Below, piece by piece: positions 1 through 64,000 of a DNA stretch of 64,000 nucleotides (within the stretch, counting starts at the first letter, position 1; each line of letters begins with the position of its first letter). The position numbers and the translations under genes were made by a program. A model generated the notes under the pieces. The model was not told where the DNA came from and did not search any database. It saw only the letters and a program-made list of their open reading frames with translations. The stretch is taken from positions 1 to 64,000 of the forward strand of contig JAUCBJ010004986.1 of the NCBI GenBank assembly GCA_032718475.1, written 5' to 3'. The DNA comes from Nemertoderma westbladi. Lineage: Eukaryota > Animalia > Xenacoelomorpha.

Positions 1-3000
1 AACATTGTGTGATCGTGGCGTTTATTTAATCATACAAGTAGGTAGGTAGACAAACATTGTGTGATCGTGGCGTTTATTTAATCATAAGTGGGATAACAAA
101 CATTGTGTGATCGTGGCGTTTATTTAATCATACAAGTGGGTAGACAAACATTGTGTGATCGTGGCGTTTATTTAATCATACAAGTAGGTAGGTAGACAAA
201 CATTGTGTGATGGTGGCGTTTATTTAATCATACAAGTGGGTAGACAAACATTGTGTGATCGTGGCGTTTATTTAATCATAAGTGGGATAACAAACATTGT
301 GTGATCGTGGTGTTTATTTAATCATACAAGTGGGTAGACAAACATTGTGTGATCGTGGCGTTTATTTAATCATACAAGTGGGTAGGTAGACAAACATTGT
401 GTGATCGTGGCGTTTATTTAATCATACAAGTAGGTAGGTAGACAAACATTGTGTGATCGTGGCGTTTATTTAATCATAAGTGGGATAACAAACATTGTGT
501 GATCGTGGTGTTTATTTAATCATACAAGTGGGTAGATAAACATTGTGTGATCGTGGCGTTTATTTAATCATACAAGTGGGTAGGTAGACAAACATTGTGT
601 GATCGTGGCGTTTATTTAATCATAAGTGGGATAACAAACATTGTGTGATCGTGGTGTTTATTTAATCATACAAGTGGGTAGGTAGACAAACATTGTGTGA
701 TCGTGGCGTTTATTTAATCATACAAGTGGGTAGATAAACATTGTGTGATCGTGGCGTTTATTTAATCATACAAGTGGGTAGGTAGACAAACATTGTGTGA
801 TCGTGGCGTTTATTTAATCATACAAGTGGGTAGGTAGACAAACATTGTGTGATCGTGGAGTTTATTTAATCATACAAGTAGGTAGGTAGACAAACATTGT
901 GTGATCGTGGCGTTTATTTAATCATAAGTGGGATAACAAACATTGTGTGATCGTGGTGTTTATTTAATCATACAAGTGGGTAGACAAACATTGTGTGATC
1001 GTGGCGTTTATTTAATCATACAAGTAGGTAGGTAGACAAACATTGTGTGATCGTGGCGTTTATTTAATCATAAGTGGGATAACAAACATTGTGTGATCGT
1101 GGTGTTTATTTAATCATACAAGTGGGTAGGTAGACAAACATTGTGTGATCGTGGCGTTTATTTAATCATACAAGTGGGTAGGTAGACAAACATTGTGTGA
1201 TCGTGGCGTTTATTTAATCATACAAGTGGGTAGATAAACATTGTGTGATCGTGGCGTTTATTTAATCATACAAGTGGGTAGGTAGACAAACATTGTGTGA
1301 TCGTGGCGTTTATTTAATCATACAAGTGGGTAGGTAGACAAACATTGTGTGATCGTGGCGTTTATTTAATCATACAAGTGGGTAGACAAACATTGTGTGA
1401 TCGTGGCGTTTATTTAATCATAAGTGGGATAACAAACATTGTGTGATCGTGGCGTTTATTTAATCATACAAGTGGGTAGGTAGACAAACATTGTGTGATC
1501 GTGGCGTTTATTTAATCATACAAGTGGGTAGGTAGACAAACATTGTGTGATCGTGGCGTTTATTTAATCATACAAGTAGGTAGGTAGACAAACATTGTGT
1601 GATCGTGGCGTTTATTTAATCATACAAGTAGGTAGACAAACATTGTGTGATCGTGGCGTTTATTTAATCATACAAGTGGGTAGGTAGACAAACATTGTGT
1701 GATCGTGGCGTTTATTTAATCATACAAGTAGGTAGGTAGACAAACATTGTGTGATCGTGGCGTTTATTTAATCATACAAGTAGGTAGACAAACATTGTGT
1801 GATCGTGGCGTTTATTTAATCATACAAGTGGGTAGGTAGACAAACATTGTGTGATCGTGGCGTTTATTTAATCATACAAGTGGGTAGGTAGACAAACATT
1901 GTGTGATCGTGGCGTTTATTTAATCATACAAGTGGGTAGGTAGACAAACATTGTGTGATCGTGGTGTTTATTTAATCATAAGTGGGATAACAAACATTGT
2001 GTGATCGTGGTGTTTATTTAATCATACAAGTGGGTAGGTAGACAAACATTGTGTGATCGTGGCGTTTATTTAATCATACAAGTAGGTAGGTAGACAAACA
2101 TTGTGTGATCGTGGCGTTTATTTAATCATAAGTGGGATAACAAACATTGTGTGATCGTGGTGTTTATTTAATCATACAAGTGGGTAGACAAACATTGTGT
2201 GATCGTGGTGTTTATTTAATCATACAAGTAGGTAGACAAACATTGTGTGATCGTGGCGTTTATTTAATCATACAAGTGGGTAGGTAGACAAACATTGTGT
2301 GATCGTGGCGTTTATTTAATCATACAAGTAGGTAGACAAACATTGTGTGATCGTGGCGTTTATTTAATCATACAAGTGGGTAGGTAGACAAACATTGTGT
2401 GATCGTGGCGTTTATTTAATCATACAAGTGGGTAGGTAGACAAACATTGTGTGATCGTGGCGTTTATTTAATCATACAAGTAGGTAGACAAACATTGTGT
2501 GATCGTGGCGTTTATTTAATCATACAAGTGGGTAGGTAGACAAACATTGTGTGATCGTGGCGTTTATTTAATCATACAAGTGGGTAGGTAGACAAACATT
2601 GTGTGATCGTGGCGTTTATTTAATCATACAAGTGGGTAGGTAGACAAACATTGTGTGATCGTGGCGTTTATTTAATCATACAAGTAGGTAGACAAACATT
2701 GTGTGATCGTGGCGTTTATTTAATCATACAAGTAGGTAGACAAACATTGTGTGATCGTGGCGTTTATTTAATCATACAAGTGGGTAGGTAGACAAACATT
2801 GTGTGATCGTGGCGTTTATTTAATCATACAAGTGGGTAGGTAGACAAACATTGTGTGATCGTGGTGTTTATTTAATCATACAAGTGGGTAGGTAGACAAA
2901 CATTGTGTGATCGTGGCGTTTATTTAATCATCAAGTGGGATAACAAACATTGTGTGATCGTGGCGTTTATTTAATCATACAAGTGGGTAGGTAGACAAAC

Positions 3001-6000
3001 ATTGTGTGATCGTGGCGTTTATTTAATCATACAAGTGGGTAGGTAGACAAACATTGTGTGATCGTGGCGTTTATTTAATCATACAAGTGAGTAGGTAGAC
3101 AAACATTGTGTGATCGTGGCGTTTATTTAATCATACAAGTGGGTAGGTAGACAAACATTGTGTGATCGTGGCGTTTATTTAATCATACAAGTGGGTAGGT
3201 AGACAAACATTGTGTGATCGTGGCGTTTATTTAATCATACAAGTGGGTAGGTAGACAAACATTGTGTGATCGTGGCGTTTATTTAATCATAAGTGGGATA
3301 ACAAACATTGTGTGATCGTGGCGTTTATTTAATCATACAAGTGGGTAGGTAGACAAACATTGTGTGATCGTGGCGTTTATTTAATCATACAAGTGGGTAG
3401 GTAGCAAACATTGTGTGATCGTGGCGTTTATTTAATCATACAAGTAGGTAGGTAGACAAACATTGTGTGATCGTGGCGTTTATTTAATCATACAAGTAGG
3501 TAGGTAGACAAACATTGTGTGATCGTGGCGTTTATTTAATCATACAAGTGGGTAGACAAACATTGTGTGATCGTGGCGTTTATTTAATCATACAAGTAGG
3601 TAGGTAGACAAACATTGTGTGATCGTGGCGTTTATTTAATCATAAGTGGGATAACAAACATTGTGTGATCGTGGTGTTTATTTAATCATACAAGTGGGTA
3701 TACAAACATTGTGTGATCGTGGCGTTTATTTAATCATACAAGTAGGTAGGTAGACAAACATTGTGTGATCGTGGCGTTTATTTAATCATAAGTGGGATAA
3801 CAAACATTGTGTGATCGTGGTGTTTATTTAATCATACAAGTGGGTATACAAACATTGTGTGATCGTGGCGTTTATTTAATCATACAAGTAGGTAGGTAGA
3901 CAAACATTGTGTGATCGTGGCGTTTATTTAATCATACAAGTGGGTAGGTAGACAAACATTGTGTGATCGTGGCGTTTATTTAATCATACAAGTGGGTATA
4001 CAAACATTGTGTGATCGTGGCGTTTATTTAATCATACAAGTAGGTAGGTAGACAAACATTGTGTGATCGTGGCGTTTATTTAATCATACAAGTAGGTAGG
4101 TAGACAAACATTGTGTGATCGTGGCGTTTATTTAATCATACAAGTGGGTAGACAAACATTGTGTGATCGTGGCGTTTATTTAATCATACAAGTGGGTAGG
4201 TAGACAAACATTGTGTGATCGTGGCGTTTATTTAATCATACAAGTGGGTAGGTAGACAAACATTGTGTGATCGTGGCGTTTATTTAATCATACAAGTGGG
4301 TAGGTAGACAAACATTGTGTGATCGTGGCGTTTATTTAATCATACAAGTGGGTAGGTAGACAAACATTGTGTGATCGTGGCGTTTATTTAATCATACAAG
4401 TGGGTAGGTAGACAAACATTGTGTGATCGTGGCGTTTATTTAATCATACAAGTGGGTAGGTAGACAAACATTGTGTGATCGTGGCGTTTATTTAATCATA
4501 CAAGTGGGTAGGTAGACAAACATTGTGTGATCGTGGCGTTTATTTAATCATACAAGTGGGTAGACAAACATTGTGTGATCGTGGCGTTTATTTAATCATA
4601 CAAGTGGGTAGGTAGACAAACATTGTGTGATCGTGGCGTTTATTTAATCATACAAGTGGGTAGGTAGACAAACATTGTGTGATCGTGGCGTTTATTTAAT
4701 CATACAAGTGGGTAGGTAGACAAACATTGTGTGATCGTGGCGTTTATTTAATCATACAAGTGGGTAGGTAGACAAACATTGTGTGATCGTGGCGTTTATT
4801 TAATCATACAAGTGGGTAGGTAGACAAACATTGTGTGATCGTGGCGTTTATTTAATCATACAAGTGGGTAGGTAGACAAACATTGTGTGATCGTGGCGTT
4901 TATTTAATCATACAAGTGGGTAGGTAGACAAACATTGTGTGATCGTGGCGTTTATTTAATCATACAAGTGGGTAGGTAGACAAACATTGTGTGATCGTGG
5001 CGTTTATTTAATCATACAAGTGGGTAGGTAGACAAACATTGTGTGATCGTGGCGTTTATTTAATCATACAAGTGGGTAGGTAGACAAACATTGTGTGATC
5101 GTGGCGTTTATTTAATCATACAAGTGGGTAGGTAGACAAACATTGTGTGATCGTGGCGTTTATTTAATCATACAAGTGGGTAGGTAGACAAACATTGTGT
5201 GATCGTGGCGTTTATTTAATCATACAAGTGGGTAGGTAGACAAACATTGTGTGATCGTGGCGTTTATTTAATCATACAAGTGGGTAGGTAGACAAACATT
5301 GTGTGATCGTGGCGTTTATTTAATCATACAAGTGGGTAGGTAGACAAACATTGTGTGATCGTGGCGTTTATTTAATCATACAAGTGGGTAGGTAGACAAA
5401 CATTGTGTGATCGTGGCGTTTATTTAATCATACAAGTGGGTAGGTAGACAAACATTGTGTGATCGTGGCGTTTATTTAATCATACAAGTGGGTAGGTAGA
5501 CAAACATTGTGTGATCGTGGCGTTTATTTAATCATACAAGTGGGTAGGTAGACAAACATTGTGTGATCGTGGCGTTTATTTAATCATACAAGTGGGTAGG
5601 TAGACAAACATTGTGTGATCGTGGCGTTTATTTAATCATACAAGTGGGTAGGTAGACAAACATTGTGTGATCGTGGCGTTTATTTAATCATACAAGTGGG
5701 TAGGTAGACAAACATTGTGTGATCGTGGCGTTTATTTAATCATACAAGTGGGTAGGTAGACAAACATTGTGTGATCGTGGCGTTTATTTAATCATACAAG
5801 TGGGTAGGTAGACAAACATTGTGTGATCGTGGCGTTTATTTAATCATACAAGTGGGTAGGTAGACAAACATTGTGTGATCGTGGCGTTTATTTAATCATA
5901 CAAGTGGGTAGGTAGACAAACATTGTGTGATCGTGGCGTTTATTTAATCATACAAGTGGGTAGGTAGACAAACATTGTGTGATCGTGGCGTTTATTTAAT

Positions 6001-9000
6001 CATACAAGTGGGTAGGTAGACAAACATTGTGTGATCGTGGCGTTTATTTAATCATACAAGTGAGGTAGACAAACATTGTGTGATCGTGGCGTTTATTTAA
6101 TCATACAAGTGGGTAGGTAGACAAACATTGTGTGATCGTGGCGTTTATTTAATCATACAAGTGGGTAGGTAGACAAACATTGTGTGATCGTGGCGTTTAT
6201 TTAATCATACAAGTGGGTAGGTAGACAAACATTGTGTGATCGTGGCGTTTATTTAATCATACAAGTGGGTAGGTAGACAAACATTGTGTGATCGTGGCGT
6301 TTATTTAATCATACAAGTGGGTAGGTAGACAAACATTGTGTGATCGTGGCGTTTATTTAATCATACAAGTGGGTAGGTAGACAAACATTGTGTGATCGTG
6401 GCGTTTATTTAATCATACAAGTGGGTAGACAAACATTGTGTGATCGTGGCGTTTATTTAATCATACAAGTGGGTAGGTAGACAAACATTGTGTGATCGTG
6501 GCGTTTATTTAATCATACAAGTGGGTGGTAGACAAACATTGTGTGATCGTGGCGTTTATTTAATCATACAAGTGGGTAGGTAGACAAACATTGTGTGATC
6601 GTGGCGTTTATTTAATCATACAAGTGGGAGGTAGACAAACATTGTGTGATCGTGGCGTTTATTTAATCATACAAGTGGGTAGGTAGACAAACATTGTGTG
6701 ATCGTGGCGTTTATTTAATCATAAGTGGGATAACAAACATTGTGTGATCGTGGCGTTTATTTAATCATACAAGTGGGTAGGTAGACAAACATTGTGTGAT
6801 CGTGGCGTTTATTTAATCATACAAGTGGGTAGGTAGACAAACATTGTGTGATCGTGGCGTTTATTTAATCATACAAGTGGGATAGACAAACATTGTGTGA
6901 TCGTGGCGTTTATTTAATCATACAAGTGGGTAGTAGACAAACATTGTGTGATCGTGGCGTTTATTTAATCATACAAGTGGGTAGGTAGACAAACATTGTG
7001 TGATCGTGGCGTTTATTTAATCATACAAGTGGGTAGGTAGACAAACATTGTGTGATCGTGGCGTTTATTTAATCATACAAGTGGGTAGGTAGACAAACAT
7101 TGTGTGATCGTGGCGTTTATTTAATCATACAAGTGGGTAGGTAGACAAACATTGTGTGATCGTGGCGTTTATTTAATCATACAAGTGGGTAGGTAGACAA
7201 ACATTGTGTGATCGTGGCGTTTATTTAATCATACAAGTGGGTAGGTAGACAAACATTGTGTGATCGTGGCGTTTATTTAATCATACAAGTGGGTAGGTAG
7301 ACAAACATTGTGTGATCGTGGCGTTTATTTAATCATACAAGTGGGTAGGTAGACAAACATTGTGTGATCGTGGCGTTTATTTAATCATACAAGTGGGTAG
7401 GTAGACAAACATTGTGTGATCGTGGCGTTTATTTAATCATACAAGTGGGTAGGTAGACAAACATTGTGTGATCGTGGCGTTTATTTAATCATACAAGTGG
7501 GTAGGTAGACAAACATTGTGTGATCGTGGCGTTTATTTAATCATACAAGTAGGATAGACAAACATTGTGTGATCGTGGCGTTTATTTAATCATACAAGTG
7601 GGTAGGTAGACAAACATTGTGTGATCGTGGCGTTTATTTAATCATACAAGTGGGTAGGTAGACAAACATTGTGTGATCGTGGCGTTTATTTAATCATACA
7701 AGTGGGTAGGTAGACAAACATTGTGTGATCGTGGCGTTTATTTAATCATACAAGTGGGTAGGTAGACAAACATTGTGTGATCGTGGCGTTTATTTAATCA
7801 TACAAGTGGGTAGGTAGACAAACATTGTGTGATCGTGGCGTTTATTTAATCATACAAGTGGGTAGGTAGACAAACATTGTGTGATCGTGGCGTTTATTTA
7901 ATCATACAAGTGGGTAGACAAACATTGTGTGATCGTGGCGTTTATTTAATCATACAAGTGGGTAGGTAGACAAACATTGTGTGATCGTGGCGTTTATTTA
8001 ATCATACAAGTGGGTAGACAAACATTGTGTGATCGTGGCGTTTATTTAATCATACAAGTGGGTAGGTAGACAAACATTGTGTGATCGTGGCGTTTATTTA
8101 ATCATACAAGTGGGTAGACAAACATTGTGTGATCGTGGCGTTTATTTAATCATACAAGTGGGTAGGTAGACAAACATTGTGTGATCGTGGCGTTTATTTA
8201 ATCATACAAGTGGGTAGACAAACATTGTGTGATCGTGGCGTTTATTTAATCATACAAGTGGGTAGACAAACATTGTGTGATCGTGGCGTTTATTTAATCA
8301 TACAAGTGGGTAGGTAGACAAACATTGTGTGATCGTGGCGTTTATTTAATCATACAAGTGGGTAGACAAACATTGTGTGATCGTGGCGTTTATTTAATCA
8401 TACAAGTGGGTAGGTAGACAAACATTGTGTGATCGTGGCGTTTATTTAATCATACAAGTGGGTAGACAAACATTGTGTGATCGTGGCGTTTATTTAATCA
8501 TACAAGTGGGTAGACAAACATTGTGTGATCGTGGCGTTTATTTAATCATACAAGTGGGTAGACAAACATTGTGTGATCGTGGCGTTTATTTAATCATACA
8601 AGTGAGGTAGACAAACATTGTGTGATCGTGGCGTTTATTTAATCATACAAGTGGGTAGGTAGACAAACATTGTGTGATCGTGGCGTTTATTTAATCATAC
8701 AAGTGGGTAGGTAGACAAACATTGTGTGATCGTGGCGTTTATTTAATCATACAAGTAGGTAGACAAACATTGTGTGATCGTGGCGTTTATTTAATCATAC
8801 AAGTAGGTAGACAAACATTGTGTGATCGTGGCGTTTATTTAATCATACAAGTGGGTAGACAAACATTGTGTGATCGTGGCGTTTATTTAATCATACAAGT
8901 GGGTAGGTAGACAAACATTGTGTGATCGTGGCGTTTATTTAATCATACAAGTGGGTAGACAAACATTGTGTGATCGTGGCGTTTATTTAATCATACAAGT

Positions 9001-12000
9001 GGGTAGACAAACATTGTGTGATCGTGGCGTTTATTTAATCATACAAGTAGGTAGGTAGACAAACATTGTGTGATCGTGGCGTTTATTTAATCATACAAGG
9101 TAGGTAGACAAACATTGTGTGATCGTGGCGTTTATTTAATCATACAAGTGGGTAGACAAACATTGTGTGATCGTGGCGTTTATTTAATCATACAAGTGGG
9201 TAGGTAGACAAACATTGTGTGATCGTGGCGTTTATTTAATCATACAAGTGGGTAGACAAACATTGTGTGATCGTGGCGTTTATTTAATCATACAAGTGGG
9301 TAGGTAGACAAACATTGTGTGATCGTGGCGTTTATTTAATCATACAAGTGGGTAGGTAGACAAACATTGTGTGATCGTGGCGTTTATTTAATCATACAAG
9401 TGGGTAGGTAGACAAACATTGTGTGATCGTGGCGTTTATTTAATCATACAAGTGGGTAGGTAGACAAACATTGTGTGATCGTGGCGTTTATTTAATCATA
9501 CAAGTGGGTAGACAAACATTGTGTGATCGTGGCGTTTATTTAATCATACAAGTGGGTAGGTAGACAAACATTGTGTGATCGTGGCGTTTATTTAATCATA
9601 CAAGTGGGTAGGTAGACAAACATTGTGTGATCGTGGCGTTTATTTAATCATAAGTGGGATAACAAACATTGTGTGATCGTGGCGTTTATTTAATCATACA
9701 AGTGGGTAGGTAGACAAACATTGTGTGATCGTGGCGTTTATTTAATCATACAAGTGGGTAGGTAGACAAACATTGTGTGATCGTGGCGTTTATTTAATCA
9801 TACAAGTGGGTAGGTAGACAAACATTGTGTGATCGTGGCGTTTATTTAATCATACAAGTGGGTAGGTAGACAAACATTGTGTGATCGTGGCGTTTATTTA
9901 ATCATACAAGTGGGTAGACAAACATTGTGTGATCGTGGCGTTTATTTAATCATACAAGTGGGTAGGTAGACAAACATTGTGTGATCGTGGCGTTTATTTA
10001 ATCATACAAGTGGGTAGGTAGACAAACATTGTGTGATCGTGGCGTTTATTTAATCATACAAGTGGGTAGGTAGACAAACATTGTGTGATCGTGGCGTTTA
10101 TTTAATCATACAAGTGGGAGTAGACAAACATTGTGTGATCGTGGCGTTTATTTAATCATACAAGTGGGTAGGTAGACAAACATTGTGTGATCGTGGCGTT
10201 TATTTAATCATACAAGTGGGTAGGTAGACAAACATTGTGTGATCGTGGCGTTTATTTAATCATACAAGTGGGTAGGTAGACAAACATTGTGTGATCGTGG
10301 CGTTTATTTAATCATACAAGTGGGTAGGTAGACAAACATTGTGTGATCGTGGCGTTTATTTAATCATACAAGTGGGTAGGTAGACAAACATTGTGTGATC
10401 GTGGCGTTTATTTAATCATACAAGTGGGTAGGTAGACAAACATTGTGTGATCGTGGCGTTTATTTAATCATACAAGTGGGTAGGTAGACAAACATTGTGT
10501 GATCGTGGCGTTTATTTAATCATACAAGTGGGTAGGTAGACAAACATTGTGTGATCGTGGCGTTTATTTAATCATACAAGTGGGTAGGTAGACAAACATT
10601 GTGTGATCGTGGCGTTTATTTAATCATACAAGTGGGTAGGTAGACAAACATTGTGTGATCGTGGCGTTTATTTAATCATACAAGTGGGTAGGTAGACAAA
10701 CATTGTGTGATCGTGGCGTTTATTTAATCATACAAGTGGGTAGGTAGACAAACATTGTGTGATCGTGGCGTTTATTTAATCATACAAGTGGGTAGGTAGA
10801 CAAACATTGTGTGATCGTGGCGTTTATTTAATCATACAAGTGGTAGGTAGACAAACATTGTGTGATCGTGGCGTTTATTTAATCATACAAGTGGGTAGGT
10901 AGACAAACATTGTGTGATCGTGGCGTTTATTTAATCATACAAGTGGGTAGGTAGACAAACATTGTGTGATCGTGGCGTTTATTTAATCATACAAGTGGGT
11001 AGGTAGACAAACATTGTGTGATCGTGGCGTTTATTTAATCATACAAGTGGGTAGGTAGACAAACATTGTGTGATCGTGGCGTTTATTTAATCATACAAGT
11101 GGGTAGGTAGACAAACATTGTGTGATCGTGGCGTTTATTTAATCATACAAGTGGGTAGGTAGACAAACATTGTGTGATCGTGGCGTTTATTTAATCATAC
11201 AAGTGGGTAGGTAGACAAACATTGTGTGATCGTGGCGTTTATTTAATCATACAAGTGGGTAGGTAGACAAACATTGTGTGATCGTGGCGTTTATTTAATC
11301 ATACAAGTGGGTAGGTAGACAAACATTGTGTGATCGTGGCGTTTATTTAATCATACAAGTGGGTAGGTAGACAAACATTGTGTGATCGTGGCGTTTATTT
11401 AATCATACAAGTGGGTAGGTAGACAAACATTGTGTGATCGTGGCGTTTATTTAATCATACAAGTGGGTAGGTAGACAAACATTGTGTGATCGTGGCGTTT
11501 ATTTAATCATACAAGTGGGTAGACAAACATTGTGTGATCGTGGCGTTTATTTAATCATACAAGTGGGTAGACAAACATTGTGTGATCGTGGCGTTTATTT
11601 AATCATACAAGTGAGGTAGACAAACATTGTGTGATCGTGGCGTTTATTTAATCATACAAGTGGGTAGGTAGACAAACATTGTGTGATCGTGGCGTTTATT
11701 TAATCATACAAGTGGGTAGACAAACATTGTGTGATCGTGGCGTTTATTTAATCATACAAGTGGGTAGGTAGACAAACATTGTGTGATCGTGGCGTTTATT
11801 TAATCATACAAGTGGGTAGACAAACATTGTGTGATCGTGGCGTTTATTTAATCATACAAGTGTGGTAGACAAACATTGTGTGATCGTGGCGTTTATTTAA
11901 TCATACAAGTGGTGTAGACAAACATTGTGTGATCGTGGCGTTTATTTAATCATACAAGTGGGTAGACAAACATTGTGTGATCGTGGCGTTTATTTAATCA

Positions 12001-15000
12001 TACAAGTGGGTAGACAAACATTGTGTGATCGTGGCGTTTATTTAATCATACAAGTGGGTAGACAAACATTGTGTGATCGTGGCGTTTATTTAATCATACA
12101 AGTAGGTAGACAAACATTGTGTGATCGTGGCGTTTATTTAATCATACAAGTAGGTAGGTAGACAAACATTGTGTGATCGTGGCGTTTATTTAATCATACA
12201 AGTGGGTAGGTAGACAAACATTGTGTGATCGTGGCGTTTATTTAATCATACAAGTGGGTAGACAAACATTGTGTGATCGTGGCGTTTATTTAATCATACA
12301 AGTAGGTAGGTAGACAAACATTGTGTGATCGTGGCGTTTATTTAATCATACAAGTGGGTAGACAAACATTGTGTGATCGTGGCGTTTATTTAATCATACA
12401 AGTGGGTAGACAAACATTGTGTGATCGTGGCGTTTATTTAATCATACAAGTGGGTAGGTAGACAAACATTGTGTGATCGTGGCGTTTATTTAATCATACA
12501 AGTGGGTAGGTAGACAAACATTGTGTGATCGTGGCGTTTATTTAATCATACAAGTGGGTAGGTAGACAAACATTGTGTGATCGTGGCGTTTATTTAATCA
12601 TACAAGTGGGTAGACAAACATTGTGTGATCGTGGCGTTTATTTAATCATACAAGTGGGTAGGTAGACAAACATTGTGTGATCGTGGCGTTTATTTAATCA
12701 TACAAGTGGGTAGGTAGACAAACATTGTGTGATCGTGGCGTTTATTTAATCATACAAGGTAGGATAGACAAACATTGTGTGATCGTGGCGTTTATTTAAT
12801 CATACAAGTGGGTAGGTAGACAAACATTGTGTGATCGTGGCGTTTATTTAATCATACAAGTGGGTAGGTAGACAAACATTGTGTGATCGTGGCGTTTATT
12901 TAATCATACAAGTGGGTAGGTAGACAAACATTGTGTGATCGTGGCGTTTATTTAATCATACAAGTGGGTAGGTAGACAAACATTGTGTGATCGTGGCGTT
13001 TATTTAATCATACAAGTGGGTAGACAAACATTGTGTGATCGTGGCGTTTATTTAATCATACAAGTGGGTAGGTAGACAAACATTGTGTGATCGTGGCGTT
13101 TATTTAATCATACAAGTGGGTAGGTAGACAAACATTGTGTGATCGTGGCGTTTATTTAATCATACAAGTGGGTAGGTAGACAAACATTGTGTGATCGTGG
13201 CGTTTATTTAATCATAAGTAGGATAACAAACATTGTGTGATCGTGGTGTTTATTTAATCATACAAGTAGGTAGACAAACATTGTGTGATCGTGGCGTTTA
13301 TTTAATCATAAAAGTGGGTAGGTAGACAAACATTGTGTGATCGTGGCGTTTATTTAATCATACAAGTGGGTAGGTAGACAAACATTGTGTGATCGTGGCG
13401 TTTATTTAATCATACAAGTGGGTAGGTAGACAAACATTGTGTGATCGTGGCGTTTATTTAATCATACAAGTGGGTAGGTAGACAAACATTGTGTGATCGT
13501 GGCGTTTATTTAATCATACAAGTAGGTAGGTAGACAAACATTGTGTGATCGTGTCGTTTATTTAATCATACAAGTGGGTAGGTAGACAAACATTGTGTGA
13601 TCGTGGCGTTTATTTAATCATACAAGTGGGTAGGTAGACAAACATTGTGTGATCGTGGCGTTTATTTAATCATACAAGTGGGTAGGTAGACAAACATTGT
13701 GTGATCGTGGCGTTTATTTAATCATACAAGTGGGTAGGTAGACAAACATTGTGTGATCGTGGCGTTTATTTAATCATACAAGTGGGTAGGTAGACAAACA
13801 TTGTGTGATCGTGGCGTTTATTTAATCATACAAGTGGGTAGGTAGACAAACATTGTGTGATCGTGGCGTTTATTTAATCATAAGTAGGATAACAAACATT
13901 GTGTGATCGTGGTGTTTATTTAATCATACAAGTGGGTAGGTAGACAAACATTGTGTGATCGCGGCGTTTATTTAATCATACAAGTGGGTAGGTAGACAAA
14001 CATTGTGTGATCGTGGCGTTTATTTAATCATACAAGTGGGTAGGTAGACAAACATTGTGTGATCGTGGCGTTTATTTAATCATACAAGTGGGTAGGTAGA
14101 CAAACATTGTGTGATCGTGGCGTTTATTTAATCATACAAGTGGGTAGGTAGACAAACATTGTGTGATCGTGGCGTTTATTTAATCATACAAGTGGGTAGG
14201 TAGACAAACATTGTGTGATCGTGGCGTTTATTTAATCATACAAGTGGGTAGGTAGACAAACATTGTGTGATCGTAGCGTTTATTTAATCATACAAGTGGG
14301 TAGGTAGACAAACATTGTGTGATCGTGGCGTTTATTTAATCATACAAGTGGGTAGGTAGACAAACATTGTGTGATCGTGGCGTTTATTTAATCATACAAG
14401 TGGGTAGGTAGACAAACATTGTGTGATCGTGGCGTTTATTTAATCATACAAGTGGGTAGGTAGACAAACATTGTGTGATCGTGGCGTTTATTTAATCATA
14501 CAAGTGGGTAGGTAGACAAACATTGTGTGATCGTGGCGTTTATTTAATCATAAGTAGGATAACAAACATTGTGTGATCGTGGTGTTTATTTAATCATACA
14601 AGTGGGTAGGTAGACAAACATTGTGTGATCGTGGCGTTTATTTATTCATACAAGTGGGTAGGTAGACAAACATTGTGTGATCGTGGCATTTATTTAATCA
14701 TACAAGTGGGTAGGTAGACAAACATTGTGTGATCGTGGCGTTTATTTAATCATACAAGTGGGTAGGTAGACAAACATTGTGTGATCGTGGCGTTTATTTA
14801 ATCATACAAGTGGGTAGGTAGACAAACATTGTGTGATCGTGGCGTTTATTTAATCATACAAGTGGGTAGGTAGACAAACATTGTGTGATCGTAGCGTTTA
14901 TTTAATCATACAAGTGGGTAGGTAGACAAACATTGTGTGATCGTGGCGTTTATTTAATCATACAAGTGGGTAGGTAGACAAACATTGTGTGATCGTGGCG

Positions 15001-17332
15001 TTTATTTAATCATACAAGTGGGTAGGTAGACAAACATTGTGTGATCGTGGCGTTTATTTAATCATACAAGTGGGTAGGTAGACAAACATTGTGTGATCGT
15101 AGCGTTTATTTAATCATACAAGTGGGTAGGTAGACAAACATTGTGTGATCGTGGCGTTTATTTAATCATACAAGTGGGTAGGTAGACAAACATTGTGTGA
15201 TCGTGGCGTTTATTTAATCATACAAGTGGGTAGGTAGACAAACATTGTGTGATCGTAGCGTTTATTTAATCATACAAGTGGGTAGGTAGACAAACATTGT
15301 GTGATCGTGGCGTTTATTTAATCATACAAGTGGGTAGGTAGACAAACATTGTGTGATCGTGGCGTTTATTTAATCATACAAGTGGGATAACAAACATTGT
15401 GTGATCGCGGCGTTTATTTAATCATACAAGTAGGTAGACAAACATTGTGTGATCGTGGCGTTTATTTAATCATACAAGTGGGTAGACAAACATTGTGTGA
15501 TCGTGGCGTTTATTTAATCATACAAGTAGGATAACAAACATTGTGTGATCGTGGCGTTTATTTAATCATACAAGTGGGTAGACAAACATTGTGTGATCGT
15601 GGCGTTTATTTAATCATACAAGTAGGTAGACAAACATTGTGTGATCGTGGCGTTTATTTAATCATAAAAGTGGGTAGGTAGACAAACATTGTGTGATCGT
15701 GGCGTTTATTTAATCATACAAGTGGGTAGGTAGACAAACATTGTGTGATCGTGGCGTTTATTTAATCATACAAGTAGGATAACAAACATTGTGTGATCGT
15801 GGCGTTTATTTAATCATAAAAGTGGGTAGGTAGACAAACATTGTGTGATCGTGGCGTTTATTTAATCATACAAGTAGGTAGACAAACATTGTGTGATCGT
15901 GGCGTTTATTTAATCATACAAGTAGGTAGACAAACATTGTGTGATCGTGGCGTTTATTTAATCATACAAGTAGGTAGACAAACATTGTGTGATCGTGGCG
16001 TTTATTTAATCATAAAAGTGGGTAGGTAGACAAACATTGTGTGATCGTGGCGTTTATTTAATCATACAAGTGGGTAGGTAGACAAACATTGTGTGATCGT
16101 GGCGTTTATTTAATCATACAAGTAGGATAACAAACATTGTGTGATCGTGGCGTTTATTTAATCATAAAAGTGGGTAGGTAGACAAACATTGTGTGATCGT
16201 GGCGTTTATTTAATCATACAAGTGGGTAGGTAGACAAACATTGTGTGATCGTGGCGTTTATTTAATCATACAAGTGGGATAACAAACATTGTGTGATCGC
16301 GGCGTTTATTTAATCATACAAGTAGGTAGACAAACATTGTGTGATCGTGGCGTTTATTTAATCATAAAAGTGGGTAGGTAGACAAACATTGTGTGATCGT
16401 GGCGTTTATTTAATCATACAAGTGGGTAGGTAGACAAACATTGTGTGATCGTGGCGTTTATTTAATCATACAAGTAGGATAACAAACATTGTGTGATCGT
16501 GGCGTTTATTTAATCATAAGTGGGATAACAAACATTGTGTGATCGTGGCGTTTATTTAATCATACAAGTGGGTAGGTAGACAAACATTGTGTGATCGTGG
16601 CGTTTATTTAATCATACAAGTTGGTAGACAAACATTGTGTGATCGTGGCGTTTATTTAATCATACAAGTGGGTAGGTAGACAAACATTGTGTGATCGTGG
16701 CGTTTATTTAATCATACAAGTGGGTAGGTAGACAAACATTGTGTGATCGTGGCGTTTATTTAATCATACAAGTAGGATAACAAACATTGTGTGATCGTGG
16801 CGTTTATTTAATCATAAAAGTGGGTAGGTAGACAAACATTGTGTGATCGTGGCGTTTATTTAATCATACAAGTGGGTAGGTAGACAAACATTGTGTGATC
16901 GTGGCGTTTATTTAATCATACAAGTGGGTAGGTAGACAAACATTGTGTGATCGTGGCGTTTATTTAATCATACAAGTGGGTAGGTAGACAAACATTGTGT
17001 GATCGTGGCGTTTATTTAATCATACAAGTGGGTAGGTAGACAAACATTGTGTGATCGTGGCGTTTATTTAATCATACAAGTGGGTAGGTAGACAAACATT
17101 GTGTGATCGTGGCGTTTATTTAATCATACAAGTGGGTAGGTAGACAAACATTGTGTGATCGTGGCGTTTATTTAATCATACAAGTGGGTAGGTAGACAAA
17201 CATTGTGTGATCGTGGCGTTTATTTAATCATACAAGTGGGTAGGTAGACAAACATTGTGTGATCGTGGCGTTTATTTAATCATACAAGTGGGTAGGTAGA
17301 CAAACATTGTGTGATCGTGGCGTTTATTTAAT
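1..17332 (+). repeat. 52-bp satellite array, segment 1 (roughly 340 units; 52/48/46-bp variants); extends beyond the window start
   Basis: Uninterrupted tandem copies of caaacattgtgtgatcgtggcgtttatttaatcatacaagtgggtaggtaga. Variants lose one 4-nt (taggt/ggta) slip (48 bp) or read cataagtgggataa (46 bp). Confidence 0.98.
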
Positions 17333-17420
17333 TAATAATAAATTACCATAAGCAAAATATAGCATATAGGTAAGTATTAGGGGTCTACACTGGCTGAATA
17401 TTGTAATGAAAACGCTGGAT

Positions 17421-17460
17421 TTAGTGAACGTTTTCGCCCTACCGGGCTACGTCAGACCTA
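17421..17460 (-). ncRNA. Minimal type I hammerhead-ribozyme-like motif in the PLE 3' end
   Basis: Minus strand reads UAGGU-CUGAC-GUA-GCCC-GGUA-GGGC-GAAA-ACGU-UC-ACUAA: CUGA and GAAA boxes, 4-bp stem II, palindromic AACGUU in place of stem III, UC cleavage site. Extra U in the CUGANGA box and a weak stem I. Confidence 0.55.
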
Positions 17461-17798
17461 TTATATTAATAAAGCATAATGGAGTAATTAAATTCAATTC
17501 GAAATTCCCGCCACCTAAATAAAGCACTAATAGAATAGATAGTTCTAAGTAGGTCCTATATGTAATATAATATAAACAAAGTCGAAAACAAAATCAAAAA
17601 ACAAAAGTCTCCAGAATAAAATAGATTTTTATCCAAACTTACATAAAGTAAAAATCTAATCGTGTCTCTAAGTAGCTCTCGTACTATTATTATAAAAACA
17701 AAAACCTCCAAACGCTCAGTTTCAACTCCGTATAACAAGTAAGGTAATATACAGTCAAACACACATTAGCAACCCCCATATGCGTACTATCCATTCCC

Positions 17799-20700
17799 AA
17801 AAACATTCAATATGCGCGCTGCTCGTTAAATAAGTTAGGTTAAAGTTAGGTTAATGAATAGGTCTAACTGTAGATTATGCAATGTATAAGTTTAAGTTCA
17901 AAAAATAAGTAATATTGAAAATAATGTATAAAACAACAGATGAAGACAAACCAAAAACATTCAATATGCGCGCTGCCCGTTAAGTAAGTTAGGTTAAAGT
18001 TAGGTTAATGAATAAGTCTAACTGTAGATTATGCAATGTATAAGTTTAAGTTCAAAAAATAAGTAATATTGAAAATAATGTATAAAACAACAGATGAAGA
18101 CAAACCAAAAACATTCAAAATGCGCGCTGCTCCTTAAGTAAGTTAGATTAAGGTTAGGTTAATGAATAAGTCTAACTGTAGATTATGCAATGTATAAGTT
18201 TAAGTTCGAAAAATAAGTAATATTGAAAATAATGCATAAAACTACAGATTAAGACAAACCAAAAAACATTCAATATGCGCGCTGCTCGTTAAGTAAGTTA
18301 GGTTAATGAATAAGTCTAACTGTAGATTATGCAATGTATAAGTTTAAGTTCAGAAAATAAGTAATATTGAAAATAATGCATAAAACAACAGATTAAGACA
18401 AACCAAAAACATTAAATATGCGCGCTGCCCGTTAAGTAAGTTAGGTTAAAGTTAGGTTAATGAATAAGTCTAACTGTAGATTATGCAATGTATAAGTTTA
18501 AGTTCGAAAAATAGGTAATATTGAAAATAATGCATAAAACAACCGATTAAGGCAAACCAAAAACATTCAATATGCGTGCTGCTCGTTAAGTAAGTTAGGT
18601 TAATGAATAAGTCTAACTGTAGATTATGCAATGTATAAGTTTAAGTTCGAAAAATAAGTAATATTGAAAATAATGCATAAAACAACAGATTAAGACAAAC
18701 CAAAAACATTCAATATGCGCGCTGCTCGTTAAGTAAGTTAGGTTAAATTTAGGTTAATGAATAAGTCTAACTGTAGATTATGCAATGTATAAGTTTAAGT
18801 TCAAAAAATAAGTAATATTGAAAATAATGTATAAAACAACAGATGAAGACAAACCAAAAACATTCAAAATGCGCGCTGCTCCTTAAGTAAGTTAGATTAA
18901 GGTTAGGTTAATGAATAAGTCTAACTGTAGATTATGCAATGTATAAGTTTAAGTTCAAAAAATAAGTAATATTGAAAATAATGTATAAAACAACAGATGA
19001 AGACAAACCAAAAACATTCAATATGCGCGCTGCCCGTTAAGTAAGTTAGGTTAAAGTTAGGTTAATGAATAAGTCTAACTGTAGATTATGCAATGTATAA
19101 GTTTAAGTTCAAAAAATAAGTAATATTGAAAATAATGTATAAAACAACAGATGAAGACAAACCAAAAACATTCAAAATGCGCGCTGCTCCTTAAGTAAGT
19201 TAGTTTAAAGTTAGGTTAATGAATAAGTCTAACTGTAGATTATGCAATGTATAAGTTTAAGTTCAAAAAATAAGTAATATTGAAAATAATGTATAAAACA
19301 ACAGATGAAGACAAACCAAAAACATTAAATATGCGCGCTGCTCCTTAAGTAAGTTAGATTAAGGTTAGGTTAATGAATAAGTCTAACTGTAGATTATGCA
19401 ATGTATAAGTTTAAGTTCAAAAAATAAGTAATATTGAAAATAATGTATAAAACAACAGATGAAGACAAACCAAAAACATTAAATATGCGCGCTGCTCCTT
19501 AAGTAAGTTAGATTAAGGTTAGGTTAATGAATAAGTCTAACTGTAGATTATGCAATGTATAAGTTTAAGTTCAAAAAATAAGTAATATTGAAAATAATGT
19601 ATAAAACAACAGATGAAGACAAACCAAAAACATTAAATATGCGCGCTGCTCCTTAAGTAAGTTAGAATTAAATATGCGCGCTGCCCGTTAAGTAAGTTAG
19701 GTTAAAGTTAGGTTAATGAATAAGTCTAACTGTAGATTATGCAATGTATAAGTTTAAGTTCGAAAAATAGGTAATATTGAAAATAATGCATAAAACAACA
19801 GATTAAGACAAACCAAAAACATTCAATATGCGTGCTGCTCGTTAAGTAAGTTAGGTTAATGAATAAGTCTAACTGTAGATTATGCAATGTATAAGTTTAA
19901 GTTCGAAAAATAAGTAATATTGAAAATAATGCATAAAACAACAGATTAAGACAAACCAAAAACATTCAATATGCGCGCTGCTCGTTAAGTAAGTTAGGTT
20001 AAATTTAGGTTAATGAATAAGTCTAACTGTAGATTATGCAATGTATAAGTTTAAGTTCAAAAAAAAAAAAAGTAATATTGAAAATAATGCATAAAACAAC
20101 AGATTAAGACAAACCAAAAACATTCAATATGCGCGCTGCTCGTTACGTAAGTTAGGTTAACATTCAATATGCGCGCTGTTCGTTAAGTAAGTTAGGTTAA
20201 AGTTAGGTTAATGAATAAGTCTAACTGTAGATTATGCAATGTATAAGTTTAAGTTCAAAAAAAAAAAATAAGTAATATTGAAAATAATGCATAAAACAAC
20301 AGATTAAGACAAACCAAAAACATTCAATATGCGGGCTGCTCGTTAAGTAAGTTAGGTTAAAGTTAGGTTAATGAATAAGTCTAACTGTAGATTATGCAAT
20401 GTATAAGTTTAAGTTCAAAAAAAAAAATAAGTAATATTGAAAATAATGCATAAAACAACAGATTAAGACAAACCAAAAACATTCAATATGCGCGCTGCTC
20501 GTTAAGTAAGTTTGGTTAAATTTAGGTTAATGAATAAGTCTAACTGTAGATTATGCAATGTATAAGTTTAAGTTCAGAAAATAAGTAATATTGAAAATAA
20601 TGCATAAAACAACAGATTAAGACAAACCAAAAACATTCAATATGCGCGCTGCTCGTTAAGTAAGTTAGTTTAACATTCAATATGTGCGCTGCTCGTTAAG

Positions 20701-21960
20701 TAAGTTAGGTTAACATTCAATATGCGCGCTGCTCGTTAAGTAAGTTAGGTTAAAGTTAGGTTAATGAATAAGTCTAACTGTAGATTATGCAATGTATAAG
20801 TTTAAGTTCAGAAAATAAGTAATATTGAAAATAATGCATAAAACAACAGATTAAGACAAACCAAAAACATTCAATATGCGCGCTGCTCGTTAAGTAAGTT
20901 AGTTTAACATTCAATATGTGCGCTGCTCGTTAAGTAAGTTAGGTTAAAGTTAGGTTAATGAATAAGTCTAACTGTAGATTATGCAATGTATAAGTTTAAG
21001 TTCAAAAAAATAAGTAATATTGAAAATAATGCATAAAACAACAGATTAAGACAAACCAAAAACATTCAATATGCGCGCTGCTCGTTAAGTAAGTTAGGTT
21101 AAAGTTAGGTTAATGAAAAAGTCTAACTGTAGATTATGCAATGTATAAGTTTAAGTTCAAAAAATAAGTAATATTGAAAATAATGCATGAAACAACAGAT
21201 TAAGACAAACCAAAAACATTCAATATGTGCGCTGCTCGTTAAGTAAGTTAGGTTCAAGTTAGGTTAATGAATAAGTCTAACTGTAGATTATGCAATGTAT
21301 AAGTTTAAGTTCAAAAAATAAGTAATATTGAAAATAATGCATGAAACACCAGATTAAGACAAACCAAAAACATTCAATATGCGCGCTGCTCGTTAAGTAA
21401 GTTAGGTTAACATTCAATATGCGCGCTGCTCGTTAAGTAAGTTAGGTTAAAGTTAGGTTAATGAATAAGTCTAACTGTAGATTATGCAATGTATAAGTTT
21501 AAGTTCAAAAAATAAGTAATATTGAAAATAATGCATGAAACAACAGATTAAGACAAACCAAAAACATTCAATATGTGCGCTGCTCGTTAAGTAAGTTAGG
21601 TTAAAGTTAGGTTAATGAATAAGTCTAACTGTAGATTATGCAATGTATAAGTTTAAGTTCAAAAAATAAGTAATATTGAAAATAATGTATAAAACAACAG
21701 ATTAAGGCAAACCAAAAATATTCAATATGCGCGCTGCTCGTTACGTAAGTTAGATTAAGGTTAGGTTAATGAATAAGTCTAACTGTAGATTATGCAATGT
21801 ATAAGTTTAAGTTCAAAAAATAAGTATTATTGAAACTCACGCACAAAACAACAGACCAAGGCAAACCAAAAAAAAAAAAAACACGAAACATGCGCGCTGA
21901 TCGTTAAGTAGGTTAGGTTAATGAATAAGTCTAACTGTAGGTTATGTAATAAGTTTAAGT
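17799..21960. repeat. ~154-bp tandem array (about 27 units, with ~143-bp variants and 40-bp sub-duplications) inside the PLE 3' region
   Basis: Unit aaaaacattcaatatgcgcgctgctcgttaagtaagttagg...gacaaacc starts at 17799, 17953 and 18107 (period 154). Confidence 0.95.
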
Positions 21961-22103
21961 GAAACCAAAGATATTAAATATGTGAAGTCAGTATAATATG
22001 CAAAGTATACGTTGTAAAATAAAGAATAATTATTATTATTTTTATTTTTATTTTAGGAGAGTCCATACTTTCATTAGATTAGACCCTTATTAATGTGCAG
22101 TTA

Positions 22104-22847
22104 CTAAAGTGTAGGTTGGTAGACGTTAAGGGGCGGACGATGAGTTTTGATTAGGAGTCCCTCCGCTGCGAGTAGCTCAACGGTATTCCCAAAGTATTTA
22201 AATGCGCAAATGCGGAAACACCGCATTCCGCAACCATAGAGGTGTCTTGCTAGAAGGATATCATCGTGGGTTTTGCCGTCATTCGCTTTACTTGGGTAGT
22301 TCTTAACCATATTACGGTGGCCGTTGACTCGCTCATTTAAATGTTGTATTGTTTTGCCGATGTAAAAGCTAGGGGTGTGCAAGGAGCACCAGGCAATGTA
22401 TATTATATGGTGTGTTTTACAATTAAACCGCCCGTGTATGTTAGCGCCCCAGGGAGTTTGCGATACGTTAGTGATGTGCTGGCATGTTAAACATCCCGGT
22501 GTCTTACAGGGGTGATTACCAAGTCGCAAACTCGATATGATAGTCTTGTTGTTCATAAGCATTTGTCCCAGGGAGTCGGGATTGATGGTTACCACGTTGA
22601 TTCTAAGGTCGCTTCCATGTAAGTGTCTTTTCGTGATGGATCTGAATTTATTTCTGAGTTGTGCGGTGCAGGGTAGGTAGAAACGTCCGGAATTGTGTTC
22701 ACTTTCGTTTTCGTGATCGTCGATGCGCGTTGTAGGGGCCCATATTCTGAGTTGGTTGATTATTGTTTTCGGGTAATCTCGGAGTAGACATTCCCCTAGA
22801 TATACGTCCCGGTGTATAGTAAAATCTGTAGGATTTGAACAGCGGCA
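22104..22847 (-). pseudogene. C-terminal part of the PLE polyprotein: RT thumb, Cys-rich linker, GIY-YIG endonuclease (5'-truncated)
   Basis: Manual translation shows the frame stays open upstream of the listed ORF (22595) as far as the junction. Motifs CKTPGCLTCQHI, FNCKTHHIIYIAWC...FYIGKTIQHLNERVNGH, LARH, EGLLIKTHRPPLN. Confidence 0.88.
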
Positions 22848-25800
22848 TTTATTTAATCATACAAGTGGGTAGGTAGACAAACATTGTGTGATCGTGGCGT
22901 TTATTTAATCATAAGTAGGATAACAAACATTGTGTGATCGTGGCGTTTATTTAATCATACAAGTGGGTAGGTAGACAAACATTGTGTGATCGTGGCGTTT
23001 ATTTAATCATACAAGTGGGTAGACAACATTGTGTGATCGTGGCGTTTATTTAATCATACAAGTGGGATAACAAACATTGTGTGATCGTGGCGTTTATTTA
23101 ATCATACAAGTAGGTAGGTAGACAAACATTGTGTGATCGTGGTGTTTATTTAATCATACAAGTGGGTAGGTAGACAAACATTGTGTGATCGTGGCGTTTA
23201 TTTAATCATACAAGTAGGTAGGTAGACAAACATTGTGTGATCGTGGTGTTTATTTAATCATACAAGTGGGTAGGTAGACAAACATTGTGTGATCGTGGAG
23301 TTTAACTAATCATACAAGTGGGTAGGTAGACAAACATTGTGTGATCGTGGCGTTTATTTAATCATACAAGTGGGTAGGTAGACAAACATTGTGTGATCGT
23401 GGCGTTTATTTAATCATCCGTGGGTTAACAAACATTGTGTGATCGTGGCGTTTATTTAATCATACAAGTGGGTAGGTAGACAAACATTGTGTGATCGTGG
23501 CGTTTATTTAATCATAAGTAGGATAACAAACATTGTGTGATCGTGGCGTTTATTTAATCATACAAGTGGGTAGGTAGACAAACATTGTGTGATCGTGGCG
23601 TTTATTTAATCATACAAGTGGGTAGGTAGACAAACATTGTGTGATCGTGGCGTTTATTTAATCATACAAGTAGGATAACAAACATTGTGTGATCGTGGCG
23701 TTTATTTAATCATAAGTAGGATAACGAACATTGTGTGATCGTGGCGTTTATTTAATCATACAAGTGGGTAGGTAGACAAACATTGTGTGATCGTGGCGTT
23801 TATTTAATCATACAAGTGGGTAGGTAGACAAACATTGTGTGATCGTGGCGTTTATTTAATCATACAAGTGGGTAGGTAGACAAACATTGTGTGATCGTGG
23901 CGTTTATTTAATCATAAGTAGGATAACAAACATTGTGTGATCGTGGCGTTTATTTAATCATAAGTAGGATAACAAACATTGTGTGATCGTGGCGTTTATT
24001 TAATCATACAAGTGGGTAGACAAACATTGTGTGATCGCGGCGTTTATTTAATCATAAGTAGGATAACAAACATTGTGTGATCGTGGCGTTTATTTAATCA
24101 TAAGTAGGATAACAAACATTGTGTGATCGTGGCGTTTATTTAATCATACAAGTGGGTAGTTAGACAAACATTGTGTGATCGTGGCGTTTATTTAATCATA
24201 CAAGTGGGTAGGTAGACAAACATTGTGTGATCGTGGTGTTTATTTAATCATACAAGTGGGTAGGTAGACAAACATTGTGTGATCGTGGCGTTTATTTAAT
24301 CATACAAGTGGGTAGGTAGACAAACATTGTGTGATCGTGGCGTTTATTTAATCATACAAGTGGGTAGACAAACATTGTGTGATCGTGGCGTTTATTTAAT
24401 CATACAAGTGGGTAGACAAACATTGTGTGATCGTGGCGTTTATTTAATCATACAAGTGGGTAGGTAGACAAACATTGTGTGATCGTGGCGTTTATTTAAT
24501 CATACAAGTGGGTAGGTAGACAAACATTGTGAGATCGTGGCGTTTATTTAATCATACAAGTGGGTAGGTAGACAAACATTGTGTGATCGTGGCGTTTATT
24601 TAATCATACAAGTGGGTAGGTAGACAAACATTGTGTGATCGTGGCGTTTATTTAATCATACAAGTGGGTAGGTAGACAAACATTGTGTGATCGTGGCGTT
24701 TATTTAATCATACAAGTGGGTAGGTAGACAAACATTGTGTGATCGTGGCGTTTATTTAATCATACAAGTGGGTAGGTAGACAAACATTGTGTGATCGTGG
24801 CGTTTATTTAATCATAAGTAGGATAACAAACATTGTGTGATCGTGGCGTTTATTTAATCATAAGTAGGATAACAAACATTGTGTGATCGTGGCGTTTATT
24901 TAATCATACAAGTGGGTAGGTAGACAAACATTGTGTGATCGTGGCGTTTATTTAATCATACAAGTGGGTAGGTAGACAAACATTGTGTGATCGTGGTGTT
25001 TATTTAATCATAAGTAGGATAACAAACATTGTGTGATCGTGGCGTTTATTTAATCATAAGTAGGATAACAAACATTGTGTAATCGTGGCGTTTATTTAAT
25101 CATAAGTAGGATAACAAACATTGTGTGATCGTGGCGTTTATTTAATCATACAAGTGGGTAGGTAGACAAACATTGTGTGATCGTGGCGTTTATTTAATCA
25201 TACAAGTGGGTAGGTAGACAAACATTGTGTGATCGTGGCGTTTATTTAATCATACAAGTGGGTAGGTAGACAAACATTGTGTGATCGTGGCGTTTATTTA
25301 ATCATAAGTAGGATAACAAACATTGTGGGATCGTGGTGTTTATTTAATCATACAAGTGGGTAGGTAGACAAACATTGTGTGATCGTGGCGTTTATTTAAT
25401 CATACAAGTGGGTAGACAAACATTGTGTGATCGTGGCGTTTATTTAATCATACAAGTGGGTAGGTAGACAAACATTTTGTGATCGTGGCGTTTATTTAAT
25501 CATACAAGTGGGTAGGTAGACAAACATTGTGTGATCGTGGCGTTTATTTAATCATACAAGTGGGTAGGTAGACAAACATTGTGTGATCGTGGCGTTTATT
25601 TAATCATACAAGTGGGTAGGTAGACAAACATTGTGTGATCGTGGCGTTTATTTAATCATAAGTAGGATAACAAACATTGTGTGATCGTGGCGTTTATTTA
25701 ATCATACAAGTGGGTAGGTAGACAAACATTGTGTGATCGTGGCGTTTATTTAATCATAAGTAGGATAACAAACATTGTGTGATCGTGGCGTTTATTTAAT

Positions 25801-28800
25801 CATACAAGTGGGTAGGTAGACAAACATTGTGTGATCGTGGCGTTTATTTAATCATACAAGTGGGTAGACAAACATTGTGTGATCGTGGCGTTTATTTAAT
25901 CATACAAGTGGGTAGGTAGACAAACATTGTGTGATCGTGGCGTTTATTTAATCATACAAGTGGGTAGGTAGACAAACATTGTGTGATCGTGGCGTTTATT
26001 TAATCATACAAGTGGGTAGGTAGACAAACATTGTGTGATCGTGGCGTTTATTTAATCATACAAGTGGGTAGGTAGACAAACATTGTGTGATCGTGGCGTT
26101 TATTTAATCATAAGTAGGATAACAAACATTGTGTGATCGTGGCGTTTATTTAATCATACAAGTAGGTAGGTAGACAAACATTGTGTGATCGTGGCGTTTA
26201 TTTAATCACACAAGTGGGTAGGTAGACAAACATTGTGTGATCGTGGCGTTTATTTAATCATACAAGTGGGTAGACAAACATTGTGTGATCGTGGCGTTTA
26301 TTTAATCATAAGTAGGATAACAAACATTGTGTGATCGTGGCGTTTATTTAATCATACAAGTGGGTAGGTAGACAAACATTGTGTGATCGTGGCGTTTATT
26401 TAATCATACAAGTGGGTAGGTAGACAAACATTGTGTGATCGTGGCGTTTATTTAATCATACAAGTGGGTAGGTAGACAAACATTGTGTGATCGTGGCGTT
26501 TATTTAATCATAAGTAGGATAACAAACATTGTGTGATCGTGGCGTTTATTTAATCATAAGTAGGATAACAAACATTGTGTGATCGTGGCGTTTATTTAAT
26601 CATACAAGTGGGTAGGTAGACAAACATTGTGTGATCGTGGCGTTTATTTAATCATAAGTAGGATAACAAACATTGTGTGATCGTGGCGTTTATTTAATCA
26701 TACAAGTGGGTAGGTAGACAAACATTGTGTGATCGTGGCGTTTATTTAATCATACAAGTGGGTAGGTAGACAAACATTGTGTGATCGTGGCGTTTATTTA
26801 ATCATACAAGTGGGTAGGTAGACAAACATTGTGTGATCGTGGCGTTTATTTAATCATACAAGTGGGTAGGTAGACAAACATTGTGTGATCGTGGCGTTTA
26901 TTTAATCATACAAGTGGGTAGGTAGACAAACATTGTGTGATCGTGGCGTTTATTTAATCATACAAGTAGGTAGGTAGACAAACATTGTGTGATCGTGGCG
27001 TTTATTTAATCATACAAGTGGGTAGGTAGACAAACATTGTGTGATCGTGGCGTTTATTTAATCATACAAGTGGGTAGGTAGACAAACATTGTGTGATCGT
27101 GGCGTTTATTTAATCATAAGTAGGATAACAAACATTGTGTGATCGTGGCGTTTATTTAATCATACAAGTAGGTAGGTAGACAAACATTGTGTGATCGTGG
27201 CGTTTATTTAATCATACAAGTGGGTAGGTAGACAAACATTGTGTGATCGTGGCGTTTATTTAATCATAAGTAGGATAACAAACATTGTGTGATCGTGGCG
27301 TTTATTTAATCATACAAGTGGGTAGGTAGACAAACATTGTGTGATCGTGGCGTTTATTTAATCATACAAGTGGGTAGACAACATTGTGTGATCGTGGCGT
27401 TTATTTAATCATACAAGTGGGATAACAAACATTGTGTGATCGTGGCGTTTATTTAATCATACAAGTAGGTAGGTAGACAAACATTGTGTGATCGTGGTGT
27501 TTATTTAATCATACAAGTGGGTAGGTAGACAAACATTGTGTGATCGTGGCGTTTATTTAATCATACAAGTAGGTAGGTAGACAAACATTGTGTGATCGTG
27601 GTGTTTATTTAATCATACAAGTGGGTAGGTAGACAAACATTGTGTGATCGTGGAGTTTAACTAATCATACAAGTGGGTAGGTAGACAAACATTGTGTGAT
27701 CGTGGCGTTTATTTAATCATACAAGTGGGTAGGTAGACAAACATTGTGTGATCGTGGCGTTTATTTAATCATCCGTGGGTTAACAAACATTGTATGATCG
27801 TGGCGTTTATTTAATCATACAAGTGGGTAGGTAGACAAACATTGTGTGATCGTGGCGTTTATTTAATCATACAAGTGGGTAGGTAGACAAACATTGTGTG
27901 ATCGTGGCGTTTATTTAATCATAAGTAGGATAACAAACATTGTGTGATCGTGGCGTTTATTTAATCATACAAGTGGGTAGGTAGACAAACATTGTGTGAT
28001 CGTGGCGTTTATTTAATCATACAAGTGGGTAGGTAGACAAACATTGTGTGATCGTGGCGTTTATTTAATCATACAAGTAGGATAACAAACATTGTGTGAT
28101 CGTGGCGTTTATTTAATCATAAGTAGGATAACGAACATTGTGTGATCGTGGCGTTTATTTAATCATACAAGTGGGTAGGTAGACAAACATTGTGTGATCG
28201 TGGCGTTTATTTAATCATACAAGTGGGTAGGTAGACAAACATTGTGTGATCGTGGCGTTTATTTAATCATACAAGTGGGTAGGTAGACAAACATTGTGTG
28301 ATCGTGGCGTTTATTTAATCATAAGTAGGATAACAAACATTGTGTGATCGTGGCGTTTATTTAATCATAAGTAGGATAACAAACATTGTGTGATCGTGGC
28401 GTTTATTTAATCATACAAGTGGGTAGACAAACATTGTGTGATCGCGGCGTTTATTTAATCATAAGTAGGATAACAAACATTGTGTGATCGTGGCGTTTAT
28501 TTAATCATAAGTAGGATAACAAACATTGTGTGATCGTGGCGTTTATTTAATCATACAAGTGGGTAGTTAGACAAACATTGTGTGATCGTGGCGTTTATTT
28601 AATCATACAAGTGGGTAGGTAGACAAACATTGTGTGATCGTGGTGTTTATTTAATCATACAAGTGGGTAGGTAGACAAACATTGTGTGATCGTGGCGTTT
28701 ATTTAATCATACAAGTGGGTAGGTAGACAAACATTGTGTGATCGTGGCGTTTATTTAATCATACAAGTGGGTAGACAAACATTGTGTGATCGTGGCGTTT

Positions 28801-31800
28801 ATTTAATCATACAAGTGGGTAGACAAACATTGTGTGATCGTGGCGTTTATTTAATCATACAAGTGGGTAGGTAGACAAACATTGTGTGATCGTGGCGTTT
28901 ATTTAATCATACAAGTGGGTAGGTAGACAAACATTGTGTGATCGTGGCGTTTATTTAATCATACAAGTGGGTAGGTAGACAAACATTGTGTGATCGTGGC
29001 GTTTATTTAATCATACAAGTGGGTAGGTAGACAAACATTGTGTGATCGTGGCGTTTATTTAATCATACAAGTGGGTAGGTAGACAAACATTGTGTGATCG
29101 TGGCGTTTATTTAATCATACAAGTGGGTAGGTAGACAAACATTGTGTGATCGTGGCGTTTATTTAATCATACAAGTGGGTAGGTAGACAAACATTGTGTG
29201 ATCGTGGCGTTTATTTAATCATACAAGTGGGTAGGTAGACAAACATTGTGTGATCGTGGCGTTTATTTAATCATACAAGTGGGTAGGTAGACAAACATTG
29301 TGTGATCGTGGCGTTTATTTAATCATAAGTAGGATAACAAACATTGTGTGATCGTGGCGTTTATTTAATCATAAGTAGGATAACAAACATTGTGTGATCG
29401 TGGCGTTTATTTAATCATACAAGTGGGTAGGTAGACAAACATTGTGTGATCGTGGCGTTTATTTAATCATAAGTAGGATAACAAACATTGTGTGATCGTG
29501 GCGTTTATTTAATCATACAAGTGGGTAGGTAGACAAACATTGTGTGATCGTGGCGTTTATTTAATCATACAAGTGGGTAGGTAGACAAACATTGTGTGAT
29601 CGTGGCGTTTATTTAATCATACAAGTGGGTAGGTAGACAAACATTGTGTGATCGTGGCGTTTATTTAATCATAAGTGGGATAACAAACATTGTGTGATCG
29701 TGGCGTTTATTTAATCATAAGTAGGATAACAAACATTGTGTGATCGTGGCGTTTATTTAATCATACAAGTGGGTAGGTAGACAAACATTGTGTGATCGTG
29801 GCGTTTATTTAATCATAAGTAGGATAACAAACATTGTGTGATCGTGGCGTTTATTTAATCATAAGTAGGATAACAAACATTGTGTGATCGTGGCGTTTAT
29901 TTAATCATAAGTAGGATAACAAACATTGTGTGATCGTGGCGTTTATTTAATCATACAAGTGGGTAGGTAGACAAACATTGTGTGATCGTGGCGTTTATTT
30001 AATCATACAAGTGGGTAGGTAGACAAACATTGTGTGATCGTGGCGTTTATTTAATCATACAAGTGGGTAGGTAGACAAACATTGTGTGATCGTGGCGTTT
30101 ATTTAATCATACAAGTGGGTAGGTAGACAAACATTGTGTGATCGTGGCGTTTATTTAATCATAAGTAGGATAACAAACATTGTGTGATCGTGGCGTTTAT
30201 TTAATCATACAAGTGGGTAGGTAGACAAACATTGTGTGATCGTGGCGTTTATTTAATCATACAAGTGGGTAGGTAGACAAACATTGTGTGATCGTGGCGT
30301 TTATTTAATCATAAGTAGGAGTAGACAAACATTGTGTGATCGTGGCGTTTATTTAATCATACAAGTGGGTAGGTAGACAAACATTGTGTGATCGTGGCGT
30401 TTATTTAATCATACAAGTGGGATAGACAAACATTGTGTGATCGTGGCGTTTATTTAATCATACAAGTGGGTAGGTAGACAAACATTGTGTGATCGTGGCG
30501 TTTATTTAATCATACAAGTGGGTAGGTAGACAAACATTGTGTGATCGTGGCGTTTATTTAATCATACAAGTGGGTAGGTAGACAAACATTGTGTGATCGT
30601 GGCGTTTATTTAATCATACAAGTGGGTAGGTAGACAAACATTGTGTGATCGTGGCGTTTATTTAATCATACAAGTGGGTAGGTAGACAAACATTGTGTGA
30701 TCGTGGCGTTTATTTAATCATACAAGTGGGTAGGTAGACAAACATTGTGTGATCGTGGCGTTTATTTAATCATACAAGTAGGTAGGTAGACAAACATTGT
30801 GTGATCGTGGCGTTTATTTAATCATACAAGTGGGTAGGTAGACAAACATTGTGTGATCGTGGCGTTTATTTAATCATACAAGTGGGTAGGTAGACAAACA
30901 TTGTGTGATCGTGGCGTTTATTTAATCATAAGTAGGATAACAAACATTGTGTGATCGTGGCGTTTATTTAATCATACAAGTAGGTAGGTAGACAAACATT
31001 GTGTGATCGTGGCGTTTATTTAATCATACAAGTGGGTAGGTAGACAAACATTGTGTGATCGTGGCGTTTATTTAATCATACAAGTGGGTAGGTAGACAAA
31101 CATTGTGTGATCGTGGTGTTTATTTAATCATAAGTAGGATAACAAACATTGTGTGATCGTGGCGTTTATTTAATCATACAAGTGGGTAGGTAGACAAACA
31201 TTGTGTGATCGTGGCGTTTATTTAATCATACAAGTGGGTAGGTAGACAAACATTGTGTGATCGTGGCGTTTATTTAATCATACAAGTGGGTAGGTAGACA
31301 AACATTGTGTGATCGTGGCGTTTATTTAATCATACAAGTGGGTAGGTAGACAAACATTGTGTGATCGTGGCGTTTATTTAATCATAAGTAGGATAACAAA
31401 CATTGTGTGATCGTGGCGTTTATTTAATCATACAAGTAGGTAGGTAGACAAACATTGTGTGATCGTGGCGTTTATTTAATCATACAAGTGGGTAGGTAGA
31501 CAAACATTGTGTGATCGTGGCGTTTATTTAATCATACAAGTGGGTAGGTAGACAAACATTGTGTGATCGTGGCGTTTATTTAATCGTACAAGTGGGTAGG
31601 TAGACAAACATTGTGTGATCGTGGCGTTTATTTAATCATAAGTAGGATAACAAACATTGTGTGATCGTGGCGTTTATTTAATCATACAAGTAGGTAGGTA
31701 GACAAACATTGTGTGATCGTGGCGTTTATTTAATCGTACAAGTGGGTAGGTAGACAAACATTGTGTGATCGTGGCGTTTATTTAATCATAAGTAGGATAA

Positions 31801-34800
31801 CAAACATTGTGTGATCGTGGCGTTTATTTAATCATACAAGTGGGTAGGTAGACAAACATTGTGTGATCGTGGCGTTTATTTAATCGTACAAGTGGGTAGG
31901 TAGACAAACATTGTGTGATCGTGGCGTTTATTTAATCATAAGTAGGATAACAAACATTGTGTGATCGTGGCGTTTATTTAATCATACAAGTAGGTAGGTA
32001 GACAAACATTGTGTGATCGTGGCGTTTATTTAATCATACAAGTGGGTAGGTAGACAAACATTGTGTGATCGTAGCGTTTATTTAATCATACAAGTGGGTA
32101 GGTAGACAAACATTGTGTGATCGTGGTGTTTAATTAATCATAAGTAGGATAACAAACATTGTGTGATCGTGGCGTTTATTTAATCATACAAGTGGGTAGG
32201 TAGACAAACATTGTGTGATCGTGGCGTTTATTTAATCATACAAGTGGGTAGGTAGACAAACATTGTGTGATCGTGGCGTTTATTTAATCATACAAGTGGG
32301 TAGGTAGACAAACATTGTGTGATCGTGGCGTTTATTTATTCATACAAGTGGGTAGGTAGACAAACATTGTGTGATCGTGGCGTTTATTTAATCATACAAG
32401 TGGGTAGGTAGACAAACATTGTGTGATCGTGGCGTTTATTTAATCATACAAGTGGGTAGGTAGACAAACATTGTGTGATCGTGGCGTTTATTTAATCATA
32501 CAAGTGGGTAGGTAGACAAACATTGTGTGATCGTGGCGTTTATTTAATCATACAAGTGGGTAGGTAGACAAACATTGTGTGATCGTGGCGTTTATTTAAT
32601 CATAAGTAGGATAACAAACATTGTGTGATCGTGTCGTTTATTTAATCATACAAGTGGGTAGGTAGACAAACATTGTGTGATCGTGGCGTTTATTTAATCA
32701 TACAAGTGGGTAGGTAGACAAACATTGTGTGATCGTGGCGTTTATTTAATCATACAAGTGGGTAGGTAGACAAACATTGTGTGATCGTGGCGTTTATTTA
32801 TTCATACAAGTGGGTAGGTAGACAAACATTGTGTGATCGTGGCGTTTATTTAATCATAAGTGGGATAACAAACATTGTGTGATCGTGGCGTTTATTTAAT
32901 CATAAGTAGGATAACAAACATTGTGTGATCGTGGCGTTTATTTAATCATACAAGTGGGTAGGTAGACAAACATTGTGTGATCGTGGCGTTTATTTAATCA
33001 TAAGTGGGATAACAAACATTGTGTGATCGTGGCGTTTATTTAATCATAAGTAGGATAACAAACATTGTGTGATCGTGGCGTTTATTTAATCATACAAGTG
33101 GGTAGGTAGACAAACATTGTGTGATCGTGGCGTTTATTTAATCATAAGTAGGATAACAAACATTGTGTGATCGTGGCGTTTATTTAATCATACAAGTGGG
33201 TAGGTAGACAAACATTGTGTGATCGTGGCGTTTATTTAATCATAAGTGGGATAACAAACATTGTGTGATCGTGGCGTTTATTTAATCATAAGTAGGATAA
33301 CAAACATTGTGTGATCGTGGCGTTTATTTAATCATACAAGTGGGTAGGTAGACAAACATTGTGTGATCGTGGCGTTTATTTATTCATACAAGTGGGTAGG
33401 TAGACAAACATTGTGTGATCGTGGCGTTTATTTAATCATAAGTGGGATAACAAACATTGTGTGATCGTGGCGTTTATTTAATCATAAGTGGGATAACAAA
33501 CATTGTGTGATCGTGGTGTTTATTTAATCATACAAGTGGGTAGGTAGACAAACATTGTGTGATCGTGGCGTTTATTTAATCATACAAGTAGGTAGGTAGA
33601 CAAACATTGTGTGATCGTGGCGTTTATTTAATCATACAAGTGGGTAGGTAGACAAACATTGTGTGATCGTGGCGTTTATTTAATCATACAAGTGGGTAGG
33701 TAGACAAACATTGTGTGATCGTGGCGTTTATTTAACCATACAAGTGGGTAGGTAGACAAACATTGTGTGATCGTGGCGTTTATTTAATCATAAGTAGGAT
33801 AACAAACATTGTGTGATCGTGGCGTTTATTTAATCATAAGTAGGATAACAAACATTGTGTGATCGTGGCGTTTATTTAATCATACAAGTGGGTAGACAAA
33901 CATTGTGTGATCGCGGCGTTTATTTAATCATACAAGTAGGTAGGTAGACAAACATTGTGTGATCGTGGCGTTTATTTAATCATACAAGTGGGTAGGTAGA
34001 CAAACATTGTGTGATCGCGGCGTTTATTTAATCATACAAGTGGGTAGACAAACATTGTGTGATCGCGGCGTTTATTTAATCATACAAGTAGGTAGGTAGA
34101 CAAACATTGTGTGATCGTGGCGTTTATTTAACCATACAAGTGGGATAACAAACATTGTGTGATCGTGGCGTTTATTTAATCATAAGTGGGTAGACAAACA
34201 TTGTGTGATCGCGGCGTTTATTTAATCATACAAGTAGGTAGGTAGACAAACATTGTGTGATCGTGGCGTTTATTTAATCATACAAGTGGGTAGGTAGACA
34301 AACATTGTGTGATCGCGGCGTTTATTTAATCATACAAGTGGGTAGGTAGACAAACATTGTGTGATCGTGGCGTTTATTTAATCATACAAGTGGGTAGGTA
34401 GACAAACATTGTGTGATCGCGGCGTTTATTTAATCATACAAGTGGGTAGGTAGACAAACATTGTGTGATCGTGGCGTTTATTTAATCATACAAGTGGGTA
34501 GGTAGACAAACATTGTGTGATCGTGGCGTTTATTTAATCATACAAGTGGGTAGGTAGACAAACATTGTGTGATCGTGGCGTTTATTTAATCATACAAGTG
34601 GGTAGGTAGACAAACATTGTGTGATCGTGGTGTTTATTTAATCATACAAGTAGGTAGACAAACATTGTGTGATCGTGGCGTTTATTTATTCATACAAGTG
34701 GGTAGGTAGACAAACATTGTGTGATCGTGGCGTTTATTTAATCATAAGTGGGATAACAAACATTGTGTGATCGTGGCGTTTATTTAATCATACAAGTGGG

Positions 34801-37800
34801 TAGTTAGACAAACATTGTGTGATCGTGGCGTTTATTTAATCATACAAGTGGGTAGGTAGACAAACATTGTGTGATCGTGGTGTTTATTTAATCATACAAG
34901 TGGGTAGGTAGACAAACATTGTGTGATCGTGGCGTTTATTTAATCATAAGTGGGATAACAAACATTGTGTGATCGTGGCGTTTATTTAATCATACAAGTA
35001 GGTAGACAAACATTGTGTGATCGTGGCGTTTATTTAATCATACAAGTGGGTAGACAAACATTGTGTGATCGTGGCGTTTATTTAATCATAAGTGGGATAA
35101 CAAACATTGTGTGATCGTGGCGTTTATTTAATCATACAAGTAGGTAGACAAACATTGTGTGATCGTGGCGTTTATTTAATCATACAAGTGGGTAGTTAGA
35201 CAAACATTGTGTGATCGTGGCGTTTATTTAATCATAAGTGGGATAACAAACATTGTGTGATCGTGGCGTTTATTTAATCATACAAGTGGGTAGGTAGACA
35301 AACATTGTGTGATCGTGGCGTTTATTTAATCATACAAGTGGGTAGGTAGACAAACATTGTGTGATCGTGGCGTTTATTTAATCATACAAGTGGGTAGGTA
35401 GACAAACATTGTGTGATCGTGGCGTTTATTTAATCATACAAGTGGGTAGGTAGACAAACATTGTGTGATCGTGGCGTTTATTTAATCATACAAGTGGGTA
35501 GGTAGACAAACATTGTGTGATCGTGGCGTTTATTTAATCATACAAGTGGGTAGGTAGACAAACATTGTGTGATCGTGGCGTTTATTTAATCATACAAGTG
35601 GGTAGGTAGACAAACATTGTGTGATCGTGGCGTTTATTTAATCATACAAGTGGGTAGGTAGACAAACATTGTGTGATCGTGGCGTTTATTTAATCATAAG
35701 TGGGATAACAAACATTGTGTGATCGTGGCGTTTATTTAATCATACAAGTAGGTAGACAAACATTGTGTGATCGTGGCGTTTATTTAATCATACAAGTGGG
35801 TAGTTAGACAAACATTGTGTGATCGTGGCGTTTATTTAATCATAAGTGGGATAACAAACATTGTGTGATCGTGGCGTTTATTTAATCATACAAGTGGGTA
35901 GGTAGACAAACATTGTGTGATCGTGGCGTTTATTTAATCATACAAGTGGGTAGGTAGACAAACATTGTGTGATCGTGGCGTTTATTTAATCATACAAGTG
36001 GGTAGTTAGACAAACATTGTGTGATCGTGGCGTTTATTTAATCATAAGTGGGATAACAAACATTGTGTGATCGTGGCGTTTATTTAATCATAAGTAGGAT
36101 AACAAACATTGTGTGATCGTGGCGTTTATTTAATCATACAAGTAGGTAGACAAACATTGTGTGATCGTGGCGTTTATTTAATCATACAAGTGGGTAGTTA
36201 GACAAACATTGTGTGATCGTGGCGTTTATTTAATCATAAGTAGGATAACAAACATTGTGTGATCGTGGCGTTTATTTAATCATACAAGTGGGTAGACAAA
36301 CATTGTGTGATCGTGGTGTTTATTTAATCATACAAGTAGGTAGACAAACATTGTGTGATCGTGGCGTTTATTTAATCATACAAGTAGGTAGGTAGACAAA
36401 CATTGTGTGATCGTGGCGTTTATTTAATCATACAAGTAGGTAGACAAACATTGTGTGATCGTGGCGTTTATTTAATCATACAAGTGGGTAGTTAGACAAA
36501 CATTGTGTGATCGTGGCGTTTATTTAATCATACAAGTAGGTAGACAAACATTGTGTGATCGTGGCGTTTATTTAATCATACAAGTGGGTAGTTAGACAAA
36601 CATTGTGTGATCGTGGCGTTTATTTAATCATACAAGTGGGTAGGTAGTCAAACATTGTGTGATCGTGGCGTTTATTTAATCATACAAGTGGGTAGGTAGA
36701 CAAACATTGTGTGATCGTGGCGTTTATTTAATCATACAAGTAGGTAGGTAGACAAACATTGTGTGATCGTGGCGTTTATTTAATCATACAAGTGGGTAGG
36801 TAGTCAAACATTGTGTGATCGTGGCGTTTATTTAATCATACAAGTGGGTAGACAAACATTGTGTGATCGTGGCGTTTATTTAATCATACAAGTGGGTAGT
36901 TAGACAAACATTGTGTGATCGTGGCGTTTATTTAATCATAAGTAGGATAACAAACATTGTGTGATCGTGGCGTTTATTTAATCATACAAGTGGGTAGACA
37001 AACATTGTGTGATCGTGGTGTTTATTTAATCATACAAGTAGGTAGACAAACATTGTGTGATCGTGGCGTTTATTTAATCATACAAGTAGGTAGGTAGACA
37101 AACATTGTGTGATCGTGGCGTTTATTTAATCATACAAGTAGGTAGACAAACATTGTGTGATCGTGGCGTTTATTTAATCATACAAGTGGGTAGTTAGACA
37201 AACATTGTGTGATCGTGGCGTTTATTTAATCATACAAGTAGGTAGACAAACATTGTGTGATCGTGGCGTTTATTTAATCATACAAGTGGGTAGGTAGACA
37301 AACATTGTGTGATCGTGGCGTTTATTTAATCATACAAGTGGGTAGACAAACATTGTGTGATCGTGGCGTTTATTTAATCATAAGTGGGATAACAAACATT
37401 GTGTGATCGTGGCGTTTATTTAATCATACAAGTGGGTAGACAAACATTGTGTGATCGTGGTGTTTATTTAATCATACAAGTAGGTAGACAAACATTGTGT
37501 GATCGTGGCGTTTATTTAATCATACAAGTAGGTAGGTAGACAAACATTGTGTGATCGTGGCGTTTATTTAATCATACAAGTGGGTAGTTAGACAAACATT
37601 GTGTGATCGTGGCGTTTATTTAATCATACAAGTAGGTAGACAAACATTGTGTGATCGTGGCGTTTATTTAATCATACAAGTGGGTAGTTAGACAAACATT
37701 GTGTGATCGTGGCGTTTATTTAATCATACAAGTGGGTAGGTAGTCAAACATTGTGTGATCGTGGCGTTTATTTAATCATACAAGTGGGTAGGTAGACAAA

Positions 37801-40800
37801 CATTGTGTGATCGTGACGTTTATTTAATCATACAAGTAGGTAGGTAGACAAACATTGTGTGATCGTGGCGTTTATTTAATCATACAAGTGGGTAGGTAGT
37901 CAAACATTGTGTGATCGTGGCGTTTATTTAATCATACAAGTAGGTAGACAAACATTGTGTGATCGTGGCGTTTATTTAATCATACAAGTGGGTAGTTAGA
38001 CAAACATTGTGTGATCGTGGCGTTTATTTAATCATACAAGTGGGTAGGTAGTCAAACATTGTGTGATCGTGGCGTTTATTTAATCATACAAGTGGGTAGG
38101 TAGACAAACATTGTGTGATCGTGGCGTTTATTTAATCATACAAGTAGGTAGGTAGACAAACATTGTGTGATCGTGGCGTTTATTTAATCATACAAGTGGG
38201 TAGGTAGACAAACATTGTGTGATCGTGGCGTTTATTTAATCATACAAGTGGGTAGACAAACATTGTGTGATCGTGGCGTTTATTTAATCATACAAGTGGG
38301 TAGACAAACATTGTGTGATCGTGGTGTTTATTTAATCATACAAGTGGGTAGTTAGACAAACATTGTGTGATCGTGGCGTTTATTTAATCATAAGTGGGAT
38401 AACAAACATTGTGTGATCGTGGCGTTTATTTAATCATACAAGTGGGTAGGTAGACAAACATTGTGTGATCGTGGCGTTTATTTAATCATACAAGTAGGAT
38501 AACAAACATTGTGTGATCGTGGCGTTTATTTAATCATACAAGTGGGTAGGTAGACAAACATTGTGTGATCGTGGCGTTTATTTAATCATACAAGTAGGTA
38601 GACAAACATTGTGTGATCGTGGCGTTTATTTAATCATACAAGTAGGTAGACAAACATTGTGTGATCGTGGCGTTTATTTAATCATACAAGTAGGTAGACA
38701 AACATTGTGTGATCGTGGCGTTTATTTAATCATACAAGTGGGTAGGTAGACAAACATTGTGTGATCGTGGCGTTTATTTAATCATACAAGTGGGTAGGTA
38801 GACAAACATTGTGTGATCGTGGTGTTTATTTAATCATACAAGTGGGTAGGTAGACAAACATTGTGTGATCGTGGCGTTTATTTAATCATACAACTGGGTA
38901 GGTAGACAAACATTGTGTGATCGTGGCGTTTATTTAATCATACAAGTGGGTAGGTAGACAAACATTGTGTGATCGTGGCGTTTATTTAATCATACAAGTG
39001 GGTAGGTAGACAAACATTGTGTGATCGTGGCGTTTATTTAATCATACAAGTGGGTAGGTAGACAAACATTGTGTGATCGTGGCGTTTATTTAATCATACA
39101 AGTGGGTAGGTAGACAAACATTGTGTGATCGTGGCGTTTATTTAATCATAAGTGGGATAACAAACATTGTGTGATCGTGGCGTTTATTTAATCATACAAG
39201 TGGGTAGGTAGAAAAACATTGTGTGATCGTGGCGTTTATTTAATCATACAAGTGGGTAGGTAGACAAACATTGTGTGATCGTGGCGTTTATTTAATCATA
39301 CAAGTAGGATAACAAACATTGTGTGATCGTGGCGTTTATTTAATCATACAAGTAGGTAGGTAGACAAACATTGTGTGATCGTGGCGTTTATTTAATCATA
39401 CAAGTGGGTAGACAAACATTATGTGATCGTGGCGTTTATTTAATCATACAAGTGGGTAGGTAGACAAACATTGTGTGATCGTGGCGTTTATTTAATCATA
39501 CAAGTAGGATAACAAACATTGTGTGATCGTGGCGTTTATTTAATCATACAAGTGGGTAGGTAGACAAACATTGTGTGATCGTGGCGTTTATTTAATCATA
39601 CAAGTGGGTAGGTAGACAAACATTGTGTGATCGTGGCGTTTATTTAATCATACAAGTGGGTAGGTAGACAAACATTGTGTGATCGTGGCGTTTATTTAAT
39701 CATACAAGTGGGTAGGTAGACAAACATTGTGTGATCGTGGCGTTTATTTAATCATAAGTGGGATAACAAACATTGTGTGATCGTGGCGTTTATTTAATCA
39801 TACAAGTGGGTAGGTAGACAAACATTGTGTGATCGTGGCGTTTATTTAATCATACAAGTGGGTAGGTAGACAAACATTGTGTGATCGTGGCGTTTATTTA
39901 ATCATACAAGTAGGATAACAAACATTGTGTGATCGTGGCGTTTATTTAATCATACAAGTGGGTAGGTAGACAAACATTGTGTGATCGTGGCGTTTATTTA
40001 ATCATACAAGTAGGATAACAAACATTGTGTGATCGTGGCGTTTATTTAATCATACAAGTAGGATAACAAACATTGTGTGATCGTGGCGTTTATTTAATCA
40101 TACAAGTGGGTAGGTAGACAAACATTGTGTGATCGTGGCGTTTATTTAATCATACAAGTAGGATAACAAACATTGTGTGATCGTGGCGTTTATTTAATCA
40201 TACAAGTAGGATAACAAACATTGTGTGATCGTGGCGTTTATTTAATCATACAAGTGGGTAGGTAGACAAACATTGTGTGATCGTGGCGTTTATTTAATCA
40301 TACAAGTGGGTAGGTAGACAAACATTGTGTGATCGTGGCGTTTATTTAATCATACAAGTGGGTAGGTAGACAAACATTGTGTGATCGTGGCGTTTATTTA
40401 ATCATACAAGTAGGATAACAAACATTGTGTGATCGTGGCGTTTATTTAATCATACAAGTGGGTAGGTAGACAAACATTGTGTGATCGTGGCGTTTATTTA
40501 ATCATACAAGTAGGATAACAAACATTGTGTGATCGTGGCGTTTATTTAATCATACAAGTGGGTAGGTAGACAAACATTGTGTGATCGTGGCGTTTATTTA
40601 ATCATACAAGTAGGATAACAAACATTGTGTGATCGTGGCGTTTATTTAATCATACAAGTAGGATAACAAACATTGTGTGATCGTGGCGTTTATTTAATCA
40701 TACAAGTGGGTAGGTAGACAAACATTGTGTGATCATGGCGTTTATTTAATCATACAAGTGGGTAGACAAACATTGTGTGATCGTGGCGTTTATTTACTCA

Positions 40801-43800
40801 TACAAGTGGGTAGACAAACATTGTGTGATCGTGGCGTTTATTTAATCATAAGTGGGATAACAAACATTGTGTGATCGTGGTGTTTATTTAATCATACAAG
40901 TGGGTAGGTAGACAAACATTGTGTGATCATGGCGTTTATTTAATCATACAAGGGGGTAGACAAACATTGTGTGATCGTGGTGGTTATTTACTCATACAAG
41001 TGGGTAGACAAACATTGTGTGATCGTGGTGTTTATTTAATCATACAAGTGGGTAGACAAACATTGTGTGATCGTGGCGTTTATTTACTCATACAAGTGGG
41101 TAGGTAGACAAACATTGTGTGATCATGGCGTTTATTTAATCATACAAGTGGGTAGACAAACATTGTGTGATCGTGGCGTTTATTTACTCATACAAGTGGG
41201 TAGACAAACATTGTGTGATCGTGGTGTTTATTTACTCATACAAGTGGGTAGACAAACATTGTGTGATCGTGGTGTTTATTTAATCATACAAGTGGGTAGG
41301 TAGACAAACATTGTGTGATCATGGCGTTTATTTAATCATACAAGTGGGTAGACAAACATTGTGTGATCGTGGCGTTTATTTACTCATACAAGTGGGTAGA
41401 CAAACATTGTGTGATCGTGGCGTTTATTTAATCATACAAGTGGGTAGGTAGACAAACATTGTGTGATCATGGCGTTTATTTAATCATACAAGTGGGTAGA
41501 CAAACATTGTGTGATCGTGGCGTTTATTTACTCATACAAGTGGGTAGACAAACATTGTGTGATCGTGGTGTTTATTTAATCATACAAGTGGGTAGGTAGA
41601 CAAACATTGTGTGATCATGGCGTTTATTTAATCATACAAGTGGGTAGACAAACATTGTGTGATCGTGGCGTTTATTTACTCATACAAGTGGGTAGACAAA
41701 CATTGTGTGATCGTGGCGTTTATTTAATCATAAGTGGGATAACAAACATTGTGTGATCGTGGCGTTTATTTAATCATACAAGTAGGATAACAAACATTGT
41801 GTGATCGTGGTGTTTATTTAATCATACAAGTGGGTAGGTAGACAAACATTGTGTGATCGTGGCGTTTATTTAATCATACACGTGGGTAGGTAGACAAACA
41901 TTGTGTGATCGTGGCGTTTATTTAATCATAAGTAGGATAACAAACATTGTGTGATCGTGGCGTTTATTTAATCATACAAGTGGGTAGGTAGACAAACATT
42001 GTGTGATCGTGGCGTTTATTTAATCATACAAGTGGGTAGTTAGACAAACATTGTGTGATCGTGGCGTTTATTTAATCATAAGTAGGATAACAAACATTGT
42101 GTGATCGTGGCGTTTATTTAATCATACAAGTGGGTAGACAAACATTGTGTGATCGTGGTGTTTATTTAATCATACAAGTAGGTAGACAAACATTGTGTGA
42201 TCGTGGCGTTTATTTAATCATACAAGTAGGTAGGTAGACAAACATTGTGTGATCGTGGCGTTTATTTAATCATACAAGTAGGTAGACAAACATTGTGTGA
42301 TCGTGGCGTTTATTTAATCATACAAGTGGGTAGTTAGACAAACATTGTGTGATCGTGGCGTTTATTTAATCATACAAGTAGGTAGACAAACATTGTGTGA
42401 TCGTGGCGTTTATTTAATCATACAAGTGGGTAGTTAGACAAACATTGTGTGATCGTGGCGTTTATTTAATCATACAAGTGGGTAGGTAGTCAAACATTGT
42501 GTGATCGTGGCGTTTATTTAATCATACAAGTGGGTAGGTAGACAAACATTGTGTGATCGTGGCGTTTATTTAATCATACAAGTAGGTAGGTAGACAAACA
42601 TTGTGTGATCGTGGCGTTTATTTAATCATACAAGTGGGTAGGTAGTCAAACATTGTGTGATCGTGGCGTTTATTTAATCATACAAGTGGGTAGACAAACA
42701 TTGTGTGATCGTGGCGTTTATTTAATCATACAAGTGGGTAGTTAGACAAACATTGTGTGATCGTGGCGTTTATTTAATCATAAGTAGGATAACAAACATT
42801 GTGTGATCGTGGCGTTTATTTAATCATACAAGTGGGTAGACAAACATTGTGTGATCGTGGTGTTTATTTAATCATACAAGTAGGTAGACAAACATTGTGT
42901 GATCGTGGCGTTTATTTAATCATACAAGTAGGTAGGTAGACAAACATTGTGTGATCGTGGCGTTTATTTAATCATACAAGTAGGTAGACAAACATTGTGT
43001 GATCGTGGCGTTTATTTAATCATACAAGTGGGTAGTTAGACAAACATTGTGTGATCGTGGCGTTTATTTAATCATACAAGTAGGTAGACAAACATTGTGT
43101 GATCGTGGCGTTTATTTAATCATACAAGTGGGTAGGTAGACAAACATTGTGTGATCGTGGCGTTTATTTAATCATACAAGTGGGTAGACAAACATTGTGT
43201 GATCGTGGCGTTTATTTAATCATACAAGTGGGTAGGTAGACAAACATTGTGTGATCGTGGCGTTTATTTAATCATACAAGTGGGTAGACAAACATTGTGT
43301 GATCGTGGCGTTTATTTAATCATACAAGTGGGTAGACAAACATTGTGTGATCGTGGCGTTTATTTAATCATACAAGTGGGTAGACAAACATTGTGTGATC
43401 GTGGTGTTTATTTAATCATACAAGTGGGTAGGTAGACAAACATTGTGTGATCGTGGCGTTTATTTAATCATACAAGTGGGTAGACAAACATTGTGTGATC
43501 GTGGCGTTTATTTAATCATACAAGTGGGTAGGTAGATAAACATTGTGTGATCGTGGCGTTTATTTAATCATACAAGTGGGTAGGTAGACAAACATTGTGT
43601 GATCGTGGCGTTTATTTAATCATACAAGTGGGTAGACAAACATTGTGTGATCGTGGCGTTTATTTATTCATACAAGTGGGTAGACAAACATTGTGTGATC
43701 GTGGCGTTTATTTAATCATACAAGTGGGTAGGTAGACAAACATTGTGTGATCGTGGCGTTTATTTAATCATACAAGTGGGTAGGTAGACAAACATTGTGT

Positions 43801-46800
43801 GATCGTGGCGTTTATTTAATCATACAAGTGGGTAGACAAACATTGTGTGATCGTGGCGTTTATTTATTCATACAAGTGGGTAGACAAACATTGAGTGATC
43901 GTGGCGTTTATTTATTCATACAAGTGGGTAGGTAGACAAACATTGTGTGATCGTGGCGTTTATTTAATCATACAAGTGGGTAGACAAACATTGTGTGATC
44001 GTGGCGTTTATTTATTCATACAAGTGGGTAGGTAGACAAACATTGTGTGATCGTGGCGTTTATTTAATCATACAAGTGGGTAGACAAACATTGAGTGATC
44101 GTGGCGTTTATTTAATCATACAAGTGGGTAGACAAACATTGTGTGATCGTGGCGTTTATTTAATCATACAAGTGGGTAGGTAGACAAACATTGTGTGATC
44201 GTGGCGTTTATTTAATCATACAAGTGGGTAGGTAGACAAACATTGTGTGATCGTGGCGTTTATTTAATCATACAAGTGGGTAGGTAGACAAACATTGTGT
44301 GATCGTGGCGTTTATTTAATCATACAAGTGGGTAGGTAGACAAACATTGTGTGATCGTGGCGTTTATTTAATCATACAAGTGGGTAGGTAGACAAACATT
44401 GTGTGATCGTGGCGTTTATTTAATCATACAAGTGGGTAGGTAGACAAACATTGTGTGATCGTGGCGTTTATTTAATCATACAAGTGGGTAGACAAACATT
44501 GTGTGATCGTGGCGTTTATTTAATCATATAAGTGGGTAGGTAGACAAACATTGTGTGATCGTGGCGTTTATTTAATCATACAAGTGGGTAGGTAGACAAA
44601 CATTGTGTGATCGTGGCGTTTATTTAATCATACAAGTGGGTAGACAAACATTGTGTGATCGTGGCGTTTATTTATTCATACAAGTGGGTAGGTAGACAAA
44701 CATTGTGTGATCGTGGCGTTTATTTAATCATATAAGTGGGTAGGTAGACAAACATTGTGTGATCGTGGCGTTTATTTAATCATACAAGTGGGTAGACAAA
44801 CATTGTGTGATCGTGGCGTTTATTTATTCATACAAGTGGGTAGGTAGACAAACATTGTGTGATCGTGGCGTTTATTTAATCATACAAGTGGGTAGGTAGA
44901 CAAACATTGTGTGATCGTGGCGTTTATTTAATCATACAAGTGGGTAGACAAACATTGTGTGATCGTGGCGTTTATTAAATCATACAAGTGGGTAGACAAA
45001 CATTGTGTGATCGTGGCGTTTATTTAATCATACAAGTGGGTAGGTAGACAAACATTGTGTGATCGTGGCGTTTATTTAATCATACAAGTGGGTAGACAAA
45101 CATTGTGTGATCGTGGCGTTTATTTAATCATGCAAGTGGGTAGGTAGACAAACATTGTGTGATCGTGGCGTTTATTTAATCATACAAGTGGGTAGGTAGA
45201 CAAACATTGTGTGATCCTGGCGTTTATTTAATCATACAAGTGGGTAGACAAACATTGTGTGATCGTGGCGTTTATTTAATCATACAAGTGGGTAGGTAGA
45301 CAAACATTGTGTGATCGTGGCGTTTATTTAATCATACAAGTGGGTAGGTAGACAAACATTGTGTGATCGTGGCGTTTATTTAATCATACAAGTGGGTAGG
45401 TAGACAAACATTGTGTGATCGTGGCGTTTATTTAATTATACAAGTGGGTAGACAAACATTGTGTGATCGTGGCGTTTATTTAATCATATAAGTGGGTAGG
45501 TAGACAAACATTGTGTGATCGTGGCGTTTATTTAATCATACAAGTGGGTAGGTAGACAAACATTGTGTGATCGTGGCGTTTATTTAATCATACAAGTGGG
45601 TAGACAAACATTGTGTGATCGTGGTGTTTATTTAATCATACAAGTGGGTAGGTAGACAAACATTGTGTGATCGTGGCGTTTATTTAATCATACAAGTGGG
45701 TAGACAAACATTGTGTGATCGTGGCGTTTATTTAATCATACAAGTGGGTAGGTAGATAAACATTGTGTGATCGTGGCGTTTATTTAATCATACAAGTGGG
45801 TAGGTAGACAAACATTGTGTGATCGTGGCGTTTATTTAATCATACAAGTGGGTAGACAAACATTGTGTGATCGTGGCGTTTATTTATTCATACAAGTGGG
45901 TAGACAAACATTGTGTGATCGTGGCGTTTATTTAATCATACAAGTGGGTAGGTAGACAAACATTGTGTGATCGTGGCGTTTATTTAATCATACAAGTGGG
46001 TAGACAAACATTGTGTGATCGTGGCGTTTATTTATTCATACAAGTGGGTAGACAAACATTGAGTGATCGTGGCGTTTATTTATTCATACAAGTGGGTAGG
46101 TAGACAAACATTGTGTGATCGTGGCGTTTATTTAATCATACAAGTGGGTAGACAAACATTGTGTGATCGTGGCGTTTATTTATTCATACAAGTGGGTAGG
46201 TAGACAAACATTGTGTGATCGTGGCGTTTATTTAATCATACAAGTGGGTAGACAAACATTGAGTGATCGTGGCGTTTATTTAATCATACAAGTGGGTAGA
46301 CAAACATTGTGTGATCGTGGCGTTTATTTAATCATACAAGTGGGTAGGTAGACAAACATTGTGTGATCGTGGCGTTTATTTAATCATACAAGTGGGTAGG
46401 TAGACAAACATTGTGTGATCGTGGCGTTTATTTAATCATACAAGTGGGTAGGTAGACAAACATTGTGTGATCGTGGCGTTTATTTAATCATACAAGTGGG
46501 TAGGTAGACAAACATTGTGTGATCGTGGCGTTTATTTAATCATACAAGTGGGTAGGTAGACAAACATTGTGTGATCGTGGCGTTTATTTAATCATACAAG
46601 TGGGTAGGTAGACAAACATTGTGTGATCGTGGCGTTTATTTAATCATACAAGTGGGTAGACAAACATTGTGTGATCGTGGCGTTTATTTAATCATATAAG
46701 TGGGTAGGTAGACAAACATTGTGTGATCGTGGCGTTTATTTAATCATACAAGTGGGTAGGTAGACAAACATTGTGTGATCGTGGCGTTTATTTAATCATA

Positions 46801-49431
46801 CAAGTGGGTAGACAAACATTGTGTGATCGTGGCGTTTATTTATTCATACAAGTGGGTAGGTAGACAAACATTGTGTGATCGTGGCGTTTATTTAATCATA
46901 TAAGTGGGTAGGTAGACAAACATTGTGTGATCGTGGCGTTTATTTAATCATACAAGTGGGTAGACAAACATTGTGTGATCGTGGCGTTTATTTATTCATA
47001 CAAGTGGGTAGGTAGACAAACATTGTGTGATCGTGGCGTTTATTTAATCATACAAGTGGGTAGGTAGACAAACATTGTGTGATCGTGGCGTTTATTTAAT
47101 CATACAAGTGGGTAGACAAACATTGTGTGATCGTGGCGTTTATTAAATCATACAAGTGGGTAGACAAACATTGTGTGATCGTGGCGTTTATTTAATCATA
47201 CAAGTGGGTAGGTAGACAAACATTGTGTGATCGTGGCGTTTATTTAATCATACAAGTGGGTAGACAAACATTGTGTGATCGTGGCGTTTATTTAATCATG
47301 CAAGTGGGTAGGTAGACAAACATTGTGTGATCGTGGCGTTTATTTAATCATACAAGTGGGTAGGTAGACAAACATTGTGTGATCCTGGCGTTTATTTAAT
47401 CATACAAGTGGGTAGACAAACATTGTGTGATCGTGGCGTTTATTTAATCATACAAGTGGGTAGGTAGACAAACATTGTGTGATCGTGGCGTTTATTTAAT
47501 CATACAAGTGGGTAGGTAGACAAACATTGTGTGATCGTGGCGTTTATTTAATCATACAAGTGGGTAGGTAGACAAACATTGTGTGATCGTAGCGTTTATT
47601 TAATCATACAAGTGGGTAGACAAACATTGTGTGATCGTGGCGTTTATTTAATCATATAAGTGGGTAGGTAGACAAACATTGTGTGATCGTGGCGTTTATT
47701 TAATCATACAAGTGGGTAGGTAGACAAACATTGTGTGATCGTGGCGTTTATTTAATCATACAAGTGGGTAGACAAACATTGTGTGATCGTGGCGTTTATT
47801 TATTCATACAAGTGGGTAGGTAGACAAACATTGTGTGATCGTGGCGTTTATTTAATCATATAAGTGGGTAGGTAGACAAACATTGTGTGATCGTGGCGTT
47901 TATTTAATCATACAAGTGGGTAGACAAACATTGTGTGATCGTGGCGTTTATTTATTCATACAAGTGGGTAGGTAGACAAACATTGTGTGATCGTGGCGTT
48001 TATTTAATCATACAAGTGGGTAGGTAGACAAACATTGTGTGATCGTGGCGTTTATTTAATCATACAAGTGGGTAGACAAACATTGTGTGATCGTGGCGTT
48101 TATTAAATCATACAAGTGGGTAGGTAGACAAACATTGTGTGATCGTGGCGTTTATTTAATCATACAAGTGGGTAGGTAGACAAACATTGTGTGATCCTGG
48201 CGTTTATTTAATCATACAAGTGGGTAGACAAACATTGTGTGATCGTGGCGTTTATTTAATCATACAAGTGGGTAGGTAGACAAACATTGTGTGATCGTGG
48301 CGTTTATTTAATCATACAAGTGGGTAGGTAGACAAACATTGTGTGATCGTGGCGTTTATTTAATCATACAAGTGGGTAGGTAGACAAACATTGTGTGATC
48401 GTGGCGTTTATTTAATCATACAAGTGGGTAGGTAGACAAACATTGTGTGATCGTGGCGTTTATTTAATCATACAAGTGGGTAGGTAGACAAACATTGTGT
48501 GATCGTGGCGTTTATTTAATCATACAAGTGGGTAGGTAGACAAACATTGTGTGATCGTGGCGTTTATTCAATCATACAAGTGGGTAGACAAACATTGTGT
48601 GATCGTGGCGTTTATTTAATCATACAAGTGGGTAGACAAACATTGTGTGATCGTGGCGTTTATTTAATCATACAAGTGGGTAGACAAACATTGTGTGATT
48701 GTGGCGTTTATTTAATCATACAAGTGGGTAGGTAGACAAACATTGTGATCGTGGCGTTTATTTAATCATACAAGTAGGTAGGTAGACAAACATTGTGTGA
48801 TAGTGGAGTTTATTTAATCATACAAGTGGGTAGGTAGACAAACATTGTGTGATCGTGGCGTTTATTTAATCATACAAGTGGGTAGACAAACATTGTGTGA
48901 TCGTGGCGTTTATTTAATCATACAAGTGGGGAGACAAACATTGTGTGATCGTGGCGTTTATTTAATCATACAAGTGGGTATAGACAAACATTGTGTGATC
49001 GTGGCGTTTATTTAATCATACAAGTGGGTAGGTAGACAAACATTGTGTGATCGTGGCGTTTATTTAATCATACAAGTGGGTAGGTAGACAAACATTGTGT
49101 GATCGTGGCGTTTATTTAATCATACAAGTGGGTAGGTAGACAAACATTGTGTGATCGTGGCGTTTATTTAATCATACAAGTGAGTGCGTAGACAAACATT
49201 GTGTGATCGTGGCGTTTATTTAATCATACAAGTGGGTAGGTAGACAAACATTGTGTGATCGTGGCGTTTATTTAATCATACAAGTGGGTAGGTAGACAAA
49301 CATTGTGTGATCGTGGCGTTTATTTAATCATACAAGTGGGTAGGTAGACAAACATTGTGTGATCGTGGCGTTTATTTAATCATACAAGTGGGTAGGTAGA
49401 CAAACATTGTGTGATCGTGGCGTTTATTTAA
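22848..49431 (+). repeat. 52-bp satellite array, segment 2 (roughly 520 units) with kb-scale block duplications
   Basis: Same unit as segment 1, with regional variant domains (taagtaggataa, gtagttag, gatcatgg/ttactcat, ttattcat). Confidence 0.98.
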
Positions 49432-51051
49432 GGGGGGGGGGGGTTCACTCCCCTTGGAGAGGAATCGGCATATCGGATGCCTGATGTTCCCACATCATCC
49501 ATTTTCTCCAATTTTTTGCACGTTAACCAAGGACATGTGTGTCTTCAATGTCATGATAAAAAAATTTCAGATATTTGATAATCAGACTATGATATTGATT
49601 GATTGATTGGAAATATCGATTGATTTATTGATTGATTAGTTAAATGCTTATAACATTTTACCACATGCATATTTTTGAAAAGTTTTTTTTTATTTTAAAA
49701 GCAGCCGCCTATATGTGTAAAACTTGTAGACAGATTTCCGAAATTTGGTCCAGTTAAAATTTTATTGGCATAATTACACCACTATTGGAAATTAATATCG
49801 CATATTTTCCAATATTTCGTCGATTTTGTGATTGGCACCTTATAACTTGGGAGAGAATCTAAATTTCGAAAATCTGTCTACAACTTATGAAAAGTAACAT
49901 GTCTAGAAGACTGAAACCAAATTTCAGACAAAAAGGTGGAAGATTGACTGAGTTATAAGGTTTTGGAGATGAGGAAAGCCTGAAAAATAAAAAGTCGAGA
50001 AAAACTCAAAAATAGATACAAAATAGCATGACATTTTTTTTTTGATTTTTTTTTCATTTTTTTTTGAATTTGGTTCAAAAAAAACCCTACCCACTTTTAA
50101 CAACCTGTTAAAATAATTTTAGAGTGCTTGCCAAAAAACACTTCGCGCAGCACGTGAACAAATTACATTTTGGCGTATTGATGTGATCGCATACTATTTC
50201 GTCATTTAGTAATAAATAGTCATGGAATAATGAGACAACCTTAAGAAACATTCAAAATTATATAAAAATCTCCACATAATTTTATAATAAGCCTTTACAC
50301 AGAACATTAAGCTTTGCGCAGCACGTGAAACCTTCGCGCAGCACGTGAGACATTTGCGCAGCAGGTGAAGGTTTCACGTAGAACTTAAATTCTTCATAAA
50401 GCACGTTAATTAATCGAGCACCTCGGGAAGCTTTTTGATCAGAATGAGAAGCCTTCACGCGGCACATGAAAAGTTCATGCTGCACATGAAGACTTCGCGC
50501 AGCACGTGAATTATTATCAGAGCCTGCGGAATTAAAAAAAAATAAGTTTATGGTTGTTTCCCAGAATAATTATTACTAGCTATTGTTATATGATGGTTCA
50601 CATTTGTTATTACTAGTAGACAACTAGTCCATTAGACAACTGTTCAATATGTAATACAAAACTCACAAATATCTATTAAATATATATTAATTAAAATTTG
50701 ACGGACATGTTGACAGACAGACAGACATACAAACAGACAGACAAACTGAGAGACAGACTGAGATACAGACATAGTGATTAGATAATTCCAAATATTAAAA
50801 CAGACATCGACATTAAGAAAAATCCTAACAGTAAACATTTCAGATTGCTTATTTTATGCCCTTTTTAATATTTCGATGGACAGACAGACAGACATACAGA
50901 CGGAAAACCAGCCATTACTCGAGAAGTAAAAGAGATCTCGCTAAGCCGTTTCCAGATTTGAAATCCGCATTAAATTCTACTCTAGATGAAATAAAAAAAC
51001 AAAAAATGAAAATTTTGACCTGAGGGGGGGTGTACCCCCCCCCCCCCCCCC
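49432..51051. mobile_element. Non-autonomous TIR DNA transposon (~1.6 kb), TTAA TSD, Kolobok-like
   Basis: ttaa at 49428-49431 and 51052-51055, and the satellite unit resumes in register. Termini poly-G-ttcactcccc and ggggggtgta-poly-C form imperfect inverted repeats. TTAA TSD with 5' purine termini fits Kolobok rather than piggyBac. No transposase ORF. Confidence 0.75.
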
Positions 51052-51213
51052 TTAATCATACAAGTGGGTAGGTAGACAAACATTGTGTGATCGTGGCGTT
51101 TATTTATTCATACAAGTGGGTAGGTAGACAAACATTGTGTGATCGTGGTGTTTATTTATTCATACAAGTGGGTAGGTAGACAAACATTGTGTGATCGTGG
51201 CGAGTAGGTAGAC
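51052..51213 (+). repeat. 52-bp satellite, terminal ~3 units, grading into unique intron
   Basis: Ends ...gatcgtggcgagtaggtagaccaaccaacattatttcg. Confidence 0.92.
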
Positions 51214-51384
51214 CAACCAACATTATTTCGACAATCGTTATCGATTTTCCCCTGGGGATATTCCCTATTAATTTTGTTTCCACCAAAAGTCTGCATATGG
51301 GTTATAAAAAGGAAGATGTTACTTGCCCCGCCAATAATCCTCTGCTTTATTTTAACTAACTCGGGACTTTAAATTACTTTCCAG

Positions 51385-51543
51385 GGATACGACATAACAA
51401 CTTCAGTTCCTGCTTCTAGTATATCAGTAGCCATTGGAGATGAAGCCTGCACCATATATGAAATACAAAATACTAATATTACCTGCAAGCCTAGAAAACC
51501 AGCATACGATTTCACGGTATTTGAACCAAAGAAATCAGTTCAG
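51385..51543 (+). CDS. Internal exon (159 nt, phase 0/0) encoding a membrane-proximal IPT/TIG domain segment of a MET/RON- or plexin-like receptor
   Basis: ttactttccag acceptor, CAG|gtatgt donor. Open frame GYDITTSVPASSISVAIGDEACTIYEIQNTNITCKPRKPAYDFTVFEPKKSVQ has the IPT pattern VxIGxxxC...IxCxP. Confidence 0.8.
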
Positions 51544-51750
51544 GTATGTACGTGTGAGTAATTGGCAGTACTGTAGGTAATGGGTCTATGGTATATAGTT
51601 GGGTCTATCTATATGGATAATTAGTAGGGGCTGTATGGTCCTATAGTTGTCATGGCCATTTTATTGACATATGGTGGTCGGTCAGTAAGGGCTATATTGC
51701 GCTATTCGTTATTGCCCTGATTAACTGAATGTATTGCATCTGTTACTAAG

Positions 51751-51985
51751 GTAACTATTGGTAACCGAGTATACTCCATCGGATCTCTCATCCACTACTG
51801 GGACACTGCAGACGAGACGTGGATGCTAACCGTTGGGGTCCTGTCTGCTTTCGCAATCATCGTCAGTTTCATTGCCGGGGTCGTTTTCTGTAAGAAAACC
51901 AAATGGAGAAGACGAAGAAGGACCCGAACAATATCATCAGCAACCAGTGGAAGTTTCCGATCTCAGAAGTCTGGTCACACAAACA
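51751..51985 (+). CDS. Exon (235 nt, phase 0/1): end of IPT domain, transmembrane helix and basic juxtamembrane segment
   Basis: ttactaag acceptor, ACA|gtgagt donor. Translates VTIGNRVYSIGSLIHYWDTADETWMLTVGVLSAFAIIVSFIAGVVFCKKTKWRRRRR...SQKSGHTN, in frame with the previous exon. Confidence 0.8.
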
Positions 51986-54191
51986 GTGAGTTACTATTAG
52001 TTGTCTATAAGTCTGGTCACACAAACAGTGAGTTACTATTAGTTGTCTATAAGTATGGTCACAGAAACAGTGAGTTACTATTAGTTGTCTATAAGTCTGG
52101 TCACACAAACAGTGAGTTACTATTAGTTGTCTATAAGTCTGGTCACACAAACAGTGAGTTACTATTAGTTGTCTATAAGTCTGGTCACACAAACAGTGAG
52201 TTACTATTAGTTGTCTATAAGTCTGGTCACACAAACAGTGAGTTACTATTAGTTGTCTATAAGTCTGGTCACACAAACAGTGAGTTACTATTAGTTGTCT
52301 ATAAGTATGGTCACACAAACAGTGAGTTACTATTAGTTGTCTATAAGTCTGGTCACACAAACAGTGAGTTACTATTAGTTGTCTATAAGTCTGGTCACAC
52401 AAACAGTGAGTTACTATTAGTTGTCTATAAGTCTGGTCACACAAACAGTGAGTTACTATTAGTTGTCTATATGTCTGGTCACACAAACAGTGAGTTACTA
52501 TTAGTTGTCTCTAAGTCTGGTCACACAAACAGTGAGTTACTATTAGTTGTCTATAAGTCTGGTCACACAAACAGTGAGTTACTATTAGTTGTCTATAAGT
52601 CTGGTCACACAAACAGTGAGTTACTATTAGTTGTCTATAAGTCTGGTCACACAAACAGTGAGTTACTATTAGTTGTCTATATGTCTGGTCACGCAAACAG
52701 TGAGTTACTATTAGTTGTCTATAAGTCTGGTCACACAAACAGTGAGTTACTATTAGTTGTCTATAAGTCTGGTCACACAAACAGTGAGTTTCTATTAGTT
52801 GTCTATAAGTCTGGTCACACAAACAGTGAGTTACTATTAGTTGTCTATAAGTCTGGTCACACAAACAGTGAGTTACTATTAGTTGTCTATAAGTCTGGTC
52901 ACACAAACAGTGAGTTACTATTAGTTGTCTATAAGTCTGGTCACACAAACAGTGAGTTACTATTAGTTGTCTATAAGTCTGGTCACACAAACAGTGAGTT
53001 ACTATTAGTTGTCTATAAGTCTGGTCACACAAACAGTGAGTTAGTATTAGTTGTCTATAAGTCTGGTCACACAAACAGTGAGTTACTATTAGTTGTCTAT
53101 AAGTCTGGTCACACAAACAGTGAGTTACTATTAGTTGTCTATAAGTCTGGTCACACAAACAGTGAGTTACTATTAGTTGTCTATAAGTATGGTCACACAA
53201 ACAGTGAGTTACTATTAGTTGTCTATAAGTCTGGTCACACAAACAGTGAGTTACTATTAGTTGTCTATAAGTCTGGTCACACAAACAGTGAGTTACTATT
53301 AGTTGTCTATAAGTCTGGTCACACAAACAGTGAGTTACTATTAGTTGTCTATAAGTCTGGTCACACAAACAGTGAGTTACTATTAGTTGTCTATAAGTCT
53401 GGTCACACAAACACTGAGTTACTATTAGTTGTCTATAAGTCTGGTCACACAAACAGTGAGTTACTATTAGTTGTCTATAAGTCTGGTCACACAAACAGTG
53501 AGTTACTATTAGTTGTCTATAAGTCTGGTCACACAAACAGTGAGTTACTATTAGTTGTCTATAAGTCTGGTCACACAAACAGTGAGTTACTATTAGTTGT
53601 CTATAAGTCTGGTCACACAAACAGTGAGTTACTATTAGTTGTCTATAAGTCTGGTCACACAAACAGTGAGTTACTATTAGTTGTCTATAAGTCTGGTCAC
53701 ACAAACAGTGAGTTACTATTAGTTGTCTATAAGTCTGGTCACACAAACAGTGAGTTACTATTAGTTGTCTATAAGTCTGGTCACACAAACAGTGAGTTAC
53801 TATTAGTTGTCTATAAGTCTGGTCACACAAACAGTGAGTTACTATTAGTTGTCTATAAGTCTGGTCACACAAACAGTGAGTTACTATTAGTTGTCTATAA
53901 GTCTGGTCACACAAACAGTGAGTTACTATTAGTTGTCTATAAGTCTGGTCACACAAACAGTGAGTTACTATTAGTTGTCTATAAGTCTGGTCACACAAAC
54001 AGTGAGTTACTATTAGTTGTCTATAAGTATGGTCACACAAACAGTGAGTTAGTATTAGTTGTCTATAAGTCTGGTCACACAAACAGTGAGTTAGTATTAG
54101 TTGTCTATAAGTCTGGTCACACAAACAGTGAGTTACTATTAGTTGTCTATATGTCTGGTCACACAAACAGTGAGTTACTATTAGTTGTCTA
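51967..54191 (+). repeat. 42-bp tandem array (~53 copies) of exon end plus GTGAGT donor plus intron start
   Basis: Unit aagtctggtcacacaaaca|gtgagttactattagttgtctat. The first copy overlaps the exon's last 19 nt. Confidence 0.97.
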
Positions 54192-54527
54192 ACATCCGAT
54201 CCTATAAATTTGGTCATATATAGTTAAGATATTAATCATGGCTCATGACTTTAAATATATATCATATTTAAAAACCCCATAAGAACACAATTTAACAACA
54301 ATTCTTAATCTTAATTACATAATAGTGTAAAATTTATATAGAAAGTGATCTATTTTATACGGCTAAGTGGCAGAGTATATATAGACATCCACAGATCCTT
54401 AGTCTTTATAAGGAATAAATACCGTAACGCATCGAAAGGTATTTAATGGGATAAATTAATTTATTATTAATCTACATAACTGTCAATATTAATATTATTA
54501 ATCTAAGTTAGATAAAGTAACTAGTTC

Positions 54528-56153
54528 TCAGGATAGTTCCTGTATGGGGGTGTTCTCCAACCAAAGTCTGTGTAGGAACTCGTACAGAGCAGATGTAACT
54601 GAGACCTTGTAGGGTGTCGGGTTCAACGACCTCTTGTGGTCGTCCCGTAGAACAGACAAGGACTCTGCGGCCTTCCTGCGGACTTCCACCAATGTGGGGA
54701 ACTTGTAGGCGGAAGTCCCGCGGTCCCAGACCAACTTGTGTAGCCGTTCCACCCGCGATGGGACGACAAACACCCGACACGCCTCTTGCAGTGGATGTCT
54801 GCACAGTACCTTGGTCCCAGCTAGGGGCGCCTCCTCATCGCACTGCGCTAGGAGGTCTAACAACGCGTCCCCTTGACTACCAAATAGTCGGTAGACCACC
54901 TTCCGTCCGGGGAACGTCAACTTCTCCAAGTCCTGGGAGAGTTTAATGCGCGGTTGTCCGTCCGTCTCGACCAGCTTGTAAACGCATCCCAGCGCCGGTT
55001 GACGCTGACAGGTTACAAGATGCGTCCCGATTCCGAAACTGTCGATACAGTGGCCCTGCTGCTTGAGAGAGACCAAGGTGTCCTCGTTGATGTCGTTGGA
55101 GGCAACAATGTTCAGCTGGGCGAACCACGGCAGTTCAAAACGCGAGGCGATCACACGGAAACACTCCCGAGTGCGTTTAGATAGATAGGAGAGGTCGCCG
55201 GAATCCAGTCGGATTCCTTGAGCTCGGAATCCGAAGCTGTTCAACGCGACGGCCACGCAGCAGAAGTTGGGGACACCGGAGTTGATGACGTCATACGTGT
55301 CTACTAGAGCGAGGAATGTCTCCGGGAAGGAGACCGCGTAGGCGATGAATGCGGCGAGCTCACCGGGGTTGGTGTCGGCAACGCAGCTGAGAGCGGCGCG
55401 GACCGACGGCAGAGAGGCGTGGACCGCGGAGAGGAGGCGGTCGAGGTCCGGCAAGTTGGGACCCCGCGGGACCCGGTCGAGGTCAGCCAACGACGAGAAG
55501 GAGCTGACGAACGAGTGAGCGTGGGTGCCCGCAACCGGGATCCCGAATAACTTGCCGGCGAGGACGTTGCTTGTCGAATCGAACCCCCCGAGGTAGCAGT
55601 AGCGGGACGCGGACAGCCCGCCGTCAGGGCCCTGCGCCCGACGCAATCCGAACTCCAGCAGTCGCTTATTGGGTCCCGCAGCCATCCGGAACCGCGCCGC
55701 ATTAGTCGCCACTAGACTCGCATAGTTTATCAACGTTAACAAAGTCGTCTCCATGAGTTGCACCACCGCTAATGGCCCTTCCACCCGGAGTACCGGTACT
55801 TTAGGAAACATTACGTTCCCTTCTTCCAAAGCGAAGATAGAAACCTCGTTACTTGTAAGTTTCGCCAAATAATCGAAAAATCCAGGTTTCGCGTTCTTCA
55901 TTACACTCCGTAAATAATCGAGGTCAGATGACGTGAATTTAAATTCCTGGACGTATTTTATTGCTTCTTCCAGCCCTCCGAATATTGTGAATTCGCCTCC
56001 GAAAGGATTTTTACGGAAGAACAACTCGAAGGTTGAAATTTGTTGCGCACGGCCTGTGTTCCAATACGCGTAAGCCATTGTTATTTGATACAAATCTGTT
56101 AACAGCGGTTGTACAATGGAGTTCTCCGGGTGGCTAGATCTATTTTCCGCCAT
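54528..56153 (-). CDS. NAPRT: Nicotinate phosphoribosyltransferase, 541 aa, uninterrupted ORF
   Basis: Family motifs [89 protein letters not shown] in accATGG context. AATAAA on the minus strand at 54460-54465. Confidence 0.95.
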
Positions 56154-58099
56154 GGTCTGATGGTTGGTTCCCTTTTACAGTTTTATTCCAGTACCGGTAG
56201 CCCTACAGTTACTAACTGTACTATTTCAGTATTTCCAGATTACAGAACTGCAGAATTACTTTGTACTTCCTGATTTAGTCTGATAGTTTCAGAGTTTATG
56301 CTACAGCAGTACAGGCAGTGGCAGACAGGTATTATTCAGTTATTACCACCTTGACACAGACTCCCAAACGTTGTCTACCATCTTGTAGTCTTGATTACAT
56401 TACAATATTAAGGCTGAATTAAGAAATAGGGTACGTTTATTTCGCGCCATGTCGATATGCACGCATACAAGTAAATTATTACAGTATTAGTGTTAATAGA
56501 TTGAAGTAAACGCTTGAAGAACCATTAATATTAACTGATAATTAATTAAATTATTTAATTACCGGTAATTGTCAAGCAAGTTTAAGTAAAAATCCTTACC
56601 GGTAGGTATCCAAGGACCAAAGTACAGAAGTATGTAAAAAAAAAGCTAGACCTAGACAGTTGCATGCAATCAATGCAGCAGTGATCAGCTGACGGCTGTC
56701 GCATAGTCGAGTCAATCTAGCAAAAAACCCATAAGTATTTCGCAATCAATCCGAACCACACATTTTGGATTCTATATTACCTTATTAATGACCAAAAAAA
56801 GGTCTATAAAATTTTATTTTGCGGATCATATGTTTATTCATGGAAATTCTGCGTAAATTTGCATAACACAAGCCAAACAAAAGGAACAGTATGGAAAAGT
56901 AAGTAGCAAATTGATGATGTTCCAGAATAATTTAATTAATTTCACAATAAGCTGTGATTCAATGGGAAATTAGTAATATTTACACGGCGTGTTACACATT
57001 AATTGCTATATCTCGGAGACTACAAGTCGCATCAAATTTTTAAATATATCAAAAACTTCGCGATATATTAAGGTAACCGTTGTAAAAAAATTATACAATT
57101 CCACTACAAGGAAATTTCATAATTTCCATTAATGTTAGTGAAGATTTTTCACATAATAAAATTGTGATTGCTTGATTTTAGGTGTAATTTATTTATTTGT
57201 TTTAGTTTGAAAACCACAATAGTTTATCATATAACGAATACATTTTTTGGGGATACAGGTTTTTGAGGTCGATAAATCCGATGGGCGAGGTTACATCCAC
57301 CCGTTTAGTAGAGAAGTTGTGTAAATAAGGTCCTTATATTGTACCCGCAAAATTGGTATTAAAAATTTATAAATTATTAGACAAATTTCCGTTGCGCTGG
57401 TAACTAAATTGGTAACTATCTAGAACTGCATACTTCTGTCAAGCGATAGTCATTAGAGTAAAGTTTGTCTGTACTAAATTTGGAGAAAATCCCACCAATA
57501 GACCCCTTGTTGCTATGTAAAATCCATGTTGCTAAGGAAAGAAACAGGAAATTGAAGGTGATCCGCATAATATATTTTTTATAGACTTTTTTGGGGGTAT
57601 TAACAAGGTAATGTAGAATAAAAAAAAATTGGTTTGGATGAATTGCGAATTTGTTATGGGTTGACCCCCTTTTTCGGCTAGATTGACTCGCCTAGCAGCT
57701 GACCGGTAGGTTTCGCATCAGGAAGGAAGGCAATCTCAGTACAGCAGTAGGCCATGACATTTATAAGTCCCAAGGGGGGAAGGGGAGAAGGAACGGAAAC
57801 ACAGAGATACCAGTAACTATCGACTGGGAAGCAGCACCACAAACTTGCGCCAATCACGTTTTTGCGTGTTGATAATGGGCCGGCGAGTGCGAATATAATA
57901 CATTTCAAAGTTTTGCAGACAGGCAACAGTGGGTGCCGTGCAATTACTTTGAAATGTTTAAATAGCTCGCGCGCCAGTCAGCCAGCCGACTTACCGAGAG
58001 CGTGACAATGTCCGACTCAACGATAAAGATGTAATGTACAGAACAATTTATTATAAAACGTAATTACAGTATAAATAGTAAATAATTAATAAACTAATA

Positions 58100-61000
58100 A
58101 CTTACTGTAGGACTATTGTACAAATTTTTACATTGCACACGGAGGTGAGATTTAACTGCAGATTTAAAAGAATGTTGATTTATCTAGGTTTTTAATTTCA
58201 TTAGGCAGAGCGTTCCAATTTTTAATGCCGTTAAAAAAGAAAGTATCAGATTCAAAGGATTTACAATTCGGGAGGTAGAAGTATGAAGCACTAGCTCTGG
58301 TACTGTAAGAGTGTGTATCGCGTACTCTGTTGAAATTTTGTTTTAGGTAATTGGGACATTTACCATTATACACTTTATGTACATGGTTAAGGCGTAGCTG
58401 CTTAACTCTACTATCTAAGTTTAGTCCAGATTCAGAAAAGTCATCTGGAGTTAGGTGGTGCCTAGGTTTGTAGTCTTTAATAAATCGTACTACTTTATTC
58501 TGAGCTACTTGTAATTTACATTTAAGCTGATTGGTTAAGCCTTCATACCAAGAAGAGCATGCATTGTCCATGTGACACTGTATTAAAGAAGAGCAAAGTA
58601 ACTTACGGGAGTCGGTGTTTAAACTATTTTTATTTCTGTATAGAAACCTAAGCCTACTGTTAACTTTCGAGAAAATATTTTTCACTGTACTTTCTCTTGA
58701 TAAGCAGTTATCCAATGTGGCGCCTAAATATTTAAGTTGTATATATTATATATAATATTTATTTTGTAGGTCCAACATTACCATACCAGTATATAAACCC
58801 CTTGCGTTATTACATCTTCGAATACGTAAGGGAAAGGCATGGGCAGCCTTGAATAGGCTTTCCAGGATTTGGAAGTCACCTAGAATTAATCGGAAACTTA
58901 AGGTCCGATTATTTAGAGCAGCAGTAGTTCCAGTACTCCTCTACGGGAGTCCATGCTGGGCTCTAACTGCTGAGGACACCAAATCTCTGGATGGCACATT
59001 CACAAGAATGCTACGCCGGGTACATTGTGTCAAGTACAATGCACACATCTCCAACCAGACACTATATAACATTGGAGGTGTCTCATTGGTTCCCCCAAGC
59101 TTGACACTAGAACAAAATCGCCTCCGCTTTGCAGGACATTGCTTTCGCCGTGAGGACCAGCCAGTGCATAATCTTGTACTTTGGCAGCCTCATGGAGTGA
59201 ATAAGCATGGTGGACAGCCCATGACTTTCTTGAGACGCATCTTAAAGGACACTGGCCTTAAAGATGCGGATGATCTAGCAAATGTCATGGGTGATAGGGA
59301 GTTGTGGCGGTGCAATTTTGTTGACAAGCCGGCACAGCATTCTTAAAAATGCAGCTGCAATGCAGCATGCCGATCCTAGTAGTAGTTATTACATCTAATT
59401 GTATCAGTTAAGTTAATAAGACAGGTGTCTGTAGAATATGATTTACGAAAGCCGGACTGAAGTTCATAGATCAGATTTAGCCTACTAAGATGTGCTTCCA
59501 GCTGTAGAAAAACAGAACGTTCTAGAATTTTAGATACAATACTTAAGATACTAACAGGTCTGTAATTACAGGGTTCTACTTTACTATTCTTTTTATACAG
59601 AGGAACAACCTTAGCTAATTTCAGTTCGTCTGGTACTACATTATCTACGATAGAGTAATTAATAATAAAAGTAATAGGCACTTTAAGTACTTCAGCACCA
59701 TCCTTAAGAAAACGGGCAGGTATTAGGTCTAGACCGGTACTTTTTGAGGCTGATAGGCTAAGTAGATTTTGAAAAACGAAATCCTCAGAAACGGGTTTTA
59801 AAAATAACTTTTCTGAATTTTGTAACTTTTCTAAATAAAAATTATTTAGAGTTTCGGACCCTATACTATATTTATTACTTGATAACGGTAACTTCTTAAC
59901 TAAATTAGAGGCAACATTAGTAAAATAATTATTAAATAAATTACTAACTAGAGTATGATCATGAATCAGCTCACCGTTATCTTGCAGAACAATATTCGAT
60001 TTAGATTTAAGGTTTTTATAACCTAAAGATTTTAGGGTAGACCATAGACTTTTAGGATTATCTTTATTCTCACTTATTTTGTTGTACAAATATTCAGATT
60101 TCGCTTTTTTTATTTCCCGTTGGACAAGGTTTCTATATTTGCAGTAATCATTATAATCAGCTAAAACACGGTATTTCCTAAATTTATACAAATAGTTATC
60201 TCTTTCTCTGATATTACTAAGAATACCCCAGGTCATCCAGGGCTCAGTGCGTTGTTTAAGTCTAATTTCTTTAATTGGTGCTACAGTATTAAGTGCCTTT
60301 AGAAATATATCTTTAAAAACAGTGTACGCAAGGTTAATGTCAGCGGCCTTAAAACATGGTTCCCAGTCAGAATTAACTAACAAACTTAAAAAGCGTTCCT
60401 TGCTGTAATTTTTCATAGACCTAACTGTTACTGTTTTATTATCCCCGAAAAAAGATTTTTGTGTCTTTCTTGTGCAAAAAACTATAAAATGATCGCTTAG
60501 ACCTATAGGTAAAACCCCAGATTGAGAAATAATATCGGTATTATTACAAAGGATGGGATCTAGTAAAGTAGAAGTTTTACTGGTAATTCTGGTAGAATCT
60601 CGAATAATTTGTTTTAAACCAAACAAATTTAAAATACTTTGGTACTGTTTACAGATGGGGGATGCTTTGTGATGGTAACAGATATTAAAATCACCTAAGA
60701 AATATATTTCACAGTCTGACCTAAGATTACATAAAATTGTATTTTCAAAGTTTTGCAAAAAGTCTGATTGTTTAGGGGGCCGATATAAAGTACCGATTAA
60801 AATAGGTTTCGTTTTAGGAAGTAAAAGTTCCACCAGTAAAACTTCGTCACAAGTCTCTAAATCTTCCCTACGATTAAAAGCTAAATCACATCGAATGTAA
60901 GTACAGACACCACCACCATGTCTGTCCCTATCCTTACGTAAAACTACATAATTATCAATATAAATTTCTCATCAGAAACACTATCATCCAGCCAAGTTTC

Positions 61001-61455
61001 AGAGATTGTTAAAACTGCTGGGTTGGATTTATTGATTAAAATACGAATTTCGGAAAGTTTGGGAAGCAGAGATCGTGAATTTAAATGCAAAAATGCAGAC
61101 CTTTTTTCTTAAAAAATTTAAAAGTATCACTCTCAGCATCACTTGGAGTTTGCAGAGGCGATGTGAGGAATGAATCGTCGGTTTCTGATTCTAAAATAGT
61201 ATCATGAAAGGGAAGTTCAGTAAAAATACAGCTATTGCAGAGAAAACTTGGCTCAAGATTGTTTCTGGTGGAGAATAAATTACTGCTTTTCCTACGGTAA
61301 CATTTTAAATGTACAAATGTGTCACAACTCTCGCATTGGACGATCTTACTCCGAGAGTTTGTTCCTCGTTGACAGACGGGACAGTTGATTTTTGGGGCCC
61401 GCGTTCTGCTGGGTCCTGGGTTGGTCTCAATATCCCCAGCCAGAGACAGACATCT
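58100..61455 (-). mobile_element. Decayed CR1/L2-group LINE ORF2: 2A-like motif, PHD finger, APE endonuclease, RT (core deleted), C-terminal region
   Basis: GDIETNPGP; CPVC..CESC..HLKC..CNSC; YRPP, GDFN, SDH; KAKVVPLYK, NYRPVSIL, QSGFR; GLYTGMVMLDLQ; LKYLG. Frameshifts near 61085 and 60970. Interrupted by an RTE copy. The 3' boundary is approximate. Confidence 0.88.
58816..59385 (+). mobile_element. 5'-truncated RTE-clade LINE with (TAG)n tail, nested in the CR1/L2-like element
   Basis: KVRLFRAAVVPVLLYGS..W..T, RLRFAGHCFR, DRELWR. Tail tagtagtag. gttattacatct duplicated at 58806-58817 and 59385-59396. Confidence 0.88.
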
Positions 61456-62640
61456 GAGGTTATAAATTACCATATTAGAAATTCATCGCCGGTTTATGGT
61501 GCATTGCTGGTGGATTTTACTAAAGCTTTTGATATGATTCATTGATTGAGTGGCCGAAATTATTTTTAAAGTTAATGAAGAAAGGTTGTTCGGTTTTATT
61601 TTAAGGTGTTTATTATTGTTCATATGTAGAAACCTAACATGTGTAGAGAAATGGTTAAACAGTATGTACATAAGTCATTTATATTTTCTGTATCTAATGG
61701 GGTGCGTCAAGGTTGTGTCTTTGCCAATTTTATTTTCTGTAATTTTGAATATTTTAATTAAAACCCTCCGGAATTCTAGGGTACGATGTTTTATTGAAGG
61801 ACAATATTTTGGTGTAGTAGCGTATGTTGATGATGTATTACTGTTATGTCCATGGCCGTGGTAGGATTACAAATAATTTAGTGAGTTTGTCTTCAGTTTT
61901 TTGCCGAACCTGCTACACCTTTGAGTACAAATATTGTTGCAAATGCAAGTGTATCCCGTTTGGTCACAAATGGGACCCACCGGTGGTTAAAACCTGTATT
62001 GGCAAAATATCTCTACTGTGGGTTACAGAAGCTTCTCATTTAGGAATATAGCGTGATTATACAGTAAATGCAGTTTGGCTGGCGATATTTTATTTAAATT
62101 TATTAGGAAATTGAATACTATTTTTTTACAATACACCCCAGTCGTGGTAAACAGAACGGTGTATATTAAAATTGATCTTTATTAATAAACCATAAATATA
62201 AAACGAATATGTACATATGTATGTCTATATTATTATGAGAGTTATAAAGGTTGTAGACTTAAGTGGATGCGAATGCGAGAACAGACAGAGCCTGTCTGAG
62301 GGCGGATGAAAAGGCATCGGATTGAGGCAGATTTTAAAGTGAAACCCGTGAGAGGGGCATCGAGTAATAACATGTCTGATCGGTTGAGTGGGGCGTTTCC
62401 AGTTATCTGATGAGAATGCAGGTCCGTTTAGGTTAGGTTCATTAAATAGTATTATGCAGGAGTTTTACTTCGCACACCCTAGTAATATTATGCTTATACA
62501 AAAATTGTATGCCGTTTGTCTTTTTAATTGTCTTTTTATGGTTGTTGTACTTGGAATCTATGGTGAGACAAATGTCATAGACTTTTGACGAGTTGGAATA
62601 TAAATGTTAGGATTGTCAGTCATCTACCCTTTAAAGGACA
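61456..62640 (+). mobile_element. Old, heavily mutated RT fragment (RTE-X-like LINE)
   Basis: Broken motifs VYGALLVDFTKAFDMI, NGVRQG, ILFSVILNILIK.LRNS..C.I.GQYFGVVAYVDDVLLLCP, HLG. Many stops and frameshifts. Boundaries approximate. Confidence 0.65.
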
Positions 62641-62699
62641 TGCGTAGAACATAGTCAACAACAATTATGAACAAGAATGGTGCAAGTGTGTCTCCTGGG

Positions 62700-63700
62700 G
62701 GGCTTCCTCCAGGGAGACACACGTGCACCATTCTTATTCATAATTGTTGTTGACTATGTTCTACGCATGTCCTTAGATCATCATAATGATGATGGGGTGA
62801 TGATAACTCCACCTACTGGCTCCAGAAGTCGAGGAAATCCTGCCAAGTACCTAACTGATCTAGACTTTGGTGATGACTTAGGAGTACTCTCAGAATCACT
62901 AGAGGGAGCCCAACAGCTCCTCAGCTCATTAGAGCTCGAGAGAGCTGCTTCTAGTGTTGGTCTTTTTATTAACTCCAGAAAGACCACAATTTTGACAGTT
63001 AACTTTGAAAGTCCTCAGCAAGTCTCTGATCGGATGAGCATAAGCTCAAAAGATGGTATGCTTGAGCATGTGGATGACTTCTGTTACCTGGGATCATGGA
63101 TCCGGAAGTCAGGTGAGGACCTTCGACTACGTAAGGGAAAGGCATGGGCAGCCTTGAATAGGCTTTCCAGGATTTGGAAGTCAACGAGAATTAATCGGAA
63201 ACTTAAGGTCCGATTATTTAGAGCAGCAGTAGTTCCAGTACTCCTCTATGGGAGTCCATGCTGGGCTCTAACTGCTGAGGACACCAAATCTCTGGATGGC
63301 ACATTCACAAGAATGCTACGCCGTGTTCATTGTGTCAAGTAAAATGCACACATCTCCAACCAGACAATATATAATATTGGAGGTGTCGTGTCTCATTGGT
63401 TCCCCCAGGCTTGACACTAGAACAAAATCGCCTCCGCTTTGCAGGACATTGCTTTCGCCGTGAGGACCAGCCAGTGCATAATCGTGTACTTTGGCAGCCT
63501 CATGGAGTGAATAAGCATGGTGGACAGCCCATGACTTTCTTGAGACGCATCTTAAAGGACACTGGCCTTGAAGATGCGGATGATCTAGCAAATGTCATGG
63601 GTGATAGGGAGTTGTGGCGGTGCAATTTTGTCGATAAGCCGGCACAGCATTCTTAAAAATACAGCTGCAATGCAGCATGCCGATCCTAGTAGTAGTAGTA
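62700..63700 (+). mobile_element. Second, longer 5'-truncated copy of the same RTE family (pseudogenised)
   Basis: LQGDTRAPFLFIIVVD, DLDFGDD, FCYLGS. The 3' ~570 nt is nearly identical to 58816-59385. Stop at 63340-63342, 5-nt duplication gtgtc, (TAG)n tail. Confidence 0.88.
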
Positions 63701-63852
63701 CATGTAGTACCTTTAAATGCTCATCGTTTTTTTGTTAATGAAATTGTTTAATTAATTAAATCCTTGGATTATACTTTGTAAAAATTTTGTTTCCTTTTGT
63801 AATTGTGTTAGAAATTTAGATAGGCTGTGTGTTAAATTCCTTATCTATTCAG

Positions 63853-63870
63853 TTCTGACTGTGGAAGCCG
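63853..63870 (+). CDS. Putative 18-nt microexon (phase 1/1) of the receptor gene
   Basis: ttccttatctattcag acceptor and CCG|gtaagt donor. Joining to the exon ending at 51985 gives an open frame ...GHTN-ILTVEA. Confidence 0.6.
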
Positions 63871-64000
63871 GTAAGTGTACCGGTAATAATCTTCTGTGGA
63901 AGCCGGTAAGTGTACCGGTAATAATCTTCTGTGGAATCCGGTAAGTGTACCGGTAATAATCTTCTGTGGAAGCCGGTAAGTGTACCGGTAATAATCTTCT
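63859..64000 (+). repeat. 35-bp tandem array (at least 4 copies, runs off the window) of microexon end plus GTAAGT donor plus intron start
   Basis: Unit ctgtggaagccg|gtaagtgtaccggtaataatctt at 63859, 63894, 63929 and 63964. Confidence 0.93.

What the first reader, a model, noticed from the sequence alone, without database searches (positions are those of the whole stretch)
1..64000. Splice-donor-anchored satellites: three unrelated arrays each amplify an exon end plus 5' splice site of the same gene
Seen: the 42-bp unit is 19 nt of exon + GTGAGT-led 23 nt, starting inside the TM exon. The 35-bp unit is 12 nt of a putative microexon + GTAAGT-led 23 nt. The 52-bp unit is ...GGCGTTTATTTAATCATACAA + GTGGGT/GTAGGT. 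The three units share no obvious sequence except a donor in the host sense orientation. Inference: three of four consecutive donors of one gene have seeded arrays (only the 207-nt intron at 51544-51750 has none). That suggests a process that repeatedly amplifies DNA at 5' splice junctions, for example transcription/splicing-coupled breaks, R-loops or small-circle rolling amplification, and so inflates introns. I do not know of a described class like this, but I could not search the literature.
Basis: partly seen in the sequence, partly recalled or inferred. Interest (0 to 1): 0.92.

Follow-up and report, generated by a model that had tools for sequence, protein, structure and literature searches.

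The report
Satellite-scale repeated splice donors ("mirages")
In an animal receptor gene, short pieces covering a predicted exon end and its splice signal are copied head-to-tail at one exon end for certain and likely at three of four in a row, one of them about 870 times or more; this is an unusually large example of a repeat type already known from lancelet and human genes, where the spare signals are mostly ignored.

Summary
The three arrays are real: 52 bp (873 units, 44 kb, start off-window), 42 bp (53 copies) and 35 bp (4.1 copies, runs off the end). The 42-bp array starts 19 nt inside the predicted transmembrane exon. The 35-bp array starts inside the best microexon candidate of its intron. 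The 52-bp unit likely carries the previous exon's end: its peptide supplies the IPT/TIG strand just before the next exon's conserved Gly (P about 0.005-0.06, depending on the test).

The class is not new. It matches amphioxus 'mirage' minisatellites and donor-spanning human VNTRs (F7, IFI6, CBS, LMNB2, PDGF), and this scan noted it before in many other genomes.

New here: satellite scale (published cases I read have 3-26 copies), an intron likely inflated from about 0.2 kb to over 51 kb, and a degenerate 17/22 relic of the exon end behind the 42-bp array, which suggests the same donor amplified twice. Local homology at array ends and multi-unit block duplications fit ordinary minisatellite turnover. 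Nothing here tests a splicing-coupled or rolling-circle origin. No genome and no RNA run were available, so junction use and genome-wide enrichment remain untested.

The parts
1..17332 (+). 52-bp array, part 1 (start off-window). Unit = about 37 nt inferred upstream-exon end + about 15 nt intron led by GTGGGT/GTAGGT; 48- and 46-bp length variants
   Evidence: exon identity inferred
17333..22847 (-). Insertion into the array with a 10-nt target duplication; GIY-YIG remnant at 22050-22838 (Penelope-like, label recalled); carries a 154-bp satellite at about 17797-21950
   Evidence: (GIY-YIG E=1.5e-7)
22848..49431 (+). 52-bp array, part 2, with block duplications of 22-33 units at lags of 43, 87 and 116 units
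   Evidence: longest run in 20 shuffles: 9
49432..51051 (.). 1.6-kb insertion with G/C-rich terminal inverted repeats, flanked by TTAA on both sides (non-autonomous DNA transposon, inferred)
51052..51202 (+). 52-bp array, last 2.9 copies
51203..51384 (+). Residual unique intron (182 nt) ending in the acceptor; it begins with a partial unit end, then a 6-nt word that also starts the unit
51385..51543 (+). Predicted exon E1 (159 nt, phase 0-0), IPT/TIG domain starting at the conserved Gly; its donor has no array
   Evidence: Pfam TIG E=0.0073, below cut-off; Atlas TIG lead at 0.88; best representative hit is a 9-TIG protein, E=6.2e-9; alignment
51544..51750 (+). 207-nt intron without array (internal control)
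51751..51985 (+). Predicted exon E2 (235 nt, phase 0-1): end of TIG, hydrophobic transmembrane segment, basic stop-transfer run
51967..54191 (+). 42-bp array, 53 copies; first copy starts 19 nt inside E2; in frame and stop-free (14 aa per copy)
54195..54216 (+). Degenerate relic of the E2 end (17 of 22 nt match 51956-51977), reaching 11 nt further into the exon than the present unit; likely remnant of an older 55-bp duplication
   Evidence: 0 of 3000 background windows reach its score; best match in the non-array DNA scanned
63853..63870 (+). Predicted 18-nt microexon E3 (phase 1-1)
   Evidence: best of 7 candidates, donor matches 9 of 11 U1 positions
63859..64000 (+). 35-bp array, 4.1 copies visible; first copy starts inside E3; unit holds an internal 7-nt direct repeat and a 6-bp inverted repeat across the donor

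Best explanation
These are likely 'mirage'-type minisatellites: tandem arrays whose unit spans a predicted exon end and its 5' splice site, one of which has grown to satellite size. Each likely began as a short tandem duplication across the donor, helped by nearby short homology. It would be tolerated because the spliceosome keeps using the first donor, so all later copies fall in the intron and leave the protein unchanged. Slippage and unequal exchange then likely expanded and homogenised the copies, and transposons later inserted into the largest array. Shown: unit anatomy, copy numbers, block duplications, insertions with target duplications, the relic copy. Inferred: exon status, the order of events, first-donor use.
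For: The first copy of the 42-bp array is continuous with the E2 open frame. The E1 start aligns, without any satellite sequence, on the near-invariant TIG Gly. In that register the CAA|GT junction is the top of all 52 unit positions for 7, 10 and 12 residues; 25, 113 and 156 of 5094 open background peptides score as high. Plexin-A4's membrane-proximal IPT has the same G-x-x-I/L-I-L/I-K/Q-G pattern there. Homology at array ends: the 17/22 relic behind the 42-bp array, and the 42-bp junction equals the flank with 13 nt removed between two CTA words. Block duplications of 22-33 units in the 52-bp array exceed the shuffled maximum of 9. Ebner et al. describe the same anatomy, degenerate edge units and normal splicing in amphioxus. 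In human F7 only the most upstream donor is used, and its donor has the same GTGGGT as the 52-bp unit.
Against: No RNA or genome-wide data. The free-register HMM test of the 52-bp join is weak: 39 and 62 of 1000 background peptides, and 47 and 67 of 1000 shuffles, score as high; with 7 free registers, 136 and 575 of 5094 do. The profile was built from bacterial TIG domains. The 6-nt homology at the 52-bp array end has P about 0.07, and the wider unit-versus-flank alignment is at background. Plain tolerance does not by itself explain 3 of 4 donors and 0 of 3 acceptors unless ancestral introns were short. First-donor use was shown in mammalian cells with 5-9 copies; in IFI6 and CBS two downstream copies are also used.
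Confidence: 0.7

Rival explanations
1. A transcription- or splicing-coupled process (polymerase pausing, R-loops or breaks at 5' splice sites, or small-circle amplification) seeds duplications preferentially at donors in this lineage. Expansion afterwards could still be ordinary.
For: 3 of 4 donors and 0 of 3 acceptors carry arrays; uniform-seeding probabilities are 5e-3 for 200-nt introns and 1e-4 to 3e-6 with this window's residual introns. The relic suggests the E2 donor amplified twice. Ebner et al. call the origin of mirages unclear.
Against: No shared signature: G-skew 0.40/0.07/0.25, and only the 35-bp unit folds well; intron reach is about 15, 22-23 and 23 nt. A first duplication itself favours re-amplification at the same place. 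Amphioxus mirages occur at both boundaries. The window was selected after the fact from a very large scan.
Confidence: 0.15
2. Only the 42-bp array is truly donor-anchored; the donor-like motifs of the 52-bp and/or 35-bp units are coincidence.
For: The 52-bp start is off-window, and E3 has no RNA or homology support. An unrelated 154-bp satellite in the window also carries GTAAGT. Lenient join tests give P 0.03-0.11.
Against: The one position of 52 that best completes the TIG strand is exactly the GT junction, in the phase E1 needs. E3 is frame-preserving, has the best donor of 7 candidates and sits behind a pyrimidine tract.
Confidence: 0.1
3. The arrays are functional: downstream donors of the in-frame 42-bp array give receptors with juxtamembrane tails longer by multiples of 14 residues.
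For: The 42-bp unit is a multiple of 3 and all 53 copies are stop-free, giving an 823-aa read-through frame. Two downstream copies are used in human IFI6 and CBS.
Against: An in-frame open unit is expected about 18% of the time. 11 of 53 copies carry amino-acid-changing variants. The 52- and 35-bp units are not multiples of 3.
Confidence: 0.04
4. The array lengths are assembly artefacts.
For: No reads could be laid on the window.
Against: 93 distinct unit variants among 868 in a structured order; two insertions with clean target duplications; no N in the window.
Confidence: 0.01

Closest known systems
Amphioxus 'mirage' minisatellites (Adh3, globins BflGb6/BflGb9, troponin C, PGBD5). PMC3087553: passages, section 16 and reference-list passages read. 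PMC3902484: one passage read. Canestro et al. 2002 (PMC117041): not held, known only through these papers.
   Same: Tandem unit spans an exon-intron boundary and repeats the splice signal; unit sizes 10-72 bp at Adh3 cover 35-52 bp; edge units escape homogenisation, like the relic here.
   Different: Copy number: 3-6 for BflGb6 and 3 for one PGBD5 repeat, against at least 873 here. Amphioxus cases hit both boundaries; here only donors. Normal splicing was tested there, not here.
Human donor-spanning VNTRs: F7 IVS7 (37 bp, 5-9 copies), IFI6/6-16 (25 pseudo-sites), CBS IVS13 (15-20), LMNB2 (100 bp, 10-15), PDGF intron 4 (81 bp, 16-18). PMC1557585: abstract, Introduction and Discussion read.
   Same: First monomer spans the exon-intron junction and the donor is reiterated in the intron; F7's donor begins with the same six intron bases as the 52-bp unit.
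   Different: One array per gene and at most 26 donors in those cases; here likely three arrays in one gene, the largest over 30 times longer in copies and split by transposons.
Internal tandem repeats at exon-intron boundaries in human segmental duplications (PMC2812944: passages read)
   Same: Variable tandem repeats at exon-intron boundaries, found in a survey of duplicated human genes.
   Different: There the repeats can create new introns or be retained in exons; no new intron is evident here.
Satellite-filled giant introns of Drosophila Y-linked fertility genes (PMC11207136: search listing only)
   Same: Intron size driven by tandem repeats and transposons.
   Different: To my recall those satellites are simple repeats not derived from the gene's own splice junction; not checked in the text.

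Membership tests
Mirage / donor-spanning minisatellite | Head-to-tail array of a short unit | tested here: met
   periods 52, 42, 35
Mirage / donor-spanning minisatellite | Unit spans an exon-intron boundary (42-bp array) | tested here: met
   First copy starts 19 nt inside the E2 frame; the exon itself is predicted, not read-confirmed
Mirage / donor-spanning minisatellite | Unit spans an exon-intron boundary (52-bp and 35-bp arrays) | tested here: inconclusive
   52-bp: supported by the TIG join, P about 0.005-0.06, start off-window. 35-bp: best of 7 exon candidates
Mirage / donor-spanning minisatellite | Copies repeat the splice signal in sense orientation | tested here: met
   52 of 53 copies keep GTGAGT; 729 of 873 carry GTGGGT or GTAGGT; the 35-bp copies carry GTAAGT
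Mirage / donor-spanning minisatellite | Mature mRNA uses the authentic site; copies are mostly silent | not testable with these tools
   No RNA run was listed
Mirage / donor-spanning minisatellite | Length instability between alleles or cells | not testable with these tools
   One sequence only; block duplications show past turnover
Intron gain by tandem genomic duplication (Rogers model, as cited in PMC3087553) | Duplicated AG/GT proto-splice site creates a new intron between copies | tested here: not met
   The copies lie inside introns with their own unique acceptors at 51384 and 63852; no acceptor use within the arrays is evident
Dispersed or transposon-borne satellite family | Unit recurs at other loci | tested here: inconclusive
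   No 12-mer of any unit outside its array within the window; no genome held
MET/RON/plexin-type IPT receptor (host gene) | Membrane-proximal IPT/TIG domain followed by one transmembrane helix | tested here: met
   the Pfam score is below the curated cut-off
MET/RON/plexin-type IPT receptor (host gene) | Sema domain and kinase or GAP domain | not testable with these tools
   These would lie outside the window; no orthologue was found

The most novel reading that the evidence does not exclude
In this animal lineage, 5' splice junctions are genome-wide hot spots of recurrent tandem duplication, seeded by a transcription- or splicing-coupled process, and the resulting satellite-scale arrays are a main engine of intron gigantism: a 0.2-kb intron becomes over 51 kb filled with hundreds of copies of its own donor that the spliceosome must ignore.
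Probability: 0.15. Interest if true: 0.8.

Novelty: new variant of a known kind. Interest (0 to 1): 0.36.

Why it matters
As it stands this is an extreme example of a known oddity. It extends donor-spanning repeats from tens of copies to at least 870 and shows that they can become satellite DNA and transposon landing sites inside a gene. It offers a natural stress test of first-donor choice, shown in F7 with 5-9 copies, against hundreds of identical decoys. The relic copy gives a traceable two-step origin for one array, where Ebner et al. call the origin of mirages unclear. If a genome-wide donor bias were shown, it would link splicing signals to the birth of satellite DNA and to intron growth.

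Tried and rejected
No whole genome is held, so the genome-wide intersection could not be run. No RNA holder was listed; this is a blank, not evidence, and no reads were laid.

Homologue searches for the host gene found no orthologue. Word-index search with E1 against longer proteins: 8 candidates, none at E<=10. Representative search: 2 hits, one bacterial TIG-repeat protein and one FG-GAP repeat protein that I treat as a repeat artefact. A PDB search with E1 gave only weak hits, MET among them at E=1.2. Reading through the 207-nt intron with X at stops gave spurious armadillo hits from the intron.

Placing the organism by the nested NAPRT gene failed: at most about 63% identity to the listed proteins and a long unresolved branch among animals in a quick, unfinished tree of 44 rows (40 of 120 hits plus 3 prokaryote loci and the query).

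A fixed '23 nt of intron' rule was rejected (about 15 nt in the 52-bp unit). A shared R-loop skew or hairpin signature was not found. No relic of the E1 end and no wider homology at the 52-bp array end. Rfam found nothing at E<=1 in 17200-23000.

The TIG profile came from 114 domains in 38 prokaryote loci; one wrong-strand row was dropped and the test repeated, and one wrong-strand row (L013) remained among the 18 rows of alignment A1. Amino-acid background frequencies, the U1 consensus and the element labels 'Penelope-like', 'Kolobok-like' and 'hammerhead-like' are recalled.

Literature: 9 searches listed no paper whose title or abstract start reports a junction-spanning array of hundreds of copies or a genome-wide test of donor bias. 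The library lacks most subscription papers, and I opened no supplements; those of PMC3087553 and PMC2812944 could hold larger cases.
Full report
What is in the window. Most of it is one 52-bp tandem array: 873 units by anchor count, 44,067 bases, starting before position 1 and ending at 51202. Two insertions interrupt it. One (17333-22847) has a 10-nt target duplication, a GIY-YIG remnant (Pfam E=1.5e-7) and its own 154-bp satellite. The other (49432-51051) has G/C-rich inverted ends and TTAA on both sides. After 182 nt of unique DNA come two predicted exons, E1 (51385-51543) and E2 (51751-51985), a 42-bp array (51967-54191, 53 copies), 9.7 kb of LINE fragments with a nested intronless NAPRT gene, a predicted 18-nt exon E3 (63853-63870) and a 35-bp array that runs off the end.

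The host gene. E1 is an IPT/TIG fragment. Pfam gives E=0.0073, below its cut-off; the Atlas gives TIG leads at 0.88; the best hit among 1.84 billion representatives is a nine-TIG protein at E=6.2e-9. E2 carries a hydrophobic segment followed by a basic run. The three exons join in one open frame. This is the architecture of MET/RON/plexin-type receptors, but no orthologue was found. The nested NAPRT is animal-type, about 62% identical to its best hits, and sits on a long unresolved branch, so the organism is likely an animal from a poorly sampled lineage.

Are the arrays anchored on donors? The 42-bp array plainly is: its first copy begins 19 nt inside E2, and 52 of 53 copies keep GTGAGT. The 35-bp array begins 12 nt before the E3 donor. 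E3 is the best of 7 candidates passing one acceptor/donor/open-frame rule in that intron, matches 9 of 11 U1 positions and preserves frame, but it has no RNA or homology support.

The 52-bp array's start cannot be seen, so I tested its peptide. One frame of the unit is open up to CAA|GT and ends in GVYLIIQ. E1 alone aligns with its first residue on the near-invariant TIG Gly. In that register the GT junction scores highest of all 52 unit positions against a TIG profile, and 25 of 5094 (7 residues), 113 (10) and 156 (12) background peptides score as well. Plexin-A4's last IPT shows the same pattern before this Gly. Looser tests are weaker: 39-62 of 1000 with a free HMM alignment, and 136-575 of 5094 with seven registers allowed. 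I take the anchoring as likely, not shown.

A donor hexamer alone proves little. It occurs in 2-3% of random 35-52-mers, and the unrelated 154-bp satellite carries GTAAGT too.

How the arrays likely arose. Three bases after the 42-bp array lies a 17-of-22 match to the E2 end that reaches 11 nt further into the exon than the present unit. None of 3000 background windows reaches its score, and it is the best match in the non-array DNA scanned; I first saw it by eye, so the test is after the fact. It implies an older 55-bp duplication across the same donor. Removing 13 nt between two CTA words of that flank gives the present unit junction. The 52-bp array ends next to a 6-nt word that also starts its unit (P about 0.07), with no wider homology. 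The 35-bp unit has internal direct and inverted repeats. Inside the 52-bp array, identical strings of 22-33 units recur at lags of 43, 87 and 116 units, against a shuffled maximum of 9. All of this fits homology-guided duplication followed by slippage and unequal exchange. It does not exclude rolling-circle steps, but nothing points to them. Sense-strand G-skew (0.40, 0.07, 0.25) and folding differ among the units, which gives no common R-loop or hairpin signature.

Is 3 of 4 donors more than chance? With seeds placed uniformly, the probability is 1e-4 to 3e-6 using this window's residual introns, but 5e-3 if introns were about 200 nt when seeded. Two introns here support short ancestors: 207 nt, and about 197 nt once array and insertions are removed. 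The window was also picked from a very large scan. A real seeding bias is possible but untested, because no genome and no RNA run were available.

What is known. Ebner et al. 2010 (PMC3087553; passages and section 16 read) describe tandem duplications of exon-intron boundaries in amphioxus, named mirages by Canestro et al. 2002 (not held). They report units of 10-72 bp at Adh3, both boundary types, degenerate edge units, normal splicing and an unclear origin. PMC3902484 (one passage) adds troponin C and PGBD5. Borensztajn et al. 2006 (PMC1557585; abstract, Introduction, Discussion) list five human donor-spanning minisatellites of 5-26 donors and show that F7 uses only the most upstream site. 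PMC2812944 (passages) surveys repeats at exon-intron boundaries in duplicated human genes. Earlier notes of this scan report the same class in urchins, cartilaginous fishes, worms and other invertebrates, including arrays at or near seven borders of one Ret gene and arrays of about 140 and 286 copies; these are unchecked AI notes. My mirage reading came from recall and was checked, before those notes; the notes led me to the F7 paper.

Verdict. What stands out is scale (at least 873 copies against 3-26 in the papers I read), three likely cases in four successive donors, and a relic that records two rounds at one donor. In nine searches no listing reported an array of this size or a genome-wide test of donor bias, but the library is incomplete and I opened no supplements. 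I class it as a new variant of a known kind, interest 0.36. The splicing-coupled hot-spot reading has probability about 0.15 and would deserve 0.8.

Noticed in passing
window 54528-56153, - strand: Intact, intronless NAPRT gene (541 aa) nested antisense in the E2-E3 intron; animal-type (about 62% to best hits), third-position GC 67% against 41% in the host exons. Possibly a domesticated retrocopy; origin unresolved.
   Followed up: partly
window 17333-22847: Penelope-like insertion (GIY-YIG remnant, - strand) carrying about 4 kb of a 154-bp satellite with 40-bp sub-duplications; most units contain GTAAGT on the + strand.
   Followed up: partly
window 17385-17475, - strand: Hammerhead-like core near the element's end (label recalled); folds with z=-2.0, no Rfam hit.
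   Followed up: partly
window 49432-51051: 1.6-kb element with poly-G/poly-C inverted ends and TTAA target duplication (Kolobok-like, label recalled), with internal 20-bp and GACA repeats. Both insertions hit the same AT-rich spot of the 52-bp unit.
   Followed up: partly
window 51721-54192, + strand: Retention of the E2 intron would give an 823-aa open frame with 53 copies of a 14-aa repeat after the transmembrane segment; gene predictors may annotate it as protein.
   Followed up: partly
window 58816-59377 and 63121-63687: Two 97-98% identical 3' fragments of one LINE family, and an older endonuclease/RT LINE on the - strand between about 58164 and 61482.
   Followed up: no
window 56704-57694: About 1-kb element with long imperfect terminal inverted repeats.
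   Followed up: no
window 62634-62774: 141-nt near-perfect palindrome (69-nt arms, 93%) at the 5' end of a LINE fragment.
   Followed up: no

Follow-up and report, generated by a model that had tools for sequence, protein, structure and literature searches.

How a gene is spliced when one of its donor sites is repeated hundreds of times, and how such a repeat arises, are the questions raised by the 64,000 nucleotides of Nemertoderma westbladi DNA analysed here (the window). Upstream of an exon beginning at 51385 lie 51,384 bp of intron, 44,066 bp (86%) of which are DNA of a tandem array with a 52-bp unit, nearly every unit bearing a donor-like GT. A preliminary description had put the number of tandem donor copies at roughly 870, and counting reproduces this figure (868 unit anchors; 870 phased units of 46-52 nt). 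The 975.6 copies given by Tandem Repeats Finder are an overcount, since its repeat call runs across the larger of two inserts. The array lies on the forward strand as a first block (1..17332) that continues past the 5' end of the window and includes 52-, 48- and 46-nt variants, a second block (22848..49431), and three final units (51052..51202) that stop exactly where the intron part of the unit ends (...GTGGCG). The intron, earlier described as longer than 51 kb and almost all amplified junction, is thus mostly array but not continuously so, as two insertions interrupt it. One is a 5.5-kb element on the reverse strand (17333..22847) with an internal tandem repeat of about 154 bp, flanked by a 10-nt target-site duplication (17323-17332 and 22848-22857); its ORF (22104-22856, reverse strand) encodes a GIY-YIG domain (PF01541, E 1.5e-07), from which we take it to be Penelope-like. 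The other (49432..51051, 1620 bp, no strand assigned) resembles a non-autonomous DNA transposon, with a TTAA duplication and poly-G/poly-C inverted ends, and is presumably Kolobok-like.

What the unit consists of is revealed by a transcript. The run X3 carries the record label 'DNA?' and is taken as cDNA from the behaviour of its contigs, which, on a NAPRT gene nested in the locus, end in poly(T) at 54236 and in a primer-like tail at 56385. An X3 contig of 1621 nt covers only the two exons of the host gene, leaves out 51544-51750, a GT..AG interval, and runs from ...GKDDIYLIIQ straight into the GYDI of 51385, the transcript junction that the preliminary description had proposed to look for. 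At the nucleotide level, the unit's ...ATCATACAA end is joined to GGATACGAC, and the upstream exon ends ...GATATTTATTTAATCATACAA (GKDDIYLIIQ). The last 17 nt of the contig's loose end before 51385 equal the 17 nt preceding GT in the unit (17/17; with both strands counted, a 52-nt unit would hold such a 17-mer by chance with a probability of about 7e-8), whereas the next 13 nt upstream agree with it at only 3/13 positions. The 52-bp unit is therefore 17 nt of exon end plus 35 nt of intron start beginning GTGGGT or GTAGGT. The exon end had been read as CDRGVYLIIQ, in line with one frame of the unit, which reads TLCDRGVYLIIQVGR and then a stop; YLIIQ is indeed exonic (the 17 nt are the end of an I codon plus YLIIQ), but CDRGV is intronic. 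A match of the G of CDRGV to the TIG 'GGT' motif was likewise rejected as a chance fit, because the RNA places that G in the intron.

The exon-specific 13 nt are absent from both strands of the window, so that the true upstream exon lies outside it, as had been proposed. No repeat unit from this or the second array described below is present in the main X3 contig. The main mRNA seen in this one contig, from one run and another sample, uses the most upstream donor of the 52-bp array; since contigs drop minor isoforms, later donors may be used at a low level. X3 contigs are blank over 51070-51200, within the 52-bp units, which carries no weight either way. Among the listed DNA contigs, none bridges the exon and the first unit, which likewise carries no weight, as an overlap of just 30 nt or so is expected and the stretch compared contains a variant unit. 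The array probably begins at the genuine exon, 5' of the window.

The units are highly uniform. The 17-nt exon tail is exact in 716/870 units and directly followed by GTGGGT or GTAGGT in 673 of these, as first noted from the letters behind YLIIQ; GT follows the full tail in 770/774 units and is kept at the donor place (offset 15-18) in at least 862/870. Among the 52-nt units, 398/553 are identical, with a mean of 0.31 differences per unit; the array nevertheless comprises 96 distinct unit sequences, whose frequencies depend on the position in the array. In every common unit there is a further donor-like site, TGG|GTAGGT, which equals the first in its consensus match (6/9). AATAAA is absent within the units, as is a YAG with at least 9/12 pyrimidines upstream. 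From donor to donor, 710 of 867 steps shift the frame or contain a stop; 157, mostly 48-nt units, are in frame and stop-free, so some alternative donors could yield protein. The array terminates exactly at the exon/intron phase boundary defined by the RNA, and the following 36 nt (51203..51238, forward strand) resemble the unit's intron half and are taken for an older copy that has decayed, bearing out a similarity already described (16/2000 shuffles reach the score; for the unamplified donor of intron 51544-51750, used as control, 807/2000 do).

DNA runs X1 and X2, from two studies, show high repeat depth, and their contigs link the 3' end of the array to unique sequence (51173-51580 and 51175-51986), with a depth over the array about 1000-fold that of unique DNA. 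This supports a real and large array. The depths in X1 vary with position from 814- to 3,612-fold, and summed depths are not copy numbers; within one sample they disagree (about 20,000 versus 20.5 in X2, only about 254 versus 3-4 in X4).

Downstream of the array, exon A (51385..51543, forward strand, phase 0-0, 53 codons, GYDI...KSVQ) opens with GYDI, as first noted, behind a pyrimidine-rich CAG and is IPT/TIG-like. A GT-AG intron of 207 nt (51544..51750, forward strand), whose donor is not amplified and whose joint is present in the X3 contig, serves as internal control. Exon B (51751..51985, forward strand, phase 0-1) encodes the end of the ectodomain, a hydrophobic transmembrane-like segment called by inspection, and a basic stop-transfer run. 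Against the TIG profile, exon A reaches E 0.0073, which falls below the Pfam curated cut-off, and its residue 1 aligns near profile position 21. In the protein library, the best match is a protein with nine TIG domains (E 6e-09 as the sum over nine stretches), and the top atlas matches for exon A are IPT/TIG, at 0.88 or less. P0002, an FG-GAP repeat protein and one of two library matches, was set aside as spurious. A homolog search with exon A gave eight candidates, none at E <=10, and a search of solved structures gave five matches, none significant (HGF receptor chain, E 1.2). The IPT reading of the preliminary description is retained for an IPT-like stretch with a transmembrane segment; MET/RON, plexin and another IPT protein are the candidates for the host gene, and exons for Sema and PSI domains upstream and for a kinase (MET) or split GAP (plexin) downstream would fall outside the window. 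Judged from its sequence, the host gene probably encodes a cell-surface protein in which the IPT-like stretch lies next to the transmembrane-like segment.

The donor of exon B is amplified as well. A second donor array (51967..54191, forward strand) holds 53 copies of a 42-bp unit, 52 with an intact donor, each composed of 19 nt of the exon B end and 23 nt of intron from GTGAGT. Here the first monomer overlaps the real end of exon B in genomic DNA, and the X3 contig is spliced from its donor. All 53 units are open, being in frame and stop-free. The depth of a 42-bp ring contig in X1 corresponds to about 56 copies versus the 53 assembled, and X3 also contains tandem 42-bp units as a ring contig. 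Behind the array lies what is left of an older exon B junction copy, decayed and without a donor (54195..54243, forward strand; 2/2000 shuffles reach the score), so that both arrays trail into a divergent, decayed 3' copy, which in the 52-bp array contrasts with a homogeneous interior. On the reverse strand lies the nested intronless NAPRT gene (54236..56385, ORF 56153-54528), whose transcript is polyadenylated 44 nt away from the 42-bp array; its best protein matches (at least 120) are mostly 58-63% identical and come from several phyla, with no close relative among them. Transposon contigs crowd the region 54150-63930, with at least 1,156 loose ends and at least 138 joints, and the contigs seen there reveal nothing about the candidate microexon near its 3' end. 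At the 3' end of the window, an in-frame 18-nt candidate microexon (63853..63870, forward strand; AG before, GTAAGT after), absent from the main X3 contig, overlaps a third, candidate donor array (63859..64000, forward strand) of at least four copies of a 35-bp unit with CCG|GTAAGT, which leaves the window. Four donors are seen in the gene, two with confirmed arrays and one with a candidate array.

The 52-bp array is most probably a junction repeat, in which 17 exon bases and the GT signal were copied about 870 times; it is likely neutral DNA that the gene can bear because the first donor wins. It would have originated from a small tandem duplication across the exon-intron junction and expanded in at least two rounds of slippage or unequal exchange, which left the decayed 3' copy while the array gathered its two transposon insertions. 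The first donor would be chosen since it alone can complete an exon of normal size, as defined from the upstream acceptor, and is also the earliest transcribed, consistent with the oriented scanning shown for F7; the unit copies would lack an acceptor of their own. Rare use of a later donor would mostly lead to a frameshift or stop and to degradation of the transcript. The acceptor at 51384 lies in unique DNA 182 nt past the array, which indicates that the array enlarged an existing intron and did not create one.

Other origins have to be weighed against this. It is very improbable that the repeat came first, i.e. that the intron was invaded by a satellite whose GT then came to serve as the exon's donor, leaving a satellite-derived exon end. 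The 5' edge of the array and any ortholog lie out of view, just 17 nt are common, and microhomology between the unit junction and the exon is absent, all of which would suit such an invasion; but the common 17 nt encode a hydrophobic strand before the G of the TIG match, a strand pattern also found in P0001, the 42-bp array of the same gene clearly begins inside an exon, and the rough X1 depth of hundreds to a few thousand has the scale of a locus and not of a genome-wide satellite. Only slightly more credit can be given to an array that is junction-derived but separated from the exon by unique intron or transposon, or expanded by the assembly. It leaves the window, already has two insertions and is spanned by no read; yet the 96 distinct units with their position-dependent variants are unlike a collapsed or copied contig, and the X1 and X2 contigs tie its 3' end to unique sequence at the depth of about 1000-fold.

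A function of the arrays is also unlikely, though less so than these two. The donor arrays might be a regulatory device, with hundreds of U1-binding sites through which transcription of the intron is slowed or protected, or with a tuned use of later donors leading to nonsense-mediated decay (52-bp array) or a longer cytoplasmic tail (in-frame 42-bp array). The near-universal GT at the donor place, the additional donor-like site of the common units, the open frame across the 53 units and the tandem 42-bp units in the cDNA-like X3 would fit. However, the units are young and homogeneous, and their retained GTs require no selection; in the main X3 contig both arrays are spliced from their first donor; a unit of 14 codons will quite often lack a stop by chance alone; and the X3 ring carries no strand information and could stem from unspliced RNA or, given the NAPRT poly(A) site 44 nt away, from NAPRT read-through.

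A junction repeat belongs to a class already known, and what is new is its size and its repetition within one gene. Intron 7 of human F7 contains a 37-bp VNTR of 5-9 units, of which only the most upstream donor is used, likewise among up to 12 in constructs; the same account also names 6-16, CBS, LAMIN B2 and PDGF, with about 10-25 units, and adds that 6-16 and CBS splice from the two following donors as well (Borensztajn et al., 2006, PMC1557585). The puzzle that the preliminary description saw in the choice among hundreds of donors is thus real in number but familiar in kind, with the most upstream donor as the answer in human F7. As far as the F7 VNTR is described there, both units join an exon end to an intron start, reiterate the donor and leave the most upstream one in use; they differ in that F7 has 4 exon nt per unit and 5-9 units, versus 17 exon nt, at least 870 units and 44 kb here, and the transposon insertions further set the 52-bp array apart. 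In amphioxus, 'mirage' minisatellites at exon-intron boundaries of Adh3 and globin genes leave regular splicing undisturbed and have boundary units that escape homogenisation; unit numbers of 3-6 are quoted for globin clusters (Ebner et al., 2010, PMC3087553). These are similar in being tandem exon-intron boundary duplications of an invertebrate, at several loci, with concerted evolution and divergent boundary units; the 52-bp array exceeds the quoted globin clusters in length by two orders of magnitude. Drosophila genes on the Y chromosome can have introns of up to megabases with satellites of simple repeats that bear no relation to the splice junction of their gene, whereas here the repeat is the junction itself. 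Gigantic satellite-filled introns of this kind (PMC11207136, PMC6508621) share with the present one the tandem-repeat bulk and a splicing that has to deal with long repetitive nascent RNA. In the model of Rogers, as cited in PMC3087553, a new intron arises when an AG|GT proto-splice site is duplicated in tandem. The 52-bp unit has AG|GT and resembles that scheme in its tandem duplication with splice-like signals; intron creation of this type is rejected, as the last unit does not supply the acceptor and the RNA joins 51385. A published donor array of hundreds of units was not found in open-licence PMC and bioRxiv.

It is conceivable, if rather doubtful, that 5' splice junctions in this lineage are recurrent hotspots of tandem amplification, coupled to transcription or splicing and a main driver of intron size; this is suggested by two confirmed arrays and one candidate on four donors, by older rounds at both visible 3' ends, and by one array of satellite scale. 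On this reading the in-frame 42-bp array could also yield receptors whose cytoplasmic tails differ in length. With its 870 or more copies, the locus carries a phenomenon known at tens of copies much further, and the main mRNA seen still takes the first donor, which supports donor choice by first-come or exon definition as very robust. It offers a natural extreme case for gauging the leak to later donors and the loading of U1 on nascent RNA. A genome-wide enrichment of donor arrays, if there is one, would be a sign of a mutational process that is tied to splice sites and enlarges introns.

Four public sequencing runs (X1 to X4) contain the stretch, none of them recorded as RNA. One of them, X3, is cDNA, because against 51070-52010 it yields a single 1,621-nt contig that lies only on the two exons of the host gene (exon A, 51385-51543, plus strand, 53 codons; exon B, 51751-51985, plus strand) and skips 51544-51750 as a GT..AG intron, and because on the NAPRT gene it shows a poly(T) tail at 54236 together with another tail at 56385, which we take to be a template-switching primer. 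Upstream of 51385, the loose end of the X3 contig translates as GKDDIYLIIQ. Its last 17 nt are identical to the 17 nt preceding GTGGGT in the unit of the 52-bp satellite (chance probability for a 52-nt unit about 7e-8), and the next 13 nt agree at 3/13 positions, which is chance level. The contig thus demonstrates both the junction of the unit end to 51385, as proposed in the preliminary description, and the anatomy of the unit, 17 nt of exon plus 35 nt of intron. The satellite had been read as the end of the upstream exon (...CDRGVYLIIQ); this holds for the terminal YLIIQ, but CDRGV is intronic and the exon reads GKDDIYLIIQ. The main mRNA likewise contains no extra unit, as seen in one contig of one run from another sample, minor forms being lost in contigs. 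A polymorphism of X3 could also account for its difference from the unit; this is disfavoured by the 3' end of the array, which falls exactly on the exon/intron phase boundary defined by the X3 RNA. The exon-specific 13 nt do not occur within the window, in agreement with the placement of the missing exon outside it. The interpretation of the satellite as an amplified splice junction is therefore supported, with a corrected exon end.

The array is already running at the window start and extends to 51202 with two interruptions. Its units translate as ...CDRGVYLIIQ, followed by GT; 868 unit anchors with 96 distinct unit sequences were counted, and phasing on the exon tail gave 870 units, most of them 52 nt long (557) and the rest measuring 48 nt (196), 46 nt (96), or some other length (21), matching the roughly 870 donor copies first estimated. 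The commonest 52-nt sequence is matched exactly by 398/553 units (mean 0.31 differences), and the frequencies of unit variants shift with position along the array. Runs of 48-nt units at 11901-12161 and 41040-41303 form short open frames repeating VGRQTLCDRGVYLIIQ; with this variant, splicing from a later donor would leave the reading frame intact. Array DNA makes up 44,066 of the 51,384 intron bases within the window, so this part of the intron is mostly amplified junction, as anticipated, but broken by two inserts. A Penelope-like insert of 5.5 kb (17333-22847; 10-nt target duplication) carries a GIY-YIG ORF on the minus strand (22104-22856) and an internal ~4-kb tandem repeat with a period of about 154 bp; no reverse transcriptase ORF of at least 80 aa is listed for it. 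The other, an element of 1,620 bp (49432-51051) with a duplicated TTAA target site and inverted poly-G/poly-C ends, presumably Kolobok-like, was inserted into the exon-derived TTAA of one unit.

Contigs of X1 and X2, which stem from two studies, connect the 3' end of the array to unique DNA, with a repeat depth about a thousand times the unique depth, which favours a genuine, large array. In X1, the depth for the 52-bp array varies by position between 814 and 3,612, and a ring of 42-bp units corresponds to ~56 copies versus 53 assembled. These depth figures are rough, since the ratio in X4 is far below that in X2, although both runs come from one sample.

The 42-bp units belong to a second donor array of the same gene (51967-54191, plus strand), which begins 19 nt within exon B and repeats ACA|GTGAGT in 53 copies, 52/53 of them with intact donors. 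This array is in frame and stop-free (open frame over exon B and array: 823 codons, 51721-54192); therefore, if a later donor were used or the intron were retained, the cytoplasmic tail would gain repeats of 14 residues. The X3 contig leaves exon B at the first donor and continues into an exon starting (N)LVIDVESPM, which is absent from the window. X3 also contains a ring contig of 42-bp units devoid of strand information; unspliced RNA, later donors, and NAPRT read-through all fit as its source. A 35-bp array (63859-64000, plus strand; CCG|GTAAGT) follows a candidate in-frame 18-nt microexon with a good acceptor (from 63853, plus strand). It is only a candidate third array, because the main X3 contig omits this site.

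Beyond the 52-bp array, a decayed older junction copy that has lost its exon tail lies at 51203-51238 (score reached by 16/2000 shuffles), in keeping with the earlier remark that the array end decays into sequence like the intron half of the unit. Another, with its donor lost, follows the 42-bp array at 54195-54243 (2/2000 shuffles). No decayed copy was detected at the unamplified control donor at 51544 (807/2000 shuffles). These two cases suggest that more than one amplification round may have occurred at the same two donors.

The host gene is predicted to encode an IPT-type single-pass membrane protein. Exon A matches TIG of Pfam weakly (E 0.0073, under the cut-off), two matches were found in a library search, a nine-TIG protein being the best, and atlas leads point to IPT/TIG with scores of 0.88 or less; exon B encodes a hydrophobic stretch and then basic residues. 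The IPT assignment made at the outset is thus retained, and its specification as MET or plexin is a plausible possibility. An intact, intronless NAPRT gene of 541 aa (54236-56385, minus strand) is nested antisense in a host intron. It is transcribed, and its poly(A) site and the 42-bp array are 44 nt apart. Most proteins related to it come from animals (58-63%), a close match being absent; the gene is possibly a retro-derived or intron-stripped copy. Nested LINE fragments of very high copy number by contig depth occupy 57400-63700. They include an endonuclease/reverse-transcriptase element (58164-61482, minus strand), interrupted by an RTE-like piece (58756-59346), and a second RTE-like copy (62671-63656).

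We infer that the 52-bp array arose from a small tandem duplication spanning the donor, subsequently enlarged by ordinary repeat turnover, and that it is probably neutral. The first donor would be retained because it closes the normal exon and is transcribed earliest. The copies provide no acceptor, since no YAG with at least 9/12 upstream pyrimidines was found within the units; AATAAA is likewise absent from them. Of 867 donor-to-donor steps, 710 would disrupt the reading frame or introduce a stop and 157 would do neither. The unit donors are middling, with 6/9 consensus positions versus 8, 5, and 8 at the other three sites of the gene.

Similar arrangements have been described. Solely the most upstream donor is used in the human F7 intron 7 VNTR, as also in constructs carrying up to 12 units; its anatomy is like that of the 52-bp array, but it comprises only 5-9 units (PMC1557585). 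Other examples cited there, at about 10-25 units, are 6-16, CBS, LAMIN B2, and PDGF (PMC1557585). Amphioxus 'mirages' are boundary duplications at several loci with undisturbed splicing and divergent edge units (PMC3087553). The likeness of gigantic Drosophila introns is limited to repeat bulk (PMC11207136). No published array with hundreds of donors was found in the literature searched, the coverage of which was incomplete. A lineage-wide tendency toward donor amplification appears unlikely. The 52-bp array is a very large case of an already known type of donor repeat, and what is new is its very large size, along with the recurrence of such arrays within one gene.
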